Below are positions 1 through 64,000 of a stretch of DNA of 64,000 nucleotides, piece after piece. Positions within the stretch are counted from its first letter, which is position 1, and every line of letters begins with the position of its first letter. Position numbers and translations under genes: made by a program. The notes below the pieces were generated by a model. The model saw nothing but the letters and a program-made list of their open reading frames with translations. It had not been told where the DNA came from and searched no databases. This stretch comes from an uncultured virus (IMG/VR IMGVR_UViG_3300035187_003505) (lineage: Duplodnaviria > Heunggongvirae > Uroviricota > Caudoviricetes): the IMG/VR virus record IMGVR_UViG_3300035187_003505. One strand, 5' to 3'.

Positions 1-2
1 GT

Positions 3-329
3 AAAACATTCAATGATTTCCCACCATCTATCACTGAAACTGTCATTGAGGAATACCGAGACTTCCGTGAGAAAGCTGATCAAATCCTCCTAGATCTAGG
101 TCTAGGAGACAACTCCCTAGAGGATTATTTCGAGACCTGCGAAGGCCGGATCGCACACTTATTCTTCTGTGTGCGCAATCATCACGGAAGTTCGTTTACA
201 GATGACTTCTGGGGCGATACTGTGGCAGCCAAATTGGCAAAACGGGTAGCTGCTCTAGCTAGCCAGTATCGCCAGTTAGATGTCTACGTCGGCGACGACG
301 GCAAAGTCTACATCGCGGGGTACGAATGA
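3..329 (+). CDS. hypothetical phage protein, 5'-truncated by window edge
   Basis: Open frame translated by hand, ending ...RNHHGSSFTDDFWG...DVYVGDDGKVYIAGYE-stop; stop overlaps the next ATG. Confidence 0.7.
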   Translation, partial: KTFNDFPPSITETVIEEYRDFREKADQILLDLGLGDNSLEDYFETCEGRIAHLFFCVRNHHGSSFTDDFWGDTVAAKLAKRVAALASQYRQLDVYVGDDGKVYIAGYE

Positions 330-541
330 TGCTCTCCTGTGTTTACTCGTTCAACGTCTTCGCTCCAGAGAACAGAATCTGGATGCACTTTGTCAGATCT
401 ACTTTCCATCAAGGCTGGTGGAAAGTAGAAGCTTCCGACCAAACAGGTCGAATGCTCCACTCTCGTCTAATCTCAGATGAGCACATGCACTCGATTTGGG
501 GAAGATTCTCTCATCTTGCAGAGGTAACCCTTTTCTCATGA
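326..541 (+). CDS. small hypothetical protein
   Basis: ATGA overlaps with both neighbours. Confidence 0.55.
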   Translation: MMLSCVYSFNVFAPENRIWMHFVRSTFHQGWWKVEASDQTGRMLHSRLISDEHMHSIWGRFSHLAEVTLFS

Positions 542-741
542 AAACACACTTCAGCAACCCTTCAGTTCCTCCCGTAGCTGCGGAGCAGCTTACCTCTGTA
601 GGAATCAACCCCGCAGATCTCTGGTTCTCACAGACTTTCTCGTCTTGGCAGTTCTGTGGCCACACCTGTGTCCGCTATCCTTACCACACCACGGGGGCCA
701 TTATTAAGGTTCTAGGACTTACTCCAAACCCAGAGGCTTAA
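538..741 (+). CDS. small hypothetical protein
   Basis: ATGA-coupled start at 538 within ORF 496..741. Confidence 0.55.
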   Translation: MKTHFSNPSVPPVAAEQLTSVGINPADLWFSQTFSSWQFCGHTCVRYPYHTTGAIIKVLGLTPNPEA

Positions 742-744
742 ACC

Positions 745-1038
745 ATGTCTAAATCCAAAACCGACCAAACCTCGGTATGGACCGGGGAGTATATACGCGG
801 GGCCCTTCCTGCCGCCATAGTCAAATACCATGGACCCACAAGTCGCCGTCCACCAAAATGGATAGCAACGCTTACCCGTGGTGAGGGGCTTGTAGTTCGC
901 CTCGCTGTACCTTTCAGCGACGGGCCTTTAGTTGCTGCTCTAGCAGTAGCGGCCAAGTCTGGCAGCCCTCATTGGGCTGTAGCATCAGTACATCATATAG
1001 ATAATATCACTTATTCCGTGGCCTTTAATTCCCCATGA
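745..1038 (+). CDS. hypothetical protein (KYHGPT motif)
   Basis: Tiles with neighbours; KYHGPTSRRPPKW resembles a common small phage family. Confidence 0.65.
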   Translation: MSKSKTDQTSVWTGEYIRGALPAAIVKYHGPTSRRPPKWIATLTRGEGLVVRLAVPFSDGPLVAALAVAAKSGSPHWAVASVHHIDNITYSVAFNSP

Positions 1039-1196
1039 ATTGCACTCATTGTGGCAAGCCGATTATCCTCGTACCTTCTGCAGCCGAAAGAGCTAGGAAG
1101 TACGGAGGTAAGCCATCTGATTACACCAGATTGTTCACTATGCACGCTACTTGTCAGCTAGAGCTACGCGACGGGAGGTCAAAGTCTCATGCCTAA
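1035..1196 (+). CDS. small Cys/His zinc-binding hypothetical protein
   Basis: Hand translation MNCTHCGKPIILVPSAAERARKYGGKPSDYTRLFTMHATC...; ATGA overlap; below ORF-track cutoff. Confidence 0.65.
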   Translation: MNCTHCGKPIILVPSAAERARKYGGKPSDYTRLFTMHATCQLELRDGRSKSHA

Positions 1197-1416
1197 ACCC
1201 AACTACGGCTATGACTACACCACTGGTGAAAGCCAAAAGCGTCTGATGTACGAATCAGTCGGGATGCACTACGAACCGCCAAAGCCAATCCTACCCTGGA
1301 AACCGGGTGATCCCGACTACGGGGCGGATCCGTTAGGTGACGGCACTCACCGCATGGTGCCATCTGGAGATATTGTTAGTTTGGAGGAGCGATGTAGACG
1401 ACTTAATAAACGTTAA
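1189..1416 (+). CDS. hypothetical protein
   Basis: ORF tiling. Confidence 0.6.
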   Translation: MPKPNYGYDYTTGESQKRLMYESVGMHYEPPKPILPWKPGDPDYGADPLGDGTHRMVPSGDIVSLEERCRRLNKR

Positions 1417-1438
1417 ATCCATCTACCCCAATTTTCCC

Positions 1439-1828
1439 ATGAACCGCTCTTATCTCGTCGCTAAAGTAGCTGACGAGCTATTCCTCGTGTCCCGCTGCCA
1501 CGGGTCTTACGGAGAATCTCTCCAAAAAACCCTAGTCGAATCCTACAATAGCGGCCCCTTGGCCGCCATGTTGGTATCGCCTGGAGGCATGTCGGGCATC
1601 AACGACAAAATCAAAAGACTAACAGGTCGATATAACAGTAAGGGAGAGGATATAGAATCCTCTACCGAAGGGCCATCTTACCACTACTGTCGTAGTGAGA
1701 TGTGTCTACACTTCAAAACATTCGGCCAAGTCAAATCCTTCCTCAGAAATGCTGAGCTAATCACTTGGCATTACTGGGACGGCTTCCTATGGACTATGAC
1801 CGACACCCGTTCACCCCTCCCCGGCTAA
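1439..1828 (+). CDS. hypothetical protein
   Basis: ATG after TTTTCCC leader inside ORF 1337..1828. Confidence 0.6.
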   Translation: MNRSYLVAKVADELFLVSRCHGSYGESLQKTLVESYNSGPLAAMLVSPGGMSGINDKIKRLTGRYNSKGEDIESSTEGPSYHYCRSEMCLHFKTFGQVKSFLRNAELITWHYWDGFLWTMTDTRSPLPG

Positions 1829-1842
1829 CACCGGCTGATCCA

Positions 1843-2445
1843 ATGCAATCAACCATTACCGAGCAGCAACAACAAGCCATTGCTCTCAAGCTGGCTACCA
1901 TGCACCTACCTGCAGGCTTAGGCGATGAACACAACGCCTGCAGCATCGCTGCAATCAATCTAACCCTTTCTGGGGAATTATCTGACACAATTCCACTGTG
2001 CATGTCAGAAGTTATCGGAAAATGGATAATTCCAATGCAGGATGCCATGCCTGATACAATGCGAAATAGCACAGAGTGGAAGCGCCTATTACCGCTAGCC
2101 GCCGGGACTGGCCGTGAGAGAGAGCAAGAACGCCTAACTATTATCATGAATTGGCTATGGGAATCCGTTCTACCTGCTGTTCAACCAGCAGCCGACTCAG
2201 GAGGCTATGGGGAGCAGTGGAAGGAGATGCTGCGGCAAAGAACTGTTGCTGCTGCTGTTGCTGCTGCTGATGCTGCTGATGCTGCTCGTGCTGTTGCTGC
2301 TGCTGATGCTGCTGTTGCTGCTGTTGCTGCTGATGCTGCTGATGCTGCTCGTGCTGCTGCTGATGCTGATGCTGCTGTTGCTGCTGCTTGGACCACATTC
2401 AACCCTTGCGGGTTGCTAGATAAGCTTATCAAGCTGGAGCATTAA
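1843..2445 (+). CDS. hypothetical protein with Ala/Asp-rich low-complexity tract
   Basis: ACSIAAINL...CMSEVIGKWI N-domain followed by AAADAADAARA repeats. Confidence 0.7.
   Translation: MQSTITEQQQQAIALKLATMHLPAGLGDEHNACSIAAINLTLSGELSDTIPLCMSEVIGKWIIPMQDAMPDTMRNSTEWKRLLPLAAGTGREREQERLTIIMNWLWESVLPAVQPAADSGGYGEQWKEMLRQRTVAAAVAAADAADAARAVAAADAAVAAVAADAADAARAAADADAAVAAAWTTFNPCGLLDKLIKLEH
2244..2388. repeat. degenerate (GCT/GAT/GTT)n trinucleotide tract
   Basis: Directly visible; encodes poly-Ala/Asp/Val in the real frame. Confidence 0.9.
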
Positions 2446-2466
2446 CCAACGCACCCCATCATCCCC

Positions 2467-3165
2467 ATGAATGACCCTCTTTCCCACTTCATTGCCCGCT
2501 CCGGCAATGCCAAAACCGGGCCGATCTCTTTGACTCTAACCGAGGAGTCCTCCTGTCCCACAACCTGCCCGCTCAAGGGCCACGGCTGCTATGCCTCCTA
2601 CGGCATGGTCCTATTCCACTGGTCAAAAGTCCCCACTACCGGGATCTCCCCAGAATCCCTATTCGCCAAGCTCCGAGAGTTACGCCCCGGCGCCTATTTC
2701 CGCCACAATGTGGCTGGCGATCTCTGGCACAATACCGGCCAGCTCATCCCCCGGCTTGTCCTTGGCCTGGCCGCTGCCGCTGCCCATCTCAAAGCCTGGA
2801 CATACACGCATCACGTCCTATCTCCCGCCAATCTCCTCGTAATTCGAGAAGCAATCAGCCGGGGATTCTGCATAAACATCTCCACGGAGACCCCCGAGGA
2901 CGCCGCCTCCTCCTTCCGGCAGGGCCTCCCAACTGTCCTAGTGGTCCCTCCTGAATCCCCCACCCATTTCAAGATCGACGGGATCCCCGTCATCCAATGT
3001 CCAGCTAACACAGCAAATTACATTACCTGCTCTAACTGCGGAGGAAAGCAGGGCCCTATCTGTGCTCGTCCCGCTCGCACAGTTATTGTCGCGTTCTGGG
3101 CCCACGGGGCTGGCCGCAAAAAAGCAGCGGCTATCGCCCGTGGCGATAACTCCGGGGATCTCTGA
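2467..3165 (+). CDS. Cys-rich GP88/DUF7227-like phage protein
   Basis: SGNAKTG, CPTTCPL..GCYA, RHNVAGD, WTYTH, CPA..TCSNC..C motifs. Confidence 0.7.
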   Translation: MNDPLSHFIARSGNAKTGPISLTLTEESSCPTTCPLKGHGCYASYGMVLFHWSKVPTTGISPESLFAKLRELRPGAYFRHNVAGDLWHNTGQLIPRLVLGLAAAAAHLKAWTYTHHVLSPANLLVIREAISRGFCINISTETPEDAASSFRQGLPTVLVVPPESPTHFKIDGIPVIQCPANTANYITCSNCGGKQGPICARPARTVIVAFWAHGAGRKKAAAIARGDNSGDL

Positions 3166-3297
3166 TGTATCCCCGCTCTGTCCGGTCCATGGATCCTCCC
3201 ATGGACCCACCCGACCCCCCGGAGAGGGATGATAACGAGTCCCCTCCGGGGGACTGGCTTGACGATTTTCTTTCCTACTACCCCAATCCTGATTCCG

Positions 3298-3561
3298 ATG
3301 AACATGTCAACCCCACCACTTTCTGAAGAGCAAGTAGCTAAGCGATTGGCTCTAAATAGGCTACGGCCTATCATGAAGATCGCCGTAGATGCCATGAGCA
3401 GAGATCCGCTTGCTAATGAAAAAGCTCTTGCTAATTACATACCAGCACGGGAACACAGATGGATTCGTTCCGCCTGGGGAGCAGCTACTAATGAGGGGTC
3501 AACCACTCTGGATCTAAAAGACTGGATGATCGAGCAAGCAGGGTTAGCGGAAACTCCATGA
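3298..3561 (+). CDS. hypothetical protein
   Basis: ATG after pyrimidine-rich leader inside ORF 3229..3561. Confidence 0.55.
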   Translation: MNMSTPPLSEEQVAKRLALNRLRPIMKIAVDAMSRDPLANEKALANYIPAREHRWIRSAWGAATNEGSTTLDLKDWMIEQAGLAETP

Positions 3562-3660
3562 AACTAGCCCATCTAGCCCAATACGCCTTCGGCGTGACTA
3601 TGGGCCTAGCTTTCGCCGCATCTGCGGTATTCCATGCAACCCATCCTAACCGTTCTCCCC

Positions 3661-3909
3661 ATGTCCCTCCTCTCCCGCTTTTTCCGCAAACAGAAGACCA
3701 CCCGTACCTGCATCGTAACTTGTAAGCTATAGGTAAATGGTGCTTGGAGCGCCCCGTTTGGCAAACGAGCAGAGTTCCACTGTTTCTCTACCGACCACGA
3801 GGCATACGAAAACGGGCCGGGGTTACAACCCGTGGCCATTGTTGAATATGTAGACGGTAAGGTAGAAGCCGTCCATGTTAGTAAGATAAGATTCATCACA
3901 CCTCTATAA
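3661..3909 (+). pseudogene. small phage gene interrupted by one in-frame TAG (3730-3732)
   Basis: Hand translation MSLLSRFF..CKL*VNGAW..FHCFSTDHEAYENGPG..AIVEYVDGKVEAV..IRF; downstream part resembles a common phage family. Confidence 0.55.
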
Positions 3910-3933
3910 GAGTAACCTCTTCCACTAACCATC

Positions 3934-4173
3934 ATGGATAAAATCTGGGTCTTAACCCGATCTCACAATGACCACAACCAACACGGACACTACTTCGTAG
4001 CCCCCTTCAAACAACTACCTACAGTAGAGCAGCTACTCGACTTTACTAAAGACGAAGTCGATTACAGTAACGTCACAGATCTGCTCAAGTTCCTCCTACA
4101 CCTCCAAAAGGGTGGAGGACGCATCAATGACGAACAAGTCTGGTTTACTCTTACACAAACGGTTCTATACTAA
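3934..4173 (+). CDS. hypothetical protein
   Basis: ORF tiling. Confidence 0.65.
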   Translation: MDKIWVLTRSHNDHNQHGHYFVAPFKQLPTVEQLLDFTKDEVDYSNVTDLLKFLLHLQKGGGRINDEQVWFTLTQTVLY

Positions 4174-4272
4174 TCAGACGACGCCCCGAAGCCTCCTGTC
4201 TCCCCCGGCAGGGGGCTTCCTGGCGCCCTCTGCGCCCTGGTCCCACTCACCCCGGCTTCTGCCGTACCATCC

Positions 4273-4683
4273 ATGCCTACCTCCACTGCTCCAGCCACTT
4301 CCACAACTGCCACAAAGCCCCGTTCGCAGATCAAAGTCCCCCCTCAGCCAAAGACTTACTCCCCTACTGGGGAGATTGGTGGCAGGGTGGCCAAGGCGTT
4401 CGCCATCAAGTTAGAGATGGACCGGCTGAAAGCGCAGCTAGACGGTCATGTCGCAGCGCTAAAAGCGCACGCTGTTAAGAATAACATCAGCCGGATTGAT
4501 GTTGGGGAGTTTCAAGTGCAGATCAAGAGTAGGAATAATTGGGAATACAGCGTAGCGCTGCAGGCGAAAATGCTTAAGATTGAGCAAGAGCAGAAGCTGG
4601 AGCAGCTTAATAAGAAAGCAAAGAATACTCCGACAATCTACGCTGCGTTGGCTGTTAGCAGCAAAGCTGCTTCGCAGGGTTGA
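4273..4683 (+). CDS. hypothetical coiled-coil protein
   Basis: ORF with helical composition. Confidence 0.7.
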   Translation: MPTSTAPATSTTATKPRSQIKVPPQPKTYSPTGEIGGRVAKAFAIKLEMDRLKAQLDGHVAALKAHAVKNNISRIDVGEFQVQIKSRNNWEYSVALQAKMLKIEQEQKLEQLNKKAKNTPTIYAALAVSSKAASQG

Positions 4684-4686
4684 GCC

Positions 4687-5013
4687 ATGAGTCATCAAAT
4701 AGCGGATGAGATGGTTCGGCAAGAGATCAGCAACGCTGTAGAGAGTGTTGAATGGCATATTGTCAATAGTGACGCCACTAATGATCTAATGTCTAAAATC
4801 CGTCAAGGGTGGACTTTAGACCAATGCAGGAACCATGTAATCTATCAGATCCTGTTTATACGCTGGCATTTATGCGCTAGCTCAGCCGAATGCAACCCTG
4901 AGCGCTTCTTCCTCTCTTATCTTAAAGAAGAGATAAAAGCTAACGGCAATGTTGAGGACTTGAAGTTACCAGTATTTACAGCATTAAAACCATCCCCCGA
5001 GCCCGCCCAATGA
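4687..5013 (+). CDS. hypothetical protein
   Basis: ORF tiling, ATGA overlap. Confidence 0.6.
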   Translation: MSHQIADEMVRQEISNAVESVEWHIVNSDATNDLMSKIRQGWTLDQCRNHVIYQILFIRWHLCASSAECNPERFFLSYLKEEIKANGNVEDLKLPVFTALKPSPEPAQ

Positions 5014-5228
5014 GCACCGCTAAACCATCAATTACAGACGATCAAAAAGTCATGCTCCGCCTAATCGAGCGTAGCCCTGACATTGGGGATGGCTGGCGTC
5101 AATCCAGCACCCCGCTTTGGCAACATGTTGTAGACCAAAGCCCCCCAGACCTGGTTGAGCTTGACCACGAACAAAAACGTGTTCGTTTCACTCCTGAGGG
5201 GATCGTTGTTATGCGGTGGCTAACATGA
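5010..5228 (+). CDS. hypothetical protein
   Basis: ATGA overlaps. Confidence 0.65.
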   Translation: MSTAKPSITDDQKVMLRLIERSPDIGDGWRQSSTPLWQHVVDQSPPDLVELDHEQKRVRFTPEGIVVMRWLT

Positions 5229-5443
5229 CTGTTAAAAAAGTTGAGCGCTTTGCTACAACTGACGGGCTTCTCTTTGAGGACCCGGTTGAGGCTAATTCCC
5301 ATCAGGACCGCCTAGACCTCAACTTGTGGTACAACGACAACCAGCTAACATACGACTTTGGTCTAAAAGTACCATTTGACGATCTAGTCAACTGGCTACA
5401 GACCCACCCAGTTAAAGTCCGACAATTACTAAAAGTCTACTAA
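5225..5443 (+). CDS. hypothetical protein
   Basis: ATGA-coupled start; FATTDGLLFED motif typical of small phage proteins. Confidence 0.65.
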   Translation: MTVKKVERFATTDGLLFEDPVEANSHQDRLDLNLWYNDNQLTYDFGLKVPFDDLVNWLQTHPVKVRQLLKVY

Positions 5444-5487
5444 TGACTCATCTTCTTCCCCGCACCTCGGTTAATGCCGATTGACCC

Positions 5488-5703
5488 ATGAGCACTAACA
5501 ACCTCACTCCAGTTACACAAGAACAATTCTATGCAAGAATCAACGAACTGTCTAAAAAAGGCATTGACGTTCATCCTTCTTTGCGCAGAACTCCTTATCC
5601 ATATACCTCTGACTGGAAGAAGAGAGACGGAACAGTCGTAGGCGTATCTAAGTCAGAACGCAGCAATGGGGAAACCAGTCAATATTTCTTAGTAGAGTCA
5701 TGA
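5488..5703 (+). CDS. hypothetical protein
   Basis: ORF tiling. Confidence 0.65.
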   Translation: MSTNNLTPVTQEQFYARINELSKKGIDVHPSLRRTPYPYTSDWKKRDGTVVGVSKSERSNGETSQYFLVES

Positions 5704-5819
5704 TTGACTACTGCCGCATCACCCGTAAGCAGTTCTATAAGTGGGGTGGCTTTTCCGATCACCGAAATGTTCGCAAACAGTTGGGCCGTAGTTGGTCCTA
5801 CTGGCGACGAGTTTACTGA
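5700..5819 (+). CDS. 39-aa basic/aromatic peptide
   Basis: Hand translation MIDYCRITRKQFYKWGGFSDHRNVRKQLGRSWSYWRRVY; ATGA overlap. Confidence 0.55.
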   Translation: MIDYCRITRKQFYKWGGFSDHRNVRKQLGRSWSYWRRVY

Positions 5820-5857
5820 CCTAGCCCCCCTCTCCCCGGCAACAGCCGGTCGATCCG

Positions 5858-6037
5858 ATGACCCAACCACATCCAGTCCACTTTAGTCAAATTGATGATC
5901 TTGTCAGCATCGGTACAGCCATCTATAACCGAGCGCAAGCTCTTCGCCAAGAGGCGCACGATCTAGAAGTCACTTACAACAATGTCGTACTAGGGATAGA
6001 GAAGGCTCTATCTACTCTACCTTCTGATCAACCATGA
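5858..6037 (+). CDS. small coiled-coil hypothetical protein
   Basis: Hand translation fills the gap; ATGA overlap with next gene. Confidence 0.55.
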   Translation: MTQPHPVHFSQIDDLVSIGTAIYNRAQALRQEAHDLEVTYNNVVLGIEKALSTLPSDQP

Positions 6038-6222
6038 ACATGCTCAAGTATCTAGAAGACGCCTGCGAAGGCATCGACGCTTCAATCTTTTCCAGTGATT
6101 TACTCTATGACGATGAACGCCGTGAAATGCTCAAGGAGTACATCGGTAGATGGACAAGAGCTATCACCAAACACGAAGCCGAACCACCCGTTATTGATGA
6201 GAAAGATGAGGATGAGCCATGA
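6034..6222 (+). CDS. small acidic hypothetical protein
   Basis: ATGA overlaps. Confidence 0.6.
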   Translation: MNMLKYLEDACEGIDASIFSSDLLYDDERREMLKEYIGRWTRAITKHEAEPPVIDEKDEDEP

Positions 6223-6821
6223 AATCCCCGAAAGCTCTTAAACTCAAGCCTGACGGTAGCTATAGCTTTAAGTTCTCTATAGCTCAACAGCGGCTACTCC
6301 TAAGCCTCCTGAACGCAGGGGCTACAGCTATAGCCATAAACTCCCAACGCTTTAGAAAAACTGCCTACGTTCTCCAACGATTACATCTAATCGTAATTGT
6401 CGAGCACCAACACACTGACCCTCCTTACTTCAACCTGCGCCTCACCAATGCCGGGCTAGCCACCGCTATAGAACTGCGGCGGCTAGCTAATACCACTCAA
6501 TTACAACTCGATCTTCAGTCTAATCCAACCCCTACTCCAATGACTCAATCTTCCGCCCCACAGCCCCCCGAGCTTGTCCTCCCTCAGATCAATCTAAACG
6601 GCAACAGCCGTGAATCACTGGTAAAAGATTATACCGAGGCTCTTGATGCTCAGAATACAGCATTGGCCTTATTCCTAAAGATTGACTTCCACGGGCGCAA
6701 TTACCAGACTCTCCCAGACGGGAGCTTCGAAGCTGCTCGAAAATCCCGCGAAGTGGTGATCGACCACTTCCGCGCCATCGACCGCTACCTCATGGCCCAT
6801 CTGGAGGCCATAGAGTCATAA
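6219..6821 (+). CDS. hypothetical protein (possible second start at 6540)
   Basis: ORF; C-terminal half has INLNGNS...HGRNY family-like motif. Confidence 0.6.
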   Translation: MKSPKALKLKPDGSYSFKFSIAQQRLLLSLLNAGATAIAINSQRFRKTAYVLQRLHLIVIVEHQHTDPPYFNLRLTNAGLATAIELRRLANTTQLQLDLQSNPTPTPMTQSSAPQPPELVLPQINLNGNSRESLVKDYTEALDAQNTALALFLKIDFHGRNYQTLPDGSFEAARKSREVVIDHFRAIDRYLMAHLEAIES

Positions 6822-6916
6822 GGGAACCCTCCTAGGCTGCGCCCCATCCGCCTGGCTGTCAACCACGTTGACGTAAGTCCAGTCGCCGCAGGCTTTCCCA
6901 CCTGCCTCCCCTCAAC

Positions 6917-6948
6917 AGGTTGACAACCTCTCCTGTTCTTGATAGGTT
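6917..6948 (+). promoter_or_regulatory. sigma70-type promoter with overlapping palindrome
   Basis: TTGACA (6920-6925)-17 nt-TAGGTT (6943-6948) with upstream TG; AGGTTG-A-CAACCT inverted repeat over the -35. Confidence 0.65.
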
Positions 6949-6985
6949 GACCACATACCCGCAATCGCGGCCCCCCCCCACCTTC

Positions 6986-8092
6986 ATGCAGAACTCCTTC
7001 AACCAGACCAGCACCACTGTCGATCAAGCCTTTGCTCGTGACGGCAAGGGTCTCATGGTCTACGGCAACTACCGCGCCGCCGGTTACGCCGTCAACCCCC
7101 TCAGCGAGGTAGCGGGCGGCATTCTCGTCTCCCCCGACGCCACCCCCGAGGCCGCCTTCTCCCAGGCTGGACTCACCTGGACTGCAGACACCACCGATGT
7201 GGGCTTTACCACTGGAGTCCCCGGTGGTGCATATCACCCAACCGCAGCTTATAAATCCATCGTCCGCTCCGACACAGGTGGGCTCCTGGCCATCCACGGC
7301 CCTGGCTATACCCCTGTCCAGAACCACGAACTTAGAGGCATCTTCGATGCTCTAGAAGGCCGCGCCCAAATAGAGGACATCCTCTCCATCAACGGAGGCG
7401 AGCGTGTCTACATCACGGCTACAATCAACGCTCAGAATGATGTCCTCCCCGGCGACGTAGTCCGCCGCTACCTCCATCTGAGCAACGGCCACAAGGGTAG
7501 CTCCCTCCGCGCCTACTTCACAGATAAACGACTGTTCTGTGCCAACCAACTATCATACTTCGATGGCACGGTGTTTAACCAGGCCAACAAGAAAGGTGAT
7601 GCGCTCAAGCACCGACATAGCCGTGGAATCACGGAATTCATCCGTCGTCTTCCCGGTCTCATAGACGCGGAGATCCAGCAATTCCACACCACAATCGACG
7701 GCTTCCGCGCCATGGCGGATGTCCAGGTGACCACTGAACATGCCGCACAGGTATTGAGCGCTGCCTTCGCGGATCGCCTCGCAGTCCCCATCCGTGACCG
7801 CACCAGCACCGACCGTTCGACAATGCGCAAGCGCACACTGCTAGATCTCAACGACGAGGTGGATGCAATCCGCAGCCACGCCTATGGCGACACTGGGATC
7901 GGCTTCGACTTCCCTGGCATGCGTGGTTCCCTTTGGGGGCTCTACAACGCCATCACCCAGTACACCACTTGGGACACCGGGCGGGCGAAGGACCCTCTCG
8001 ATCGGGCCCGTGGCCGCCTGGAGGCTCTCTACGGCGGAGCCGGCTCCCAGCGCATCGAGCGGGCCCGCGAAGCGTGCCTTGCTTTGGTTTGA
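6986..8092 (+). CDS. DUF932 family protein
   Basis: AGLTW, IVRSDTG, YTPVQN, GGERVYI, LSNGHKG, RLFCANQ, RHS, GSLWGLYNAITQY motifs. Confidence 0.85.
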   Translation: MQNSFNQTSTTVDQAFARDGKGLMVYGNYRAAGYAVNPLSEVAGGILVSPDATPEAAFSQAGLTWTADTTDVGFTTGVPGGAYHPTAAYKSIVRSDTGGLLAIHGPGYTPVQNHELRGIFDALEGRAQIEDILSINGGERVYITATINAQNDVLPGDVVRRYLHLSNGHKGSSLRAYFTDKRLFCANQLSYFDGTVFNQANKKGDALKHRHSRGITEFIRRLPGLIDAEIQQFHTTIDGFRAMADVQVTTEHAAQVLSAAFADRLAVPIRDRTSTDRSTMRKRTLLDLNDEVDAIRSHAYGDTGIGFDFPGMRGSLWGLYNAITQYTTWDTGRAKDPLDRARGRLEALYGGAGSQRIERAREACLALV

Positions 8093-8147
8093 CCCCCCAG
8101 CCCGCCGGGGCTTTCCGGCAACTCATTCCATTGCACTGACAATCATG
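8090..8147 (+). repeat. intergenic stop-to-start repeat, copy 1
   Basis: TGACCCCCCAGCCCGCCG..GCTT.CCGGCAA...ACAATCATG; near copy at 8792-8854. Confidence 0.85.
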
Positions 8148-8402
8148 TTTTACGTTCAAGCAACGCTTCAGGAACCTAAGGGAGTTTCAAGCATGGGCAA
8201 AGATCATCTATCTAAATTCCCTCGGGAAGCTTATGTTTGCTGGGATACCTTGCCGTCGCGGGCAGATGTTCCTTGTTTCCGGTGCATTGACGATCCAGCG
8301 ATAAGGCCAGTATCAAGAGAAGAGGCAGAACGACTAATGCTTAGATGCCAAGAAGTTCATGGAGCAATGTATGACCACAACTTACGAATTGTACCTGCTT
8401 GA
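8145..8402 (+). CDS. hypothetical protein
   Basis: ATG at end of the repeated leader, inside ORF 7863..8402. Confidence 0.6.
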   Translation: MFYVQATLQEPKGVSSMGKDHLSKFPREAYVCWDTLPSRADVPCFRCIDDPAIRPVSREEAERLMLRCQEVHGAMYDHNLRIVPA

Positions 8403-8452
8403 CCCCCCATCCCATCTTGTTCAAACAACACCGGCAACAAGCCGGTTCCACA

Positions 8453-8794
8453 ATGACACTTTATACAGAGCTTCTTGGCCTATTGATCCCCGTGGCAAAG
8501 GCTAACCTTCTAGTTTCAACCGTTTACGCAAATCCCGCTAGCGGCTTGACCGTCCAAGCCTGGCCAAGATCCGATTGCTCTTGGTATCTTCTTTTTCAGG
8601 TAAAGGATCAGTATTCACTGACGCTTAATGAAACAGCGGTCTTCTATATGTTCCGCAGGCTGACTGAATATTACACGCAACCTCCCGGCGGATGGGCTAG
8701 TTACGCATGGCAGCCCGTTGGCCATCCCATGGTCCCCCTGTCGGCGCTGGCTGCCGTACAAGTTTGGCTAACCAAACAAGAGGCCGCCGCCTGA
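8453..8794 (+). CDS. hypothetical protein
   Basis: First ATG of ORF 8399..8794. Confidence 0.55.
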   Translation: MTLYTELLGLLIPVAKANLLVSTVYANPASGLTVQAWPRSDCSWYLLFQVKDQYSLTLNETAVFYMFRRLTEYYTQPPGGWASYAWQPVGHPMVPLSALAAVQVWLTKQEAAA

Positions 8795-8854
8795 CCCCCC
8801 AGCCCGCCGAGGCTTCCCGGCAATCAATTCAATCCCATCGCATCAACAATCATG
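8792..8854 (+). repeat. intergenic stop-to-start repeat, copy 2
   Basis: Near copy of 8090-8147. Confidence 0.85.
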
Positions 8855-9043
8855 GCTTATTACCGCATCGAAACTTTTCATGATGGTCACTGGACTGATG
8901 ATCCCAGCTTGCTAGGGCATGGCATTGTAAATGAAGACAACGAATTTGCTGATGATCTAGAAGCTATCAATGCTATCGACGATCTAGTCGCGGAAGGTTT
9001 CGACCGCCACAATCTACGATTTGTTGAAATCGACTCTGATTAA
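8852..9043 (+). CDS. small acidic protein, paralog of 9819..10019
   Basis: Shared pattern IE..HDG..W.DDP...N.F....A..A...L...F....LR.V. Confidence 0.65.
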   Translation: MAYYRIETFHDGHWTDDPSLLGHGIVNEDNEFADDLEAINAIDDLVAEGFDRHNLRFVEIDSD

Positions 9044-9268
9044 CTTTTATCCATTTATCCATCATCATAGAGGCAATGCTGTGGACCCGCAGAATGACTC
9101 GCAGTTTGGCCACGTACACTGGCGCAGTACCCTGACTGGCGCAAAAGGTGCCGGTAGTGGTGTACATCTACAGAATCCCGAAGAAGTGATTGACGGATTA
9201 AATAACCAGTTTCCTGGAATTATACATCACTGGGTGCCATTTGGACCCAAAAGCAGCGAATCCCAACC

Positions 9269-9529
9269 ATGAACATCTACAAGATCAGCCGAGAAGACTT
9301 AGAAGCAGACGATTATGACACTTTCAAGAGTGCTGTTGTATGCGCGGAGGATGAGGATACAGCAAGAAACATTCGCCCTAATGGAGATGGCGAACTAATG
9401 GATTGGTGCGGCCCTTCCGATTGCAGTGCATGGTGTGAAAGCCCAGATATGGTTAAGGTCGAATTGATCGGCATTGCTGTACCCGGACTACAGCAAAGCG
9501 TCATCTGCGCGGACTTTATCGCAGCCTGA
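9269..9529 (+). CDS. hypothetical phage protein
   Basis: DYDTFKSAVVCAEDEDTAR..P...W....V.VELIG.A common phage family pattern. Confidence 0.7.
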   Translation: MNIYKISREDLEADDYDTFKSAVVCAEDEDTARNIRPNGDGELMDWCGPSDCSAWCESPDMVKVELIGIAVPGLQQSVICADFIAA

Positions 9530-9574
9530 CTAACCCTCCTTCCTCCTTTCTCCCCTCTCTCTCTTTCTCCTCCC

Positions 9575-9826
9575 ATGAACCTTCGCAAACTCCGACGAAT
9601 AGCCCAAAGTTGCGCATCTCTACCCATTGCATCCTCCCGCGAGGTTAACTTCGCCGCCAAGAACATTGCAAACTGGCCCGCTGTCCCTCGTCGAGGCCGC
9701 CGCATGCAAGCTCGCTACGCCTGGTTTAGGGCTAGGTGTGACTCCACTGCTCTCCCACGCACTCAACCCTCCTGGCCAGAATACTGGCGCGAGGTGAATG
9801 ATAATAAGGGGGTGCTCTATGTTTAA
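9575..9826 (+). CDS. basic hypothetical protein
   Basis: ATG after long CT-rich leader. Confidence 0.55.
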   Translation: MNLRKLRRIAQSCASLPIASSREVNFAAKNIANWPAVPRRGRRMQARYAWFRARCDSTALPRTQPSWPEYWREVNDNKGVLYV

Positions 9827-10019
9827 AATCGAATGGAAGACTTTCGCCCATGACGGTGATCCAGGTACATGGTGCGACGACCCTACTATATTTCCTGGCG
9901 GCATCACCAAAGTAGGCAACCGCTTTCCTACAGAACAAAGTGCTTATGATGCGTGTAATGTCCTAATTCATGTAAGGGACTTCAATCCGTCCCACTTAAG
10001 AGTGGTTCCGGCTGATTAA
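9819..10019 (+). CDS. small protein, paralog of 8852..9043
   Basis: Visual alignment with 8852..9043. Confidence 0.65.
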   Translation: MFKIEWKTFAHDGDPGTWCDDPTIFPGGITKVGNRFPTEQSAYDACNVLIHVRDFNPSHLRVVPAD

Positions 10020-10141
10020 ACCATCGAAGGCGGGGGCCTGCCCAAGGTCTTTTAAAGCCCCCCGTTACTTCTAAGTAACGCCCACGCCTAACCAACCTTG
10101 ATTGAGTTAATTCCCCCTTCTTTTTCCATTACCACCCTCTG

Positions 10142-10501
10142 ATGTCTTTCCCCTCCTTCAATCGCAGCATGGGCGGCCCCACCACTCCCCCCGAGCCCGC
10201 CCAATCCAATAACGATCCTCGTGAGTGTTTCATTTCCAGCGAGTCCTTGCTCAATGTAGGTGATGTAGGTCCCGAATTGTTAATTACTCCCTCCGAGCTT
10301 ATTACAACAGACAGCACACTAGCTATCTTCGAAGAGGCTGAAGCCGAATCAGCCCTGACTACTAGAGGCGAAGCAAAAAAGCTAATCTCCGAACGCATCA
10401 AGGAACGCAATCGCCTACGGATGCTGCTAGAGAAATCAGAAAACGAGCTGGCCAAACTCCTCAAGAAAACCCCTGCGGAGATCGCCGCCTTGCGGTATTG
10501 A
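10142..10501 (+). CDS. hypothetical coiled-coil protein
   Basis: ORF tiling. Confidence 0.6.
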   Translation: MSFPSFNRSMGGPTTPPEPAQSNNDPRECFISSESLLNVGDVGPELLITPSELITTDSTLAIFEEAEAESALTTRGEAKKLISERIKERNRLRMLLEKSENELAKLLKKTPAEIAALRY

Positions 10502-10504
10502 TCC

Positions 10505-10897
10505 ATGGTCGTGTTCTCGCATACAAGCAGCGATGCGGACCATCGGCGGTTTAACGAGCAAGGTGTCAATCTAGTCTCTGACGGCAAACAACTAGCACTA
10601 AGATGGGGAGAGAAATCTTTCCTTCTTTCTAGCTTCGTCGTTGCTGAGCTATCAGTAGAAACAGGGTTAGGTGACTACGATTACATAATGTCGCATACCG
10701 GGCGTGCTTATCCGCATCCTGTGGGTAAACAACTATCCATCCACCTCAAATCCGCAGGATCTGTCAAAACCGCAGGCCGCCACGCCCTAGACGATGTCTT
10801 CCTCAACGCCGCTGAACTTTCTGTAGACGAGCTACTCAAACTCGCTTATCAGAAAATCGATAAGCGTGCGGAGCAGGAGGACACCACCTCTAGCTAA
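10505..10897 (+). CDS. hypothetical protein
   Basis: ORF tiling. Confidence 0.6.
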   Translation: MVVFSHTSSDADHRRFNEQGVNLVSDGKQLALRWGEKSFLLSSFVVAELSVETGLGDYDYIMSHTGRAYPHPVGKQLSIHLKSAGSVKTAGRHALDDVFLNAAELSVDELLKLAYQKIDKRAEQEDTTSS

Positions 10898-11209
10898 TCC
10901 CACGGGGATAGCACTAGCTTTCCCCTCTACCTCCCTTTATCCCTTGGCACCATCCCTCCAGTTATCTCAACCACACAACCTCCAATCCCCCCATGGCAGA
11001 AGCTACCAACGAGCCGTAGAACTAAACAACACAGCCAATCGACTCGACCAAATCAAAGCTCATCTCGCTCTACTCCTGCGGCAGGGCCATCTCAAAGATC
11101 TTCCCCCGGCAGTGGTCTGCGACATCCTCGCTGCAGGGCGGAACCTCCATCGAGCGTCTATCACCACCCGCGCCGCCGTCTCTCTTTACTCCTCTCGCCC
11201 CTCTACGTC

Positions 11210-12220
11210 ATGACTCTCGCTACCACTGCCCCAATTCTGGATACTGAAGTATTTACACCGTTCGATCGTGTCACTTCAGACATTGAAATAGCGGAAAAAG
11301 AGGCAATAGCCGATTTTGGTGACTATAAAAATCCCGATGTAAATAAGAGAGCGCGTAGTTATGTAGCCAAGCTGCGTAAAGTAAGAGCTTCGGTTGATAA
11401 GACTCGCAAAGCGCAGAATGAAGCAGCTCAAACATATATTCAAGATGTCAACACATTCTCTAAAAAGCTAGAAGCGCGTGTTACATCGCTCATAACGCCT
11501 CATGAAACAATCCTCAAGAGTATCAAAGATGAAGAAGATGCTCGTATAGCAGAGCACGAAAACAATATTCAGGTCATCATCGACATGGGGAAAGCTCCAG
11601 TAGGAGTTGGATCTGCACAGATCCAGGAATACCTAGACATCCTGAAGGGGATTGACCATAAAACCTTTGAAGAGTTTACCCCTAAGGCGGATGCGGAGCT
11701 AGTCATTGCTACCGCCGCGTTGGAGCAGACCCTCCAAGCTGCTTTGGACACTGAAGAAGCGGCGGCCCGAAGGGAGCAAGAGCGCAAGGATGCTGCAGAA
11801 GCCGCCCGTGTTAAACGGGAGCAGGATATAGCTGATAAGGCCGCAGCCGAAGCTAAAGAGAAGGCGGAGGCAGAGGCCGCTACCGCGCTGGACGCGGAGC
11901 GTAAGAAAACCGAAGCTGCTGAGCAACGTGCCGCGAGAGCAGAAGAGGAGAAAGAAGTAGTGGTGGCAGAGGCCGCTGCAGCGAAGGTTGAAGTAGTTCC
12001 ACAAGTAAGACTGGTGGTGAATAGAGGATGTGCCCCCTGGGCCCGTACCCCCGAGCCCGTAGCCGCGCCCCCCTCCGCTCCTACCAAAGCGCAACGCCGC
12101 AAGCTGTCCGAGTTTATCCAGGAAATGGTCTTGGATCACTCGGCCAAAGACTTTGCGCAACTGCTTGTAAACGGAGAACTCCACCCAGCAATTTCTATCG
12201 ACTGGAGTGAAGTCTGCTGA
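11210..12220 (+). CDS. long coiled-coil protein (DUF1351-like)
   Basis: AR...AKLRKVRASVDKTRK...I...E..R pattern with Ala/Glu/Lys-rich helix. Confidence 0.7.
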   Translation: MTLATTAPILDTEVFTPFDRVTSDIEIAEKEAIADFGDYKNPDVNKRARSYVAKLRKVRASVDKTRKAQNEAAQTYIQDVNTFSKKLEARVTSLITPHETILKSIKDEEDARIAEHENNIQVIIDMGKAPVGVGSAQIQEYLDILKGIDHKTFEEFTPKADAELVIATAALEQTLQAALDTEEAAARREQERKDAAEAARVKREQDIADKAAAEAKEKAEAEAATALDAERKKTEAAEQRAARAEEEKEVVVAEAAAAKVEVVPQVRLVVNRGCAPWARTPEPVAAPPSAPTKAQRRKLSEFIQEMVLDHSAKDFAQLLVNGELHPAISIDWSEVC

Positions 12221-12281
12221 TAACCAGCGGCTACGCTCTAAACTTCCGCATTCAAATCCACTGTCACTCGTTTCTTCACTA

Positions 12282-12557
12282 ATGGCCTCTACTTCCGACA
12301 ATTCCCCCACTCCCCGGCCCCGTTACGACATTGATAACATTTTCTGTTATCACGCCGCCAACCTTGGCCAAACTTCTCGGTATCGCTCACTCAGAGAAGC
12401 CGCTAAATCACTAGCTCAAGACATCCTTGATCTAACCCCACCCTCCCGCGAACAATCGTTAGCCCTAACCAAGCTTGAGGAAGCCGTCATGTGGGCTAAC
12501 GCTGCGATAGCTCGCAACGAGCCTGATACCACCACCTCGGAACAGGTGACTCCATGA
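12282..12557 (+). CDS. Acb2/Tad1-like helical hairpin protein (putative nucleotide-signal sponge)
   Basis: F.YH....Q..RY..LR..AK.LA..I....P.SREQSLALTKLEEAVMWANAAIAR signature. Confidence 0.7.
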   Translation: MASTSDNSPTPRPRYDIDNIFCYHAANLGQTSRYRSLREAAKSLAQDILDLTPPSREQSLALTKLEEAVMWANAAIARNEPDTTTSEQVTP

Positions 12558-12715
12558 CTATGCAAAAGGGAGTCGAGATAGCCCTAGTCCTGTGCATCAG
12601 CTTTCTCACCGGAGGGTTGATGGGGTACAACATCAAATCCCCGGCATTAGACCTTTCTCTCGCCGCTGTGGTAGGCCAGCTCATGACGCTTTATCTACTC
12701 ATCAACCTTTGCTGA
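12554..12715 (+). CDS. small membrane protein (2 hydrophobic segments)
   Basis: Hand translation MTMQKGVEIALVLCISFLTGGLMG...AAVVGQLMTLYLLINLC; ATGA overlap. Confidence 0.55.
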   Translation: MTMQKGVEIALVLCISFLTGGLMGYNIKSPALDLSLAAVVGQLMTLYLLINLC

Positions 12716-12721
12716 TTTCCA

Positions 12722-13102
12722 ATGCCATCAACCCCTTACGAAGAGTTCCCTCCATTAACAGAGGAATCTAAAGCCGTACTTTGTAGTAATTGTGATCTTA
12801 TTGGAAATAGCATAATAACTACTCCAGAAGTGCGAGAAGTACGCCGCTTCCTCAGTGCTGCCTTCCGTGAAGCGATGCAGCAATGTTATACTGGTGCAAT
12901 AACTGCTGAGCAAGTTGTAGCATGGCAGCAGCTCAGCGCTATCGCCGATAATATCCATAACATACACCCAACACCATCGCAGATGCACCTGCTACTACAG
13001 GAGATGATCGACGGTGATGCCGCGATTAGTGTCAACAACTCAGTCGTTCAAAACAAACTCAGGACCCTCCAACGTGGCCTGGCCCACCACCTTCCCGCCT
13101 AG
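12722..13102 (+). CDS. hypothetical protein, paralog of 16950..17387
   Basis: EFP.LT..SKA.L ... RR...A..REA..Q ... IA.NIH shared. Confidence 0.65.
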   Translation: MPSTPYEEFPPLTEESKAVLCSNCDLIGNSIITTPEVREVRRFLSAAFREAMQQCYTGAITAEQVVAWQQLSAIADNIHNIHPTPSQMHLLLQEMIDGDAAISVNNSVVQNKLRTLQRGLAHHLPA

Positions 13103-13237
13103 GCCGCCCCATGCAGAACCCCACTTCCTCACCCCCTGCGCCAGACTATGAAGGCCCGACCAGCCTCCCCGGCACTGCGCCCGCTGCAACGGAGTTCTCT
13201 AAATCTCCTTTAAGCCTCCTAAAAGGCTTGCCTCTGC

Positions 13238-13459
13238 ATGTCTTCCAATATCCACGCGGTCTACGCCATGCACCACCTGGAAACCGGAGTAATCCTCTAC
13301 CAAACAACAGCCACCGAGGAGGAGATCCAGCAAGCCAATCAAAACTTAAAAAACTGCGACCAGCCGTATCGCTTCTTCCCGCCAGGGGACTTCAGCATCC
13401 CCTCGCTTCACCGTCCAGATGACTTACGTCTCGAAGACTTCTCTTCAATCAATCCTTGA
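13238..13459 (+). CDS. hypothetical protein
   Basis: Most protein-like of the overlapping frames. Confidence 0.55.
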   Translation: MSSNIHAVYAMHHLETGVILYQTTATEEEIQQANQNLKNCDQPYRFFPPGDFSIPSLHRPDDLRLEDFSSINP

Positions 13460-13802
13460 TACCTGCGAAGAGGTTCTAACCAAATACGGTGTCTGCAATT
13501 ACGCAGAAGTCGGGAGGAGGTTAGGCATCAGCCGCCAGGCCGTATACCAACGGCTAACTACAGCCGTCGCGCAAGGAGCCATCAGCCAGGAACGGGCAGA
13601 CAGCTACCGACCAACATCGACCAAGTTGACCCAGCGATTCAACACGTCACTCTCCCCCGAGAACGATGAGTTCATACGAGACCTGGCGAAGCTGCTTCAC
13701 ATCCAGCCTGCTTACATCCTCCACGCGGCGGTTAATCGCTACCGCGCCTCGTTGCTTAGCAGCAACCTTCTTGAACCCCTCGACGAACTTCCCCATGTCT
13801 AA
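13419..13802 (+). CDS. DNA-binding protein (HTH plus possible ribbon-helix-helix)
   Basis: NYAEVGRRLGISRQAVYQRL HTH; C-terminal RFNTSLSPENDEFIRDLAK..PAYILHAAV RHH-like. Confidence 0.75.
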   Translation: MTYVSKTSLQSILDTCEEVLTKYGVCNYAEVGRRLGISRQAVYQRLTTAVAQGAISQERADSYRPTSTKLTQRFNTSLSPENDEFIRDLAKLLHIQPAYILHAAVNRYRASLLSSNLLEPLDELPHV

Positions 13803-13998
13803 ACCCCTCCCGTTTTTCGCCGCCGCCGCAGCCCTGCTCCAGGAACTCGCTCCCGTTGCCAGCCCCCTGGTGAGCGTCCTGGGCGAGACCTCCGCTGCCA
13901 TCGACCGGGCCCAGAGCATCTCCTCCGGTGAGGCCCCCCGCCCCCGGCGGTTTGCGGATTCCTCCGCCACTAGCTACCTCACCGAAAGTGAAGACTGA
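13795..13998 (+). CDS. small hypothetical protein
   Basis: ATG after TTCCCC inside ORF 13666..13998. Confidence 0.5.
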   Translation: MSKPLPFFAAAAALLQELAPVASPLVSVLGETSAAIDRAQSISSGEAPRPRRFADSSATSYLTESED

Positions 13999-14092
13999 TG
14001 CCTTTTCTAAAACGGCTTCGCCTCTGGCTAACCCCTTACATCACTCTCATCCTCCTATTATCATCGCTAATCCGTTTTCTCCTTTCCCGCCG

Positions 14093-14512
14093 ATGGCGAA
14101 GTTTACCCACCTATCCCATCGGCGCCCCGCCGCCTCCAGCAAAGACAGGCGCCCCCAGCATGGACAAACCCCGCCAGCGACTGCACCGGCTAATCCAAAC
14201 ATCCTCAGCGGAGTTTCTGGAGAATCCCCCAACCTCTTCTGTGAACTCACCGAAGCCCGAAACTTTCTCCAGAGACTAGAGGGTGCATGCCGCTGCAAAG
14301 CGGCTTACAACAGCCGCCGCGAGATCTCTACTTTTCTCCGACACACCGGACACGCCGGCTCTAGCTACTTATGTCAATGCTGTGATCACTGGCATATCAC
14401 TTCGCTGACTAAGCGTGAGCAGAAGACGTTAGCCCGAAAGATCCGCGCTGCTAAAAAGTTAGTCGATGATTATGATCTAGCTCAATCCCCATCTCAACCA
14501 TTTAATGCTTGA
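14093..14512 (+). CDS. putative zinc-binding protein
   Basis: C..K.AY....Y.C.CC.HWHITS motif. Confidence 0.6.
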   Translation: MAKFTHLSHRRPAASSKDRRPQHGQTPPATAPANPNILSGVSGESPNLFCELTEARNFLQRLEGACRCKAAYNSRREISTFLRHTGHAGSSYLCQCCDHWHITSLTKREQKTLARKIRAAKKLVDDYDLAQSPSQPFNA

Positions 14513-14517
14513 TCCCC

Positions 14518-14862
14518 ATGTCGCCCCCACAATCATCTGCATCTACAGAAGCTGCTTCCGCAATGAACCTAGCCATGTTAGAAAAATCGGCAGAGCGTGC
14601 TAGACAAAGAGGTGAGCAGTTTTATACCGCAATACACGAGTTTAGTGAGTAGGCTGAAGATAACAAACCCCTGTTAACCCCCACGCATGTGCTTATAGCA
14701 GAAATATTAGGGAATTTAGCGATACTTATGGCCTTTCACGTAATCACAGCACATAAAGCCGAAACTACGGGTAACATGAGAGTTGTATTCTACTGTTTGA
14801 AAGTTCAAGCATCAGTAGCCAATACACAAAGGGCTGTGTTAAAGCTGTTCGCAGCACGCTAA
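14518..14862 (+). pseudogene. ORF interrupted by one in-frame TAG (14650-14652)
   Basis: Frame open on both sides of the TAG and fills the gap between neighbours; starts with the typical TCCCCATG. Confidence 0.5.
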
Positions 14863-14896
14863 ACAGTGATTAAATCTTAGTTAACCCCCCCCCCCC

Positions 14897-15661
14897 ATGT
14901 CTCTCACCATCACCGCCTCGGGCATTCTCCAAAGCGACCCCCGACTCCGCGTTCAAACCCTCACCGCCCTCCACAATCCCAACCAAGCCTCCTGGTTCGG
15001 CATGCGCCAGGACTACTCCGAACGCTTCGTGGGGGATGAAACACCGCCCCCCGAGCACGATGCCGGCCTAATCCTCGTCAAACGCCTCCTCTCCGGTGAA
15101 CGAGGCCATTACGGCCCGTTAGAGCACAACGTCATTGTCTTCGGTGTAGCAGGATTCCCTCATTCGGTAATGCAACAGGCCCGTACACATCGGGTCGGGA
15201 TTTCTTTCGATGTTCAGTCGATGCGTTACACAGGATCAAGGATTGTGGATTATGTTAGACATATAAACAGTATGCCTAAGTTCGATGATATATTTTTTCA
15301 ACGCCCTGTGGGGCTCTATCATGGACGAAATGGAAGCTATTACAATTATTCCAAAGAAGACCGTGACAACGACATGTATCTTATGAATGAAACCGCTAAG
15401 CGCTATTCAGATCTAGTCCATCGAGGCGTAGCCGAAGAACACGCCCGAGGAGTATTAGCCTTCGAATATCGCCAGAATTTCGTAGTTAGCTTCAACATCC
15501 GCTCGCTCATGCACTTCCTCGATCTACGAGCGAAGCTCGACGCACAGCTAGAAATCCAAGCCCTTTGCGAGTTGATGATGGTTGAGTTTGAAAAATGGAC
15601 GCCAGCTATTGCTGCTTATTACAAAGAAAAACGTTGGGGTAAGGCGAGGCTGGCACCATGA
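14897..15661 (+). CDS. thyX: FAD-dependent thymidylate synthase
   Basis: GHYGPLEH, QQARTHRVGISFDVQSMRY, EHARG, N.RSLMHFLDLR...AQLEI motifs. Confidence 0.95.
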   Translation: MSLTITASGILQSDPRLRVQTLTALHNPNQASWFGMRQDYSERFVGDETPPPEHDAGLILVKRLLSGERGHYGPLEHNVIVFGVAGFPHSVMQQARTHRVGISFDVQSMRYTGSRIVDYVRHINSMPKFDDIFFQRPVGLYHGRNGSYYNYSKEDRDNDMYLMNETAKRYSDLVHRGVAEEHARGVLAFEYRQNFVVSFNIRSLMHFLDLRAKLDAQLEIQALCELMMVEFEKWTPAIAAYYKEKRWGKARLAP

Positions 15662-15721
15662 GTAAACCTCAATCACCGGTTAAGTTCTATCTACAACCAC
15701 CCTGGATCCACAAAACCCATC

Positions 15722-16105
15722 ATGGCTAAACTACGCAAACTGTACACTAAGCTAATCGAAAGATTGGAGTATAACGCTACTCATGTAGTGGATTCACGCA
15801 AAGACTTTAAGCATGACAGTAGGCTTATTAAAAAAGCCCGCCGTAAATTAAAACGCATACCTGACCAGATTCAACGAGGGTATACCGATTGCCCCTTTAC
15901 TGCTTTAGGCGATCCAGCCAACCTAGCAGCACCTTTAAGAAGAGTAAGAATTTTGTCTTACGACAGCAATAAATATTGTGAAGTGTTAGTAGAGTATGCG
16001 AACAAAGAGGGTACTACGCTCCAGCATTATGACAGAATTAAAGCCGGATACATATATAGAGAGCTATCTCTAAACCAATTAGGTAAACTACCGAACACCC
16101 CATGA
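15722..16105 (+). CDS. hypothetical protein
   Basis: YTD.PF..LGD....AP.R.V.ILSYD.NKYC phage family pattern. Confidence 0.7.
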   Translation: MAKLRKLYTKLIERLEYNATHVVDSRKDFKHDSRLIKKARRKLKRIPDQIQRGYTDCPFTALGDPANLAAPLRRVRILSYDSNKYCEVLVEYANKEGTTLQHYDRIKAGYIYRELSLNQLGKLPNTP

Positions 16106-16320
16106 CCAGTATTAAAACTCTTTCTGACCTCTGTGCTGAGCTATGCAACACTTTAGAACAACCAGACAAAGACCCACACAGAGTAAAATCGTTAATCAAC
16201 CGTTCACGTTACATACTACAAGCCACAAATAAAAGTCTTGACATAGATCACCGAATAAACTATCGAAACTATCGGCGTTCCACTCGACCCGCCGCCAGCC
16301 ATTCCGGATTAACCTCCTGA
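16102..16320 (+). CDS. hypothetical protein
   Basis: ATGA overlap. Confidence 0.55.
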   Translation: MTSIKTLSDLCAELCNTLEQPDKDPHRVKSLINRSRYILQATNKSLDIDHRINYRNYRRSTRPAASHSGLTS

Positions 16321-16324
16321 TCCC

Positions 16325-16579
16325 ATGAAAACCTGCAACGGCTGCATTCACGCCAAATGGCGCCTCACTACCACCGGGCGGCTCCACCCCAGCGGGGAGG
16401 GGCAATGCACAAAGCGCATCAAGATCCCAGCCATCCCGGCCTGCCAATACTGGCCAGGGGGGATCCCCCCGAGGCCGACAGGAGGCTCCATTTCTCGCCG
16501 CCAGGAACTCGATGACCACTGCGTCTACTGGGAATCTCCAAAGCCTCTTGCGACTGATTCTCAATCTCAACAGCCCTGA
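16325..16579 (+). CDS. Cys-rich hypothetical protein
   Basis: C.GC.HA.W....GRLHPSG.G.C motif. Confidence 0.65.
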   Translation: MKTCNGCIHAKWRLTTTGRLHPSGEGQCTKRIKIPAIPACQYWPGGIPPRPTGGSISRRQELDDHCVYWESPKPLATDSQSQQP

Positions 16580-16584
16580 TCGCC

Positions 16585-16899
16585 ATGCTCTGCCCGTTCT
16601 GTGGAGGCAAAACCCACTCTGTCGCTACAACCAGAAATGACACCATCGAGTCCATTATCCGCAAACGACGATGCAGTAGTAAACAATGCGGTCAGCCCTG
16701 GTGGACCGGAGAGTTCGAGCTTCCTGCGAACTCTGTGATTTATGTCCGTCAGCAAAAAGATCACCGTAACTACCCCGTTCGTGCTAATATTGCACAGCGG
16801 CCTTTCCTAAACCCTAAGGCCGCGCTAGCGGGCATTGAAGATATTGCTAAAGCTCTAGAGGATCTCGCCGTAGTGGCCAGATCCTCGGTTAACCCTTAA
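16585..16899 (+). CDS. NrdR-like N-terminal zinc ribbon protein
   Basis: MLCPFCGG....V..TR......IRKRRC...CG..W.T.E; no ATP cone. Confidence 0.75.
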   Translation: MLCPFCGGKTHSVATTRNDTIESIIRKRRCSSKQCGQPWWTGEFELPANSVIYVRQQKDHRNYPVRANIAQRPFLNPKAALAGIEDIAKALEDLAVVARSSVNP

Positions 16900-16949
16900 C
16901 CAATCTTCATCCACTCACCACCAACGTTACAACCACAGCATCACTCGTC

Positions 16950-17387
16950 ATGACCAGCTCTACTTCGAACTCCGTCGAATTTCCTGAGCTAACTCCCGCC
17001 TCGAAGGCGATACTTCAGGCGTATCGAGACGCTAATGGGGCGACTAACATGTACTACCGTAGAGCGGTAGCAGCCTCACTCCGCGAAGCGGTGTACCAAG
17101 CATTCCCTGCATACACTGCATACAGCGGAAGTGATAGGCCCCAGGCCCATCCGATATTAAAGATAGCTGCTAATATACACGATGTGCCTCTTCCTACACG
17201 AGAGCAGATCGCCGATGATATGGCTTGGGTTAGTAGATACTCGAACTCTCCCCAGGTAGATTTACGCTTAAGAAAGATTAGAGAGTACATAGATATGCAG
17301 CAGCAAGAACTGTCAAATAGTGTTCCTATCAAGGACACCGCTGCTATCAATAGATTTTCAGCAAGACAGGCATTGAATCTACAATGA
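16950..17387 (+). CDS. hypothetical protein, paralog of 12722..13102
   Basis: Visual alignment. Confidence 0.65.
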   Translation: MTSSTSNSVEFPELTPASKAILQAYRDANGATNMYYRRAVAASLREAVYQAFPAYTAYSGSDRPQAHPILKIAANIHDVPLPTREQIADDMAWVSRYSNSPQVDLRLRKIREYIDMQQQELSNSVPIKDTAAINRFSARQALNLQ

Positions 17388-17767
17388 GCAATTCTTCACG
17401 ATTCTGTATCATAAGTTACGATAGATTAAAATTAAACAGATTAGTAGGCAGAGATCTAAATGCTAAGCAACAGAATATACTGCTACAGAAGTTACTAGAC
17501 AACAAGCCGTTCCGGCTTAGACTTAGTACAAAAACTACCTCAGCCTACGCTTATATAATTGCTTCATGTGTAGGCCAAGAATGTACGCTTACCCGTTATC
17601 CGCGTGACTACGACCCTCCGTGGCTATCCCCTAGACAACTGCGAGCACTAAATGATTACCTTATTAAGAAAGCCCTATCGCGCTACCCTTCAGATTCTAA
17701 TATTACAGGTTTTGGGAATTATCGAGATTACTACGGGCTAGGCCCCGAAGACTGGGGCGACATCTGA
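17384..17767 (+). CDS. hypothetical protein
   Basis: ATGA overlap. Confidence 0.6.
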   Translation: MSNSSRFCIISYDRLKLNRLVGRDLNAKQQNILLQKLLDNKPFRLRLSTKTTSAYAYIIASCVGQECTLTRYPRDYDPPWLSPRQLRALNDYLIKKALSRYPSDSNITGFGNYRDYYGLGPEDWGDI

Positions 17768-17802
17768 CCCACCTCAAACACCCTTCTATCACGAAAACCC
17801 TC

Positions 17803-18303
17803 ATGTTCAAACGCTTAATCCGCTCAATCCGCCGCCCGTTACTCCGCTTCTTATCTCAAGGTGATCTAATTATCATCGGTGATGTACATGCCCGACCTGA
17901 TCGGCCATTACTAGCAGTAGGGCAAGGCTACGCCGAGGTAATTGGTAACATCAGCTATTCCGATAACAACTTCGGTTGCATTGTCCCACCAGGCTACAGA
18001 GACCCTAATATTGCATGGGTGCTCCCGCAAGTAGCGCCCATGCAATTGCAGCTAAGCCCTGGAGTCAGTGCTGGGTCTGTGGAACCGGGCCCAACTTGGT
18101 ACATGGTTCGGCATGGCGCTTTGGGGCATAGAACCATCCATCACGGAGATGTGGTACAGATGGTAGAAGACCCTATTATGCACAACTGGCTGTATCGGAG
18201 GGACGGCACACTGCACAACCTTGAAGACAAGAACAACCAATATCTGATTTTACAGGCGTTGAGCCCAACTCCACAACTACCGCATTCTTTAACCAACTCC
18301 TGA
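17803..18303 (+). CDS. hypothetical protein
   Basis: ORF tiling. Confidence 0.6.
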   Translation: MFKRLIRSIRRPLLRFLSQGDLIIIGDVHARPDRPLLAVGQGYAEVIGNISYSDNNFGCIVPPGYRDPNIAWVLPQVAPMQLQLSPGVSAGSVEPGPTWYMVRHGALGHRTIHHGDVVQMVEDPIMHNWLYRRDGTLHNLEDKNNQYLILQALSPTPQLPHSLTNS

Positions 18304-18317
18304 AAAGATCCCCATTC

Positions 18318-20102
18318 ATGACAAACCTCACAGATCTACCTGAAACCTACTACACCGATGTAGTAGGCTGTTCTCGATGTAACGGGCATCACCCCTCGCT
18401 GCTCTTCAAAAAGTTCTCTCAACAACCAGCGAGTTTCGCTGCAGGGATAACTCATTGGGCGATGTGCCCGGTTAAAAATGAACCAATTTTACTGGAAATG
18501 ACCGAGGATCCCCCGAGCCCGCAGCCTATCGAACAACAACAACCACAACAGCAGGGCCTGCAACAGGCCAATGCAACCTGTGACGACATTCCTCCCGGCC
18601 CGCTATCTGAGCATGATCTAATCGAGCAGTGGAACGCTCAAGCTGATCAGTACCATCAATGGGAGTCTCTGGAGTCTTTTGAGCAACTGGCATGGGCCCA
18701 GTCCCGAGCCATCGCCCGTGATCGAAACCTTCATGCCTCCAGCCTTATCGAGAAACAAGACAATATTGATGCGCTATTAACCGCTTTCCATCATGCTTAC
18801 TCAGCCTATGGGTGGGTCACCCATCAACAGTTCAGCCTTTTATTCGATGAGGCTGCTAGGCTGGCCAGTGTTGTTGAGGAAGACTGGGACGCTTCTGTAT
18901 ATCCCTTCAACTTCAACACTCAAGCTCAAGCTGCGGCGGTGTTATTGGACCATCACCACAATCTAGTACGCCAGATAGCAACTGAAGGCCAGATCCGAGG
19001 AGCCGTGTTATATCTTATTTCTACGAAGCATCTTGATATTATTGATCCGCCCCCTGCCATTAAGTACGCGATTGAGTACGCTATCGCCCGCTGGGGTGTC
19101 CCCGCCACCACGCCAGTCCCGACCGGGGATGATTCGGCATGGAGGCAGCAGCTTGGGTGGAGCAACTCCAATGGCGAGTGCTGGTGGAGTCCGGGGCCGC
19201 AGGGCCCTTGGCAACTGACCAACCCAGATATGGTCTACCCCGCAGGCTGGCTGCTCCCCTATCGCGCTATCTCACAACCAGCGCCCCGTGCCGCCCTGAA
19301 CACTGAGCCGGATAGGCCAACGTTGGCGGAAGCGGCCCTGTGCGCACTGGAGCGGATTCAACATGGAGACGCAAGCTCCGGCTCTGACGACTTCGATTTA
19401 GTCGCCAATGCACTAGGCCAGTTACGCCGCTACGACGCCATCCCGCCAGCTCCTTACATTGATCCCCAAGGTGAGGATGCGGACAAGCAACTGCTGGAGG
19501 TTTTCTACCACCAGATGGGTCGTGGGCTAGAGGTGCATCCCGCAGCCCTTTTGCGGGGCATCAGGGGAGTGCGAGCGTTTCAGTTTGCACCCGCCACCCC
19601 GCCAGCGCTAAGCGCTACCTCCAAAATCACCGGCCTCGCATGGCCCCAAACACTAGGCGATTGGAACCTTATGGGACCTCCAAATCGCCTTGGCGCCTGG
19701 CGTTGGTACAGGCGAACCGTCTATCAAGATGGCCACCCGGCCAAGCAGGGTGGCTACCCAATTGAACAGGAAGTTAAAATGGATAGCCAATTACAGCCAA
19801 TGTGGGAAAGCCTGGTCGAAGTGGATAACCTGGATGGCCCACCATCGACCTTTCCTGCTCTGAGCCCCTCCCCCGCCACCCCGCCAGCGCCGGCAAAGGC
19901 GGAATCGGGCTTGACACGGCAATCAGCTATTCATGCCTTTATATCTCAATTAACGAAAGAAGCAAGCTCCCGTTACGGACTAACCTCTCAGGACGCCGAA
20001 TTTGATGCTTTTACCTCAGGTGCATCTTGGGCGTGGGCCACTTACGTCACTACAATTGCGGGTGGTTTCGGTCAGGCGCCCCAGGCTGGGGAGGGGGAGT
20101 GA
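18318..20102 (+). CDS. mosaic multi-module hypothetical protein
   Basis: 594 aa; short modules separated by PATPPAP-type linkers. Confidence 0.7.
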   Translation: MTNLTDLPETYYTDVVGCSRCNGHHPSLLFKKFSQQPASFAAGITHWAMCPVKNEPILLEMTEDPPSPQPIEQQQPQQQGLQQANATCDDIPPGPLSEHDLIEQWNAQADQYHQWESLESFEQLAWAQSRAIARDRNLHASSLIEKQDNIDALLTAFHHAYSAYGWVTHQQFSLLFDEAARLASVVEEDWDASVYPFNFNTQAQAAAVLLDHHHNLVRQIATEGQIRGAVLYLISTKHLDIIDPPPAIKYAIEYAIARWGVPATTPVPTGDDSAWRQQLGWSNSNGECWWSPGPQGPWQLTNPDMVYPAGWLLPYRAISQPAPRAALNTEPDRPTLAEAALCALERIQHGDASSGSDDFDLVANALGQLRRYDAIPPAPYIDPQGEDADKQLLEVFYHQMGRGLEVHPAALLRGIRGVRAFQFAPATPPALSATSKITGLAWPQTLGDWNLMGPPNRLGAWRWYRRTVYQDGHPAKQGGYPIEQEVKMDSQLQPMWESLVEVDNLDGPPSTFPALSPSPATPPAPAKAESGLTRQSAIHAFISQLTKEASSRYGLTSQDAEFDAFTSGASWAWATYVTTIAGGFGQAPQAGEGE

Positions 20103-20392
20103 TGTTACTACTCCAGATCCCAACCCTGGCAGACGCCTACCTCGCAATCGCAACTTGGGCCTATCGCCATTACGCCAGGCAGATGCAAGCCAGCGGCAAA
20201 AAGCCGACCGGCATCCCCGGCAACCGCGACCCAGATAGCCCGTGCCCAGCGTTCGAACCTCGCCCCCGCAAGCTGGGGGACTTTACCGATTGCAAGTCGG
20301 ACGGGCACTACCTGTGCTCTGAATGCTGCCACAAAATACCAGTGCCCCAAACACTAGGCAGGTGGAGCCATGAGCCGTCTGTATCAAGATGA
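20102..20392 (+). CDS. Cys-rich hypothetical protein
   Basis: C..DGHYLC.EC motif. Confidence 0.6.
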   Translation: MLLLQIPTLADAYLAIATWAYRHYARQMQASGKKPTGIPGNRDPDSPCPAFEPRPRKLGDFTDCKSDGHYLCSECCHKIPVPQTLGRWSHEPSVSR

Positions 20393-20828
20393 CTGTGGCG
20401 ACGCCGAACCCTGGATGGAGGGCCAGCAAGCCGGGGCCCTGCGATCTGCTATCCGTGGCAATCGCGGCCAACAGTTCCTGCGCGATCTTGTGGCGGGGCT
20501 CGACGCCTTGCCTGAACAGAAGCTCTCCGCCGGAGCACTAGAAAACGAAGAAACAGGTTGCTGCTGTGCCTTTGGCGCGGTTCGCCGCTACAGAGGAACC
20601 GATGCTGTGCCGCTGTACTTCGACCCACGAGAAGAGGATTTGGACCCTTCCCATTTTGCAGAGCCTTTCAATGTCGCGACGGCGCTCGCATGGGAGGTTG
20701 TCGAGGCAAACGAAGGCTGGTCAGCCAGTAATTGCGAGGCCGCCATGCGCCAGCGCTGGTCAAGAGTTCGCGCTTGGGCGGCTAGGCAGTTGCTGCCCCA
20801 GGCTAAAGCCGGGGAGATGCAACCATGA
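20370..20828 (+). CDS. hypothetical phage protein
   Basis: MSR....D...SAIRG.RGQ.FLRDL...LDA.P..L...C.CA.GAV family pattern. Confidence 0.75.
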   Translation: MSRLYQDDCGDAEPWMEGQQAGALRSAIRGNRGQQFLRDLVAGLDALPEQKLSAGALENEETGCCCAFGAVRRYRGTDAVPLYFDPREEDLDPSHFAEPFNVATALAWEVVEANEGWSASNCEAAMRQRWSRVRAWAARQLLPQAKAGEMQP

Positions 20829-21062
20829 TCGGAGCATCGGCATCAGGAGTAATAGCTATCGGAGCCTCTGTGACCGCCTCCAACGCAGCCCGCTTAATGT
20901 CTCAAGAGTCCAACGCCCCACGTACAGGAAAACCATGACGGAATCCCAACTTTCTCTACTGTTAGGCTTAGGCACCCTCTTCATAACAACTGCACTTAAT
21001 CCTACACCTCTTGGAATACTTGCTTGGACTTTAATCGCTTACGCTTGTGGGGAGAATCAATT

Positions 21063-21500
21063 ATGACCTATCCTCATCGTCTACGGGCCCTGCCCGACAA
21101 AGCCGAAAGACTGACTAAAGCCAATGAGTTCATCCGAGTCATAGCCACTACCGGGCGAAAGTTCTTTTCCCACCAAGACCGCGTAAGCGTACTGTGCCTG
21201 GACGGTCAAGGCCGAATCAATTTAATCGACTGTTACACAAAGCGCCTCGTCTATACCCACTACAACGGGGAATGGCGGGGATTCTCTCAAGGCGGGACCA
21301 TGCGAAGTCTCATCATCCGATTAAGAGAATACATCCAAGGAGTAATCCCCACCGGAGCTGAGTTATTCGACAAACTGCCGATCCATTATGGTGATCAAAC
21401 CATCTGCCCGAACTACGGGTGGGGCTACCCCGAGGACGACATGAACACCGTCATCGAGGCGGCCCGCCGGATTTTCACTACTCACACGGAGTCCACCTAA
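21063..21500 (+). CDS. hypothetical phage protein
   Basis: GR.FF...W.GFS.GGT.R.L...WGY family pattern. Confidence 0.7.
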   Translation: MTYPHRLRALPDKAERLTKANEFIRVIATTGRKFFSHQDRVSVLCLDGQGRINLIDCYTKRLVYTHYNGEWRGFSQGGTMRSLIIRLREYIQGVIPTGAELFDKLPIHYGDQTICPNYGWGYPEDDMNTVIEAARRIFTTHTEST

Positions 21501-22195
21501 TGCCTTTCGATCCGAGTAAAGAACGAGTTTATGTTTTATGGGGTGAAAATCTTGATGAGCCTCTTTATTTTGACGACTTAGATAAGTTAGATAACGACGG
21601 ACTTATACTTTTACTAGCCCATCTAGTTTTCAGTATTGATACTATCAAGCATGATTACAGATCTATGGTTACGAGTTTACAAGGAGATAATCTGCTTATT
21701 ACTAATAGACGGAGCATAGAGACTAAGATGTGGAAACTAGATCGCACTAGAGAAGTTTACATTAGATTCCGCACTCAGATTAGAGCCATCTTAGATATTA
21801 GAGAGACCGAGAGGAAAGCTGCTGCGGATAGAGCACGCAAACGTGAGCATGAAAGCCGCAGACGAGCACGTAACCGGCTAACACCAGAGAATGCAGAATC
21901 ATACACAACTATTGCCCACAAAGTAGTATTAGCCTATAACAGTATCCTGCGTGGCCAACTTCGGCAATTGCTACAGGATGATGTTCTCTACAACCGCATG
22001 GAAGCTGCAGCCCATGCTAACGCTATCGAGGAAGTGACAGAGTGGGTAAAGCAGCAACAAGATATACCCGAAGTTGTCAAAGAGCGCTGGCTCAAAAATA
22101 GTGCCAAGTCTGTGAGGAAGCGGACCCGGCGGCACAGCCTGGGGGATGAGAATCATTCTCAGTCTCATGAGTCTCAAGATGAGACAGCCCCATGA
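21500..22195 (+). CDS. hypothetical protein
   Basis: TAATG-coupled start inside ORF 21419..22195. Confidence 0.65.
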   Translation: MPFDPSKERVYVLWGENLDEPLYFDDLDKLDNDGLILLLAHLVFSIDTIKHDYRSMVTSLQGDNLLITNRRSIETKMWKLDRTREVYIRFRTQIRAILDIRETERKAAADRARKREHESRRRARNRLTPENAESYTTIAHKVVLAYNSILRGQLRQLLQDDVLYNRMEAAAHANAIEEVTEWVKQQQDIPEVVKERWLKNSAKSVRKRTRRHSLGDENHSQSHESQDETAP

Positions 22196-22389
22196 CGATG
22201 TATCGCCCCCGAGCCTGTTACACCCTGTCCATGGACAGTGGTGGGGTGGCCTTCCCAGATGACCCAGTGGCCTTCCTAGTCGCCTGCGCTCACTGGTGGG
22301 CCTGGCTTCAGCAGGCCGATCCTGACGAGATCACCCGCTATCCTGAGAACGGCCATCTCCATTACTCAATACCACCCAGATTCCCATGA
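22192..22389 (+). CDS. small hypothetical protein
   Basis: ATGA overlaps. Confidence 0.55.
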   Translation: MTMYRPRACYTLSMDSGGVAFPDDPVAFLVACAHWWAWLQQADPDEITRYPENGHLHYSIPPRFP

Positions 22390-22952
22390 CCATTAAATGC
22401 GTTGTCTGTGACCTCACTCGTGAAAGGTATCACCACCGCCACGAGGCTTCACCCGAACATGCGGCTAAAATCTTCTTGCGCGAAACATGTCAGGATAAGT
22501 CTTCATGCGTGTTCCAAGTCACTAATGACGAACCCGGCAGTGATGAGCTTCTCCAGGCCCAACTCCAACGCTCAGGACTCATCTCAGAACCCCCATCACC
22601 ACAATCACCACAGATCATGGAGTTAATGACTTTCATAGACTACCAAATAACGTCATCAGCGACTGCGGTCTACCCTGAGACAAATTCCATTATCTACTGC
22701 ACACTAGGCTTATGCGGCGAGACCGGGGAAGTAGCGGAGAAAATCAAAAAAGTTCTCCGTGACAATAACGGCGAGTTGGATGCGGACTCCGTAACAGCGA
22801 TCAAACTGGAATTAGGCGATGTTCTCTGGTATATAGCTCAATTAGCTACTAAACTAGGACTAAGTCTTGACGCAATAGCTAAGGCCAATATCCAAAAGAC
22901 TCAAGACCGCCAGAAGCGCGGCCAACTGGGCGGGAGCGGTGACAACCGATGA
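22386..22952 (+). CDS. MazG-like nucleoside triphosphate pyrophosphohydrolase (domain from about 22617; N-terminal extension)
   Basis: LGLCGETGEVAEKIKK.LRD...ELGDVLWY...N..K..DR..RG.L.GSGDNR. Confidence 0.9.
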   Translation: MTIKCVVCDLTRERYHHRHEASPEHAAKIFLRETCQDKSSCVFQVTNDEPGSDELLQAQLQRSGLISEPPSPQSPQIMELMTFIDYQITSSATAVYPETNSIIYCTLGLCGETGEVAEKIKKVLRDNNGELDADSVTAIKLELGDVLWYIAQLATKLGLSLDAIAKANIQKTQDRQKRGQLGGSGDNR

Positions 22953-23011
22953 GGAGTCCCATGAGACTCATACTGAGACAGCCCCTGTGACCCCCGAGCC
23001 CGCGTGATCCC

Positions 23012-23293
23012 ATGCCACCGAATGCGAGAGTCCGTGCTAAACCATTGATAGCTGTCAAGCCTTGCCCATTCTGTGGCGGGAAGGGTAAATTCGTCATCCG
23101 AAAACGTCTAACCATTAAGGATAAGCTTTTTGTCAGCATCAAGCTCAATGACCCTACTGACGTGGTTATGATATATTGCGTTAGATGTTCAGCACAGGTA
23201 TCAGATGAAAACCTACTAGGAACTGATCTTGTTAAACGTACCCGTGACGTGCGCAAGAGATGGGACCGCCGAGCAAACCCTATTGGATCCTAA
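23012..23293 (+). CDS. Lar (restriction alleviation)-like zinc ribbon protein
   Basis: KPCPFCGG...C..C...W.RRA. Confidence 0.65.
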   Translation: MPPNARVRAKPLIAVKPCPFCGGKGKFVIRKRLTIKDKLFVSIKLNDPTDVVMIYCVRCSAQVSDENLLGTDLVKRTRDVRKRWDRRANPIGS

Positions 23294-23295
23294 CC

Positions 23296-23676
23296 ATGCC
23301 CGCCACCGCTTTCCCGTTCTCTAACCCAGCCCCGCTGCCTGCTTTCCTGCCCTACCGGGTGGCACATGAAGTAACGCAGAACTTCCCATTAGTAATGTGC
23401 GATGTAAAACAACCAATAGACAACACATATATGGTGATCGTCCAGTCTGGTCGAGAGCATCCGATATACGAACAAGTAAAGTTCGCCCTTCGTGTAGATA
23501 TGGATAGGGTGGAATCCATATACAACGACGATATTGATATTTTTATTGAGGAGTTGGTAGAAGGGTTGATAGAGAGGATGGTAAGACAGATAAAGCCTGG
23601 TGTTTCAGAAGGTTCACTAAAGGAATTTGCACCGTGGATGTTCGCTAATGACCCTCACGAGCAAACATCGACATGA
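23296..23676 (+). CDS. hypothetical protein
   Basis: ATG after preceding stop inside ORF 23260..23676. Confidence 0.6.
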   Translation: MPATAFPFSNPAPLPAFLPYRVAHEVTQNFPLVMCDVKQPIDNTYMVIVQSGREHPIYEQVKFALRVDMDRVESIYNDDIDIFIEELVEGLIERMVRQIKPGVSEGSLKEFAPWMFANDPHEQTST

Positions 23677-23927
23677 ACTTACTACGAGGGTTATGGTACT
23701 GGTTTACACAAGGTCCCGAAGATTGGCGGCGGTCTTTTACTCACGAAAATAAAAACTGCCCAGTAGGTGAGCCTCCATTGAAACTCAAGAAGTCAATTCG
23801 TTTAACGGAAGGTCCTGTTCAACGTGGTAATGGATCCGGTGGGCCAAAAACACCAAAACCTGAGTTGTTAAATAAAGGCAGCTCCTCCTCTCCCCCTCCG
23901 GCGGAAAAACCCGGCAATCTGCGGTAA
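23673..23927 (+). CDS. hypothetical protein
   Basis: ATGA overlap. Confidence 0.55.
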   Translation: MNLLRGLWYWFTQGPEDWRRSFTHENKNCPVGEPPLKLKKSIRLTEGPVQRGNGSGGPKTPKPELLNKGSSSSPPPAEKPGNLR

Positions 23928-23982
23928 TTTCTGGCACCCTTAGATAGACTCTGCCTATCTCTACGGCTTCGCCATACCCCCA

Positions 23983-24462
23983 GTGGTTGCTCAACGCCCA
24001 GTAAACAATGAAGGACTCACCGCAAAGCAGATCATCTGCGCGGAGGCCATTGCGGAAGGCCATACTCTAGGCGAAGCCGCCAGGATCGCTAAGGTGGACC
24101 CCAAAACGGTCCACAACTGGAGGAACACCGCTGTGTTCATGACCGGCCTGACCCGCCGGATCCAAGAGAGGACCGATATTAGCGGAACACAAGGTGTAGG
24201 GTTAATACCTGAATGCCTAAATGTGCTCAAGACGATTATGAATGATAACACAGCGCTAAAAGCCGATAGAATCAGAGCTGCATCGACCATAATGGCGTCC
24301 GCTAATGTCTACAGAGAACAGCGAGAGACGGAAGCCATAATCAAAAAACTCGAAGAACGCATCGAACGTCTCAATAGCGCCACCACAGGTGTTACAGGCC
24401 AGGCGTTTCTTGACCTTGAATCGGCAGCCGTCGAGAAAACCGAGCCCCCCGAGGCCGAGTGA
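23983..24462 (+). CDS. terminase small subunit (HTH)
   Basis: LTAKQ..CAEAIAEG....AA....V...TV.NW HTH; R.RAA..I; overlaps terL start. Confidence 0.8.
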   Translation: MVAQRPVNNEGLTAKQIICAEAIAEGHTLGEAARIAKVDPKTVHNWRNTAVFMTGLTRRIQERTDISGTQGVGLIPECLNVLKTIMNDNTALKADRIRAASTIMASANVYREQRETEAIIKKLEERIERLNSATTGVTGQAFLDLESAAVEKTEPPEAE

Positions 24463-25955
24463 GAACCGGGGCGTCACTCAAATCTCGTCTGGCTCAACTG
24501 GAGAAGAAGGTAGCTCAGCGCGAAGCTGCAGCAGCTAATCACGCCAGCGCGAAGTTACTAACTTCTTTACCTCCTGTAAAGAACTGGGAGGAGTTCGCGC
24601 CGCTTACTTGGATCAAAACTGGTGACGATGACGGTGCCAAGATTGAACCCTTTGCGCCGTATGAATTTCAGAAAGAATTTGTACGCATACTCCACAATTC
24701 TCGCCGGATTCAAGTCCTCAAATCTAGGCAGATCGGCATATCGGAAGTTATCTGTAATTATCTATTAAACAGGGCATTAACAGAACCCGGCTTTACTGCC
24801 GTAATTGTCTCAAAAACAGGCAAGGACTCCGAGGAGCTAGCTATACGGGTCCGCTTCATGGCGGAATCCCTCCAAGGCGAGTCACTAACATGGCTATCGG
24901 ATAGCACTAAGCGGCTATCCTGGAAAGGGCGAGGCACTCTACATTTCCTAGCTCCTACAGGCCGGGGCGTCCGTGGTATCCCAGCCTGTTCTGTACTCTT
25001 CCTCGACGAAGCCGCCTTTATCGACGGAGTAAAAGATCTATATCAAGGCGCCAGCCCTGCACTAATGAAGCTGGGCAAAGCCGGGAAAGTGATCATAGTC
25101 TCTACTCCAGACATGGAGTCAGACTGGTTCGGCGAAATGTGGACAACGGGCCTTCCCTCCGACTGGTATGACTATGTAGAACGTCGTGATCTAATAGGTC
25201 TTCAGACCCTTCTAGACAAAGCCGGGGAAGCGGACGGATGGGCACGGGTAGCGCTTCATTACTCAATGCACCCACAGTATGGTGCAGACCCTACCTGGCC
25301 GGAAACTTATAGAAAACAAGAGAAGCTAACACTAAACCAATGGGCGGCGGAATTTGAGCTTAAATTCGGTGCTACTGCATCTGCCATATATGACAGCCTG
25401 TTAGTCAAAAAATGTGCTAAAGGTTCCTTCGATGAATGCGGTATGGCAAACCGCATCTACTCCATGGGGGTGGATCCCAACGGAGGAGGTAATGATTACT
25501 TCACCGCTGTAGTGCTCGACGTAACCTCTAAACCACGTCGCGTGGCAGCCATGTATCGGGAAAACTACAAATCCTCCCCGTACAGCTTAGCCAAAGTAAA
25601 AGAGTTGATAGAGAATTTTCTACCTTCTAAAATCATAGTAGAGAAGAACTCCATGGGCATTGTCATAGCGGAGGCGCTTGCACTGCAATCCATGGGGACT
25701 GAAATAGAGCTAGTCTATATGTCTGATCCCATCAAAAACGCAATAACCGACAGAACTCTCTTTATGATGGAGGATGATGACCTAATATTCCCTGATGGGA
25801 TCATTGCTGCTGAGCATCGAGCATTCCGCCGGGATGACCACGGAAAGCGGGGGGCAGGGGGGTCGGCCCACGATGACACGGTGATGGGTGTGGCTCTGGC
25901 AGCCATGGCGGCCCCCGGATCCGTCGATCTCCTGGGCTTCCTCAAGGCGGCCTGA
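24459..25955 (+). CDS. terL: terminase large subunit
   Basis: Walker A KSRQIGIS, Walker B LFLDEAAF, coupling STP, nuclease GVDP..D and HDD. Confidence 0.95.
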   Translation: MRTGASLKSRLAQLEKKVAQREAAAANHASAKLLTSLPPVKNWEEFAPLTWIKTGDDDGAKIEPFAPYEFQKEFVRILHNSRRIQVLKSRQIGISEVICNYLLNRALTEPGFTAVIVSKTGKDSEELAIRVRFMAESLQGESLTWLSDSTKRLSWKGRGTLHFLAPTGRGVRGIPACSVLFLDEAAFIDGVKDLYQGASPALMKLGKAGKVIIVSTPDMESDWFGEMWTTGLPSDWYDYVERRDLIGLQTLLDKAGEADGWARVALHYSMHPQYGADPTWPETYRKQEKLTLNQWAAEFELKFGATASAIYDSLLVKKCAKGSFDECGMANRIYSMGVDPNGGGNDYFTAVVLDVTSKPRRVAAMYRENYKSSPYSLAKVKELIENFLPSKIIVEKNSMGIVIAEALALQSMGTEIELVYMSDPIKNAITDRTLFMMEDDDLIFPDGIIAAEHRAFRRDDHGKRGAGGSAHDDTVMGVALAAMAAPGSVDLLGFLKAA

Positions 25956-25995
25956 GCGCGTGCTACGCAAAAAATGTACATATATTGCTGGATTT

Positions 25996-26139
25996 CTTAA
26001 AAAACCCTGGACTCTATGAAAATACCCCCAACTCTCTTAAAAACCCCTGGACTCTATGAAAAAAGCTCCATCTCTATGAAAAACCACCCCTCATCTCTAT
26101 TAAAAAACCTCCATCTCTATGAAAAGACCCTCATCTCTT
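25996..26139. repeat. tandem array of about seven 20-bp units (CTCTATGAAAAA..CC..AT)
   Basis: Unit starts at 26012, 26032, 26052, 26072, 26095, 26115, 26135. Confidence 0.9.
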
Positions 26140-26186
26140 GTCGCCCCCCGAGGCCGTCGCTACACTGAAAGCAGGCAGGACCGCGC

Positions 26187-28052
26187 TTGAAATCAGTATC
26201 TCCCGAAGCTCCCGATAATTCCGTCGCTATCGGCAATCGTAGCGATGCTGATGGCATGCGTACAGATGGAGCTTTAGTCAATGCCTTTACAGGCATGGGA
26301 ATAGCAGGTAAAGACAGAACCCAATCAACAGGCATACGGACTAGCTATTTACTTTCCCACCCAGAACTTGAAGCTCTTTACTCCGTAGGGCTACCCCGGC
26401 GTTTTGTCGATTCTATTGCCGATGAAGTCCTTAAACATCGTGTCACAATCAAACTAGGAGGCCGGAAAGCTTCCCAAGAGATTGACCAGATCACAGATTT
26501 TGAAGCCTACCTTAAACAGTTAAAATTCCACCGGGTGTATGCCGAAGCTGTCAGGCTCCAGCGCCTTTACGGTGGAGCCGCTATTGTCGCTCTAGTTGAT
26601 GATGGCAACGAAGACCCGGAAACACCTGTAAACTACGACCGCATTCGTGGTATTCGTGGACTGTGTGCGTTGTCGCGCCACGAAATATTCCCCATGGACG
26701 TGTCCGTTATGGACTACTCCAAACCCGAGATGTACAGAATTACTACTAATCAAAAATTAGACGAGAACCAGAAAAGCCCTGTAACAAATATGCGTATCCA
26801 TCACACTAGAGTTAGCCGCTTTGATGGACTATACCTACCCTGGCGACAACGCCAACAACAACAAGGTTGGGGCCAAGCACCATTACAAGTAGTATGGGAT
26901 TCATGGAAACTGTATGAAACGTCCATTAGAGGATTAGCTTCTAGTGTTACAGACTCTTCTTTGTTTTGGCATAAAGTGCCAGGGTTAATGGAGATGGTGA
27001 AAGCCGGTAACGCTAATCAGGTGATGAAACGCATGGAAATAAACAACATGTCTAGATCCTCCTATGGAGGATTCTTAATAGACGCGAATGAAGAGATAGG
27101 CTTTGCTGAAAGATCCCTCAGTAACATGGCGCAAGCCACCGCACCTTTTGCTGAGTACATGCAGGCTACTACTGGTTGGCCTGCGTCAATTCTAATGGGC
27201 ACCAGTCCTGGCGGCCTCGGGAAAGAAGGGCGGTTTGAAGAGCGAGTATGGGCCTCTCTAGTAGAGGACTGGCAGACTGTCTATTGCCAAGACCCTATTT
27301 CCGATATTTTTGAGCTTTTCATGCGGGCCAAGGACAGTCCCATGCGGGGCACCCCACCAGAATCGTGGGAAATTTCGTTCCCCTCGGTGTTCGCGGAAAC
27401 CGATACGGAAAAGCTTGCTGTACAGAAGTCCAGAGCTGAAATAGACAATATTTATGCAGCATTAAGAGTGTTAAGTCCTATAGAAATTAGAAATAATCGC
27501 TACGGCTCAGCGGAATACAGTATTGAGACTGTGCTGGACGAGACCGTATCCGCCCAGTTACAAATGCAAGAGGATAGCATGTTTGAGAACAATATGAATC
27601 AGCTACAAGCACAAGTATTCCAGGCGCAGGGTTTAGGACCAGACGGCCAGCCGATTGCCCCCGAGGGCGGCGAGACCCCTGGCCAGTCTCAACCTGCGTC
27701 TCAAGAGTCTCAACCGGCGAAGCCCGCGCCCAAGACCGACAGCTACGAGGCCCTGGGCCTGACCATCGACGTGCTCAAGCATCAAGACGGCGCCAGCCTG
27801 GGCTATCCGGTGGGGACCACTACCCGGAACGACGCAGCAGGCCCGGATCTTGGCGGCCTGGTGTTGCTCGGGCCCAGCCGATCCCGGCGCTATGCCCTGC
27901 TCAACTCCACCATTAAGCTCGATGGAGTGATCCTCCCTGGCCCGCAGGTTACTGGCTATGCCTCGCTCCGGGCTGCTAGGAAAGGCTTAGCGGCTTTTCT
28001 ACCCCAGCAGACGACCTTCACGCTCAAGCCCGCCCCCGAGGACGTTAAATGA
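26187..28052 (+). CDS. portal protein (DUF1073 type) with C-terminal extension
   Basis: N..TG.G..KD, RLYGGA, IHHTRVSRFDG, WG, L.G.SPGGL motifs; follows terL; start codon uncertain. Confidence 0.92.
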   Translation: MKSVSPEAPDNSVAIGNRSDADGMRTDGALVNAFTGMGIAGKDRTQSTGIRTSYLLSHPELEALYSVGLPRRFVDSIADEVLKHRVTIKLGGRKASQEIDQITDFEAYLKQLKFHRVYAEAVRLQRLYGGAAIVALVDDGNEDPETPVNYDRIRGIRGLCALSRHEIFPMDVSVMDYSKPEMYRITTNQKLDENQKSPVTNMRIHHTRVSRFDGLYLPWRQRQQQQGWGQAPLQVVWDSWKLYETSIRGLASSVTDSSLFWHKVPGLMEMVKAGNANQVMKRMEINNMSRSSYGGFLIDANEEIGFAERSLSNMAQATAPFAEYMQATTGWPASILMGTSPGGLGKEGRFEERVWASLVEDWQTVYCQDPISDIFELFMRAKDSPMRGTPPESWEISFPSVFAETDTEKLAVQKSRAEIDNIYAALRVLSPIEIRNNRYGSAEYSIETVLDETVSAQLQMQEDSMFENNMNQLQAQVFQAQGLGPDGQPIAPEGGETPGQSQPASQESQPAKPAPKTDSYEALGLTIDVLKHQDGASLGYPVGTTTRNDAAGPDLGGLVLLGPSRSRRYALLNSTIKLDGVILPGPQVTGYASLRAARKGLAAFLPQQTTFTLKPAPEDVK

Positions 28053-31015
28053 CCGACATTCGTACGGCTACTTTCCTAGCTATCCAACTGAGGGTGGATG
28101 CTAAACGGAAAACCTCCAATACAATTAAATGTAAACCTCCTAATAAACGATGCGGTCGCAGGTGCATCCCAGCAGAATGGGATTGCAGAATTAAAGGTGA
28201 AGGACATGATACTCATCAACGAGCATCTAACTTTGATCCTTTAAGTGGTGCTGCAAACATACAGCGCGGTACAAAGCGTGTAGCCAAAGGTATTGTCACC
28301 GGAAATGTAGCTGAGGTTGAAGGTGGAACCCGCGCTATCAAACGGGGAATCGTCAAGTCTATTCCAGGTGATGTAGAAAAGAAGAAAAGGGTAAGGGAAA
28401 GTCTAGACAAAAACACTAGGAATCTCACAATTGGACTCGCCTTGGTCACCGGAGGATTTGCACTCCACAATGTGATGAAGAAAGGCTGGCCCGCCTACGC
28501 TAGTGGCCCAGGCCGCGATCTAGATGACTCCATTCGGGTAGGTGTCTCTAGTGTAATGGACCGTGTTCCTGGTATAGGGGGAATCCGTGCAGAACAACGA
28601 CAACAAGCCCAAGGCGCAGGATTGCAAATAGCTAATCGCCTAAACAATATGGCGAATAGAGGACCGGATGCTCTAACACAGCAGCTAGCAGATGTCCCCG
28701 AGACCGTGCGTAATGGAGGTATTGGCCATAATGGTAGAAATAATGTATTAGCCGCACTTAATAGAACGGCGACAGAAGCTAGTACCCAAGGACAATCTTT
28801 TGAAGATTGGCGGCGTAATAGCAGAGAAGCGGTCCTAAACACAACAGTGGCAGGCCGTAGTATATTTGCTGATGATGCTACTTATCAATTCCTATCAAGG
28901 CAGCACGGCCTTGTAGGTCAACGCACAGCAAGTTTAGACAGTGACATAGCTTTTTTACAAAGTCACATGGCTGGCAGCTTAGCTAACCAATCTCAAGCAT
29001 TAAAGCGTGATGCGTTAAATCAAGGTTTCAGTATTCAAGCTACAGGTCGAGATAGTGGGCGCAAGCGTGGAGAAGCACGTACACAATATGTAGATCAAAT
29101 AATAAGACGTGATTTTGCTGGAGCACCTACGCAATTTCAGAATCAAATGCGTGCGCAGCTACGTGATTTGATCAATAAACCAGATGGGCATGATTTTACA
29201 TCCGATGCAGCTAAATTGTACAGAGATACCCGCAGTCAATTCAATCTGCATTTCCGTGCTCTAGCTGATTATGCAGCCGTACCTGCAGGTACACGGACAC
29301 GTCCAGAGCAGCGTAATTTAATAGAACATGTCAATATTGTCCATGCTCAAGTTCTGCATACTAGGCTGCCCGGTGCGTTGAGGGATGTGCAAATTGCAGG
29401 TCCTAGCCACGCAGAGTTCATTCAACAATACAGCTATGATACTAGCGTTATGGGAAATCGCACTTCTTCCCCATCTGCTCGGATGATAAAGGCTGCGGCT
29501 GAGGATATGGCAGGGTATCCGATGACTGGCTTGAACAATGCTCGTGATTACTTGCGGCAACAAGGTTACACCCAACTGAGTACAGTCACACCAACAGCAT
29601 TTCCTAGGAGTCGCCCTCGGGGGGATGTTGCAGATCGTCCGTCCCCTGCCTACATAGCAGCGTATATGGAAACCATGCACCGTTATGATGCAGGTAAAGG
29701 TAAGCCCTGTGGTGAAAGCTACATCCCACAAGCACATAAATGTGGAAAACAATCGGTCGCGACTTCTGCTGGACGAACTGAGACTTTTGCTAATGAGCAC
29801 GATGCACAGTACAAGACCAAGGCTATCGCTAGTTTTTTCGCTCGTGTGGGTATAACTGCAGGTGCAGGGGTTATGGCCTATAAATCCGCACAAGATGTTA
29901 TAGAGGGGAAAAGTATAAATACATTCGCGCCTATGGGCTATGCCTTAATTGCTAGTCTAGGGGTAGCTAGCTTGGTCCGTGAGCAAAAAGTCACCAAAAG
30001 TCCAGAAAGACTAGCTGCAGAATTGCAAGAACTAAAACGGGCTCAAGGCGTAGAGCCGGAAACACTCGATAAACTTAGCAAATTTGTTTTAGATAGCCAG
30101 ATTGATGTTAGACGAGTAGGTACTAAGGAGATTATAGTAGGAATGGCAGGATATTTTGATACGGCTAAACCGGATAGAGTTCATACAGTTGGCGGCTTTG
30201 GTACTCATGATAGAACCTATAAGAGCAAAGATCCTGTGGATGCTATAGACAATGGATTAAGACGGTTCATCGAAGATCGTTCTGCCCTATCTACAGATAA
30301 ACAGGATGCTCGTAACATTACTAATACCCGCGAGTTTAGACGTAATTTCGCTGTTTCTGGGTATATAGGTAATAACAAAGGTGCGGTGACAGCTATTACA
30401 ATCCACGAGCTGGGGCATGCTCTCCACTACAGAGGGGATTTTGCAACACCTAAATCAGTAAGAGTAAACGGTAAAGAGTATTCAGGGGCTGAATTACAAG
30501 CCGAACTTATACGTTCTTCCAGTATTTACGGGCAGAGTGATGTGCGTAGGGCAATCCAACCACAACCGGGCAGTTACTATCAGCAGGGTAATCGACTGGA
30601 GACTTTCACAGAAAATTTTGTGTTGTATGCGGCGAACGGTAAGAATATGAAAGAGGCATTCCCTGTTTCGTACGCTTGGACAAAAGCTACAGTGGATTAC
30701 GCGCTGGCTAAGCCAGCTAAAAAATCAGCACGCCCATTTACAGATGTATTCCGAGATCTAGCAAAAGGTACGGAGCGCTTCAATCCAGATAAAGTCCTAC
30801 CTAAACCTAAAACAAGGGCTAAGGAAGATAGCGCAGAGGACGACCGCTTCTTTGCCTTCTACAAAGAGATGCAGGAAGCCGCGACCTCGGGGGATGTCCT
30901 GAAGTCCATTCAAGTCCTTGCCCGTGCCCAAGTGCTACCTCAAGCACAGAAACAAATGATTGGAGCGTTGATGGAGACAGCGTGCCTTTACCGATCCCTT
31001 CGTGACTTATTATGA
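28049..31015 (+). CDS. putative virion-internal polyprotein: two CG-x3-I-x5-C modules, membrane helices, C-terminal zincin metallopeptidase
   Basis: CGRRCIPAEWDC and CGESYIPQAHKC; IHELGHALH plus downstream S.YG...ETFTENF. Confidence 0.75.
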   Translation: MTDIRTATFLAIQLRVDAKRKTSNTIKCKPPNKRCGRRCIPAEWDCRIKGEGHDTHQRASNFDPLSGAANIQRGTKRVAKGIVTGNVAEVEGGTRAIKRGIVKSIPGDVEKKKRVRESLDKNTRNLTIGLALVTGGFALHNVMKKGWPAYASGPGRDLDDSIRVGVSSVMDRVPGIGGIRAEQRQQAQGAGLQIANRLNNMANRGPDALTQQLADVPETVRNGGIGHNGRNNVLAALNRTATEASTQGQSFEDWRRNSREAVLNTTVAGRSIFADDATYQFLSRQHGLVGQRTASLDSDIAFLQSHMAGSLANQSQALKRDALNQGFSIQATGRDSGRKRGEARTQYVDQIIRRDFAGAPTQFQNQMRAQLRDLINKPDGHDFTSDAAKLYRDTRSQFNLHFRALADYAAVPAGTRTRPEQRNLIEHVNIVHAQVLHTRLPGALRDVQIAGPSHAEFIQQYSYDTSVMGNRTSSPSARMIKAAAEDMAGYPMTGLNNARDYLRQQGYTQLSTVTPTAFPRSRPRGDVADRPSPAYIAAYMETMHRYDAGKGKPCGESYIPQAHKCGKQSVATSAGRTETFANEHDAQYKTKAIASFFARVGITAGAGVMAYKSAQDVIEGKSINTFAPMGYALIASLGVASLVREQKVTKSPERLAAELQELKRAQGVEPETLDKLSKFVLDSQIDVRRVGTKEIIVGMAGYFDTAKPDRVHTVGGFGTHDRTYKSKDPVDAIDNGLRRFIEDRSALSTDKQDARNITNTREFRRNFAVSGYIGNNKGAVTAITIHELGHALHYRGDFATPKSVRVNGKEYSGAELQAELIRSSSIYGQSDVRRAIQPQPGSYYQQGNRLETFTENFVLYAANGKNMKEAFPVSYAWTKATVDYALAKPAKKSARPFTDVFRDLAKGTERFNPDKVLPKPKTRAKEDSAEDDRFFAFYKEMQEAATSGDVLKSIQVLARAQVLPQAQKQMIGALMETACLYRSLRDLL

Positions 31016-31278
31016 ATTTCCCATCAGTACAGATCCGTTGGCCGAAGGCACTGACTACTAGTGTCGTAGCCACAACTATGTTCGGCGTAGCTTTCCTAAT
31101 CCGTTGCGAACATTCCCCAACCCTGCCTGGTGGGTGGCCTAGCTGTTGGATTGTCAGTGGCTCTATTATGGGAGTTCCTTTTATGAAAAGCATGGCTGAG
31201 AAGGCCGGTTTCGTGAATGGGTATAATACTTACAACCCCGCTCTTCGCAAACCTCGTGAGGAGGACGAGGTCACTTAA
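31012..31278 (+). CDS. small two-helix membrane protein (holin-like)
   Basis: Two hydrophobic segments, charged tail, upstream of a peptidase gene. Confidence 0.55.
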   Translation: MNFPSVQIRWPKALTTSVVATTMFGVAFLIRCEHSPTLPGGWPSCWIVSGSIMGVPFMKSMAEKAGFVNGYNTYNPALRKPREEDEVT

Positions 31279-31328
31279 TCACACATCCACCTTTCCCTCT
31301 TTCTCTCTCTCTATCCTTAATTATTGTC

Positions 31329-31907
31329 ATGATCATCAGTCAAGAGTGGAAAACAACAGTCCACGCACTCAACCTCTCCCAGCCTGACGCTTCTACCTGC
31401 CAATCCGCCTGCATTGCAATGGCGGTAGGTGATAAAGACGTGCTAGGGGTTCGTCGAAAGTTGAATCGTCTGCCTGGTGCGGCGGGGGATACTACTAACA
31501 TGGGCAAAGTAATTCGTGGCTATATCGGTGACCGATATATCTACAACAACACCGCTTCGCTCAACGACATTGTTGGTTATCTAAAAGCTGGTGAGTTTCT
31601 CATCACTCACGGCTATTTCACCGGATCCGGGCATGTTATCGCTCTTGATGGTGTAAAACTTAAAAAGGATGCCACTTACTCCTTTAACGTAAAAGATCCT
31701 TGGTCGGAGTTCGACGGCCCTAGCTGGACCTATAACAATCCCAAGTCCACATTCTATGACGGGTTCTACTCCGATAAAATCATCTACGCGGCCTGCGTAC
31801 CCAGCGAGAGTGTTTGGGATGCTGCTCAGTGGTACGATAGCCGCCCTGATTACAACCTAAAGAAAGCCTGGGTGCATAGAATCTTGCCGGCTGTGCCTCA
31901 ACGGTAA
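31329..31907 (+). CDS. C39-like (papain-fold) peptidase, possible endolysin
   Basis: Q....TCQSACIAM (Cys), GHVIAL (His), V.DPW (Asp). Confidence 0.8.
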   Translation: MIISQEWKTTVHALNLSQPDASTCQSACIAMAVGDKDVLGVRRKLNRLPGAAGDTTNMGKVIRGYIGDRYIYNNTASLNDIVGYLKAGEFLITHGYFTGSGHVIALDGVKLKKDATYSFNVKDPWSEFDGPSWTYNNPKSTFYDGFYSDKIIYAACVPSESVWDAAQWYDSRPDYNLKKAWVHRILPAVPQR

Positions 31908-31939
31908 CCTGAGGGGGAGAATCCCTATCTACCCAGGCC

Positions 31940-32830
31940 ATGCCGATCCCCGCAGCATTCCTTAAAAAGGGTCGTAAAAAGCCTGCCGAAGGTAGTGCTG
32001 CGGAGGAAGGAATGGAGTCTTCGAAGATGGAAAAAGGGGAGTCCCCCGAGTACGGTGATGCCCCCCACGGGAAAGGTAAGAAGCCCTGCGCCGCTTGCAT
32101 GAATAAGGGTAAGAAAAAAGGCTCTTGCGGCTGTGAGGATAAAGCCAAGATGGACCGGGCATTATCCCCGCAGGAATACCTCAGCGCATGTGATTTGGGT
32201 ATTCAGGGTCGCAGCAAAAACTACATCCGATCACGGCTCGATGCTGTAGCAACCATGAATAAAGGTCAGGGCACTAAGTGCGGCAACAGCTACATCGGAA
32301 AAGGGAAGAAGTGCAAATCCGGTGCTGGTGGATTGGCTAGCAGTACGCCCGCGAGTGGGGGTAAGAAGCCAGCGAAGTTTGAGCGTAATATCGCTTTAGG
32401 ATATGCAGGATTAAACGCTATTCAAGCAGCACAAGGACTTGCTTCGGGTAACTACGCAAGAGTCGGGGCCGCCGTAGGTTCGGGAATTGGTAACACACTC
32501 GCTGCCCGTAGCTTCCAGAAAGGTAACCGTGGGGCAGGCTATGGGCATTTCTTAGGTACATCTACTGCATTAGGTATGGCCGGTGCTGCTGGAGGTGCTG
32601 TTGCAGGGAGCCCTGGTACGCGACTTAAGGTCCGCGAATGGGTAAAAGAGGCCAGGGATAATCCCTATCGCGATCTCGGGGTTAAGCGGGGGGCCAGTCC
32701 AGAAGAAGTCAAAAAGGCGTACCGTAAGAAAGCCCAGCAAACTCACCCGGATGCTGGTGGTAGCGCAGAAGCTTTCCGTCGCACGAAGGCGTCATACGAG
32801 AAGATCAATAGCAAGTACAAGAATAAGTAA
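31940..32830 (+). CDS. CG-x3-I-x5-C module protein with Gly/Ala helices and C-terminal J-domain
   Basis: KCGNSYIGKGKKC; NPYRDLGV..GAS.EEVKKAYRKKAQQTHPDAGG with intact HPD. Confidence 0.85.
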   Translation: MPIPAAFLKKGRKKPAEGSAAEEGMESSKMEKGESPEYGDAPHGKGKKPCAACMNKGKKKGSCGCEDKAKMDRALSPQEYLSACDLGIQGRSKNYIRSRLDAVATMNKGQGTKCGNSYIGKGKKCKSGAGGLASSTPASGGKKPAKFERNIALGYAGLNAIQAAQGLASGNYARVGAAVGSGIGNTLAARSFQKGNRGAGYGHFLGTSTALGMAGAAGGAVAGSPGTRLKVREWVKEARDNPYRDLGVKRGASPEEVKKAYRKKAQQTHPDAGGSAEAFRRTKASYEKINSKYKNK

Positions 32831-32831
32831 T

Positions 32832-33677
32832 ATGCCACTTACTGCAGGAAAGCTCCGCCTCGACCTTAAGTGCGGCTCCGGGTATATTGCTCAAAGCAAG
32901 AAATGCCACAAAGAGAGCAGCCCCCCGAGCCCGAAACCCAGTTCCCCAACAGGTCGCAAAGTTGCTATAGGGGCGGCCCTGGCCAGTACCGCCGCTCTCG
33001 GGGCTGGCCTGGCTCTGTCCTCCTCCCGCAAGCAGATCTTCAATGCTCCAGCAGCAGTGCGGCGTGCCGCCCAAAACGGAGTAGCTGAAGTTGTAAATAG
33101 AGCTACATCACCCAAACCTTCAATGAAGTTCTCCTCTGAGGGGACTAGTGAGATGGTGAAAGGCTTAAAGAAGCGGTCTATTCGCCGCAAGTTGGTATTA
33201 ACTATGGAGGCTGCTAGGCGCAAGCAAGAGCCTGGTTATCGCAAACCCCCACTAAAGTTGACTGCTGGAGCAATGCGTGAACCGCGTAAAGGTAAAAAAC
33301 CTAGGTCTTTGCTGCGTACAGCACAGCTAACGATGGAAGCTGCAAGGCGTAAGCAGGAGCCTGGTTATAGAAAGCCTGCTAGGAACTCCAAGCGGAATGA
33401 CAAATCCCCCGCCTGGCAGCGCAAGGAGGGCAAAAACCCCGAGGGCGGCCTTAACGCCGCAGGCATCGCCTCCTACCGCAAGCAGCATCCAGGCTCTAAG
33501 CTCTCCCTCGCGGTAACTACCGACCCATCCAAACTCAAACCCGGATCAGCGAGAGCAGAAAGACGACGGAGGTTCTGTGCCCGCATGTCGGGAATGAAGC
33601 GTAAGCTAACCAGCGCGAAAATCGCCAATAACCCAGATTCACGGATCAACAAGACGTTACGGAAGTGGAACTGCTGA
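32832..33677 (+). CDS. CG-x3-I-x5-C module protein with C-terminal DUF6321-like basic domain
   Basis: ATG 32832; KCGSGYIAQSKKC; AWQRKEGKNPEGGLN...RRRFCARMSGMK...SRINKTLRKWNC. Confidence 0.8.
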   Translation: MPLTAGKLRLDLKCGSGYIAQSKKCHKESSPPSPKPSSPTGRKVAIGAALASTAALGAGLALSSSRKQIFNAPAAVRRAAQNGVAEVVNRATSPKPSMKFSSEGTSEMVKGLKKRSIRRKLVLTMEAARRKQEPGYRKPPLKLTAGAMREPRKGKKPRSLLRTAQLTMEAARRKQEPGYRKPARNSKRNDKSPAWQRKEGKNPEGGLNAAGIASYRKQHPGSKLSLAVTTDPSKLKPGSARAERRRRFCARMSGMKRKLTSAKIANNPDSRINKTLRKWNC

Positions 33678-33691
33678 TCCGCTAATAAGAA

Positions 33692-34333
33692 TCAAACCTT
33701 TGCTAATGTTACCAGTTCCGGCTGGTATTGGTATTTACCATTCCTATCCGCATAAGTAGTTTCACAGGGATCCCCCTCAAAGAAAAGTAGTTGGCAAATA
33801 CCCTCTTCGGCATAAATACGGCAATCGGCACCAGAAGAATTACTGAACTCTAGAGTTAGATGTCCCTCCCATGCAGCCTCTGCTGGCGTGGTATTCACAA
33901 TGATCCCCAACCGAGCATAAGTGCTTTTTCCCAAGCAGATCACAGTGATATTCGGCGGCACCCGTAGTTTCTCCAGCGCTACCCCGAGACCGTAGGTATG
34001 CGCCGGCAGGATGAAGTAGCGACCATCCTCATCCTGATGGAGAAGAGCTGGCTCCAGGTTGGCGGGATTGACCCGCTTGGGGTTCATCACCGTGCCGGGG
34101 ACATGGCGGAAAATCTTAAATTCGGCGGCTGACAACCTAATGTCGTAGCCATAACTACTTGTGCCAAAGCTCAGCACCGGAACCTCGGCTGGCGGCCAAT
34201 CAAGATCCAGGAGCGAGGCACGTTCGCTCTGGAAGCGCTCGGCTACTTTGACCTTCCGCACTAGCTCCTGCTGATAGGGCTCGATCATCCCAGCGGCAGC
34301 TTGCTGCCTTATCCAGATGTCGTTCTTAAGCAC
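33692..34333 (-). CDS. dcd: dCTP deaminase
   Basis: SSYGYD, GKSTYARLG, TPAEAAWEG.LTLE, EGICQ, Y.DR.GKYQ. Confidence 0.95.
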   Translation of the reverse strand: MLKNDIWIRQQAAAGMIEPYQQELVRKVKVAERFQSERASLLDLDWPPAEVPVLSFGTSSYGYDIRLSAAEFKIFRHVPGTVMNPKRVNPANLEPALLHQDEDGRYFILPAHTYGLGVALEKLRVPPNITVICLGKSTYARLGIIVNTTPAEAAWEGHLTLEFSNSSGADCRIYAEEGICQLLFFEGDPCETTYADRNGKYQYQPELVTLAKV

Positions 34334-34667
34334 AAGCTTTTTGGCGAGTAGCTGCTAGCTTACGCCCCCGAGCGCGACGGTTGTGGCGTTTACGTCCAAT
34401 AGTGGGGGAGGCGTTAACAAAGATAGGTAGATAGTTAGGTCTCGTATTGTGATAGACGCGATTCATTGCCGCCTTGGTGCGTTCAGATAATATAGACGCA
34501 AACTGCTTAGAATCGAGCAATATAGTGTCCAGTTTCTCCCTCATGTTAAAGTTCTCTACGATGCGCGTAACCGGCTCATTTAGTAGTTCAAGCATTTCAT
34601 CAGCAGTCATGCCTGTAGTACTGCAAGCAGCATTTTGTATGTTTATCCCTAGGTCGTCCTTAAACAT
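34326..34667 (-). CDS. small protein with capsid-protein-derived segment and Arg-rich C-terminus
   Basis: TADEMLELLNEPVTRIVEN matches MCP TADEVLELLNEPVTRIVEN; 8-bp overlaps with neighbours. Confidence 0.7.
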   Translation of the reverse strand: MFKDDLGINIQNAACSTTGMTADEMLELLNEPVTRIVENFNMREKLDTILLDSKQFASILSERTKAAMNRVYHNTRPNYLPIFVNASPTIGRKRHNRRARGRKLAATRQKACA

Positions 34668-34932
34668 GGCAGTTTGAAAAGTAAGAGCGTGGTTTAACTA
34701 AATTAAATGGCTGATCCGCTACTGGATTAAGCATGTAGAAAGGGTGCCTTACTACACGTAGGATTTGAGGATTGCGGCCATAAATATTGATGAGCTGCTC
34801 TCTAAAAACTAAGATTTGCGTGTTTAGATCCTCTAGACTCAACCCGCCATCGGGTTCATACATAAACAACGCAAGTGCTGTAGTGGTTTGTACTGCTACG
34901 AGGTCTATCATAAGAAGTGATGAGTTATTCAT
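34660..34932 (-). CDS. hypothetical protein
   Basis: 8-bp overlaps within a four-gene minus-strand cassette. Confidence 0.6.
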   Translation of the reverse strand: MNNSSLLMIDLVAVQTTTALALFMYEPDGGLSLEDLNTQILVFREQLINIYGRNPQILRVVRHPFYMLNPVADQPFNLVKPRSYFSNCHV

Positions 34933-35215
34933 AAAAAGCTCTGTGTAGTTCGCACATAGCTACTAACCTCTTCCCCCGAGCACGCCTGCGTCTTCGCTTA
35001 CGCCCGATAGGGAATGACTCCTCCTTAACCCATGAATAAAACAAACCCCGCATAATCTCATCACGCCGCTGTAGCTCTAAGTTCAGCTTACGACTAAAAT
35101 CCACAAAAGGTTTAATGCTCTCGTTCAAAGCAGCACCAAAAGCCCGTAGAGCCTCTTTTAACTGCGCCATATTAGCATTTATCTTGGCCACAAGCTCTTT
35201 ATCCATAAAACCCAA
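34925..35215 (-). CDS. hypothetical protein with Arg-rich C-terminus (start uncertain)
   Basis: PIGRKRRRRRARGKRL shared with 34326..34667. Confidence 0.65.
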   Translation of the reverse strand: MGFMDKELVAKINANMAQLKEALRAFGAALNESIKPFVDFSRKLNLELQRRDEIMRGLFYSWVKEESFPIGRKRRRRRARGKRLVAMCELHRAFYE

Positions 35216-35269
35216 GACAAGTGTCCACGCAGGTGCCTCGCTAGAATAGCATACATACCACCGGTAATC

Positions 35270-36319
35270 ATGCCCATAACCACCGCTTCACTAAGATTCG
35301 ACAAGAAATGCGGTGCGTCAGGCATACCAGACAACAAGAAATGCTCCAAAAAGACCACTGCGCCCAGTTCTAATCCAACAATCACCCCGAGCCTGATCGG
35401 CAAAGTCGCCCTTGGGGCCGGGATCGCAGTCCTAGGCATCTCCGCCGCACGCCGTTTCGCTCGCCGCGACCCCAATTGGCAGGGCTTCACCGCCCCTGGT
35501 GAGGACTGGGATCGAATCGAAGCTGAGGCGCGGAAGCGCGGCAAACAGTGGGATGTCTTTGAAGATAATAAGAAAGCCAACGCAGTTGCATGTGCAGCAT
35601 CCAAGATTGATCACTGGATTAGAGAAGATGACTTTGTTCCGACTCCACGATGTCTAGGGGGCCAAGGTGCTTACGGTAATTATGTTGTCCACCCGTCTAA
35701 TAAATACGGTATAAAATACTTAAAGAACAACGACCTCGGGGCTATACCTAATAAATTCCTGAGCGGCCCCACAGAAAGCTTACTCCCTGAAGGGGAGATA
35801 CTAAGGCACGCTAACATCAATAATGTGCCATCCCCTCAGCTATACAAAGCTACTGACCGGGTATTGGTCATGGAGCACTTGAACAATTATTCCCCTTTAT
35901 CTACGCATGGGGTAAGTTCTAGTATGTTCTCACTTAAATACACCGCACCACTACAGTTAAAACGCCAAATGTTAGACCTCTACCGCTCTTTACACATGAG
36001 TGGTCTCGTACACAACGATGGGCACTTAAAAAATATAATGTTTAACCCAAAAACCAGAAGCCTTAAATTCATCGACTTTGGCCTAGCCGAATTCGCTACA
36101 GAAAATCGAACTAGCGCCCGCGATTTCATCAATGAGCTTACTCAAGTACCACGCCGCGTAGGTTTATCAGAATACGCAATAGAGACATTTGAAAGCCGGT
36201 GGGCTCCTCAGTGGGATCCTATAGAAAACGCGCTGCGTACTTATGAAACCGATCACGTAGACAAAGTTGTAAGAGGTTATTACAGAAGTTTAGAGACCGC
36301 TTTATTAAAAAGCTACTAG
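35270..36319 (+). CDS. CG-x3-I-x5-C module protein with membrane helix and Ser/Thr protein kinase-like domain
   Basis: GQGAYG loop, YGIK, EGEIL, HNDGHLKN, IDFGLA; N-term KCGASGIPDNKKC. Confidence 0.88.
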   Translation: MPITTASLRFDKKCGASGIPDNKKCSKKTTAPSSNPTITPSLIGKVALGAGIAVLGISAARRFARRDPNWQGFTAPGEDWDRIEAEARKRGKQWDVFEDNKKANAVACAASKIDHWIREDDFVPTPRCLGGQGAYGNYVVHPSNKYGIKYLKNNDLGAIPNKFLSGPTESLLPEGEILRHANINNVPSPQLYKATDRVLVMEHLNNYSPLSTHGVSSSMFSLKYTAPLQLKRQMLDLYRSLHMSGLVHNDGHLKNIMFNPKTRSLKFIDFGLAEFATENRTSARDFINELTQVPRRVGLSEYAIETFESRWAPQWDPIENALRTYETDHVDKVVRGYYRSLETALLKSY

Positions 36320-36355
36320 GCTGATTGCCCCTAAACGCCAGCCGTAAACTGGTGC

Positions 36356-37666
36356 ATGAGCCTAGCAACAGCTACCCGCTACGACTTCCTCTCGCTGCCT
36401 ATCGTCGGCTGCAAGATAGACCCGGAGTCGGGCTACCTCCAGGTCCGGGCCCGCACCGCCCGCACCGGCCTTCAAAAATACCGCCGCGCTGACGGCAGGG
36501 TCGAAACTGAGTACCGCCCGGAAGAGGAAGTAGGAAAGCCAGAAACCCTAGCATCCTTCGGGATGAAGCCAGTTACTTGGCATCATCCTCCGCAGCTCCT
36601 TGATGCGGATAATACAAAGATGTATCAAATCGGGCATGCCGGCTCGCATGTCCACTTCAGCGACGGTTTTGTTGAAGTAGCGCTTCTTGTTACTGACCAA
36701 AAATCCATCGACAACATCCAACGTAAGGATTCTCCCGATCACGCTGTAGAAGTCTCCGCCGGCTACCGGGTCGATTATGACCCTACCCCCGGTCAAACAC
36801 CATCAGGCGAGTCCTATGACGGTGTCCAACGCAATATCCGCGTCAACCACATCGCCATTGTCCCTAAAGGACGTGCTGGCCCAGAAGTCAGGTTGCTGTT
36901 AGATCGAATGGATTCTACGGCAGCGGTATCTTTTGATCAAGCACTCCTCGATTCCCCCGAGCCCGTACCCCCCGCGAACCCCGTTATGGCCCGTATCAAT
37001 CTCGATGGAGTCGATGTTGAGGTTGCCCCTGAATATGCTCCGCTGGTGCAAGCCTATGTGAGGGATTCCAGCAAGGCCCTCACTGAACTGCGCACTGCTA
37101 ATTCCACTCTGCAGGAAAAGCTAGATACCCTGCAGAGTGATTTTTCTGACCTGGAAGCTGAAAAGGAGGCTGCCGAGGGTCGCGCCGATGGGCTTCAGGC
37201 CACGATTGATACCGGGGAACCCAGTGAGATTCACCTCGACGAAGACAACATCGACGCGGTTCTCGCTCAGATCCCAGCTTCCCGGTTGGACACCTTGGTA
37301 GCCGCCCGCCTCGACACTCTCCAACTCTTAGCACCCGCCTTTGAAGACGACTTCGTCTTCGACGGCATCGAGGCCGATCAGTTGTACATCCAAGCCTACG
37401 AAAATATTTTCGGTGAAGCCCCAGATGAGGAGATGGAAGTCGCCCAAATGAGGGGCCGGGTTGAGGGGGCCCTGGCCACGCTTGATGCCGAAGATCCCCC
37501 CGAGGCCGAACCAGCTCCCCGAACCGATGCTGCCGATTCCACCGGCAAGCTGCGCACGGCCCTTCGCGGTGTCCAACGGCGCGATGCTGCAGCATCCTCC
37601 GATAGCTACAAGCAGAAAACCAACAATAGTTGGCAGAAACCGCTGACTGCTTCTAAGAGGCGATGA
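36356..37666 (+). CDS. prohead protease/scaffold (DUF2213 type)
   Basis: ARTG.Q.Y, YRPEEEV, PVTWHHP, EVSAGY, Q.NI..NHIAIV..GRAG; coiled-coil C-half. Confidence 0.92.
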   Translation: MSLATATRYDFLSLPIVGCKIDPESGYLQVRARTARTGLQKYRRADGRVETEYRPEEEVGKPETLASFGMKPVTWHHPPQLLDADNTKMYQIGHAGSHVHFSDGFVEVALLVTDQKSIDNIQRKDSPDHAVEVSAGYRVDYDPTPGQTPSGESYDGVQRNIRVNHIAIVPKGRAGPEVRLLLDRMDSTAAVSFDQALLDSPEPVPPANPVMARINLDGVDVEVAPEYAPLVQAYVRDSSKALTELRTANSTLQEKLDTLQSDFSDLEAEKEAAEGRADGLQATIDTGEPSEIHLDEDNIDAVLAQIPASRLDTLVAARLDTLQLLAPAFEDDFVFDGIEADQLYIQAYENIFGEAPDEEMEVAQMRGRVEGALATLDAEDPPEAEPAPRTDAADSTGKLRTALRGVQRRDAAASSDSYKQKTNNSWQKPLTASKRR

Positions 37667-37714
37667 CTCTTTCTTTCTATTAAAGGCTAATCCCCTCTAC
37701 TCACACCTCCGGCC

Positions 37715-38338
37715 ATGCCTGTAACTTTCACCCCAACCACAGTAACCTCCCCTATCGGGGTTCAAGGTTCATACCCCCTGACTTCCGCTGGTGCCCATGA
37801 AGGGATGCTGGCCAATCTCAACTCTTACGACTCTTTCACCGGGATCAATCAGACCAGCGCGGCGCTACCCTTCGGGGCCTTGGTTCAGGTAGACACAGCC
37901 GGCGGTCGAGATGATAACGCCATGACCCTCTCCACCGGGGTCACCGGCAACTTCGGCATCCTGGCGGATTCCTTCACATTCGAAGGGGTCGCCTCCGGCA
38001 ATGCCAGCTACCTATCGACCGGGATCCCAGGGACCAACCTGGCCGCTGATGGCCGCCCTGGCTACCCCAACCGGAAGTCTCTCAATGTCATCCGCCGGGG
38101 CCAAATCTGGGTCTACGTCACCGAGGCCGTGGCCCTGACGGATGCTGTCAGGTTCTGGGATACCGACCACTCCGGCACCGTGGCCGGGGCATTCCTGGGA
38201 AGGTTCTGCAAAACAGCCTCCGGCACCCGGACGACCCTGTTCACCAACGGTGCCCGCTGGATCACCAAGACCACCGGGGCTGGCCTGGCTGTCTTGGAGA
38301 TCGAGATGGCCGCCGCGACCTTCACCGCCGACACCTAA
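37715..38338 (+). CDS. head decoration/cement protein
   Basis: Between protease and MCP; LPFG..V, NVIRRG.IWV, T..AG motifs. Confidence 0.8.
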   Translation: MPVTFTPTTVTSPIGVQGSYPLTSAGAHEGMLANLNSYDSFTGINQTSAALPFGALVQVDTAGGRDDNAMTLSTGVTGNFGILADSFTFEGVASGNASYLSTGIPGTNLAADGRPGYPNRKSLNVIRRGQIWVYVTEAVALTDAVRFWDTDHSGTVAGAFLGRFCKTASGTRTTLFTNGARWITKTTGAGLAVLEIEMAAATFTADT

Positions 38339-38409
38339 TCCCTGACCATCACAGGTCTCCCACTACTTACTCCCCCTCCTTCTATTTCCCCTCGCGAGAG
38401 GCTCTGACC

Positions 38410-39324
38410 ATGTCCAACCAACGCCTCGACAACCACGGTTTCTTCCTCGCGAGGGAACTGGAGCATATCATCACTAGGGCTTTTGAAGTCGAGTATGCCG
38501 ACATCAAATACGCTAGTGTACTCCCCATTAACAGTGAGGTGTCTAACGGCAAGGATTCCTACACATATAGAATCTACGACCAAAAAGGCTCCATGCGGCG
38601 AATTGCCGATAAGGCGAAGGATCTCCCCCGCGCTGATGTGTTCCGTAAGGAAGTAACCCACAAGGTTGAATCCTACGGTTCAAGCTTCGGCTACACCGTC
38701 CAGGAGCTGCGGGCTGCGGCTGAAGTGCCCAATACAAACCTGGAGCAACGCCGCGCTAACGCTGTGCGTCGCGTCTATGAAGAAACTATGCAGCGCATTT
38801 CCTACTTCGGAGATCCTGCTGCCGGCCTTCGCGGCTTCTTCAACTCCGATCAACTCGACAAGATCGTACCTGATAAGTGGTTCGACACGTCCGGCATCAC
38901 CGCCGATGAAGTTCTCGAACTCCTCAATGAACCGGTAACCCGGATCGTCGAGAACAGCAACATGAAAGAACAACCAGACACCATGTTGGTTCCGTACAAT
39001 GTGTTCCGAAAGATCTCCACAATGAAGCTCGGGACGGCTTCGGACACCACTGTCATGGAGTTTTTCCTCGATACCAACGAGGTTATTAAGGACATTGAAC
39101 CCATCAATGAGCTTACTGCCTCTAAATCCGGCGGGTTCTTGTCTAAAGACCGGATCATCACCTATGAGCGTAACCCGGACAAGCTGGAGATGCACCTCCC
39201 CCAGCCACTGGAGTTTTTCCCTCCTCAACTCCAGGGCCTGGAATACACCGTGCCTGCGCACGCCCGCCACGGTGGGGTAGCCATCTACTTCCCCCGTTCC
39301 GTCATGGTGATGGAGAAAGCCTGA
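38410..39324 (+). CDS. major capsid protein (DUF2184 type, HK97 fold)
   Basis: FLARELEHI, DLPRAD, GY...ELRAA, YFGD...L.G.FN, GGV.IY.P motifs. Confidence 0.93.
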   Translation: MSNQRLDNHGFFLARELEHIITRAFEVEYADIKYASVLPINSEVSNGKDSYTYRIYDQKGSMRRIADKAKDLPRADVFRKEVTHKVESYGSSFGYTVQELRAAAEVPNTNLEQRRANAVRRVYEETMQRISYFGDPAAGLRGFFNSDQLDKIVPDKWFDTSGITADEVLELLNEPVTRIVENSNMKEQPDTMLVPYNVFRKISTMKLGTASDTTVMEFFLDTNEVIKDIEPINELTASKSGGFLSKDRIITYERNPDKLEMHLPQPLEFFPPQLQGLEYTVPAHARHGGVAIYFPRSVMVMEKA

Positions 39325-39357
39325 TAAGCTACCAGCGGCCCCTACATAAATCTCCCC

Positions 39358-39801
39358 ATGAGCCAAGATCGAGTCAACATTTTCTACAGCCCTGCACTGG
39401 AGAACCCCCCTATGGATGGGTGTTCTATTACCTATACCACGATCTCTAAGGAAACGGGGGAATCCACTCGTGTGACTATCCGCGAAGGGATCAATAATAT
39501 CCCCGAGGACGACTGGGAGAGTATCAAAGCAGGAACGCACGGACCCCATGCACTCCGTCTTTTGGAGTTAGGCGCCCTCCGCGTCATGGAAAGCAATGAG
39601 GTCAAAGAACTCCTCAGCGAGACGGACCTGAAAGTTCCTGATGAGGTCTCCATTGCTGATCTCAAACTACCAGATGCAACGAAAGTCATTACAGCCACTC
39701 ATGATCTCCAGTGTCTAGCAGCCTGGCTGGAGAAAGACCAGCGCGTGCCTGTCCGCACTGCTATTCAAAAACGTATTGATACTTTAACCGGAGGCAACTA
39801 A
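39358..39801 (+). CDS. head-associated hypothetical protein
   Basis: Follows MCP; W...D.R..VR.AI.KR C-terminus. Confidence 0.7.
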   Translation: MSQDRVNIFYSPALENPPMDGCSITYTTISKETGESTRVTIREGINNIPEDDWESIKAGTHGPHALRLLELGALRVMESNEVKELLSETDLKVPDEVSIADLKLPDATKVITATHDLQCLAAWLEKDQRVPVRTAIQKRIDTLTGGN

Positions 39802-39805
39802 GCCA

Positions 39806-40366
39806 ATGGCTGTGATTACTGCAGCGGAGCTTCAGCAGAGGTTCCCCGAGTTCGCTGAACAACAGCCTGCAGTAATAAATCCAATAATTTTACAAGCTGA
39901 ACGTCAAACTCCAGCTTCTGTATGGGGTAACAGTGGGTTCCGCGTAGATGGCATTGCCTATTTATCAGCACATTTACTCGCAACCCGCATTATTCAAATC
40001 GGATCTCAAATAGGAGCGCCCTCGGGGGCCGCGCTTGCTGTAGGTTTAGACTCCACTCATTACGGACAAGAGTACAAAAGACTTAGAGACTCGATAGCGG
40101 TAATAGGTTTTGCTAGTTTTGACTCTATCAGTGAGGTCGTGGACTATGAACCGACTCTACCACCCCCTCCTAGTTTATTACCTAACGAGTCGCGCACGGC
40201 TAACACAGCGACAACTAGTTATTTTGGTACAGCTCCAGGCGGCACTGATGAGTCCTCCTTAGGTTGGACAATTGTCCGTTATGTTTTCAATAGTGCGGGC
40301 GTGCTACAAACTCGGGCTACTGCATCTGGGGCTTGGGTTAACTACGCCTCACTACCCTACTCTTGA
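39806..40366 (+). CDS. head-tail adaptor (DUF4054 type) with C-terminal extension
   Basis: RFPEF, YL.AHLL, ST.YGQEY.RL. Confidence 0.85.
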   Translation: MAVITAAELQQRFPEFAEQQPAVINPIILQAERQTPASVWGNSGFRVDGIAYLSAHLLATRIIQIGSQIGAPSGAALAVGLDSTHYGQEYKRLRDSIAVIGFASFDSISEVVDYEPTLPPPPSLLPNESRTANTATTSYFGTAPGGTDESSLGWTIVRYVFNSAGVLQTRATASGAWVNYASLPYS

Positions 40367-40377
40367 GCTAGGCCATT

Positions 40378-40704
40378 ATGGCAATTATCAACCCACAACC
40401 CGTAGTCGTCAGCGGCGCAACGTTTGCTAACTTAGGCTTTGATTTAGCTATGAGTACATACGTTAGTGATGGAAGGATGAAACTTGGAGTAAACGCAAGT
40501 TTGTGGCCGTACCGCGATACCGAAACCGGTCCCGAGGTACTGCTGCTACCTCCTGGGTTAAGCAGCTTAACGATACCTCCAATAATTTACCCTGACGCAC
40601 AGCTCGCAGCAGCGACGGGTGATATGCCGATGGCGGAATTTCTTGCAACCTTGGAGTTTATTTCTCAAAGATTGCTTAATAAAAAAGCGGGGATGTCTGA
40701 GTAA
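40378..40704 (+). CDS. hypothetical protein
   Basis: Coupled (TAATG) to the fibre gene. Confidence 0.65.
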   Translation: MAIINPQPVVVSGATFANLGFDLAMSTYVSDGRMKLGVNASLWPYRDTETGPEVLLLPPGLSSLTIPPIIYPDAQLAAATGDMPMAEFLATLEFISQRLLNKKAGMSE

Positions 40705-43160
40705 TGGCTGACATTCGAGCAATAGCGTCTACCGCGTTTGAGTCCCCTCTCACATGGTTTGGCAACGTAGTCCCAGGCCCTAATGACGTTGCATCTTCAA
40801 ACGGGTTTGCGCCGCCAATTAGCACGGCTATCATCGTACAAGCACTAAGCAACGCCGCTGGTGGCGGCGCAGTAGCAGGTGGTTCTTTTCCGTTGCTTAA
40901 TGGTGGCAACGTAACTTTCACAAACGCAAACGGGTTGCTGGGCTCCGCAAACAATCCCGTCGTCACTACAGCGTCATTGGCGTTGGGGCAGTCAGCCAGC
41001 GTTTCGGGACCGTCAGCAAACATCCCAGCAACGGCTGGGATTCTCATAAACCACTCAGGCAGTGGAGTTTTAACCGTAACGTCAAACCTTAATGGCAGCA
41101 CCGGTCAAACATCCACGGGCTTTGGTGTGGTGGCCCTAACTGGGGTCGGAGTGCTTAACACGATAGGAACAGTTACTGGACCTTCCAACGTCGTCGGAAA
41201 CGGCACTGCTGCGGGCGTGTTCGTGTCAGGCAACGGCACCTGGAACCACACCGGCTCTATCGTAGGGGGCACAACCAATACTGGGATTACTGCCGGAGCG
41301 TACATTACTGCGGCTTCAGCTAATGTAACTATCAATGGCAGCGTAACGGGTGGAGCGTCAACAGTATTTTCAAATACTGCGCGATCTCCCGGAGTGGAAA
41401 ATGCGTCATCCTCAACTTTGACCATAAACGGTCAGTGCCAGTCGAGTGCAACTCAGCCGGCGATTGGCCCTGGCTCTATAAATCAAGTCACCCGCCTTTC
41501 GGGTCCATTCCTGACGGGCGCCACTGGCAATATAAATTCTAATCTGGCTGTCAAGTGGGGAGCCACGGCAGGAAACCCAGCATCGTCTATGGAAGTGCCA
41601 AACTTCAACTTCACTACCAAGGTGTCTTGGTACACGGCAAACAATTATCCAGTGGGTGGTTATCCATTGCAATCCAATGTTGTACTGGGGACTGTCTACG
41701 GACCAAACTCTGAATTTACCGGCACGTCCGCCAGGCCAGCAACGGGGTCTGTTGCGTTTGGTGTTGCGGTAGGCCAGGCTACCGGCACTGCAATCCTAGA
41801 CGGAGGTAGTTTACGCGCAGCCTTAGGCATGGGAAGTGCCAATCTGGACACACAATTTGCAGGGATTCCTGCAGCGGTTTGGAGCCATATCACCAGAACT
41901 CTCACCAGTGGTGGCGGTGGAGGAGGTAGTTCTCCAACGGCTGCCGAAATAGCCACTGAAGTGTGGTCTACAGCAACGCGCACACTGACCACCGCGTTCC
42001 CTTCGGTCCCGACTGCTTCTGACATTGCCGTTGCTGTTTGGAGTGCAGCAACTCGAACTATTACCAACACCATTCCCTCTGCTATTGACATTGCGACGGC
42101 TGTATGGGGTGCAGTGACAAGAACCCTTACGAGTAGCAGTGCCCCTACGGCTACAGACGTGGCAACTGCTGTGTGGTCTAACACTGGTCGCACCATCACA
42201 GGTGGCACCGTAAATACCATCTTAGACAAGGCAGGGTATTCACTAACTTCTGCCGAGCGTCAAGCCATCGCCACTGCAGTAGAGCAAAGCATTCTCAATG
42301 AAACCGATGGGCAAGCCATCCTAAATGCAATAGTTGGCGCAATAGGCAATGCAAATGTCGATCAAATTGCTCTAATTGCTGCAATCCGCGCCGACCTGGA
42401 GCGTAGTGGCGGAATGTTGGCCGGTAGGTCCACACTTACCGCCGGAGGCGTGCGTGCGGAGCTGAGCACTGAATTAGCGCGGCTTGATGTTGCTACTTCC
42501 ACCCGGCTGGCCTCTGCCAGCTATTCAGCGGCACCAACAACCGCCGCAATTCGCACTGAGCTGAGTGTCGAACTGGCACGGCTCGACACTCCCGTATCGT
42601 CCAGACTGGCCCCTTCGGGCACCCTGGCTCGCGTTACCCTGACGGACACCACTACAACGCTTACAAGCCAGCCTTCATTCCCTGCTACTTCAGAAATAGC
42701 CTCCGCAGTGTGGAGCACCCCTAGCCGCACTGTAACCGGAGGTAGTGTAGATAAAACCGGATACTCCTTAACCTCTGCTGAGCGTCAAGCTATAGCTACG
42801 GCAGTGGAACAAAGCATCCTAAACGAGAGCGATGGGCAAGCTATATTGAACGCGATCGTCGGAGCTATAGGTAATAGCAGTGTCGATCAAGTCGCTCTAG
42901 TAGCAGCTATCCGTGCAGATATGGAACGTGCGGGAGGTATGCTATCAGGGCGTTCGACACTCACAGCGGCCCAAGTATGGACCCACACCAGTCGTACTAT
43001 CACTGGTGGTACTATTGACAACGCTTCACAAACTACTATAGCGGCTGGGGAAGTTGCTGCAGCAGTACGGGCAGAACTCAATCCAGAACTAGAGCGCTTA
43101 CGCAATTGTAGCACTATGGACACAACCGCAGCCGCATTAGCAAACGCCCTTAAACAGTAA
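40704..43160 (+). CDS. fibre-like structural protein with beta-rich N-half and IA.AVW...TRT repeats
   Basis: Gly/Thr/Ser/Asn-rich; several VW..TRT repeats; internal duplication of about 73 aa. Confidence 0.75.
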   Translation: MADIRAIASTAFESPLTWFGNVVPGPNDVASSNGFAPPISTAIIVQALSNAAGGGAVAGGSFPLLNGGNVTFTNANGLLGSANNPVVTTASLALGQSASVSGPSANIPATAGILINHSGSGVLTVTSNLNGSTGQTSTGFGVVALTGVGVLNTIGTVTGPSNVVGNGTAAGVFVSGNGTWNHTGSIVGGTTNTGITAGAYITAASANVTINGSVTGGASTVFSNTARSPGVENASSSTLTINGQCQSSATQPAIGPGSINQVTRLSGPFLTGATGNINSNLAVKWGATAGNPASSMEVPNFNFTTKVSWYTANNYPVGGYPLQSNVVLGTVYGPNSEFTGTSARPATGSVAFGVAVGQATGTAILDGGSLRAALGMGSANLDTQFAGIPAAVWSHITRTLTSGGGGGGSSPTAAEIATEVWSTATRTLTTAFPSVPTASDIAVAVWSAATRTITNTIPSAIDIATAVWGAVTRTLTSSSAPTATDVATAVWSNTGRTITGGTVNTILDKAGYSLTSAERQAIATAVEQSILNETDGQAILNAIVGAIGNANVDQIALIAAIRADLERSGGMLAGRSTLTAGGVRAELSTELARLDVATSTRLASASYSAAPTTAAIRTELSVELARLDTPVSSRLAPSGTLARVTLTDTTTTLTSQPSFPATSEIASAVWSTPSRTVTGGSVDKTGYSLTSAERQAIATAVEQSILNESDGQAILNAIVGAIGNSSVDQVALVAAIRADMERAGGMLSGRSTLTAAQVWTHTSRTITGGTIDNASQTTIAAGEVAAAVRAELNPELERLRNCSTMDTTAAALANALKQ

Positions 43161-43164
43161 AGTA

Positions 43165-43560
43165 ATGAGTATAGCTCCCGCGCTAATATCAGCTTTCGCT
43201 CCATGGGGCAATACTGAACTTATATTCAAAGTCCCGAACACTACACTTAACATAGACCAGGCCACAGGTAACTATACCTACGGCGAAATTACAATAGAAT
43301 ATCTAGCTTATCTTAAAATTCAACAGCCTAATTGGAAGACATCTTCAGGTACGGATCAAACCACTTACAACGTATCTGGGCGGTTGCTCTCCCCGAGCAC
43401 GCTAGATCCACGTATTGTAAATGGATCGCAAGCATTAGCTACCCACAACGGGGTAAAAGGTCGTTTTGAACTCGTTATTGATCTTAGCATGCCTGCAGCT
43501 TCATTCCCCGATCTTAAGCAGCCCATATCTGGCATATTCAGAGTAACCGGAGGTGGATAA
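43165..43560 (+). CDS. putative head-closure protein
   Basis: Synteny and size. Confidence 0.6.
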   Translation: MSIAPALISAFAPWGNTELIFKVPNTTLNIDQATGNYTYGEITIEYLAYLKIQQPNWKTSSGTDQTTYNVSGRLLSPSTLDPRIVNGSQALATHNGVKGRFELVIDLSMPAASFPDLKQPISGIFRVTGGG

Positions 43561-43943
43561 TGGTAACCAATAACCACCGATCCATTGCCGATGATTTTGA
43601 AGCAGCGCAAGCAAGAACAATAGTCGAACTCGGGGAGTGGTTCAACGAAAGGTGTCGTCAAGAAATCGAGTCCCCTGAATGGGCTTATCCGACTAATCCG
43701 AAAATTAGAGACATTGTATCCACAGGACGGCTAAGAGACAGCGCGGTATTACGCCTATTGCCCAACGGAGGGTTTGAAATAACCTGGGAAGCTGATTACT
43801 CTACCGAAGTCCATGAAGGTGGCACTTCCCCCGAGGGCGTTCGTTTCCCCGGACGGCCCTGGACCCGCGACCCTATCACAGAACTCCCCGCCATGTATGC
43901 TCAATTATTAGCTAAAAACCTAAAAGCTCAGAAATCCTTATGA
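43560..43943 (+). CDS. neck/tail completion protein (HK97 gp10-like)
   Basis: RDIV.TGRLRDS, Y...VHEG, GRPW. Confidence 0.8.
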   Translation: MVTNNHRSIADDFEAAQARTIVELGEWFNERCRQEIESPEWAYPTNPKIRDIVSTGRLRDSAVLRLLPNGGFEITWEADYSTEVHEGGTSPEGVRFPGRPWTRDPITELPAMYAQLLAKNLKAQKSL

Positions 43944-44425
43944 CGCTACCCACCAGCACTTACGTGCCCGAACCCTCTGACATACGCTACCCGATAGAGA
44001 GAGTTGTGTTAGAATATTTTTTAACAGACAACATCACGCTTAAACCTGACAGCCAGTGGCCAGGCTACTACACGCTAAAAACTGGGCAGAAAATACCATG
44101 TATTTTCTCTGAAGGTAAAGATCAAGTACCCTCATCCTGGAAGCCTTCAGGCATTCAATGTATTATCGAAGAAGTCCCCGAACAAAGCGTTACCCCAGGT
44201 ATAGGTCAGATAATTCTAGTATCTACTTGGAAAGTCATCTTCACCAATTACGGATTCGACGACACCACTAGACAAACGGTGACCCTTAAGGAAGTCCAAT
44301 CCCGCATGGCAAGGCTTTTTCCCACAGCTAACCTTCGGTATAACTCCGGGTCTGACGTGGCCCTGGAAGCTCTGACCGTCCGTTTTCGCGGCACTTCCCT
44401 CAATTCGATCCTCCGCCCTTTCTAA
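43940..44425 (+). CDS. putative tail terminator
   Basis: Synteny before tail tube. Confidence 0.6.
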   Translation: MTLPTSTYVPEPSDIRYPIERVVLEYFLTDNITLKPDSQWPGYYTLKTGQKIPCIFSEGKDQVPSSWKPSGIQCIIEEVPEQSVTPGIGQIILVSTWKVIFTNYGFDDTTRQTVTLKEVQSRMARLFPTANLRYNSGSDVALEALTVRFRGTSLNSILRPF

Positions 44426-44436
44426 AGGTTTAAGTC

Positions 44437-45465
44437 ATGCCATTCACCTACGCCGTGGGCCAGAGCTTTCACAATGCAAATGAAACTATTGTTCGGTGTG
44501 TTGCTCTACCACCGGGTGCCCGTTATTTCGGTACTCGTAACAGTGCTGGCTTTGTAACCCTGCCTACTCTGGATACTGGTGTATCTTACACAGAGATTCA
44601 GGGGATCCAGAACCTCAACTGGTCAAAATCCGATAAAGACCAAAAATTCCGCCTGATCGGCGACGGTGGGTGGGAAGACAGCCGAAAGACCGGTGCTGGC
44701 TGGCAAGCCTCCATCACATCCTTCCTTATGAAGGACATGGAGTTCTCCGCAGGTTCTAATGTCCCATCCTTCCGTGGTGCCTACGAAGAAGGCTACCGAA
44801 TTATCGAACTAGCCTCTCAGACAGCCGACAGTGAAATCTACCTGGAGATCTTGCAAGATCTCGGCCAAGCCAATGGTACTACCGGAAACTACATCTACAG
44901 CTTTACTGGGGTTAATTGTTCTGTCCAGAACCTCAAACCAGGGGTAGATCCGCAGAACCTAACAAACCTTACATACGACCTTATTGGTCGAGGCGAAGTC
45001 ATCAGCGGTCTTTACGATGCAGGCTCTACACCGTTGAGCTACGGGTCGCTGCAGACCGGCTTGCTGCAGACATTTAACGCCACTTTGTCAACCGGCACTC
45101 GTAGGTACGCTCCGGTCCCTGCCGACAATGCCACGGCCATTGTGGTCTCAGCTCCGCTGACGGTGACGTTCACTTCCAACGGCACCCTGGCCCTGACCCA
45201 AACCAGCCTGGGGCAGGCCGATGGATCCGGGTTCCGCCTGGAGTTGGCCTCGACCGGTGTCCAGATCCCAGCCGCCGTGGCCTACAACTCCACCACGGCA
45301 GTGGCCACCATCACGCCCACGGCGTCCCTGCCTGCAGCTACCAACTTCAAATTCACCGTGCGCGACGGCGCCGTGACCCAGGCTGTAGACAACAGCGGTG
45401 CTGCCAGTGCTACCGGCACCAGGCGGGCCTTGGGCGGGTTTTCCACCAGCTTCCGCACCGCTTGA
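44437..45465 (+). CDS. major tail (tube) protein with C-terminal Ig-like domain
   Basis: D.GWED....G..W; P.DNAT......L.VTF...ATITP...L.....FRT Ig-like tail; followed by terminator and chaperone. Confidence 0.82.
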   Translation: MPFTYAVGQSFHNANETIVRCVALPPGARYFGTRNSAGFVTLPTLDTGVSYTEIQGIQNLNWSKSDKDQKFRLIGDGGWEDSRKTGAGWQASITSFLMKDMEFSAGSNVPSFRGAYEEGYRIIELASQTADSEIYLEILQDLGQANGTTGNYIYSFTGVNCSVQNLKPGVDPQNLTNLTYDLIGRGEVISGLYDAGSTPLSYGSLQTGLLQTFNATLSTGTRRYAPVPADNATAIVVSAPLTVTFTSNGTLALTQTSLGQADGSGFRLELASTGVQIPAAVAYNSTTAVATITPTASLPAATNFKFTVRDGAVTQAVDNSGAASATGTRRALGGFSTSFRTA

Positions 45466-45490
45466 TCGAGGCGGCTCTGCTGCTTCTCCG

Positions 45491-45516
45491 CCCCCGACCT
45501 CGGGGGTTTTTATTTT
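45491..45516 (+). terminator. intrinsic terminator
   Basis: CCCCCGA-CC-TCGGGGG hairpin then TTTTTATTTT. Confidence 0.8.
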
Positions 45517-45528
45517 ACCCCGCTATTT

Positions 45529-45774
45529 ATGGCTAGCCCTAGTACCCATGAACTTCTACTAGATCCCATCTGTACTATTTTCGCAATTGATTGCACTATA
45601 AACTCTACTTCGATCCATGTGGGAGCCCTGTATGTAGAGCCCCTGATTCAATCGGAGATCGTGCAACTTGCTGATGGTGATGCTAAGCTGAGCGTATCCC
45701 TCCCCTTCGATCTGCTCCATCGCCCAACCCCCACACGGGCTTGGGATATAGAGCTACCTATCCACCATGACTGA
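45529..45774 (+). CDS. hypothetical protein
   Basis: ORF tiling. Confidence 0.6.
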   Translation: MASPSTHELLLDPICTIFAIDCTINSTSIHVGALYVEPLIQSEIVQLADGDAKLSVSLPFDLLHRPTPTRAWDIELPIHHD

Positions 45775-46318
45775 ATACACTGATCTGTTGTTCACTACTG
45801 ATGAATACCACAACATCGGCCCATTCCGATTCCCGATCTTTCACGACCTTACCCCTGGAGAACTTAAGGCTATTAGTGCTATAGACAAAGCTTCAGCCAC
45901 TACTCAGTTAGCCTCAATGGAGTTAGCTAGGAAGATCTCTAGGCAAGAAGGGATCTCTGCTAAAGAGGCTCTCGATGTACTAGCTCAGGCGTCAGAACCT
46001 AAAAACGAGGAATTGGTCTATAAATACCTGCCCGAACTGGCAGCCCTCAGCGAACAAGCTACAGATGATATAGAAATATTGTGTCAATATGGTACAGTGT
46101 TGATGCAGTTGCGAGGTGAAGTCAAACTGCCTGGCTCCGACGAATACATCAAGACGCCTGATTGGACTGCGGCACAGACCGATAAGATACATCGCGGTAT
46201 GCTTACCGCTATGCGTGCATTTGTTCTTTGGGAACGTGACGGCTGGCCTACCTCGGGGGAGCAGGGGGGAAAGGACACCCCGCCTACGACGACTCCCAAA
46301 GTGAAAAGTTCGACTTAG
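45767..46318 (+). CDS. tail assembly chaperone (G-like)
   Basis: Between tube and tape measure; slippery GGGAAAG near 3' end. Confidence 0.8.
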   Translation: MTEYTDLLFTTDEYHNIGPFRFPIFHDLTPGELKAISAIDKASATTQLASMELARKISRQEGISAKEALDVLAQASEPKNEELVYKYLPELAALSEQATDDIEILCQYGTVLMQLRGEVKLPGSDEYIKTPDWTAAQTDKIHRGMLTAMRAFVLWERDGWPTSGEQGGKDTPPTTTPKVKSST

Positions 46319-46776
46319 ACAAAGTAATAGTAGATCTCCGCCATATATTAAGTCAACCGGATACTAATTGGGAGGAGATCTATTTAGTAATTAGGGGTTC
46401 ATACATAGGTGCCGACTACCCGGCACACAGATTCTTAAGAACCCCTGTTAAAACTATTCGACAACTTCTTATTACTATTGATTTTCGTGCTAAACACGAA
46501 GCTAACGTGGCTAGTGCTGCAACAGCGCATGTAGCACATCATTTAATACAATATATGCACCGTCAAATCTACGGGGATAAAGATGTACCTACTACAGCCC
46601 CTAAAAACTTTTTACCTTTTCCAGATCTTAAGTACCCTGAGGAGGACGATAAAAATTCAAATACCCTAAAATCTAGTACCAGAACTATATTAAACAAACT
46701 TGCAGCTACCGGGCGTATTCCGCTAAAAATCAAAGAAGCTTTTACAGATATGCCCCCCGAGCTTGGGCGAAGCTGA
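46267..46776 (+). CDS. tail assembly chaperone extension (GT-like) reached by -1 frameshift
   Basis: G GGA AAG at 46267-46273 in correct phase; -1 frame open 46240-46776. Confidence 0.8.
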   Translation, partial: GKGHPAYDDSQSEKFDLDKVIVDLRHILSQPDTNWEEIYLVIRGSYIGADYPAHRFLRTPVKTIRQLLITIDFRAKHEANVASAATAHVAHHLIQYMHRQIYGDKDVPTTAPKNFLPFPDLKYPEEDDKNSNTLKSSTRTILNKLAATGRIPLKIKEAFTDMPPELGRS

Positions 46777-46822
46777 GCGGCAGCGCTAGACTCGGATATA
46801 GCGTGTTCTCTGCTTAAAATCA

Positions 46823-49800
46823 GTGACTGACTACAACATAAAAGTCACTAGCGATACTCAAGACGCGGAAAAGAAGCTAGTAAATATTGACAAATTAGCA
46901 GATAAAGCTACAAAACCTAGAAACATAAAAATAGATGTACCGTCGCTCAAAGACTTAGAAAAAGGTTTTACTGATGTCGGAAAAACTGTAACAGAGGCAG
47001 CCACTAATATACGAACCTTTTACGACACAACCAAAAATTTACCAGTAATTGGAGATATTTTTAAGCCGATCAAAGAGACAGAAGCGTGGGCCCGTAAATT
47101 AAGTGATACTGGCCCGCGCATAGCTAAAGTAGCCGGAAACATAAAAGAAGTGTCAACAGCCTCTGGTGCATTGGAGGTTGGAATGCGTTCTGCATCGACC
47201 GCATCCGAGATACTAATAACTAGATTAGCTAGAATAGGTTTTAGTCTATTTGCTCTAAAAGAAGGCGCAAATCTGCTTAAAGCCGCTTTCGGTGGATTTT
47301 TTAATGAAACTATAGGTCGTGAAATTCAACTCCAAGAGACAATACTTAAAACCCAGACTACATTGGCCTCGACTAATAAAGTATTCAAAAATGGAGTAGA
47401 GATAGCCGACCCGTATCAAAAAATTGTAGGGTTAACTGGAGAAATTGCTAAAAACATTGACAGTATCCGTACCCGTTCTATTGAATTAGCTGGAGTTACA
47501 TCAAATGATGTAATCGAGGTTTTTGGTATTGTCGCCGGACAAATAGGGGAAATCGGAGGGGGGCTTAAAGAAGCAGAAGACCTAGCAATAAATTTTGCTG
47601 CGGCTCTAGGTACGTTCGGGATACCTTTGTATCAAGCTAGGCAAGAGATAGGGTCGATACTGAGGGGTGACATTACTATGGACTCTTACCTAGCGAAAGC
47701 CTTAGGTATTACTAATAAAGATATAGCAGACGCAAAATCCAAAACCGGTGGTGTAGTTGCATTTATACAAGACAAGTTATCCGCCGCTGTAGCTGGCCAA
47801 AAAATAGCGGCACAAGGATTCCGAGGAGTATGGTCTAATATTAAAGATTTGCAAGAACTTATAGGCCAGAAATTTGGAGCTGGGCTTTTAGCACCATTGA
47901 TCAGTGGATTAACTAAAATATTCGACACCCTTTTCAAAATTAGAGGTCAAATTTTCGGTATTGCTGAGGCAGCGGGCCGTACAGTTGGTAATGTCGTCAC
48001 TACATTTACAGGTCAAATACGAGGAAGAGTAGTAGGCTCGTCCCCCGAGGGCGACCGTTCCATCGAACTAGCTAACAAAGCTCAAGATCTAGCTACCAAA
48101 GCTTTTAGCTCAATCGAACAGATAGCCAATAGGACAGTTGGTGCTATTTCTCGCATAATGGTTGCGCTTGCACCGACTGTAGAGAATCTAGTGCAATCTT
48201 TTACACTACTAGCTAAAGTATTTGTACAAATAAAAGTTGCCACATTCGAAAATCTTTTATCTATAATTGCTAATCTAGTTCAAATTGTATCTTCAGCCGT
48301 AAACGCATTTAGCGGACTGTTTAAGATGTATGCCGCAATAATTAGCCAACCTTTTGCGCAGTATATTAGTGAAATAGCTACACAAATGGGTTTTCTTAAA
48401 AAAGCTGGACTAGACACTATTTTTACTATTGTCGGTTTATTCAATTTTGTAAAAGGTACTCTTGGCCCTGTTGCAGCTACAGTAATGACTGTAATTGTTA
48501 GTGTAGTAGCAGCCATAGGCACCGTAATAGCTGCTATAGGTGCTCTTTCATTAGCTCTAGCTGGTGTGGCTACCGCATTTATTGGCCCGCTTGCTTTTAT
48601 TAAAGGTGCTGGAGTGGCATTAAAAGAACTATCTATAAGCCTGCGCACTGCAGGTAATGCGGCTACCGAGACAAGCGCCAGAATGAATGGTATGTCCGTC
48701 GCAATGGCTGGTGCCGCCAATGGGGCTAAAGGTTTAGCTCTTTCTTTAGCATCATCTTTGGGCGCTGCATTACTTCTACAAATAGCTATAACTGTAGTCG
48801 CGGATGCTTTTGGTAGGTTTCAGCGGGCCAAAGAGGAAGCTGCTGCTGACAGAAGAGCTGATGTGGCTCTAGAACGTCTAGCCACTACCTATAAAAATGT
48901 AGGAGACAGTGCCGATTCTGCGACCAAGGCTGCACGAGATTTCGAGCGGGCAATCGTAAGTACAAACTTTAACAAAGCGCTGCAAGATCTCGAAGATGTA
49001 AGGAAAAAAATAAATGATATTAAGTATGAAATGCAGAAGCCTGGTATAAACACTCTTGATGAGTTTCTCGCATTATCCGCCTTTAACGCCGTCCCTTTAA
49101 GTAGGGCTTTTGGCAGTTTTGGCGATTATCAAAAGCAACTTTTAGAGGAAAAAGAAAAGAAAGAAGCAGAAATAATGGCAAAAATTGCAAAACTTGCTAA
49201 AGCTACTGATAGAGATAGGGCAGTAGATAATTTCAAGATTCAAGCTGATAACGCAAAACAACTAGCAAAAGAGCAGATAGAGCTGGATAAAGAACGACAA
49301 AAAATTGAAAAATCTCATAAAGATAGGCTGTTTGATACACAACAGCAGATAGACAATAAGACATTAGACATTTTTAAGTTAACATCGGATATAGCAATTA
49401 GGCAAGTAGAACTTCGTAATAATAAACTAATAGAGGGTGAAAATGGTGCTGCTGGCGCAGCTTTACAAGCACTAGCCAACTATATATCTACCAAGAAAAA
49501 ATCAGAACTTTCCCTAGAAGTCACTAAACGTCAATTACAAATACAGGCTGCCGCACTTGATAAATCTGTTGTTGACTATAGATTATCAGTAGAAGAGCGT
49601 ATATTAGCGATAAAAGAACGGATAGGTAAATACGAAATAGGTGTGGCTAACTATATACTGGCGCAAAAGCAAAATGAAGCTGCTATTCTCACTTCTGTTG
49701 GACAGAACGGTGAAGGCAATATATTGCCCGGTGGAGTAATAACACCTACAGCTAGCGGTGGAGGATTCCATTCCTCTCGTACACGAGCAGGCGGGGTAAT

Positions 49801-52417
49801 CGAAGCTCATGGGGCCCAAGACATTGGAGCAGAGCCGGGATCGCGTGTAAATGCCCGGTTAGCTGGCACACTGATCAATATTCTGCGCAATTACGGTGGT
49901 AATGGAGATGCCGCTGTTATTAAATACGATAATGGTGAAACCGGAACTTATGGGCATATAAATCTCTCAGAAGGGATGAGAATAGGGTCAAGAGTAAGTC
50001 CTGGGGCACAAATAGGGAAAATTAACAACCCACCTCCAGGATTTAACCCGCATCTACACTACAAATTACAAGATTCTTTAGGTAAGCTGATAGATCCTGT
50101 TACCATAGTCGCTAACAGTTTGAAAATAAAAGGTAACGGCAGCTCAACAGGTGCAGTAACCGCTTCCAATATGACACGTTTCTTGGCCATGGTCGCCATG
50201 GGAGAAAGCAATGATATAAATTCTGCAGTAAATCCATCATCTGGTACACAAGGTCGTTTCCAATTCAAAGACTCAACTCGTACAGATGCGTTGAAACGTG
50301 GTCTACTAACTCCTACAGAAACAGCAAACTTGCTTGCTGATGATAAAAATAAACAATTCGCTGCTGTAGCAAAATATATTAAAGCGCTGAACCCTGTAGC
50401 AGCAGCTTATATTGAAGCAGGTGATTTTAACAATGCTGAACTTATGCTCAGCGGTGCTCGCGTGGGTAAAGGTGGAAACCAGCTATTCACTTCTCTAAAA
50501 GGTGGTAATGAAGCCGCTACAGGAAGCCGAAGAGCAGCCATGGAAAAAGCTCTGGGAGCGTCTAACTCTGCTACCACATCAACCTTCAACTTGTCAGAGC
50601 CTGTGCTCAACATGAAGAAGCTGCCAGCTCTTCAAACAGCAGAGTACAAGACTGCTGTAGAGACTATCAAAAGTCTTAACGAACAATATGCTGCTCTACA
50701 GGCACGTCTTGAAAATATCAATAGTAAAGCACAGTTTAAGGACATACTAAAAAACTTATACCCTACCAAAGAAAATACCGATCTTCAAGCTACAGTAGAT
50801 AATCTTGTACGTAGCTTAAACACAGTACAAGAAGCCGCAAAAGCGTCGTTTAATCCTGAGTTATATCAGATAGATATGGAAGAGGCTAAAGCTACTGCAC
50901 TGGTTAAGGAGCAGACACTCAAGTGGCAGCAAAAATTCAAAGAATTACAAGGTACAACTGCAGCCGAAAAAGTAGAGCTTGAGAAAGACGAGGAAATTAG
51001 GCGGAAAACTTTCATGACCTCTCTTCAACAAGAGTTTGATTTAAGGCGTCAAATAGTAACACTCACCCGCGACCAAAAATACGCTGTAGAGCTTATTGAT
51101 ACTATTGCCCAAAATCCTAAAAAACAGCTCTTGGCTATGCAACAGTTGCAAGCCGATAGAGCAGCAGTTTTTCGTAATAAGGATGATTATGTAGGTAATC
51201 GCTTAAGTGCAATCAATCTACAAATTGAGCAAGAACGCAGTAGTAAAAGCGAAGAACTCAAAAACAAGACTAATGTAGAATTATTTGAAAAACATGCCGC
51301 AGCATTACGAGCTAATGCTGTAGAACTGGGGTTATTTGAAGCCGCTACAGCTAAAATTACAGAAAAACTGAATTTAGCCCGAGAGGCTGCCAGTACATTT
51401 GTATCGGGGTTCAAAGGGATTTTCAAAGCAGCGCTATCAGGACAAGACATAGCTAGTGCTGTCACATCATTTACTGAAGGGTTATCAAATAAATTCATAG
51501 ATATGTTCAGTGACTACGCCTTTAAGCCTATGGAGAAACAAATGGAGGCCCTATTCTCTAAACTATTTGGTGTGAGTATTGACCCTCAAACTGCTAATAC
51601 CACAGCAACAGAAAATAACACATCAGCTTTGTTAAAACTAACAGATACTGTATCGATTGCAGCTATTGCGGCAAACAACATTGTCCCCGGACCAAACTCC
51701 ACCTTCGGTGGCCTAGACCCTAAAGGCTTCTCCCCCGAGGCCGGCTATTTCGACGCCTTCACCCCCACGAGCGCAGGCTCTACAATCACAACCCTCAATA
51801 CGGATCTAACCGGCCTGGGCGACACTATCAAAGACTTCGCCCCCGCTACCACCCAAGCAGCAACTGGTCTGCAGACCGTACTCGGGGGGATGGTTACTCT
51901 CGCGACCGGTGCGGCTACTATCTTCGGTGGCCTTTCCCAGATCGGCAAAGGTGGCACCCAGAATGTCCTCGCGGGCCTGGGTGGTGTTTTTGGCGGACTC
52001 GGGGGGCTGTTCGGTGGCGGCGGGCTGGGCATCTTCGGCAAGACCTTCGGAGGCTTCCGCGCTTCTGGCGGCCCCGTCCTCCCCTCCAGTTCCTACATCG
52101 TCGGTGAACGGGGCCCTGAACTATTCAGCCCCTCAGACCCCGGCTCGATCCTGCCTGCCGACGCTACCGCTGGGATGTTCAGCAACACCCGTGCGGCCCT
52201 GACCCCACTGGCTCCTCCCGCTCCCCCGAGGCCGATGTCCCTGCCCGGAGGTGCCATAGACATCCGCTACGAACCGCAACCAATCAATGGTGTCGAATAT
52301 GTCACCGTGAAGGAGTTCCGGCAGGGCGTGCAAGAAGCCGCCAACCAGGGGCGCGACCTTGCCTATAGTGGTATGCAGCTCGACCCCAATGTCCGCAGAG
52401 CCCTAGGTCTAACCTAA
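46823..52417 (+). CDS. tape measure protein with M23 peptidase-like and lysozyme-like domains
   Basis: 1864 aa helical; HGAQD..YGH..PHLHY; GES..N....GRFQF; C-terminal RASGGPV...Y.VGERGPELF. Confidence 0.92.
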   Translation: MTDYNIKVTSDTQDAEKKLVNIDKLADKATKPRNIKIDVPSLKDLEKGFTDVGKTVTEAATNIRTFYDTTKNLPVIGDIFKPIKETEAWARKLSDTGPRIAKVAGNIKEVSTASGALEVGMRSASTASEILITRLARIGFSLFALKEGANLLKAAFGGFFNETIGREIQLQETILKTQTTLASTNKVFKNGVEIADPYQKIVGLTGEIAKNIDSIRTRSIELAGVTSNDVIEVFGIVAGQIGEIGGGLKEAEDLAINFAAALGTFGIPLYQARQEIGSILRGDITMDSYLAKALGITNKDIADAKSKTGGVVAFIQDKLSAAVAGQKIAAQGFRGVWSNIKDLQELIGQKFGAGLLAPLISGLTKIFDTLFKIRGQIFGIAEAAGRTVGNVVTTFTGQIRGRVVGSSPEGDRSIELANKAQDLATKAFSSIEQIANRTVGAISRIMVALAPTVENLVQSFTLLAKVFVQIKVATFENLLSIIANLVQIVSSAVNAFSGLFKMYAAIISQPFAQYISEIATQMGFLKKAGLDTIFTIVGLFNFVKGTLGPVAATVMTVIVSVVAAIGTVIAAIGALSLALAGVATAFIGPLAFIKGAGVALKELSISLRTAGNAATETSARMNGMSVAMAGAANGAKGLALSLASSLGAALLLQIAITVVADAFGRFQRAKEEAAADRRADVALERLATTYKNVGDSADSATKAARDFERAIVSTNFNKALQDLEDVRKKINDIKYEMQKPGINTLDEFLALSAFNAVPLSRAFGSFGDYQKQLLEEKEKKEAEIMAKIAKLAKATDRDRAVDNFKIQADNAKQLAKEQIELDKERQKIEKSHKDRLFDTQQQIDNKTLDIFKLTSDIAIRQVELRNNKLIEGENGAAGAALQALANYISTKKKSELSLEVTKRQLQIQAAALDKSVVDYRLSVEERILAIKERIGKYEIGVANYILAQKQNEAAILTSVGQNGEGNILPGGVITPTASGGGFHSSRTRAGGVIEAHGAQDIGAEPGSRVNARLAGTLINILRNYGGNGDAAVIKYDNGETGTYGHINLSEGMRIGSRVSPGAQIGKINNPPPGFNPHLHYKLQDSLGKLIDPVTIVANSLKIKGNGSSTGAVTASNMTRFLAMVAMGESNDINSAVNPSSGTQGRFQFKDSTRTDALKRGLLTPTETANLLADDKNKQFAAVAKYIKALNPVAAAYIEAGDFNNAELMLSGARVGKGGNQLFTSLKGGNEAATGSRRAAMEKALGASNSATTSTFNLSEPVLNMKKLPALQTAEYKTAVETIKSLNEQYAALQARLENINSKAQFKDILKNLYPTKENTDLQATVDNLVRSLNTVQEAAKASFNPELYQIDMEEAKATALVKEQTLKWQQKFKELQGTTAAEKVELEKDEEIRRKTFMTSLQQEFDLRRQIVTLTRDQKYAVELIDTIAQNPKKQLLAMQQLQADRAAVFRNKDDYVGNRLSAINLQIEQERSSKSEELKNKTNVELFEKHAAALRANAVELGLFEAATAKITEKLNLAREAASTFVSGFKGIFKAALSGQDIASAVTSFTEGLSNKFIDMFSDYAFKPMEKQMEALFSKLFGVSIDPQTANTTATENNTSALLKLTDTVSIAAIAANNIVPGPNSTFGGLDPKGFSPEAGYFDAFTPTSAGSTITTLNTDLTGLGDTIKDFAPATTQAATGLQTVLGGMVTLATGAATIFGGLSQIGKGGTQNVLAGLGGVFGGLGGLFGGGGLGIFGKTFGGFRASGGPVLPSSSYIVGERGPELFSPSDPGSILPADATAGMFSNTRAALTPLAPPAPPRPMSLPGGAIDIRYEPQPINGVEYVTVKEFRQGVQEAANQGRDLAYSGMQLDPNVRRALGLT

Positions 52418-52902
52418 TGCGTAGATCCAGTTTTGCTGAATACATACGCTTCGTGGATAAAGCTGGCAACTACGTCCCGGCTAGAGCATTTCAAAACTAC
52501 TTCATCAATAAAGCCAGACTATATGAAGGTACTTACTACACATTCGCCCCCTTTGGGGTTTCAGGATCATCATCCAAACGAGGTGGTGCCACATCATCCG
52601 GCGGATTAGTTACTGTACCTAACGAGCTAACAGTATCTTTATTTACCGAAGCCATCCTATCTGGCTGGTTAGTAGAAATACAAACTGTAATAATCACTAC
52701 CGCCGAAGGTGTAGAGCCCACCGAAGGCACCACAGCATTAACACAGATATGGGCTTGTAGCGGAGGTCCCCAGAATGATCAAAAGTGTTCAATAAATCTC
52801 CGTAACCCCTTTGATGCTGTTGTACAACAAGTACCTAAAGGTATTCTATCGTCCTACCGCGTGGGTAATCTGCCCCCAACTGGTAATATTTTGTCGTCCT
52901 AA
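52417..52902 (+). CDS. minor tail protein
   Basis: Coupled to TMP; Y.FAPFG, L.NPFDAV..QVP. Confidence 0.75.
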   Translation: MRRSSFAEYIRFVDKAGNYVPARAFQNYFINKARLYEGTYYTFAPFGVSGSSSKRGGATSSGGLVTVPNELTVSLFTEAILSGWLVEIQTVIITTAEGVEPTEGTTALTQIWACSGGPQNDQKCSINLRNPFDAVVQQVPKGILSSYRVGNLPPTGNILSS

Positions 52903-52923
52903 GCTAGAGCCTTAGACTGATTC

Positions 52924-53319
52924 ATGACTTCTCCGAGTTACACCGGCTGGCACCCCTGGCTAGGACTACCTCACCGCATTGGTGCCGACCCCCGCAACGG
53001 TGAAGCCTGTTGCTGCCTAAGGATGGCCCAGATCATCATGGAGGAGATCGGGAGGGATCCCCCCGAGATCGACCCCCGATGGGAGCATTTGGCCCGAGAA
53101 CGCCGCTGGACTGATCTATACGAAGAGTTCCAGCTCATTGCGATTAAAGCCGCTGTAGATGAAGAGCTATGGTCTCTAGTCCCATTACTAACTCCAGTGT
53201 CTTTCGGCATTGGGGTTGTAGTTCCTGATAAGTTATTGCTAGCCGTACATCACCGCCAAGGGCTCACGACAGTGCCTCTACTACAGTTAAAAAGTCCGCT
53301 TTACTATAATTTGCGGTAA
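52924..53319 (+). CDS. NlpC/P60-like tail tip assembly protein (gpK-like)
   Basis: WLGLPHR.GADP....CC.; position before tip protein. Confidence 0.65.
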   Translation: MTSPSYTGWHPWLGLPHRIGADPRNGEACCCLRMAQIIMEEIGRDPPEIDPRWEHLARERRWTDLYEEFQLIAIKAAVDEELWSLVPLLTPVSFGIGVVVPDKLLLAVHHRQGLTTVPLLQLKSPLYYNLR

Positions 53320-56300
53320 TGGAGTACAAACCTTTACCTAGCGACGAGTACCTAGCAGAAATGCTGGGACTTACGCCAGCTCAAATGGAATGGTTTCAGC
53401 AAGAAATTGATAGCAAAGTTAAAATAGACCCTGGTGTACCGCAAGCAGGTCTTGAGACTTTAGCAATAGTATCTGCTGGACTGAGCATAGGATTTAACAT
53501 AGCTGCAAGCTTTTTCAAGCCAAAACAAGGTGGAGGTAAAAATGGGGGCATTAAAACACAATCGCCAGATCCTGTAAACATCACAAGAAACCAGAAATTT
53601 GCCCCTAGAAGAGGTTTCGATAGCGTACAACAGCCAGCAATTCTTGGTACTACTACCCCAGTAATCTATGCCAACCAGCTTTATATGCTGGCGCAGGCTT
53701 CACCCCCGAGGCCGGAAGGTCGCTATGGAGGAGTGAGGGTCAACATGCAATTACTCTGGAGCCAGATGCTCAGCTCCAGTGGCAGCCAGATATTAAAAGC
53801 TATTTTCATGCTCGGGGAAGGCAGGATTTGCTGTATAGATCCAAAGAGTTTCGCCGTAGGGGATAACACTTTAGGCACTTATGATTTAGACACCGCAGCC
53901 GCCCAAGCTGCAGGGAGGCTAACGCTCTACTACGCTGGTAATGGAGGTAGATTAAGAAGCACTGATTATTTAGCTGGTAGATCCCCAAGCACTGATATAG
54001 GTAACGCCGAAAATACTGGAGGAGCCGATGTATTTTCAATTAGATCTGAAGGAAACGCATGGAGGCAAGATTCTTGCTTTACGGCCAAGCCATCTACTCA
54101 AACCACATTTGGAGTCTACAACATAATACCTAACAACTTAGGGTTGAGAATAAATCCTCGTATTCGTCCAACAATAAATCTATGGACTAAAAATAGAGAA
54201 AGTAAGAAAAAATACGAGGTTCGTGTAAATGACGATGCCGTAGCACTAGCTGATATGTGGAAATCTAGATACTGGTGGTCAGGGCGCAGTGGGATTATAT
54301 CTACAAGCACTGGCAGCTCCGTGCTAAACGTTGGAGATACATTTGTGTATATGTTGTCGAAAACATCTGCAGCGACTACACAGATAAAATTTGAGGCTTC
54401 TAACACAAATAATCCATCTGAGGCCGAACCTGGAATTGCAAAATGCGCAGATATAGCTAATACCATAGCATCGCGTCAAATGAGTGCTGCTAATGCGCTA
54501 TCCATAGGTGAGTTATATAAGGTAGGTTCTTGTCTAGCTGTTGTTACGGAAATATCACCATCAGACAAAGTGTTTAGTAGCGAAGTGGACAACTACCCGG
54601 TTAGAGGGGGGCAATCTATATACTACACCTTTACAGTAGTCCGTAACGGAGTTATTACTATAATACCTTTGTCTAGAGTAGACAATGATGATACTGACAA
54701 AATAATATATCCTCCACAGTGGGCAAAAGCCACAAATACTAGACAGCAGAACCTAGCTAGTTATCCCAACGGCACTGACTATGATACCGCTACAAGCACT
54801 GCACAGATATTCCGCTGCGCTATAGCAAACATTCAGTTAAACCAGAGAGTAAAGTGCTTTGAGCTAGGAATAAAATCTGCAGTAGGTATTAGAGCTTCAG
54901 GTCTTTGTAATTTCAAAGATGCTAAAAGATTGGATGAAGTCAACTATGTAGCCGGTTATAAATACCATGAAACTCTGCATGATCCAGACAAAGACATAGA
55001 TACTCAAAACTTCCAATCAGGTCAGTTAAATGACACCGCAGAGAGATACTCATTTTGGAGGATGAGTATAGTCACTGAAGATGGTACTCGTGTTGTGCTG
55101 CCGGCGTCTATTGGTATTCGTAGTCAAAGCCAGCAAGCAATATATAATTACATACGTGTAGAGCAGCCAGTAGCAGCTACACCACAAATTGAGCTTGAGC
55201 CACTGACCGGCTGGGAAATACGCAATGGGCTGGCTGTAGCCCCCTTTATTGTATTAGACGGTAACATATCTTCATCTAATACTCTTAACTTAGGAGGTTA
55301 TTTAATAACATGGTCTGGAACAGTAGTAGAAAATACATCCGATACATTTAGACTTCATTCTTGGGAACCTAACGAAGATTTAGGGTATAAGTGGACAGAC
55401 ACTGCAGGTAGAGACTCTATGCTTGATTGTTGGGGTAAGGTAGCTGAAGCTTTTGTGTACGAAGAGGTGCAGACTACCGCTGCTCAGGGTCCAGAACATG
55501 AAATAACCTATGTTAACGTCATAACCGCCAATGAAACAACACCTAAATATGACTTTTTAGCCATAGTCGGTGGTGTATTCCGTGCAGCGACTGAATGGAG
55601 CCAGTTTGCCCAATTCTCGGTTAGGGTTACCGGGGGACGTATGGTAAGGCGAGTTTTACATAGCAATAGTCCAGGTCCCAGTAATTTGCTACCAGACATA
55701 GGTTATGACCTATGTCGTAGCTCACGTTTAGGACTTGGTCAATCTGTAAGCGACAAACAGCTAGATCTAGTATCATTCTACAATACAGGCTTATGGCTAA
55801 AGAAGAGACGATACTTTTTTGATGGTGTACTAACAGAAAAAGTTAATATACGCCAATGGCTAGCGGACATTGGCGGGACTATGTTAGTAGATATTACAGA
55901 GAAAAACGGTAGGTTAGCGATGGAGCCGGCGGTGGTCTTCCCCGAGGACGGGACCGGAAAACCTCCAATATCCGGGCTTTACACTGCAGGCAACATATTA
56001 CCCAACTCGTTTTCGCTAACATTTATACCAGAAGAAGATAGACAACCTATCCAAGCATCAGGTAAATGGCGAGAAGAACGTTCGCGGGCGTCATACACGA
56101 GAAATGGTGTATTTCCAGTTGAGCGGGAGGTACGATTGCGGGAGGCCGACCGGCCAGAATCCGACCCCATAGAGGTTTTCGATCTATCAGAATATTGTAC
56201 CAATTTTGAACAATGTGTCGATGCGCTTTGCTATATTGTACGGCTTCGCCGGCTGATTACCCATTCTGTGCAGTTTAGCACTCGCCCTTCAGGAATACTC

Positions 56301-56714
56301 GGAGGCTTATATCCAGGAGCCTATATCCGTTTGGCTCTTGATTATACATATTATGATGAGTTCGCTAATGGTATTGTTTTGAATGATGGTACTCTTGTCA
56401 CTACTCGTCCAGACCTTCTACCTGCAGGTAACCACACAGTTACATACTGGGATGGATTAAGCTCAGCCTTGTCGGAAGGAACTATTACCGTAGGAACTTA
56501 CGGTAAAGCGAGCCCTGCTGGAATTATTTTTATGAAGAAAACAATCACCTCTCAAGTGCGTACTTACAAAGTCGATGAGGTATCCATAAATAGCAATAGA
56601 GATATTGATGTCAAAGCTACACATCATCCTACTGATAATGATGGATACTCTTTAATAACCAAAAACTGGACCAGTTATGTAACTGACACTAATTGGATCA
56701 TACAAAGAGGCTAG
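53319..56714 (+). CDS. tail tip/central fibre protein (gpJ-like)
   Basis: 1131 aa; G.T.PVIY, LGEG, YFFDGV, F.AGNI...SF motifs. Confidence 0.85.
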   Translation: MEYKPLPSDEYLAEMLGLTPAQMEWFQQEIDSKVKIDPGVPQAGLETLAIVSAGLSIGFNIAASFFKPKQGGGKNGGIKTQSPDPVNITRNQKFAPRRGFDSVQQPAILGTTTPVIYANQLYMLAQASPPRPEGRYGGVRVNMQLLWSQMLSSSGSQILKAIFMLGEGRICCIDPKSFAVGDNTLGTYDLDTAAAQAAGRLTLYYAGNGGRLRSTDYLAGRSPSTDIGNAENTGGADVFSIRSEGNAWRQDSCFTAKPSTQTTFGVYNIIPNNLGLRINPRIRPTINLWTKNRESKKKYEVRVNDDAVALADMWKSRYWWSGRSGIISTSTGSSVLNVGDTFVYMLSKTSAATTQIKFEASNTNNPSEAEPGIAKCADIANTIASRQMSAANALSIGELYKVGSCLAVVTEISPSDKVFSSEVDNYPVRGGQSIYYTFTVVRNGVITIIPLSRVDNDDTDKIIYPPQWAKATNTRQQNLASYPNGTDYDTATSTAQIFRCAIANIQLNQRVKCFELGIKSAVGIRASGLCNFKDAKRLDEVNYVAGYKYHETLHDPDKDIDTQNFQSGQLNDTAERYSFWRMSIVTEDGTRVVLPASIGIRSQSQQAIYNYIRVEQPVAATPQIELEPLTGWEIRNGLAVAPFIVLDGNISSSNTLNLGGYLITWSGTVVENTSDTFRLHSWEPNEDLGYKWTDTAGRDSMLDCWGKVAEAFVYEEVQTTAAQGPEHEITYVNVITANETTPKYDFLAIVGGVFRAATEWSQFAQFSVRVTGGRMVRRVLHSNSPGPSNLLPDIGYDLCRSSRLGLGQSVSDKQLDLVSFYNTGLWLKKRRYFFDGVLTEKVNIRQWLADIGGTMLVDITEKNGRLAMEPAVVFPEDGTGKPPISGLYTAGNILPNSFSLTFIPEEDRQPIQASGKWREERSRASYTRNGVFPVEREVRLREADRPESDPIEVFDLSEYCTNFEQCVDALCYIVRLRRLITHSVQFSTRPSGILGGLYPGAYIRLALDYTYYDEFANGIVLNDGTLVTTRPDLLPAGNHTVTYWDGLSSALSEGTITVGTYGKASPAGIIFMKKTITSQVRTYKVDEVSINSNRDIDVKATHHPTDNDGYSLITKNWTSYVTDTNWIIQRG

Positions 56715-56717
56715 ATA

Positions 56718-57989
56718 ATGCCAGGTACTCCCGCTGATCTTGTAAGTCGTAGTCTACTGGTAGGTAGAACTGGACTATCGCTTACTTACACTAACGACAG
56801 CTCTCTAAATAGCAGAAATCTTGTAATACCAAGAAATCCTTCTGATGGGTTAATAGTCTCAAGAGCATACCCACTAAGCTCCAGAGTGCTTACTCTAGAA
56901 AGAATCGCACACATAGGGCGATTTACAAGTAAAACCCAAAAACATACTTCTCGTGACCTTGTTATAGATAGAGTCGTACTCGGGGGGACCTTGTCCGGGA
57001 CTTTACTCTACCCTTCTGCGATTCCCACACAAGTACAGTTCAAACCACCTAAATACCCTGTAACTGAACACCCAACGCAGTCAGGTGAGGTAGAAGTACA
57101 GTTATGGTCAGATTCAAATACTAATGCTACGCTAACTCTTGACTATACAAATTTATCAGACACAGTAGCTGAACAGATTTTAGCTCTATGGGATGCTTTA
57201 TATGGTACATATAAATCGCTGCGTATTCCTATAGCTACGTTAGCTGGAGTAAACCAGCAGCTAGCTGTATATATGTTAACTGGAGGTAAAAATTCACAAT
57301 GGTTCTTTGCTGAAGTCCCTAAGTGGGTAGGTAAGATTAAAGGGTACGGTGATCTTAACGTTATACTGGTCTCACAGCCTGTTATGCTAGCTAGCGCTGT
57401 AGGAGGTAATTTTCCATTTATACCTATAACCTCTATAGACGGCGACTTAACATCAGATTACATAAGTTGCGATCATACAGAACAATCACCGGATTTAACC
57501 GATTTCACCTACGTTCGGTGGGCGGGAACGCAGTGGTCGGAGCGGGGCCGTGGCTTCTCAGGTGGGGCGCAGCTAAACCCGCGCCCAGATCCTAACGGCC
57601 CACCGAACATCGTATCGGGTTGGCTGCCGTTGCGTAACACGGAAGGCCAGCTAATTACATATGGTATTGGAGGGATTGAGTTACAGGGATGGTATAACGC
57701 TGTAGGCTACCTGGGCTCTTGGTATTCAAATATAGACGTTTATATACCTTCGTACCCCACTGCAGGCAGCGCCGTTGGCGGAGATTTGGGTGTGTTCAAT
57801 CTTTACAGAACACTATCAACGTCGACGCAACCTTTTCAGTCCAACGAGACCAATGGTGGATATGGTTTTTCACGATACGCTCCCGACACATCAAACTTCG
57901 CCGAGTCCAGAGGCCGATGGGAATTTGCCGACAGCAACTATAGTATATTATCGACATGGGAGGGCTACTCCAAATTGCGCCCAGTGTAG
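56718..57989 (+). CDS. tail protein with distal-tail-like domain
   Basis: F.P..Y.V...LTL.YTN.S.....I...WD..Y domain shared with 58045..59175. Confidence 0.7.
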   Translation: MPGTPADLVSRSLLVGRTGLSLTYTNDSSLNSRNLVIPRNPSDGLIVSRAYPLSSRVLTLERIAHIGRFTSKTQKHTSRDLVIDRVVLGGTLSGTLLYPSAIPTQVQFKPPKYPVTEHPTQSGEVEVQLWSDSNTNATLTLDYTNLSDTVAEQILALWDALYGTYKSLRIPIATLAGVNQQLAVYMLTGGKNSQWFFAEVPKWVGKIKGYGDLNVILVSQPVMLASAVGGNFPFIPITSIDGDLTSDYISCDHTEQSPDLTDFTYVRWAGTQWSERGRGFSGGAQLNPRPDPNGPPNIVSGWLPLRNTEGQLITYGIGGIELQGWYNAVGYLGSWYSNIDVYIPSYPTAGSAVGGDLGVFNLYRTLSTSTQPFQSNETNGGYGFSRYAPDTSNFAESRGRWEFADSNYSILSTWEGYSKLRPV

Positions 57990-58044
57990 TGTGTCCACCT
58001 ATCTATATTACCTAAACTCCCACACCACCACCTAATTAAATAAT

Positions 58045-59175
58045 ATGACAATCGAATTTCCAGCATTAAAACCATCAAGTTATAGCTTTACCCCAGCCGT
58101 TTACAATGTTACTGCCCCTAAATTCCTTAATTCCACCTTCTCCCCTCGCTTAAATTCGTCTAAACCTAATGCTGCTGTTTTGACATTAAACTACACAAAC
58201 ATATCAGCCGCCAAAATACTGTCTATCTTCTCCGCCTGGGACTCTTCATACTCTGGATTCTTTCCCCTGGCACTGCCCCCCGAGATCGTAGCTGGCATTA
58301 AATCTACGGATTTTGCAGGGCGGATAGTTGGACCTAAATCAACAGGTTGGCGTTTTTTAGCAGAACCTAAATTAAATAATTTAATAGCTGGAGTAGGTAG
58401 CATATCAGTAGAATTAGAAGGAGAATTTTACCAAATAAACAACAGCAGCACAGCTTTATTAAATACACCCGCATTACTTACTTCGCGCTCCCTTGCACTA
58501 GCTAGAATATCCCATGAAGGCGTATTTGTAGATAATCCCACACCGAACACAATGGTGTTTACGTCTAATAATCCTAATTTAAGGTATGTACCAGTGCCTA
58601 ACAGCAGCGCTAACACAAGAGCTATACAATTAAACAATACTGGATCGGCAATGAATACCGGAGGGACACCTAACTTAAGAAATTGTATCTACACCGGATT
58701 AGTGTGTGATGCCCCTTTGGTATCCTGGCAGCCAGTAGGGCAAGAAGTAGTTGGAAATATAAATGAAAGTGCTTTTAATGACAACAATCCAATTGCGACT
58801 AACGCTATAAATTCTCAACGATTTGATTATTATTTCGGTACTGGTAATTCTGCAGGGGCTAATACTATAATATGGACAAACACACTCAATTTAATATTTG
58901 GTGCTTTCTATCTTGTAGGTCCTTACCCTATCTGCGGATCAGCCAACACTGTTAATTTACTTAGTGTCAATAACACCGCTTCCGCGCAATCAATAAGTAC
59001 ATCACCCTCGGGCCTAGCAGGTAGCCAAAACTCTATAAATAGTTCTACATATAATATAGTATTTGGGGCTTCAGGTATAACCGGTACACTACAATTCTAC
59101 GCTTCTACAATTACCCAACAATCTCCTTATTACAGTCTAAATAGTGGGACTATTACTATAACAGTTAATATATAG
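58045..59175 (+). CDS. tail protein with distal-tail-like domain and Asn/Thr-rich C-domain
   Basis: FP.LKPS..SF.P, W.F..EP pattern. Confidence 0.7.
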   Translation: MTIEFPALKPSSYSFTPAVYNVTAPKFLNSTFSPRLNSSKPNAAVLTLNYTNISAAKILSIFSAWDSSYSGFFPLALPPEIVAGIKSTDFAGRIVGPKSTGWRFLAEPKLNNLIAGVGSISVELEGEFYQINNSSTALLNTPALLTSRSLALARISHEGVFVDNPTPNTMVFTSNNPNLRYVPVPNSSANTRAIQLNNTGSAMNTGGTPNLRNCIYTGLVCDAPLVSWQPVGQEVVGNINESAFNDNNPIATNAINSQRFDYYFGTGNSAGANTIIWTNTLNLIFGAFYLVGPYPICGSANTVNLLSVNNTASAQSISTSPSGLAGSQNSINSSTYNIVFGASGITGTLQFYASTITQQSPYYSLNSGTITITVNI

Positions 59176-59234
59176 TATTATTTAAGCCTCTACGCTATGC
59201 TATCACTACACCAGTCCATCGTGCATCCACTATT

Positions 59235-59663
59235 ATGACAACCGCTCCCCAGTATTTCTTCAATTCCTACATAGCCGATCTTCACAATGGTGTTCATAAC
59301 ATCGGCTCTAATACACTAAAACTGGCCCTCTCCAACACGCTCCCTGTTGCTACAATAACCGACCTCGGGGGGATCACTCAGATAACTGCCGGGGGAGGCT
59401 ACACTTTAGGAGGGTTTACCCTTACAGTAGCCTCCTCGACACAGAGTTCTGGTGTCTATAAAGCCCTGATCAACGATCTTACATTCTCCCCAACTGGCAC
59501 CGTCAATACTTTCCAATATCCTGTCCTATACAACTCTTCAGTAGGCAACAAAGTCATCTGCTGGTGGGATTACGGCGTAGCCCAAAATCTAGTCTCCGGG
59601 GACACCTTCCTATTTGACTTCGACGGTACACTTGGTGGGCTTAGGGCCAGTTTCGCCGCATGA
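59235..59663 (+). CDS. structural protein
   Basis: LKLAL.N..P, GYT.GG, Y.VLYN, DYG....L..G.TF pattern. Confidence 0.7.
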   Translation: MTTAPQYFFNSYIADLHNGVHNIGSNTLKLALSNTLPVATITDLGGITQITAGGGYTLGGFTLTVASSTQSSGVYKALINDLTFSPTGTVNTFQYPVLYNSSVGNKVICWWDYGVAQNLVSGDTFLFDFDGTLGGLRASFAA

Positions 59664-60058
59664 TTCTTACTAGCACCACCGCAGGTCTATACTTTAATAA
59701 CGTGCGGGTCGGCAGAGTCAAAAATATCGACTTAGATATAAGTCGAGAAGCCATGCGTACAACTACTATTGATCTTTTTGATCATACATATATTGCTGGG
59801 TTACGTGATACTAAGGCTTCAGCTTTATTATTTTACGATCCTCAAGATCCTACAGTAGTCAGCATCCTTGACACTATATATACAGATACCCCAGAAATTT
59901 TACCAAACTTCAAATTTGTATGGGACACCAACACGAATAGATCATTAACATCATATGCAGTTATCACTAATATTGGATTGTCAGCTACTTATGGGGAAGC
60001 TCAAGTGTGTAAACTCTCAGTTCAATTATCTGGTAAACCTACTGCTAAATCATTCTAA
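59660..60058 (+). CDS. tail tube-like protein
   Basis: TT......TY..GLR...AS..L.YD pattern. Confidence 0.65.
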   Translation: MILTSTTAGLYFNNVRVGRVKNIDLDISREAMRTTTIDLFDHTYIAGLRDTKASALLFYDPQDPTVVSILDTIYTDTPEILPNFKFVWDTNTNRSLTSYAVITNIGLSATYGEAQVCKLSVQLSGKPTAKSF

Positions 60059-60918
60059 TGTCACTTATCGGCAAAGACGGTATTATTCAACTAGCCCGAG
60101 CCTACCCAGATCCCATAGTGCTCCCCCCGAGTGCGCTAGACATTGCTAATAGCCAATTTACTATTAACTCTACAGCATTTTGGCCTGGAGATGAAGTTAT
60201 ACTTATACACTCTGGCGGTACTAAAACTGGATTTGTTTGGCGAGACGCTCTGGACAGAATAACAATCCATACTACGGCAGTAGGGGCTCAAGACAATAGC
60301 CCCTCTACTAAAATTAGTTTATCTACTGTACCATCTGCAATTACTATCCTGTGCTTAAAAGGTAGCACTGATGCTACTGCAATTCTAACTTCATTCTACA
60401 CTACACTAACTACAATAATTACAGAGACTTCACTATTAGCATATCCAGCAGTTAATAGCAACTATACGGTAGCTAATTCAGGATCCCCTCTATGGGCTAT
60501 TCAAGGACACATAAAAAAGTGGAATCTCAAGCTCGGGGGGAACACTACTGATACTGGATCCTTAGGAGAGCGTTTTGGAGATTCCATAAAAACCACAATA
60601 TCTGGCTCCGGTACTTTCGATTTTATGGTAGATTTTCTAGAAAATTCTAATGGCACAAACGACATAGACATTATACTCCGTATGGCTTTAATGGTGGAGA
60701 ACGAGGCTAAAGCTCAGACTAAACTATATCTAAAAAAACGTACAGAAGCACGAGTTAGATCTGTAGACGGTAATAACATAGTGTACTTACCAGGATCTGT
60801 GTATTACCAAAGCTCTATACTTCTTATAGACACAAGCCTAGATACCAACCCAGATGACTTTATCACCGGTTCCGCTAGTTTTGTCACAACTGGGCCGGTT
60901 AGGTTGTTCAGAGATTAG
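60058..60918 (+). CDS. tail protein with tube-like C-domain
   Basis: W.L......DT.SLGE.F......ISGSG.FD...FVTTGPV.L. Confidence 0.7.
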   Translation: MSLIGKDGIIQLARAYPDPIVLPPSALDIANSQFTINSTAFWPGDEVILIHSGGTKTGFVWRDALDRITIHTTAVGAQDNSPSTKISLSTVPSAITILCLKGSTDATAILTSFYTTLTTIITETSLLAYPAVNSNYTVANSGSPLWAIQGHIKKWNLKLGGNTTDTGSLGERFGDSIKTTISGSGTFDFMVDFLENSNGTNDIDIILRMALMVENEAKAQTKLYLKKRTEARVRSVDGNNIVYLPGSVYYQSSILLIDTSLDTNPDDFITGSASFVTTGPVRLFRD

Positions 60919-60972
60919 CCCCTTATGCGGCCTCCCTCGCTCAGTTAATCTGTATAGTGGACCCGATGCCTC

Positions 60973-61368
60973 ATGCCCGTGATCGAAATAGCCGTGGCCA
61001 CCATTGGCGGAATTTTCCTGTTACTGGGTAAACGTGTAGATAATCACATGAAACGTAGAGAAAAAATAGCGGACGCAGATAGTAAAGCAAAAGCTATTGA
61101 ACGCAGAGAAGAACAGACCTTTAGACGAACCATCGAGGTAAAACACACAAGGCTATTTGAAGCATTTATTGAAGAACAGAGAAAAGCTGCTGCGGCTTTT
61201 GAGGGCATTCATAGCAGTGTCTCGCGTATAGGTGACGAGATTAAAGAAATGAAAGATGAAAATAGAGACTATAGGAACAATATATTTAGTAGAATAGAAG
61301 ATTTAGAGAAAAAAACTTCTTTGCACGATGGGTTACTAGCTAAAGGTTCCTACAAGAGTGATCAATAA
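60973..61368 (+). CDS. membrane-anchored coiled-coil protein (holin-like)
   Basis: N-terminal hydrophobic helix plus coiled coil, last gene of the late block. Confidence 0.6.
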   Translation: MPVIEIAVATIGGIFLLLGKRVDNHMKRREKIADADSKAKAIERREEQTFRRTIEVKHTRLFEAFIEEQRKAAAAFEGIHSSVSRIGDEIKEMKDENRDYRNNIFSRIEDLEKKTSLHDGLLAKGSYKSDQ

Positions 61369-62081
61369 ACCCCTTCCTTTGAAGGAGTGCGCCCAGCACC
61401 GGGCACGAAGTGACCACCAGTCAGAATTGACAAACCGATGAATCCTGCTGTAGGCCCAGCACCGAGTTCGCCAGTCCATCTGGTACGAATCCAGTGGTAA
61501 AACTCATAAAAGCCGGCACCATTTGTAGGATACATGTCTATCCTACTAGGATGCACCAAGCTTACACCAATAGATCCACCCCAAGCAGCTCTTATGGTTT
61601 CGTAAAGATTCACCATCCGCATAATTGCGCCCTCTTCCCAAGAGCCGTTTATTGGCCTTTCTTCTGTATTCCATTGTACTACCTCCCCTACTGTTAGATT
61701 AGGAGACACTCTGCACATAAAGTTAGTCCAGTCGATAGTAATACCTGGCTCAAACGGTAATGCTCCTGGAAAAGTCCGCCTCCAGGCTGAAGATCTGATC
61801 ACGCGACTACCCCCGTACCCCCCGAGTACGACATTCTGTTCTCCGTGCTTCACGACATTGCCTACTTTAACCACATCATAACACTCTCCCGTTTCTACTA
61901 ATGCAGTTTTATCCGTAAGCCCTTCCTCCTCAGGATCCGCCATCTCCATCAACAATGTTGGATGCAGCGCAATTATAGTAAACAGCACCGCAGGCTTAAC
62001 AGTTTCTTGCACCACAGGTACTTTCTTATCCATCTTTTGTACAGCCTTGTCTCCAGGAGTCGAAGCGTTCTGGGCAGCCAT
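61362..62081 (-). CDS. degenerate peptidase M15-like protein
   Basis: RVSPNLTVGEV...IRAAWGG.IGV...DMYP...W.GELG.G...GF; expected Zn-ligand His residues not visible. Confidence 0.6.
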   Translation of the reverse strand: MAAQNASTPGDKAVQKMDKKVPVVQETVKPAVLFTIIALHPTLLMEMADPEEEGLTDKTALVETGECYDVVKVGNVVKHGEQNVVLGGYGGSRVIRSSAWRRTFPGALPFEPGITIDWTNFMCRVSPNLTVGEVVQWNTEERPINGSWEEGAIMRMVNLYETIRAAWGGSIGVSLVHPSRIDMYPTNGAGFYEFYHWIRTRWTGELGAGPTAGFIGLSILTGGHFVPGAGRTPSKEGVY

Positions 62082-62107
62082 AGTAAACCGTTGATGTGAC
62101 TTACACT

Positions 62108-62137
62108 ATTCTATCTTATCTCGCGTGCATCTGTCAA
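62108..62137 (-). promoter_or_regulatory. sigma70-type promoter for 62081..61362
   Basis: TTGACA (62137-62132)-18 nt-TAGAAT (62113-62108) on minus strand. Confidence 0.7.
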
Positions 62138-62142
62138 CAGAC

Positions 62143-62177
62143 AAAAAAAAAGCCTAGGGCTTTTACGTCCCTAGGCT
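62143..62177 (-). terminator. intrinsic terminator after cyAbrB gene
   Basis: AGCCTAGGG..CCCTAGGCT stem then T run on minus strand. Confidence 0.8.
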
Positions 62178-62224
62178 CATCACTTAGAAAAAAGGGCAGC
62201 TCACGACTGCCCGATATTACCGAA

Positions 62225-62689
62225 TTAGATTTCGGCGGCTTCCCCTCCAGCCGCCTCAGTAGCCTCAGTAGCCTCCGGCGCTTCGGCAACAGCCTTCGGC
62301 TTCTTCTCGTACACCTTGAACGGCAACGGACTGCCCTCCACCCGCTGTGCCACATCAAGGACAAGCTGCCCAGAAGCGGGATCGACAGTAATACTCAGAG
62401 TGTCGCCAGGGCCGATACCGGCCTGTTTGGAGTAGATCGCACCAATCAGCACCGAGCCATTTTTATGGACAGTTGTCTCATTGGCAGCAGCACGACCTCG
62501 GGTCTCAGAATCGAACTTCACACCTTTGGCTTCAAGCACAGCGTCGGTGAACCGACCAAGATCAGCGACAATATCGCCTTTACGGGTCTTGCGTTCGTAA
62601 CCGGCCATGCGAGCCAGCACCGAGCGGTTCTTGATGTCAGGGTTGTCCTTGACCAGGGCCAGGAGGTCACGGCCAGTAAGAAGAGTCAC
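62225..62689 (-). CDS. cyanobacterial AbrB-like transcriptional regulator
   Basis: LTG.DLL..VK, LAR..GY, F..A.LEAKG, GR......VHKNG..LIG..Y....G..PGD. Confidence 0.88.
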   Translation of the reverse strand: MTLLTGRDLLALVKDNPDIKNRSVLARMAGYERKTRKGDIVADLGRFTDAVLEAKGVKFDSETRGRAAANETTVHKNGSVLIGAIYSKQAGIGPGDTLSITVDPASGQLVLDVAQRVEGSPLPFKVYEKKPKAVAEAPEATEATEAAGGEAAEI

Positions 62690-62763
62690 AGAGTTGAATT
62701 GGTTCAGACCTTAGTATTGTACGCCCTGGTGGGCCTTAACACAACCCCTGGAAGACGCAAAAC

Positions 62764-62976
62764 TCAACTTGCTGTCAGCAGATCCTGGATGAACTGGTCA
62801 CCAGCGACCGCAACCCCGTCAGCAGCGAAGAGCGTAATGTGCTGCAGCCGGCGCCTCAAGCTCTGTTTAGTGACCTCCAGCGCGATACCCGCCTCCACCC
62901 AGGAGCTTTCTGACTGAGCTTCCCCGAGGGCGCAAGCTATTTCACGACGTAGCTGAGAGTTTTGGCTGGAGGCCAC
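62764..62976 (-). CDS. hypothetical protein
   Basis: Fills the gap between polymerase and cyAbrB genes. Confidence 0.5.
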   Translation of the reverse strand: MASSQNSQLRREIACALGEAQSESSWVEAGIALEVTKQSLRRRLQHITLFAADGVAVAGDQFIQDLLTAS

Positions 62977-63026
62977 TGCAGTAGTGCGGCTATTACCACT
63001 CTATCACCAATTACCACACTTTGTCA

Positions 63027-64000
63027 CTATTTGGCATCCGCCCATGTGCTTCCGACTCCAACCTCAGCCAAGATTGGGACACGCTTACAAACGACAGCTC
63101 CGGCAGCCTCCATGGTGGATTTCAGCCTGTGCCGCCACTCATCGACCAGTTCATCCCTCACCTCCATAATCAATTCGTCATGGACTTGACTGAGTAAGCG
63201 AGCGTCTAAGTCAGAGGTTATTGCTAAAGTCTCCCAAAGCATAGCCATAGAGATCTTGCAGATGTCGCCAGCAGTGCCTTGAACAGGAGTATTCACTCTA
63301 GTTGTGTATTTGTCGTTAAAACCTATAAGAACACGCCTGCGGCCATACCTAGTAAATACGGCTTTTGAAGTACCTTGACCTTGCTCTTGCTGCCACTCAT
63401 ACAATCTGGGATAAGCTCTACGGAAACCAGTCACAATCTCTTCACATTCCGTCATAGCATATAAGATGCCATATTGTGCTAACGCTTGGCGCTGGAAAGT
63501 CTTAGCTCCAGCTCCATACAACAACCCAAAATTAGCAATTTTAGCTGAAGTCCTCATCTCTTTAGTGACATCCTCTAAAGCCACCTGTGCTATTAGAGAA
63601 GCAGTCTCAGTATGTAAATCTCTACCATCGGCATACGCCTGTAACATGCGTTCGTCACCACTAAGCTCCGCTGCTACCCGCAGTTCTATCTGACTAAAAT
63701 CTGCGCATATCAGTTGATACCCAGGTTCTGCGATAAACAGCGCACGGAACGTTTTTTCTTTAGGCACTTGCTGTAAGTTAGGCTCACTAGCACTTAACCT
63801 CCCAGTATTAGTACCCATCTGCAAATATCTGCAATGTATTCGATCCCCATGAATTTTGGCAGCTTTTAGCAAAGTCTCTACACAAGAAACACGAGTATTA
63901 GCCGTGCTCCATGTCATGTATTGATCAATCAGCGGATACTCACTACGAAGGAAAGCTAAAAGAGTCTGATCTAGAGATACTTTTCCAGGCACCGAAGGTT
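63027..64000 (-). CDS. polA: DNA polymerase family A, C-terminal part (5'-truncated by window)
   Basis: TGRLS, motif A DFSQIELR, motif B R..AK..NFGLLYG, motif C VHDE. Confidence 0.95.
   Translation of the reverse strand, partial: PSVPGKVSLDQTLLAFLRSEYPLIDQYMTWSTANTRVSCVETLLKAAKIHGDRIHCRYLQMGTNTGRLSASEPNLQQVPKEKTFRALFIAEPGYQLICADFSQIELRVAAELSGDERMLQAYADGRDLHTETASLIAQVALEDVTKEMRTSAKIANFGLLYGAGAKTFQRQALAQYGILYAMTECEEIVTGFRRAYPRLYEWQQEQGQGTSKAVFTRYGRRRVLIGFNDKYTTRVNTPVQGTAGDICKISMAMLWETLAITSDLDARLLSQVHDELIMEVRDELVDEWRHRLKSTMEAAGAVVCKRVPILAEVGVGSTWADAK

Follow-up and report, generated by a model that had tools for sequence, protein, structure and literature searches.

The window, meaning the whole 64-kb stretch of DNA that was analysed, derives from an uncultured lake cyanosiphovirus with a genome of about 75 kb. 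Open reading frames in the window were our own greedy calls. Two of the genes are referred to below:

6920..8092, plus strand: DUF932 gene
63027..63998, minus strand: 3' part of a family A DNA polymerase gene, opening a leftward replication module

In G001, a record near-identical to the window, this module runs on beyond the limits of the window. Past the polymerase it encodes a RecD-like helicase and then a PrimPol/zinc-ribbon/AAA_25 primase-helicase, with the putative origin in the 3' end of the latter gene. A sigma-70 family protein is also encoded by G001.

A short word recurs throughout the window. CCCCCGAG was found 42 times in the 64 kb (32 plus, 10 minus), matching every coordinate listed in the original prediction, and the roughly two copies expected there agreed with dinucleotide shuffles (mean 1.82, maximum 5). 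The NNCG tail claimed for 37 of the 42 copies and the G at position 12 in all 42 were reproduced on recounting. CCCCGAG occurred 57 times (42 plus, 15 minus), and the proposed NNCG continuation was present in 50 of these copies, with NNTG in six and GTAG in one. The 11-letter CCCCGAGNNCG, hereafter the word, was present in 50 copies (38 plus, 12 minus; about one per 1.1 kb overall), against a dinucleotide-shuffle expectation of 0.37 (maximum 3). The core CGAGNNCG was found 63 times in the window and was directly preceded by CCC in 50 of 63 cases, which indicates that one-off variants are without enrichment. The sites in the window are as follows:

2892..2902, plus: CCCCGAGNNCG site
4995..5005, plus: CCCCGAGNNCG site
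6566..6576, plus: variant site CCCCGAGCTTG (NNTG)
7144..7154, plus: CCCCGAGNNCG site
10189..10199, plus: CCCCGAGNNCG site
12049..12059, plus: CCCCGAGNNCG site
13655..13665, plus: CCCCGAGNNCG site
15049..15059, plus: CCCCGAGNNCG site
16467..16477, plus: CCCCGAGNNCG site
18511..18521, plus: CCCCGAGNNCG site
21428..21438, plus: CCCCGAGNNCG site
22207..22217, plus: variant site CCCCGAGCCTG (NNTG)
22992..23002, plus: CCCCGAGNNCG site, intergenic
24447..24457, plus: CCCCGAGNNCG site
26146..26156, plus: CCCCGAGNNCG site, intergenic
27659..27669, plus: CCCCGAGNNCG site
28034..28044, plus: CCCCGAGNNCG site
28696..28706, plus: CCCCGAGNNCG site, end of the all-plus run
29612..29622, minus: CCCCGAGNNCG site, first on minus, near the point opposite the putative origin
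30882..30892, minus: CCCCGAGNNCG site
32044..32054, plus: CCCCGAGNNCG site
32671..32681, minus: CCCCGAGNNCG site
32923..32933, plus: CCCCGAGNNCG site
32993..33003, minus: CCCCGAGNNCG site
33437..33447, plus: CCCCGAGNNCG site
33982..33992, plus: CCCCGAGNNCG site within a minus-strand dCTP deaminase-like gene
34366..34376, plus: CCCCGAGNNCG site within a minus-strand gene
34974..34984, plus: CCCCGAGNNCG site within a minus-strand gene
35385..35395, plus: variant site CCCCGAGCCTG (NNTG)
35731..35741, minus: CCCCGAGNNCG site
36955..36965, plus: CCCCGAGNNCG site
37498..37508, plus: CCCCGAGNNCG site
39501..39511, plus: CCCCGAGNNCG site
39844..39854, plus: CCCCGAGNNCG site
40017..40027, minus: CCCCGAGNNCG site; NNTG in the relative G001
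43391..43401, plus: CCCCGAGNNCG site
43625..43635, minus: CCCCGAGNNCG site
43829..43839, plus: CCCCGAGNNCG site
45495..45505, minus: CCCCGAGNNCG site, intergenic, within a CCCCCGA..TCGGGGG hairpin
46248..46258, minus: off-consensus copy CCCCGAGGTAG
46755..46765, plus: variant site CCCCGAGCTTG (NNTG)
48043..48053, plus: CCCCGAGNNCG site
51733..51743, plus: CCCCGAGNNCG site
51877..51887, minus: CCCCGAGNNCG site
51994..52004, minus: CCCCGAGNNCG site
52224..52234, plus: CCCCGAGNNCG site
53061..53071, plus: CCCCGAGNNCG site
53704..53714, plus: CCCCGAGNNCG site
53807..53817, minus: variant site CCCCGAGCATG (NNTG)
55940..55950, plus: CCCCGAGNNCG site
56975..56985, minus: CCCCGAGNNCG site
58278..58288, plus: CCCCGAGNNCG site
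59360..59370, minus: CCCCGAGNNCG site
60125..60135, plus: CCCCGAGNNCG site
60528..60538, minus: variant site CCCCGAGCTTG (NNTG); missing in G001
61820..61830, plus: CCCCGAGNNCG site within a minus-strand gene
62922..62932, plus: CCCCGAGNNCG site, intergenic

Codon-aware shuffles, which had been proposed as a check, were run inside our own open reading frame calls and left the count unexplained. Synonymous-codon shuffling gave a mean of 4.6 (maximum 9) on the plus strand, where the 38 observed copies are about 8-fold higher, and of 2.4 (maximum 5) on the minus strand, which was also enriched with its 12 copies; codon permutation gave 3.3 and 2.2, respectively. The word occupied all reading frames. 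Among 56 sites, 32 were sense (23 of them divided as C-CCC-GAG-NNC-G, reading Pro-Glu), 19 were antisense (11 reading Leu-Gly) and five were intergenic or partial. Up to position 28,696 every one of the 18 sites was on the plus strand, as had been noticed for the first 28 kb. Polarity tracked the genome strand over transcription, again as predicted: all seven sites inside minus-strand calls lay on the genome plus strand, a count to which some doubtful small minus-strand frames contribute, the firm ones being 33982, 34366 and 34974 (genes 33692-35215) and 61820 (61362-62081). The relatives G407, G408 and G409 agreed with this, as the core on their genome plus strand was 2.2-2.5 times expectation in plus genes and 3.4-3.7 times in minus genes, with corresponding values of 1.0-1.4 and 1.6-2.6 for the minus-strand core.

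The spacing of plus-strand copies, about one per 1.5 kb in the window's lineage, was even in both records, with CV 0.64 (P 0.002) for the window and CV 0.63 (P 0.0004) for G001. Between the window and G001 the nine specified positions of the word had changed in 8 of 423 cases (1.9%) and its flanks in 159 of 2791 (5.7%; Fisher p 0.0004), so that the word evolved about three times more slowly. Of the aligned sites 43 of 47 were retained, and regions divergent between the two records had sites of their own. Hairpin potential around the word showed no excess (mean -4.85 vs -5.89 kcal/mol in GC-matched windows). The earlier proposal of a gapped site under selection was borne out by the codon shuffles and the strand enrichment, and the results support the view that the word is a gapped recognition site selected at the DNA level.

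The density of the word in the phage was not reached in any of 406 cyanobacterial genomes (401 genomes and a set of five, with G004 in both sets). The core was depleted in 200 kb each of two picocyanobacteria, G004 (239 vs 356 expected) and G002 (178 vs 265 expected), and the background in G004 was 178 sites in 3.5 Mb. A host repeat, which had been named as a possible explanation, is thereby disfavoured, and it is supported that the word is private to mobile elements.

Across phages and unrelated mobile islands the PrimPol/zinc-ribbon/AAA_25 primase-helicase, encoded outside the window, was the sole partner to co-occur with the word. The readers suggested within the window (the HTH protein at 13419, cyAbrB, TerS and basic virion proteins) were not supported; a Pfam search of the window gave no AbrB domain. 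The phage protein consists of PrimPol, a DnaG-type zinc-ribbon, a RepA-like (AAA_25) helicase and a winged helix. Of 301 picocyanobacterial genomes covered by an order-level search, 16 contained homologous loci, 19 in all, with protein identities of 34-100% among them and 42% to the phage homologue. CCCCGAG was the top 7-mer in 11 of the 19 loci, and at least four word sites were found within 3.4-5.9 kb in 15 of them. All four phage genomes with the word encode the primase-helicase at 42-45% identity. S-CBS4 had neither the word nor the protein, giving no more than a weak match to the helicase domain (E 5.5e-7), and 24 loci with distant homologues in other cyanobacteria had no CCCCGAG and different local words instead. 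These replicates are not independent, given the synteny of the four phages and the close relationship among several of the islands (66-91% identity). The PrimPol and zinc-ribbon parts were highly conserved between homologues. The C-terminal part was the least conserved domain (21-34% identical); its model is a winged helix (pLDDT 81) similar to the DNA-binding domains of Orc1/Cdc6 and RTP. The islands adjoin a tRNA gene and carry an integrase-like gene, the primase/helicase and defence cargo. The DUF932 family also adjoins the primase-helicase in three of six island genomes checked for it; it was absent from the other three (G004, G576 and G566), yet the word was retained there.

In eight islands and four phage genomes the orientation of the word flips at a single point, the 3' end of the primase-helicase gene. 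With this gene set on plus, the minus strand of the eight islands held 52 of 56 sites between -9 kb and -0.4 kb of the match end, and the plus strand 18 of 24 sites between 0 and +1.3 kb. The same flip was present in all four phages, where 29 of 34 minus sites lay in the half-circle left of the flip point and the right half-circle had 82 plus and 5 minus sites. Iterons interleave with the word at the flip point, and they vary by element while the word is constant. The G001 iteron is GATTTTGCAACC, of which no exact copies were found in the window; the two G004 islands have AACGAGCGACA and ACGAGGGACA, G619 has GGAATTTATTCAC, and G408, G409 and G575 have further, different iterons. Because the word is interleaved with element-specific iterons there, the flip point is likely the replication origin. 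The copies point away from it, and would therefore lie on the lagging-strand template.

Since the word runs through the phage genes and marks the putative origin in relatives and in islands sharing the primase-helicase, we consider it on balance probable that it serves the primase-helicase encoded by the element itself as a conserved signal for recognition or for starting DNA synthesis. That this protein reads the word, and that priming is the act, we infer from these sequence patterns. Some observations count against priming. In the left half-circle of the four phages plus sites still exceed minus sites (62 vs 29), for which a second, unidirectional replication mode must be assumed, and the short core in relatives is Poisson-spaced and not even. 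DnaG and T7-type primases read trinucleotides (5'-CTG-3' for E. coli DnaG, 5'-GTC-3' for T7 gp4), and the 11-nt site is far longer. The GC skew of the window (about -0.1, plus strand C-rich) lends priming no support, as its sign differs from that of the usual bacterial leading strand. The site geometry fits a Chi/KOPS-like or helicase-loading signal equally well.

The same primase-helicase might read the word as double-stranded DNA. As in primosome assembly, the word would be an oriented site for loading or restart, putting the helicase on one of the two strands; the dispersed copies would then serve as secondary origins or for fork restart and would not mark primer starts. Polarity and co-occurrence fit this equally, a winged helix forms the C-terminal domain of the protein, and the word adjoins the iterons at the flip point. 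However, the winged helix is the least conserved domain and the iterons vary by element, whereas the word is constant and thus fits better with the conserved PrimPol/zinc-ribbon part; the 3' C/T followed by G would also be left without an obvious role, and we regard duplex reading as rather unlikely. Programmed nicking of one strand, in virion DNA or during replication (T5, phiKMV, tf-like), by a site-specific nickase and followed by polymerase I strand displacement, seems quite unlikely. The word is strand-biased, evenly spaced and phage-private, and the phage encodes a family A polymerase, but no nickase, HNH or other endonuclease was found in the window or the rest of G001 with Pfam, PHROGs and NCBIfam. 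Moreover, the small islands are word-dense though they are not packaged phage genomes, and the flip and iterons indicate replication initiation.

A polar signal for host RecBCD/AddAB or an FtsK-like translocase, protecting or orienting the element DNA, would agree with a word that points away from the origin and has about 75% of its copies in one orientation. We consider it very unlikely, as the core is depleted in two picocyanobacterial genomes, both candidate hosts, no sampled cyanobacterium comes near phage density, and the word follows the element-encoded protein clade, not the host clade. Of the analogies in the original prediction, depletion in candidate host genomes weakens host Chi/KOPS, and mycobacteriophage stoperators fail on orientation and location. 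The ops element of RfaH has a similar shape (8 specified bases, 2 free, a pyrimidine and G). A signal coupled to transcription and carried by the non-template strand, either ops/RfaH-like or a pause/antitermination site for a phage sigma-directed polymerase, would suit the predominance of sense-strand copies and the sigma-70 family protein, but is highly improbable. It is largely refuted by the genome-strand polarity inside minus genes, where copies remain on the plus strand of the genome and antisense enrichment exceeds sense, as it also does throughout the island primase-helicase genes.

Chi and KOPS are host-wide polar words read by host machines. Like the word they are over-represented, strand-skewed, embedded in genes and flip orientation at the origin, but the word is element-private, and the picocyanobacterial genomes examined are depleted in it. 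The P4 alpha protein has primase, helicase and origin-binding domains, with type I iterons in ori and crr. It shares with the present protein the joining of primase, helicase and C-terminal DNA-binding domain in one polypeptide and origin repeats beside or inside the gene; here, however, the iterons are a second, element-specific set, and the conserved word is separate, polar and genome-wide. In RSF1010 the RepB' primase, together with the RepA helicase, reads the single-strand initiation sites ssiA and ssiB. These sites resemble the word as element-private, putative signals for priming that lie at the origin on opposite strands, with a related helicase type (AAA_25/RepA-like), but are hairpins of about 40 nt, one each, whereas the word is short, without hairpin excess, and has dozens of copies. 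With primase sites the word shares its place on a template strand, the lagging-strand template, a primase fused or coupled to a helicase as candidate reader, and a fixed 3' nucleotide after a pyrimidine with a possible purine primer start. It differs in having 11 positions, nine of them specified, in being held genome-wide by selection at about one per 1.1-1.5 kb, and in being identical across phages and islands with proteins only 35-45% identical. A precedent is the PrimPol of phage NrS-1, which is reported to recognise an 8-nt template word, with 5'-TTTGGTTA-3' and 5'-GTG(A/G)-3' as its recognition sequences (PMC8718748). Tycheposons of marine picocyanobacteria are described, in the preprint passages searched, with an integrase-like gene, primase/helicase, defence cargo and tRNA siting; these passages contain no occurrence of iteron and no polar word, and 'motif' once, for an attachment site (10.1101/2020.12.28.424599). 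The freshwater islands share tRNA siting and these gene types with them.

If the word is a start signal for the primase-helicase, the origin would lie within the 3' end of the primase-helicase gene, where element-specific iterons would recruit the protein, presumably via its variable winged-helix domain. The few opposite-strand copies at the origin would start the leading strand. Elsewhere the word would be on the strand running 5' to 3' outward from the origin, the lagging-strand template, along which the 5' to 3' helicase-primase would travel, and the plus copies, about every 1.5 kb in the window's lineage, would act as Okazaki start sites. As a guess, the C/T at position 10 might template a purine as the first primer nucleotide, with the G that ends the word as the 'cryptic' 3' nucleotide, and a G-rich primer 3' end might result from the C-run. 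CCCCGAGNN(C/T)G would thus be a polar replication signal, its candidate reader being the PrimPol/zinc-ribbon/RepA-like helicase/winged-helix protein encoded both in this family of phages and in a family of integrative islands of picocyanobacteria.

The 42 copies of CCCCCGAG that the original prediction had counted by eye were all recovered in their places in the window (32 on the plus strand, 10 on the minus strand), as compared to a mean of 1.8 in dinucleotide shuffles. Its other numbers also held: 37 of the 42 continued with NNCG and every one had the final G, at position 12. The shorter motif CCCCGAG was found 57 times, of which 50 as CCCCGAGNNCG, six with the ending NNTG and one ending GTAG, so that as a pattern in the sequence the (C/T)G end was present in 56 of 57. 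The 50 copies of CCCCGAGNNCG (38 plus, 12 minus; 0.37 expected) were spread across the whole 64-kb window. We refer to this 11-letter polar DNA word, with nine specified positions, as the word, and to its copies as sites. The word was sharply defined, with CCC standing directly 5' of 50 of the 63 copies of its core CGAGNNCG.

Synonymous-codon shuffling of the ORFs, which were our own calls, gave 4.6 plus-strand copies (maximum 9) and 2.4 minus-strand copies (maximum 5), and this null is generous because the word's own codons are retained in the shuffle. Neither these nor codon-permutation shuffles accounted for the count and the word was enriched in all six frames, which excludes a codon or peptide artefact. 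Sites were present in all frames, with the register C|CCC|GAG|NNC|G (Pro-Glu) in 23 of 32 sense copies and the complement register (Leu-Gly) in 11 of 19 antisense copies. In total 51 of the 56 sites were located inside ORFs and five between them. Base skew was rejected as the cause of the strand bias by reasoning, since a C-rich plus strand would favor the opposite orientation of the core. The sites had no excess folding potential, with a mean folding energy of -4.85 kcal/mol in 51-nt windows at the 56 sites and -5.89 kcal/mol in 881 GC-matched windows, and a hairpin signal was therefore not supported. In this the word differs from the ssi signals of RSF1010, which form a stable single-strand hairpin. 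Downstream of the gene at 44437-45465, in the intervening gap, one minus-strand copy (45495-45510) supplies the stem of a CCCCCGAGGTCGGGGG hairpin, which looks like a terminator reusing the word.

Based on Pfam and PHROGs, the window is from a tailed phage, with small and large terminase subunits, portal, head protease, capsid, tape measure and tail proteins. It also encodes ThyX, dCTP-deaminase-like, MazG, Lar-like, Acb2/Tad1-like and DUF932 proteins, and its minus strand carries the final part of a gene for a family A DNA polymerase. No tRNA genes were found in the window. Three of its proteins are candidates for counter-defence (the first three below), and two further proteins are encoded among the head genes.

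Side genes of the window
12207-12557, plus strand: Acb2/Tad1 hairpin-domain protein (E 4e-18)
16585-16899, plus strand: small zinc-ribbon protein of the NrdR N-terminal type (weak Lar match)
23012-23293, plus strand: Lar-like restriction-alleviation protein (E 8e-9)
31940-32830, plus strand: protein with a C-terminal J-domain-like stretch (DnaJ models, E 4e-8), among the head genes
35270-36319, plus strand: protein-kinase-like protein (Pkinase E 3e-8, Bud32-like matches), among the head genes

The 24 public runs found to contain the sequence were lake-water metagenomes, in contig form. Megablast of positions 1-25000 against the phage collection gave no match. The closest cultured phage by capsid protein was Synechococcus phage S-CBS4 (52.5% identity), in which the word was absent and no enrichment at all was seen. 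A 75.6-kb IMG/VR record, G001, was found to be 92-98% identical to the window over 46.8 kb and to carry 56 copies of the word, split 43 to 13 by strand. Its extra 12 kb encodes a sigma-70 family protein, a RecD-like helicase and a 919-residue protein with PrimPol, DnaG-type CHC2 zinc-ribbon and AAA_25 helicase domains, referred to here as the primase-helicase.

Comparison of the window with G001 showed that 8 of 423 specified positions had changed (1.9%; nine positions in 47 aligned sites), compared with 159 of 2791 positions (5.7%) in the flanks of 30 bases on each side (Fisher p 0.0004). Of the 47 aligned sites 43 were intact in both, and three of the four lost ones were minus-strand or NNTG copies. 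The non-aligning regions had sites of their own, nine in the window and 20 in G001, the latter count including the extra 12 kb. Plus-strand sites, with a mean gap of about 1.5 kb, were more evenly spaced than chance in both the window (CV 0.64, P 0.002) and G001 (CV 0.63, P 0.0004).

A search for capsid homologues gave 1426 proteins at E <= 1e-10, and an alignment of 20 of them led to 80 viral loci. Three complete relatives (G407, G408 and G409; about 68% capsid identity, 66-71 kb, 56-63% GC) contained 399, 422 and 184 copies of the core, respectively, versus 58-107 of the reversed control. The core exceeded synonymous shuffles in every frame, with observed over expected counts in the sense frames of G407 of 28/6.3, 18/2.8 and 197/88. 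The strict 11-mer was present in 19-49 copies with 78-89% of them on the plus strand, and no even spacing was seen in these relatives (CV about 1). In many relatives (loci L028, L030, L032, L062 and others) the top 8-mer was CGAGCTCG, a palindrome that matches the core on either strand; L062 had 16 such sites in 20.9 kb versus 5.2 in synonymous shuffles.

That polarity follows the genome strand and not the genes, as had been suggested originally, was borne out in the three relatives. The core on the genome plus strand was enriched 2.2-2.5x in plus genes and 3.4-3.7x in minus genes, and on the genome minus strand 1.0-1.4x and 1.6-2.6x, respectively. As the enrichment tracks the genome strand, a signal at the RNA level or coupled to transcription is ruled out.

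We also determined whether the word is a host word. It was no commoner than the reversed control in five cyanobacterial genomes found via a 16S primer scan, and in a phylum-wide sample of 401 genomes the highest density was 510 copies in 3.5 Mb, about 6x sparser than the phage. The core was depleted in comparison to synonymous shuffles, off-frames included, in 200 kb of both Vulcanococcus limneticus LL (G004; 239 vs 356) and Synechococcus sp. CS-1330 (G002; 178 vs 265). Thus the word was not as abundant in the sampled cyanobacteria as in the phage, and the abundance in the host lineage that a HIP1-like host repeat would show was absent. Some genomes (G014, G020, G202 and others) had a seeming 20-100-fold excess of the word over the reversed control. 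This was due to depletion of the control: in G202, the one genome of this group that was opened, the control was nearly absent, the loci had 54% GC and the true excess was about two-fold (140 copies in 5.2 Mb at 54% GC). The control word GCNNGAGCCCC was near-absent (0-4 copies in about 5 Mb) from G202, G020, G014, G334 and similar cyanobacteria of about 54% GC, and its scarcity may come from restriction-site avoidance, the site being of the GRGCYC type.

Within the G004 genome, 12 strict copies of the word were found within 3 kb of contig C36. This stretch comprises the second half of a gene, up to its 3' end, and the following 2 kb; the gene encodes a PrimPol/zinc-ribbon/AAA_25 protein of 983 residues, 42% identical to the phage protein over 774 residues. 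Past the gene are an integrase-like ORF, with a sub-threshold Pfam match only (E 0.0088), and a sequence that resembles a tRNA gene end. Contig C41 carries the element a second time, with 11 sites over 4.4 kb in the corresponding position; elements of this kind are called islands here. An order-level search revealed 19 such loci in 16 of 301 genomes, with 34-100% identity to the island protein; CCCCGAG was the top 7-mer in 11 of the 19 and at least four strict sites were present in 15. The island of G619 carried defence cargo with almost none of the word, and the core of the island had 15 sites in 8 kb.

Island of G619
L335:1461-18840 (G619:C15): integrase fragment, SMODS and patatin (CBASS-like), complete type I restriction system, DUF932, DUF6926 and primase-helicase

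DUF932 was considered as reader of the word and rejected, as it was missing from G004, G576 and G566, all of which retain the word. No CCCCGAG was found in 24 loci of distant homologues from other cyanobacteria, where other local words were present. Loci of distant AAA_25 helicase/primase homologues (L288, L290, L291, L295, L301, L303) each had their own local repeated word, for example CGATCACC (12 times), TGATCAGT (7) and TGGTGCGG (6), which suggests that private origin words are general for the AAA_25 helicase class.

The orientation of the word was found to reverse at the 3' end of the primase-helicase gene. In our own tally of eight islands, with the gene set on plus, 52 of 56 sites were on minus in the stretch between 9 kb and 0.4 kb before the protein match ends, and 18 of 24 were on plus in the 1.3 kb directly after it. 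The four phages (G001, G407, G408 and G409) showed the same flip. In G001 (reverse complement) sites were at 1994 and 2096 on minus and at 2442, 3166 and 4284 on plus. G407 had four minus sites within 430 bp and then plus sites, and G408 three minus sites and then plus; copies of the short core in G408 numbered six minus and one plus over 700 bp on the left side, and 12 plus and no minus over 2.5 kb on the right side. The word therefore points 5' to 3' away from the flip point in islands and phages alike.

At the flip point, short element-specific repeats in both orientations were interleaved with the conserved word. G001 had at least seven copies of GATTTTGCAACC within about 210 bp, with no exact copy in the 64-kb window. 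The two G004 islands had AACGAGCGACA and ACGAGGGACA, the G619 island GGAATTTATTCAC, and G408, G409 and G575 had other repeats. No flip-point repeat was found in G407 with the settings used. In their behavior these repeats are classical iterons, unlike the conserved word, which was dispersed genome-wide and identical in elements with differing origin repeats; an origin iteron of the P4 alpha or plasmid Rep type was therefore rejected for the word. From the iterons we infer that the flip point is the origin, and the reversal of orientation there, in eight islands and four phages, is a feature of primase sites.

When the flip point was taken as the origin on a circular replicating form, 29 of the 34 minus-strand sites of the four phages were in the half-circle to its left (binomial p 2e-5, the phage genomes being syntenic and not independent). 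In the right half 82 sites were on plus and five on minus; in the left half the numbers were 62 and 29, respectively. In the window all 18 sites up to 28.7 kb were on plus and minus sites began at 29.6 kb, because this place is roughly opposite the inferred origin. Plus sites everywhere with minus sites on one side would fit bidirectional replication followed, as speculation, by a unidirectional rolling-circle-like mode.

Most invariant columns of the protein alignment were in the PrimPol and zinc-ribbon parts of the primase-helicase, and the C-terminal domain was only 21-34% identical among homologues. The model of this domain (pLDDT 81) has three helices and a wing of two strands. A fold search with it gave no PDB match at E <= 0.001, the best matches (1.5e-3 and weaker) being winged-helix DNA-binding domains, including Orc1/Cdc6 on origin DNA and replication terminator protein. 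An economical reading is that the variable winged helix would serve the variable iterons and the conserved primase part the conserved word. In G001 the DNA coding for the acidic tail of the protein also contains the origin repeats. T7 gp4 has a polymerase-binding tail, which the acidic tail recalls.

Primase-helicase tail of G001 (outside the window)
L006:13380-13715: acidic tail, the long and poorly conserved end of the protein; most homologues have an aromatic residue close to the C terminus

The protein would resemble a unit like T7 gp4 or RSF1010 RepA/RepB'. RepA-like helicases have 5' to 3' polarity. A 5' to 3' helicase would travel on the lagging-strand template with the primase attached, and the word would be on that strand. 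The primer would begin with a purine opposite the pyrimidine of (C/T)G and leave the last G uncopied; DnaG on CTG likewise leaves the last template nucleotide uncopied. The C-run of the word would give the primer a G-rich 3' end, and at the origin the opposite-strand copies would start the leading strand. According to passages of one report, the NrS-1 phage PrimPol has an 8-nt recognition word (PMC8718748).

The geometry alone matches a helicase-loading or Chi-like signal as well as a primase site, and the word may be such a signal. The GC skew of the plus strand adds no support either way. The original prediction had also drawn an analogy to Chi/KOPS-like polar sites, but a host word of this type should be over-represented in the host, and the core was depleted in G004 and G002 and none of the 401 and five genomes reached the density of the phage, whose host may lie outside this sample. 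Its analogy to mycobacteriophage stoperators fails on orientation and on location. Stoperators are repressor-bound, oriented by transcription and mostly intergenic, whereas the word is oriented by genome strand even in minus genes and is mostly intragenic. Nick sites of the T5/phiKMV/tf type were considered, and family scans found no nickase. Literature searches on primase recognition and strand bias found no description of the word, and matches to its letters were primer tables and noise only. Primase/helicase genes are named as hallmark genes of tycheposons, and the passages searched in that preprint mention no iteron and no polar word (10.1101/2020.12.28.424599).

Our tentative proposal, with the chances leaning somewhat against it, is that a single 11-letter replication language is common to cyanosiphoviruses of lakes and the sea and to defence islands that are associated with tRNA in picocyanobacteria. 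Their PrimPol/zinc-ribbon/helicase would start chains only at CCCCGAGNN(C/T)G, the starts of Okazaki fragments would thereby have become part of the elements' genes, placed on the template of the lagging strand, and the enzyme would not see the host chromosome. Because they have the same word and different iterons, the islands could be satellites replicated by, or competing with, the phage replisome. If true, this would be a primase with a long, conserved sequence specificity, and would show how a mobile element keeps its replisome private from the host chromosome. Origin, fork direction and reader protein would all be deducible from sequence, and lagging-strand start points would be readable in the same way across an abundant clade of uncultured cyanophages and islands. 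The shared cis signal would also connect a lytic phage family with islands that carry defence genes.

What the first reader, a model, noticed from the sequence alone, without database searches (positions are those of the whole stretch)
28049..36319. Candidate virion-packaged polymorphic effector system: shared RxD / CG-x3-I-x5-C / membrane-helix module with four different cargo domains
Seen: five copies of C-G-x3-I-x5-C, at 28151 (CGRRCIPAEWDC), 29708 (CGESYIPQAHKC), 32279 (CGNSYIGKGKKC), 32871 (CGSGYIAQSKKC) and 35309 (CGASGIPDNKKC). Each is preceded by R-x-D (RVD, RYD, RLD, RLD, RFD) and followed by a Gly/Ala-rich hydrophobic helix. Genes 32832 and 35270 have collinear N-termini (MPLTAGKLRLDLKCG vs MPITTASLRFDKKCG; KVAIGA vs KVALGA). 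The C-termini are unrelated: zincin protease, J-domain, DUF6321-like domain and protein kinase. Established: the slot between portal and prohead protease often holds MuF/gp7 proteins, some carrying polymorphic toxin domains; I see no MuF domain here. Inference: a MuF-independent head-targeting or ejection tag that delivers interchangeable membrane-anchored effectors at infection, for host takeover or anti-defence.
Basis: partly seen in the sequence, partly recalled or inferred. Interest (0 to 1): 0.92.

Follow-up and report, generated by a model that had tools for sequence, protein, structure and literature searches.

The report
Protease-released cargo cassettes in cyanophage heads
An uncultured cyanobacterial virus encodes, among its head genes, swappable enzyme cargoes that each start with a likely cut site for its own head-maturation protease followed by a small, undescribed cysteine hairpin, which points to a reusable way of loading proteins into the particle for delivery into the host.

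Summary
The five C-G-x3-I-x5-C motifs are real (0.27 expected by chance). They lie in four genes between portal and DUF2213 prohead protease of an S-CBS4-like siphophage. The 'module' has three separable parts. R-x-D is most likely the protease cut site: it also marks the scaffold and the capsid and portal N-termini, but not cement or tail proteins. The Edman N-terminus of TLS capsid protein follows K-N-D. The same units follow x-x-N in a Mu-like phage and x-x-E in T4-like phages. The upstream 11-residue leader resembles T4's capsid-targeting sequence in size and position. The cysteine hairpin plus Gly/Ala helix would start the mature protein. The family is large (776 clusters), head-linked in 62 of 66 loci, never fused to MuF, and swaps cargo between near-identical phages. 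DUF6321 is a separate unit, not a hairpin cargo. Packaging, ejection and membrane anchoring are inferred, not shown. The scan noted R-x-D cut sites before on other DNA, but not the hairpin. Verdict: new variant of head-packaged polyvalent effectors.

The parts
26187..28052 (+). Portal (PF06381); R-S-D and R-T-D at residues 18-27 just before the conserved core
   Evidence: N-terminal RxD in 14 of 17 homologues
28049..31015 (+). 988-aa two-unit cargo polyprotein in the slot directly after the portal
28049..28099 (+). Unit 1 leader ending in R-V-D (residues 1-17), predicted propeptide
   Evidence: R14/D16 of alignment A1 invariant in 15 of 15 rows
28130..28186 (+). Four-cysteine hairpin (Cys28, 35, 39, 46)
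28187..29626 (+). All-alpha ~500-aa domain of unknown family, found in the post-portal gene of module-bearing relatives; not MuF
   Evidence: model pLDDT 69; no Foldseek match at E<=1e-3 in PDB or BFVD; no usable Atlas hit
29618..29689 (+). Internal spacer helix flanked by R-G-D and R-Y-D, predicted excised propeptide of unit 2
29708..29977 (+). Unit 2 two-cysteine hairpin and Gly/Ala hydrophobic segment
   Evidence: KD 1.59
30026..30763 (+). Zincin-like metallopeptidase cargo (HELGH at residues 786-790, Glu851); boundaries approximate
31012..31907 (+). Small two-helix membrane protein (holin-like, inferred) and C39-like peptidase, in the place where relatives carry stand-alone MuF
31940..32830 (+). 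296-aa cargo: long leader ending R-L-D (99-101), hairpin 32279-32314, Gly/Ala segments, C-terminal J-domain with HPD
32832..33401 (+). Unit with 11-aa leader ending R-L-D, hairpin 32871-32906, hydrophobic helix 32961-33017, basic helical cargo (42 K+R against 10 D+E), ending in R-N-D
33402..33677 (+). DUF6321 as a separate RxD-delimited unit without hairpin
   Evidence: PF19846; stand-alone gene with the same leader in L006, L007, L009, L012
35270..36319 (+). 349-aa cargo: 11-aa leader ending R-F-D, hairpin 35309-35344, hydrophobic helix 35393-35449, Ser/Thr kinase-like domain
36356..37666 (+). DUF2213 prohead protease fused to scaffold; 10 RxD against 2.8 expected
37715..38338 (+). Cement protein (control: no N-terminal RxD in 0 of 27 homologues)
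38410..39324 (+). Major capsid protein (PF09950) with R-L-D at residues 5-7

Best explanation
These are internal head proteins of an S-CBS4-like cyanobacterial siphophage, built as cassettes: [leader ending R-x-D] + [cysteine hairpin] + [Gly/Ala helix] + [cargo]. Step 1 (inferred from the T4 precedent): the leader or internal spacer helix recruits the precursor into the procapsid. Step 2 (strongly inferred): the DUF2213 protease cuts after the Asp of R-x-D in scaffold, capsid, portal and cargo, removing leaders and splitting polyproteins into single units. Step 3 (follows from step 2): each mature unit starts a few residues before a disulfide-type beta-hairpin. Step 4 (inferred, weakest): the units are ejected with the DNA; hairpin and helix act as a leading or envelope-engaging segment, and kinase, J-domain, zincin or hydrolase then modify host functions early in infection. 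Cassettes are exchanged by recombination (shown by comparison). MuF is not the carrier (shown). My odds: packaged and cut about 0.8; delivered as effectors about 0.6; helix acting as a true membrane anchor about 0.4.
For: Cut site: RxD 260 observed against 78.9 expected in 30 protease-scaffolds (reverse DxR 35); terminase 7/11.0, cement 5/7.7, tape measure 42/39.6. N-terminal RxD in 19 of 21 capsid proteins (read) and 14 of 17 portals, against 0 of 27 cement, 0 of 28 adaptor, 0 of 20 tube and 0 of 5 terminase. The Edman N-terminus of mature TLS capsid protein (PMC11447400, passages) begins right after K-N-D. Swap controls: hairpins follow x-x-N in proteins P0034, P0052, P0056, P0063, P0081, P0108, P0149; the one with context lies beside a Mu-gpI protease (PF10123) whose scaffold has hydrophobic-x-N 10 against 3.2 and no RxD. 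DUF6321 follows x-x-E in 5 of 5 marine T4-like or unannotated records read and R-x-D in 6 of 6 contexts here; T4 gp21 cuts after L/I-x-E (PMC9026906). Coupling: 564 of 635 hairpins have RxD within 30 aa against 7.8% of background windows. Leader: 76 distinct short leaders, mostly M-x-L-T-P-x-x-L-R-x-D. Hairpin: Cys1 and Cys3 both present 153, both absent 461, discordant 0; beta-hairpin in the model. Linkage: 62 of 66 loci; one cluster per genome in 5 of 5 complete records. Cargo: 598 segments in 119 clusters, including kinases, J-domains, LRAT/NlpC-P60, ADP-ribosyltransferases, ART-PolyVal, InPase, NUDIX, histidine phosphatase, CCA/polyA polymerase and alpha/beta hydrolases. These overlap the virion-delivered polyvalent repertoire (PMC5512222).
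Against: No virion proteomics exists in what I could see, and no cultured phage gave a hit to the 988-aa N-half or to the modules. About 65 of 94 representatives have no recognisable enzyme domain; many cargoes are basic, low-complexity helices. No positive-inside bias (2.2 before, 2.4 after, p 0.18). RxD also occurs inside folded cargo (zincin 795-797) and between helix and kinase (65-67, 118-120), so the motif alone is not sufficient and the kinase might be cut from its helix. The TLS paper itself states that 45 residues are removed, which conflicts with its own Edman read (27 by sequence). Pam3 capsid protein has T-G-D instead, so the P3 residue is clade-specific. The Mu-like context rests on one contig. 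In L257 the cargo gene lies after tail-region genes. Twelve of 42 related slots have no module, so it is dispensable. Counts are of related sequences and are not independent.
Confidence: 0.62

Rival explanations
1. The proteins are packaged and cut but are core or ballast components: basic helices condense DNA or help build the prohead at a membrane, and they are not delivered as effectors.
For: Many cargoes are K/R-rich without enzyme domains; T4 internal proteins IPII/IPIII have unresolved or assembly roles.
Against: Kinase, J-domain, ADP-ribosyltransferase, NUDIX and hydrolase cargoes keep catalytic motifs and need host substrates; cargo turns over between near-identical phages; 12 of 42 related slots have no module.
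Confidence: 0.15
2. They are late-expressed membrane proteins (signal-anchor type) that act in the already infected cell, for example on lysis, superinfection or prohead tethering, and are not packaged.
For: Gly/Ala helices flanked by basic residues; a holin-like/C39 pair sits in the same cluster here.
Against: Does not explain why the residue before each hairpin tracks the head protease family, nor polyproteins with up to 7 units, nor one copy fused to the protease itself (L258).
Confidence: 0.12
3. The disulfide hairpin docks the proteins on the outside of the head or neck as accessory proteins.
For: Paired cysteines suit an oxidising setting; a similar cysteine pattern occurs in a small lipoprotein-like ORF (L259:1892-2164).
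Against: Externally added cement, adaptor and tube proteins lack RxD while these carry it; ATP- and DnaK-dependent cargoes are useless outside a cell (established knowledge).
Confidence: 0.05
4. One reading: R-x-D, hairpin and helix are one uncleaved targeting tag.
For: Spacing of two residues between RxD and CG in 65 of 128 motifs.
Against: Spacing runs from 2 to 24; RxD plus leader occurs without hairpin (DUF6321 genes) and hairpin without RxD; TLS Edman data.
Confidence: 0.06

Closest known systems
T4 internal proteins (IPI-III, Alt) with the 10-residue capsid targeting sequence cut by gp21 (PMC9026906, passages read)
   Same: Short shared N-terminal leader ending in the maturation-protease motif on unrelated, variable head proteins; a kinase or ADP-ribosyltransferase payload fits host takeover.
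   Different: Siphophage with DUF2213 protease and Asp motif; a second shared element (cysteine hairpin plus helix) stays on the mature protein; units are chained into polyproteins.
Phage polyvalent proteins (Iyer et al. 2017, PMC5512222, passages read)
   Same: Multi-domain effectors encoded among late/virion genes; zincin, kinase, ART-PolyVal and InPase domains; cassette-like variation.
   Different: Units are delimited by prohead-protease sites and a repeated hairpin rather than embedded peptidases or MuF; the words cysteine, Cys, DUF2213 and J domain do not occur in its main text (supplements not seen).
MuF polymorphic toxins (Jamet et al. 2017, PMC5576092, abstract and section 5 read)
   Same: Same genomic slot after the portal; variable C-terminal enzymes.
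   Different: No MuF domain in the cargo; MuF is a separate gene or lost; no small immunity gene pattern; several cargo genes per phage; not clearly temperate.
T1-like (TLS) DUF2213 protease-scaffold and capsid processing (PMC11447400, passages read)
   Same: Same protease family and capsid family; mature capsid begins after K-N-D.
   Different: TLS has only MuF in the slot and no cargo cassettes.
Giant phage SPN3US/phiKZ head ejection proteins cut at A-x-E (PMC10052503, passages read)
   Same: Short protease motif marks propeptides on capsid, portal and internal proteins.
   Different: Unrelated phage group and motif; here a 70-75 kb genome with mobile enzyme cassettes.

Membership tests
MuF polymorphic toxins | N-terminal MuF domain fused to the effector | tested here: not met
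   No PF04233 in the four proteins or 94 relatives; a clade-specific MuF profile finds nothing in the window. MuF3/MuF4 profiles were not available.
MuF polymorphic toxins | Located directly downstream of the portal gene | tested here: met
   28049 overlaps the portal stop
MuF polymorphic toxins | Small downstream immunity ORF | tested here: not met
   Only the 988-aa gene is followed by a small ORF (88 aa, membrane type, kept when the cargo is swapped); the others are followed by cargo, dCTP deaminase or protease
[quoted passage not shown]
   PF00589 absent from G002, G005, G007; partial hits in G004, G006; related units on Thermosynechococcus MAG contigs
Phage polyvalent proteins | Two or more disparate effector domains per polypeptide | tested here: met
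   P0034, P0060, P0069, P0061, L253; in the window only the 988-aa and 281-aa proteins have two units
Phage polyvalent proteins | Encoded among virion/late genes | tested here: met
   62 of 66 loci; 5 of 5 whole records
Phage polyvalent proteins | Packaged and injected with the DNA | not testable with these tools
   No proteomics; no cultured member found
T4-type CTS internal proteins (works-like, not homologous) | Short shared leader ending in the maturation-protease motif | tested here: met
   76 distinct leaders ending R-x-D; same motif on capsid, portal, scaffold
T4-type CTS internal proteins (works-like, not homologous) | Leader sufficient to package a foreign protein | not testable with these tools
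   Needs a reporter fusion
T4-type CTS internal proteins (works-like, not homologous) | gp21 protease and L/I-x-E site | tested here: not met
   Protease is PF09979; motif is R-x-D
Any described cysteine-rich domain | Match of the hairpin to a curated family or solved structure | tested here: not met
   Best Pfam E 0.15 for the window piece and one sub-cutoff EGF_MSP1 hit; no PHROG matched by more than 2 of 61 members; PDB best E 0.09, to Gly/Ala-rich stretches only

The most novel reading that the evidence does not exclude
The cysteine hairpin, with its optional Gly/Ala helix, is a portable virion-to-cell delivery signal. It is unmasked only when the maturation protease removes the leader, it works with unrelated head systems (DUF2213/Asp and Mu-gpI/Asn), and it leads each cargo through the tail and into the host envelope. 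This would amount to a two-signal (load, then deliver) phage secretion code, with the conserved all-alpha first unit as part of the conduit.
Probability: 0.3. Interest if true: 0.88.

Novelty: new variant of a known kind. Interest (0 to 1): 0.72.

Why it matters
How small tailed phages choose which proteins to pack and eject is known for few cases (T4 CTS, MuF fusions). This gives an explicit, testable grammar (leader, cut site, hairpin, helix, cargo) across hundreds of protein clusters from aquatic viral contigs. It exposes a catalogue of candidate pre-emptive effectors against cyanobacteria, including a virion-borne J-domain and kinases, and offers a short tag that could be tested for loading reporters into capsids. 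It also adds direct literature support and two swap controls for the Asp specificity of the little-studied DUF2213 proteases.

Tried and rejected
Complex prediction of the module with the scaffold domain: no answer (score 0.15, mark 0.32); not evidence either way. RNA runs: no RNA holder listed. Fold and Atlas searches for the 988-aa N-half found no family. The module model is low confidence outside the hairpin (mean pLDDT 60) and was not fold-searched. Positive-inside test: no bias. Cultured phages: no hit for the N-half; only J-domain hits for two module proteins; S-CBS4 and Pra-JY27 regions hold no hairpin. More Asn-clade loci: the viral scan gave 2 stretches, one being a lipoprotein-like look-alike; the metagenome scan gave 9 stretches, 2 from the same contig as L258 and 7 with no motif in a credible ORF; the protease search returned only that contig. 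Genome scan: 12 stretches, 3 loci on two Thermosynechococcus MAG contigs real, one 1-kb contig not examined, the rest look like chance. Rejected: divergent MuF as identity of the first unit, because 26 of 30 module-bearing slots carry a separate true MuF. Rejected: a four-cysteine zinc site as the general form, because 461 of 614 motifs lack both Cys1 and Cys3 and the Cys3 position is often G, A, Y, F or S (His in 109, so metal binding in some is not excluded). Pam3 and Pa193 structure papers gave no cleavage data. No whole genome is held for the window, so absence of MuF outside the 64 kb rests on relatives. One row (L009:4980-5210, spans a stop) was left out of alignment A2.
Full report
Observation. 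The pattern C-G-x3-I-x5-C occurs five times in the six frames of the window, at exactly the stated positions, against a shuffle mean of 0.27. The five copies lie in four + strand genes (28049-31015, 31940-32830, 32832-33677, 35270-36319) between a PF06381 portal and a DUF2213 prohead protease-scaffold, followed by cement and PF09950 capsid genes. Downstream genes are siphovirus-type. The nearest cultured phage by protease is Synechococcus phage S-CBS4 (36.5%), so the host is probably a cyanobacterium (inference). Kinase, J-domain and DUF6321 are confirmed by Pfam. The zincin rests on motifs and weaker hits. The hydrophobic helix is clear after three copies, weak after 32279 and absent within 80 residues of 28151.

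The family. A protease-based search gave 78 loci. Across the 88 loci then held, 168 ORFs carried the motif, all on the + (protease or query) strand, collapsing to 94 representatives. Of the 66 new loci with long flanks (53 contigs by my count), 62 had every match downstream of the portal and/or upstream of the protease, none contradicted this, and 4 short ones had neither gene but did have MuF. In 5 of 5 complete records all matches (5-9 each) formed one cluster. A profile of 61 modules hit 776 clusters at 50% identity, with polyproteins up to 2,677 aa and 7 units. From 342 non-redundant proteins, 598 cargo segments fell into 119 clusters. Pfam named 15 kinases, 6 J-domains, 3 LRAT/NlpC-P60, 2 DUF6321 and 1 ADP-ribosyltransferase among the 94 representatives, plus two weak hits; about 65 had no informative hit. 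A further 82 proteins chosen for diversity added ART-PolyVal, InPase, CCA/polyA polymerase, HD, NUDIX, histidine phosphatase, PARP-like, HipA/PI3K-like kinase and lipase-like domains. Cargo is polymorphic on a short time scale. Phages 96-99% identical to the window in portal, protease, capsid protein, C39 peptidase and kinase carry a post-portal gene only 30% identical over its first half, with a lipase-like second unit (nucleophile-elbow motif, my reading) in place of the zincin, a different C-terminus on the 31940 homologue, and in L003/L007 an extra kinase unit.

R-x-D is a protease site, not part of a cargo tag. It occurs 10 times in the window's protease-scaffold (2.8 expected) and at the N-termini of capsid and portal. 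In 30 related protease-scaffolds it is 260 against 78.9, while terminase, cement and tail proteins are at or below expectation, apart from one repeat-rich protein (40704, 11 against 2.0 in 2 sequences). N-terminal RxD is found in 19 of 21 capsid proteins (read) and 14 of 17 portals, but in 0 of 27 cement, 0 of 28 adaptor, 0 of 20 tube and 0 of 5 terminase homologues. This is the split expected between procapsid residents and parts added later (established knowledge). Direct support comes from coliphage TLS, whose protease and capsid protein belong to the same families by annotation and by the T1-like hits. The Edman read of its mature capsid protein (PMC11447400, passages) starts immediately after K-N-D, and its protease is rich in K-x-D. 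That paper's own figure of 45 removed residues disagrees with its Edman read. Two natural swaps agree. First, 71 of 635 hairpins lack an upstream RxD, and a set of these follow x-x-N; the one with context lies beside, and is also fused to, a Mu-gpI protease whose scaffold has hydrophobic-x-N 10 against 3.2 and no RxD. This rests on one contig. Second, DUF6321 follows R-x-D in 6 of 6 contexts here but x-x-E in four T4-like cyanophages and one unannotated marine record, and stands free in Pra-JY27; T4 gp21 cuts after L/I-x-E (PMC9026906). I formed the cleavage idea; two earlier scan notes reached the same reading on other genomes and pointed me to TLS.

The three parts are separable. The leader (76 distinct versions, mostly M-x-L-T-P-x-x-L-R-x-D) also heads stand-alone DUF6321 genes that have no hairpin, so it is independent of the hairpin and matches T4's 10-residue capsid targeting sequence in length and position. 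The hairpin has two forms: Cys1 and Cys3 are both present in 153 and both absent in 461 of 614 motifs, never one alone. This suggests Cys1-Cys3 and Cys2-Cys4 disulfides, though Cys2 and Cys4 were fixed by my pattern and the sequences are related. It is modelled as a beta-hairpin and matches no Pfam, NCBIfam, PHROG or PDB family. The helix follows 67 of 91 two-Cys motifs at KD 1.2 or more against 16 of 442 control windows, but is rare in the Asn clade and has no charge asymmetry, so membrane anchoring and topology remain open.

MuF. But 26 of 30 module-bearing slots carry a stand-alone ~290-aa MuF after the first cargo gene. The window's subclade lost it: none in G002, G003, G004, present in G005, G006. 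A holin-like/C39 pair occupies its place in the window. Modules persisting after MuF loss argues for MuF-independent loading. The first unit is all-alpha and has no known fold match.

Mechanism. Shown: architecture, head linkage, cassette exchange, independence from MuF fusion. Strongly inferred: cleavage after R-x-D by the phage's protease, hence residence in the procapsid. Inferred by precedent: leader-based loading, and ejection with the DNA as for T4 IP/Alt and polyvalent proteins. Speculative: the hairpin and helix lead the cargo or insert it in the envelope. Against: no proteomics or cultured member, many cargoes without enzyme domains, RxD sites between the kinase and its helix, one displaced locus (L257), and dispensability in 12 of 42 slots.

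Comparison and novelty. It works like T4 CTS internal proteins combined with polyvalent effectors. It is not a MuF toxin system. Ten full-text searches turned up no description of the hairpin cassette or of a DUF2213 cleavage rule; none searched the motif string itself, the library lacks most subscription papers, and I did not see the supplements of PMC5512222 or PMC5576092, where such a domain could be listed. Papers seen: passages of PMC11447400, PMC9026906, PMC10052503, PMC5512222, PMC9942802, PMC11456595; abstract and section 5 of PMC5576092; others as listings only. I rate it a new variant of a known kind, interest 0.72.

Noticed in passing
e.g. L021:6287-7693, L139:9569-10651, L146:236-1003: A second mobile tag, R-x-D then S-x-[W/Y]-A-x-G-F, ends 76 of 342 module proteins; possibly a C-terminal propeptide. 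Absent from the window's four proteins.
   Followed up: partly
window 34326-34667 (-): Small gene holding a ~55-aa stretch 54% identical to the capsid protein; an earlier scan note describes the same in another genome.
   Followed up: no
window 33692-35215 (-): Four opposite-strand genes, including dCTP deaminase, interrupt the head operon; two small ones share an Arg-rich C-terminal stretch.
   Followed up: no
window 31012-31907: Holin-like gene and C39-like peptidase occupy the MuF position in this subclade.
   Followed up: partly
window 31940-32155: The long leader of the J-domain gene has a Lys/Cys-rich stretch with several cysteines, conserved in relatives.
   Followed up: no
L013:3818-5536: MuF protein interrupted by an intein-like insertion.
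   Followed up: no
L258:7172-12244 (-): Mu-like head module on a 105-kb contig with Asn-delimited cargo polyproteins and a hairpin unit fused in front of the protease domain.
   Followed up: partly
L259:1892-2164: Small lipoprotein-like ORF with an eight-cysteine pattern that contains the hairpin; possible origin of the motif. That such proteins are widespread is recalled, not tested.
   Followed up: no
L042, L046, L049, L054 portal C-termini: Module-free relatives have portals with a basic C-terminal extension and small DUF5872/DUF3721 genes in the slot.
   Followed up: no
L253/L254:6730-9438 (-), L257:8711-10675: Thermosynechococcus MAG contigs carry hairpin-LRAT-hairpin-J-domain polyproteins; in L257 the gene lies after tail-region genes.
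   Followed up: partly
window 40704-43160: 818-aa repeat-rich protein after the adaptor gene has 4 RxD against 0.7 expected, within repeats.
   Followed up: no
window 46823-52417: Tape measure protein contains an internal metallo-endopeptidase/endolysin-like domain.
   Followed up: no

Follow-up and report, generated by a model that had tools for sequence, protein, structure and literature searches.

The DNA analyzed here is a stretch of 64,000 nucleotides (hereafter the window) from a tailed phage, with genes for a terminase, a portal, a DUF2213 prohead protease/scaffold-type protein (36356..37666, + strand), a cement protein, and a PF09950 major capsid protein (MCP; 38410..39324, + strand). 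Among isolates, Synechococcus phage S-CBS4 has the most similar MCP (52.5% identical), and the closest solved MCP structure is that of cyanophage Pam3 (8hdt, E 9e-31); the window MCP belongs to this S-CBS4/Pam3 capsid family (PF09950). Lake metagenomes make up 14 of the 24 runs among the matches listed with at least half of the region's words (7 possibly being the source), and we infer that the host is a cyanobacterium. Relatives of the MCP (67-68%; L231-L233) also occur in actinobacterial and Rubrivivax MAGs, on short contigs that may represent phage DNA binned in error. Elsewhere, the window carries an Acb2/Tad1 sponge-family gene (12207-12557, + strand; PF24729, E 4.3e-18), a short tandem repeat at 2243-2388 (shift of about 63 nt, 92%), and an 818-aa gene with an internal 220-nt duplication (72%) at 42223-42967.

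Between a DUF6321 gene and a kinase gene lies a cassette (33678..35269, - strand) that is inverted in its entirety relative to the late genes. It consists of three small overlapping genes followed by a dCTP deaminase gene (33692..34333, - strand; PF22769, E 3.8e-22). The first small gene, ORF1 (34925..35206, - strand), begins at the ATG at 35206, whereas the open reading frame list starts it at a TTG at 35215; the second, ORF2 (34660..34932, - strand), encodes 90 aa of family phrog_28250 (E 0.00067). The third, ORF3 (34326..34667, - strand), encodes 113 aa, and its start overlaps ORF2 while its stop overlaps the dCTP deaminase gene. In sister phages L022 and L023 (MCP 89-90% identical), the DUF6321 and kinase genes adjoin directly and the cassette is absent, which makes it lineage-specific. 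The 5′ part of the dCTP deaminase gene has been swapped between strains (window 33692-34333 versus L002:6335-6940, 213 versus 201 aa), which points to the cassette as a frequent site of recombination. Its ends carry no telling repeats, a sigma-70 promoter search found none, and Rfam gave no match. Contigs of three metatranscriptomes cover parts of the protease-cement-MCP region and none covers ORF1 to ORF3, though contigs cannot show absence. Several late-region genes (32751-33677, 35270-36319, 28049-31015, and 31940-32830) share a KCG-x-S-x-I-xxx-KKC type motif, and sister strains L002 and L003 carry such a motif in a second kinase gene located just past the dCTP deaminase gene.

The first-pass annotation described ORF3 as carrying a mimic of the phage's own MCP, with 26 of 35 residues identical and a perfect core of 14, and this holds. 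ORF3 residues 17-51 (34515..34619, - strand) align with MCP residues 160-194 (38887..38991, + strand) with 26/35 residues and 76/105 nt identical, including the run LELLNEPVTRIVEN, and the alignment score of 137 compares with a maximum of 59 in 2000 shuffles. Profile searches with ORF3 agree (Pfam PF09950, E 0.0034; PHROG 264, E 0.0006). The synonymous differences reported earlier are likewise real, as the codons differ at 13 of the 26 identical residues. Mapped onto a predicted MCP structure, the segment appears to form a helix (165-181), a loop, and a strand (191-195); only the secondary structure was taken from this poor model (pLDDT 48.6), for which 8hdt is still the first structural match. 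We take the segment to lie in the A-domain, judging from the HK97 fold and an alignment to Pam3 8hdt. A predicted complex of ORF3 with the MCP scored 0.00 against a mark of 0.32, which carries no weight either way given that controls were not folded.

A second MCP echo had been proposed in the upstream gene at 34660-34932. Its score of 26 is reached by 69% of 2000 shuffles (p=0.69) and the MCP profile gives E 0.12, so we attribute it to chance and do not regard ORF2 as MCP-like. When the window and all loci were searched in six frames using profiles of nine genes, no other short MCP pieces came to light, although at its threshold the same search missed the prohead-protease piece of a sister ORF1 discussed below.

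ORF3 had also been called an antisense gene. It does lie on the strand opposite the MCP gene, but it is 4.3 kb off, does not overlap that gene, and yields an mRNA with the same sense as MCP mRNA over the piece. An antisense RNA that regulates the MCP would instead arise by plus-strand read-through over the piece and pair with MCP mRNA. The reverse complement of the piece is indeed 72% complementary to the corresponding MCP mRNA stretch. However, the longest perfect run is 7 nt, G-U pairs are possible at only 3 of the 29 mismatches, and at -88.6 kcal/mol the duplex is less stable than the duplexes formed with sister MCP genes by descent alone (-102.8 to -122.2). Complementarity is thus no higher than descent provides. 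Together with the wrong sense of ORF3 mRNA, conservation at the protein level, and the lack of an Rfam match, this makes the suggested source of antisense RNA extremely improbable.

Beyond the capsid piece, ORF3 has a different ancestry. The Arg-rich tail noted in the first-pass annotation is present, and ORF3 residues 54-108 (34344..34508, - strand) are homologous (42% identity, E 2.9e-4) to P0061, a stand-alone protein without the capsid piece whose part of the alignment begins at its residue 5. P0061 is one of only three proteins that match ORF3 among 1.84 billion representatives. Within this half lies the in-frame Arg motif PTIGRKRHNRRARG (34365..34406, - strand), in which the window allele has H for one R where most alleles read RRNRR. 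ORF1 carries a motif of the same PTIGRKRRxRRARG type. Homology of residues 54-108, upstream of the motif, to a stand-alone family member and the recurrence of the motif in ORF1 indicate that ORF3 is a chimera: 16 residues, a capsid helix-loop-strand, and then a member of an undescribed phage Arg-motif family.

That family extends well beyond the cassette. The pattern PTIGRKRRxRRARG occurs at 29 viral loci in 23 distinct ORFs whose N-termini vary, and it is spelled in 21 ways at the DNA level; the search pattern selects for the motif, so these counts demonstrate spread rather than conservation. The widespread small proteins of L178-L206 have very mosaic flanks, and an Arg-motif gene also directly precedes a dCTP deaminase gene in L194, L198, and L204, outside the lineage. 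None of 20 Arg-motif proteins gave an informative Pfam or PHROG match, and we found no paper on the family by title or abstract opening. Look-alikes in the ESM Atlas (scattered AAA-lid for ORF3, nothing for P0061) were set aside, and PADLOC matches at E 0.02 were judged to be chance.

A search for the same fusion in related phages recovered ORF3 at 8 viral loci and 1 metagenome locus, and 20 protein alleles were identified on 62 contigs. ORF3 is present in 8 of the 9 loci whose MCP is at least 99% identical, the ninth being too short upstream. Natural deletions are informative about which parts of ORF3 are retained. Four in-frame deletions join the ORF1 start to ORF3 residue 12, 21, 36, or 49, and all four retain the Arg half, whereas half or all of the piece is gone in two; the search required part of ORF3, so total losses would escape it. 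In L007 and L008 (5986-6344), deletion of ORF1-ORF2 is combined with a 35-nt tandem duplication that ends the fused frame; the result is a leader of 25 codons, with a stop that overlaps the start of a 94-aa ORF3 beginning inside the piece. Such losses are rare, as the piece is whole or nearly so on 59 of 62 contigs and half or fully lost on 3 of 62.

The origin of the piece can be approached through its closest relatives. Its best DNA match is the phage's own MCP gene (76/105), and its closest protein segments are those of the own MCP, P0008, and P0012, each at 26/35. A tree of the 35 residues joins the piece to P0012 (bootstrap 85), although not strongly enough to identify a donor. Among the 14 closest segments, the pair A165 and E181 is common only to the piece and the own MCP, and 6 of the 9 residue differences occur in some sister MCP. 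No donor emerged among the MCP loci of viral contigs (best 80 of 204 loci compared), in a longer-protein search with the piece, or among isolates, where ORF3 matched S-CBS4 only in the capsid gene itself. Two degenerate patterns matched 14 and 16 stretches in viral contigs, all from this lineage or L021-L023; one such pattern gave 0 matches in genomes, and an MCP scan of genomes yielded 3 distant loci, again with no donor. The closest sister MCPs (80-90%; P0007, P0008, P0010, and P0012) entered the donor comparison as protein sequences only.

Two lines of evidence bear on the age and retention of the piece. First, among 5000 neutral copies of the own MCP segment given 29 nucleotide changes, the mean number of residues kept was 16.7 and the maximum 24 of 35, and none reached 26. 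Second, the capsid genes of this family are strongly codon-biased and the piece is not. Its GC3s is 0.47, compared with 0.64 for the own MCP segment and 0.56-1.0 for 42 distinct sister segments, and its codons have P=0.001 under the head-gene usage of the phage but 0.81 under its background usage. The codons of the piece match the usage of none of 58 distinct sister MCP genes, although the single-gene codon tables of that test overstate the penalty for unseen codons. In simulations of neutral drift from a capsid-like donor at six ages, the codon shift and at most 9 residue changes occurred jointly in at most 1.3% of runs. Codon usage at background rather than capsid-like levels suggests that, unless the donor was atypical, the piece is probably old and long kept as protein, the first of two origins that had been put forward for it.

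The other proposed origin was capture from a relative's capsid gene, and its neutral form deserves consideration. The piece would then be a fairly recent acquisition from an unsampled phage with unusual, AT-rich capsid codons, tolerated simply because it leaves the frame open and the dCTP deaminase gene coupled. Relative to the own MCP, the piece has pS 0.78 and pN 0.129, while the sister MCP segments of L021-L023 have pS 0.73-0.84 and pN 0.09-0.12; sister MCPs differ from the own MCP to the same extent, so the pS/pN contrast alone cannot separate capture from conservation. The residues shared with sister MCPs, the tree placement with P0012, and the protein-only comparison of the closest sisters all leave room for such a donor. 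So does the pN/pS of whole ORF3, which at 0.58 (17 to 9, six alleles) is indistinct from neutral (p=0.17) and compares with 0.04 for the MCP (five alleles). Against it, no donor appears in viral contigs, genomes, or isolates. Moreover, third positions in this phage are AT-rich (GC3s 0.33-0.52), yet its own MCP gene is biased (GC3s 0.65, with CTA at 2% of Leu and ATA at 3% of Ile). In the piece, CTA, TTA, and ATA make up 3 of 8 Leu and Ile codons, compared with at most 5% in the 58 sister genes. The case for which the first-pass annotation would have called the segment a recombination remnant, with near-identical DNA in another phage's MCP gene and an ORF that is not conserved, was not found. 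Overall, we view a neutral relic as rather unlikely.

If the piece was kept as protein, the pattern of change within it should reflect what it was kept for. Among 44 distinct MCP segments, S183 and P189 are invariant, and both are replaced in the piece, where I163M, S183C/F, and P189L are residues found in none of the 44. All ten polymorphisms of the piece, including two from fusion allele P0003, are residues seen in no MCP, and seven fall in the 20 conserved columns, compared with 5.7 expected if change were blind to them. T177, T191, N173, and R178 are polymorphic, and T177A occurs on 13, T191I on 11, and E170G on 9 of 59 contigs, a count that excludes P0004 and P0005. In the MCP itself, 12 full-length alleles show 17 changes in 298 positions and 1 in the same 35 positions, versus 8 of 35 in the piece (p=0.002). 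One MCP allele of the same population, P0050, carries K186R, a residue also found in the captured piece.

Within ORF3, 9 of the 15 positions that precede the piece have changed, compared with 8 of 35 inside the piece, 13 of 35 beyond it, and 1 of 17 in the Arg motif, the best conserved part (18 allele rows, 17 distinct, with three fusion alleles left out). The dN/dS comparison gives a divided answer. Whole ORF3 cannot be distinguished from neutral, whereas the piece alone has 2 nonsynonymous to 3 synonymous changes among six DNA alleles and a pN/pS of 0.19, with p=0.08 against neutral and p=0.33 against the head genes. The piece nonetheless retains 26 of 35 residues, compared with 26-30 of 35 among the 13 sister MCPs listed. 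From these patterns of change, the piece is apparently not kept under capsid-type constraint. The loss or polymorphism of capsid-invariant residues and the cutting or loss of the piece in variants mean that the proposed capsid functions are unsupported by the change pattern.

Those proposals share the premise that the piece acts as a capsid-derived binding surface, which is possible but unlikely in our estimation. It would account for the long retention of the piece as protein, for its 14-residue core, which is identical in the own MCP, and for the A165 and E181 pair. MCPs and prohead proteases are both known immune triggers (PMC9712102, PMC13728456). CapRel-SJ46 is triggered by an MCP and Lit by the Gol peptide of T4 gp23 (PMC9712102), such that hosts sense capsid protein surfaces and even a short peptide. 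The phage encodes an Acb2/Tad1 sponge, which implies that it meets such immune systems. As a decoy, ORF3 would soak up a host capsid sensor before late expression, a version that seems doubtful. ORF3 shares MCP sequence and has been kept as protein (given an ordinary donor codon bias), as might be expected of a decoy, but the capsid-invariant residues are not preserved. Still less probable is a modulator or interference factor, in which the Arg-rich protein would be docked on the capsid, the scaffold, or the capsid of a rival phage.

Several observations argue against such a surface. Capsid-invariant residues are lost or commonly polymorphic, and deletions remove the piece. According to the same source, CapRel binds mainly a folded P-domain sheet and spine helix, plus extra A-domain loops, rather than an isolated helix, and Gol, the short MCP peptide named there, activates defense instead of blocking it (PMC9712102). 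The MCP and Gol triggers described there are activators, not decoys, and they belong to E. coli systems. No capsid-fragment decoy was found in the literature by title or abstract opening, a scope outside which most subscription papers fall.

A second capture of a head-protein segment keeps the look-alike reading alive. In a sister strain, the ORF1 allele L002:5269-5742 (the same in L006) has a C-terminal extension after the Arg motif, and its residues 117-148 match prohead proteases (phrog_530, E 1.1e-5; DUF2213, E 0.0003-0.0014), the family of the DUF2213 gene in the window. This piece is 14/31 identical (45%) to the best sampled protease, with a score of 72 that was reached by 0 of 200 shuffles. 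It is degenerate and partly tandem, being preceded by a weaker overlapping copy. Its GVTPD codons fall in a short DNA palindrome. A search for relatives returned two known records and two matches judged to be chance, the best isolate match having E 1. None of 20 other Arg-motif proteins contains a head-protein piece. Perhaps the cassette is a workshop that fuses head-protein infection signals to an Arg-rich module, as selected decoys or targeting tags that counter immunity based on sensing capsid or protease, although we consider this improbable. If it were true, variation at capsid-invariant sites would represent arms-race change rather than decay. However, the protease piece is at most 45% identical to sampled proteases, and both captures may reflect the mere nearness of the cassette to the head genes, which, with the easy recognition of well-profiled genes, explains them equally well.

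A capsid homolog outside the capsid gene is known from a satellite. Ccm of SaPIbov5 is satellite-encoded, is built into pentamers, and acts on head assembly (PMC8569155). ORF3 differs in having only 35 of 304 MCP residues (160-194), without a full HK97-type fold, and the phage that encodes it has a head module of its own. CpmB and Rcm are small helical, satellite-encoded redirectors of capsid size that act on assembly and resemble or compete with scaffold (PMC12409344), whereas the ORF3 piece derives from the capsid protein itself. ORF3 was therefore rejected both as a satellite redirector of these types, given the terminase, portal, protease, cement, and MCP genes of the window, and as a Ccm-type paralogue, given its restriction to MCP residues 160-194.

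The explanation we favor, with confidence and doubt in about equal measure, is that the capsid piece has been co-opted as an N-terminal helix in an Arg-rich accessory protein. In the distant past, a 105-nt stretch from a major capsid gene would have been fused in frame to the 5′ end of a small Arg-motif gene. The capsid origin is demonstrated; as to donor and route, we infer that the stretch came from the ancestor of the lineage or a close sister and was joined within a cassette that is prone to recombination and lies 1-4 kb from the head genes. The codon tests suggest that the fusion would then have been translated and held under purifying selection until its synonymous sites reached background codons. 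The piece may now serve as an amphipathic helix and no longer as a capsid surface, in a slot that unrelated segments fill in other family members. The Arg motif would be the working part, which, judging from its composition, most likely binds RNA, DNA, or another acidic target. Arginine-rich-motif peptides such as lambda N form a short Arg-rich helix that could bind nucleic acid. Binding by the proteins described here is proposed by analogy with such peptides, from which they differ in having no sequence family match.

The co-opted helix is consistent with the homology to stand-alone P0061, the varied N-termini in the motif family, the replacement of capsid-invariant residues, and deletions that always spare the Arg half. 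ORF3 residues 22-49 are also predicted as one helix, in a low-confidence model (pLDDT 62, pTM 0.24) whose weakness tempers its value. Other findings fit less easily. The piece varies less than its flanks, its residue retention near the level of sister MCPs is high for a generic helix, it is whole or nearly whole on 59 of 62 contigs, and a second head-protein piece occurs in the same cassette of a sister strain.

The birth of a gene by capture of a gene piece is a known kind of event. ORF3 offers, at a minimum, a clean, datable case in which an accessory gene arose from a sub-domain piece of a capsid gene and was apparently preserved by selection afterwards. Its living intermediates (fusions, deletions, and a duplication) occur in one lake-phage population. 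If the piece does act as a capsid look-alike, the phage would have made a counter-defense from its own immune trigger. The finding also points to an undescribed and widespread family of phage proteins that carry the Arg motif.
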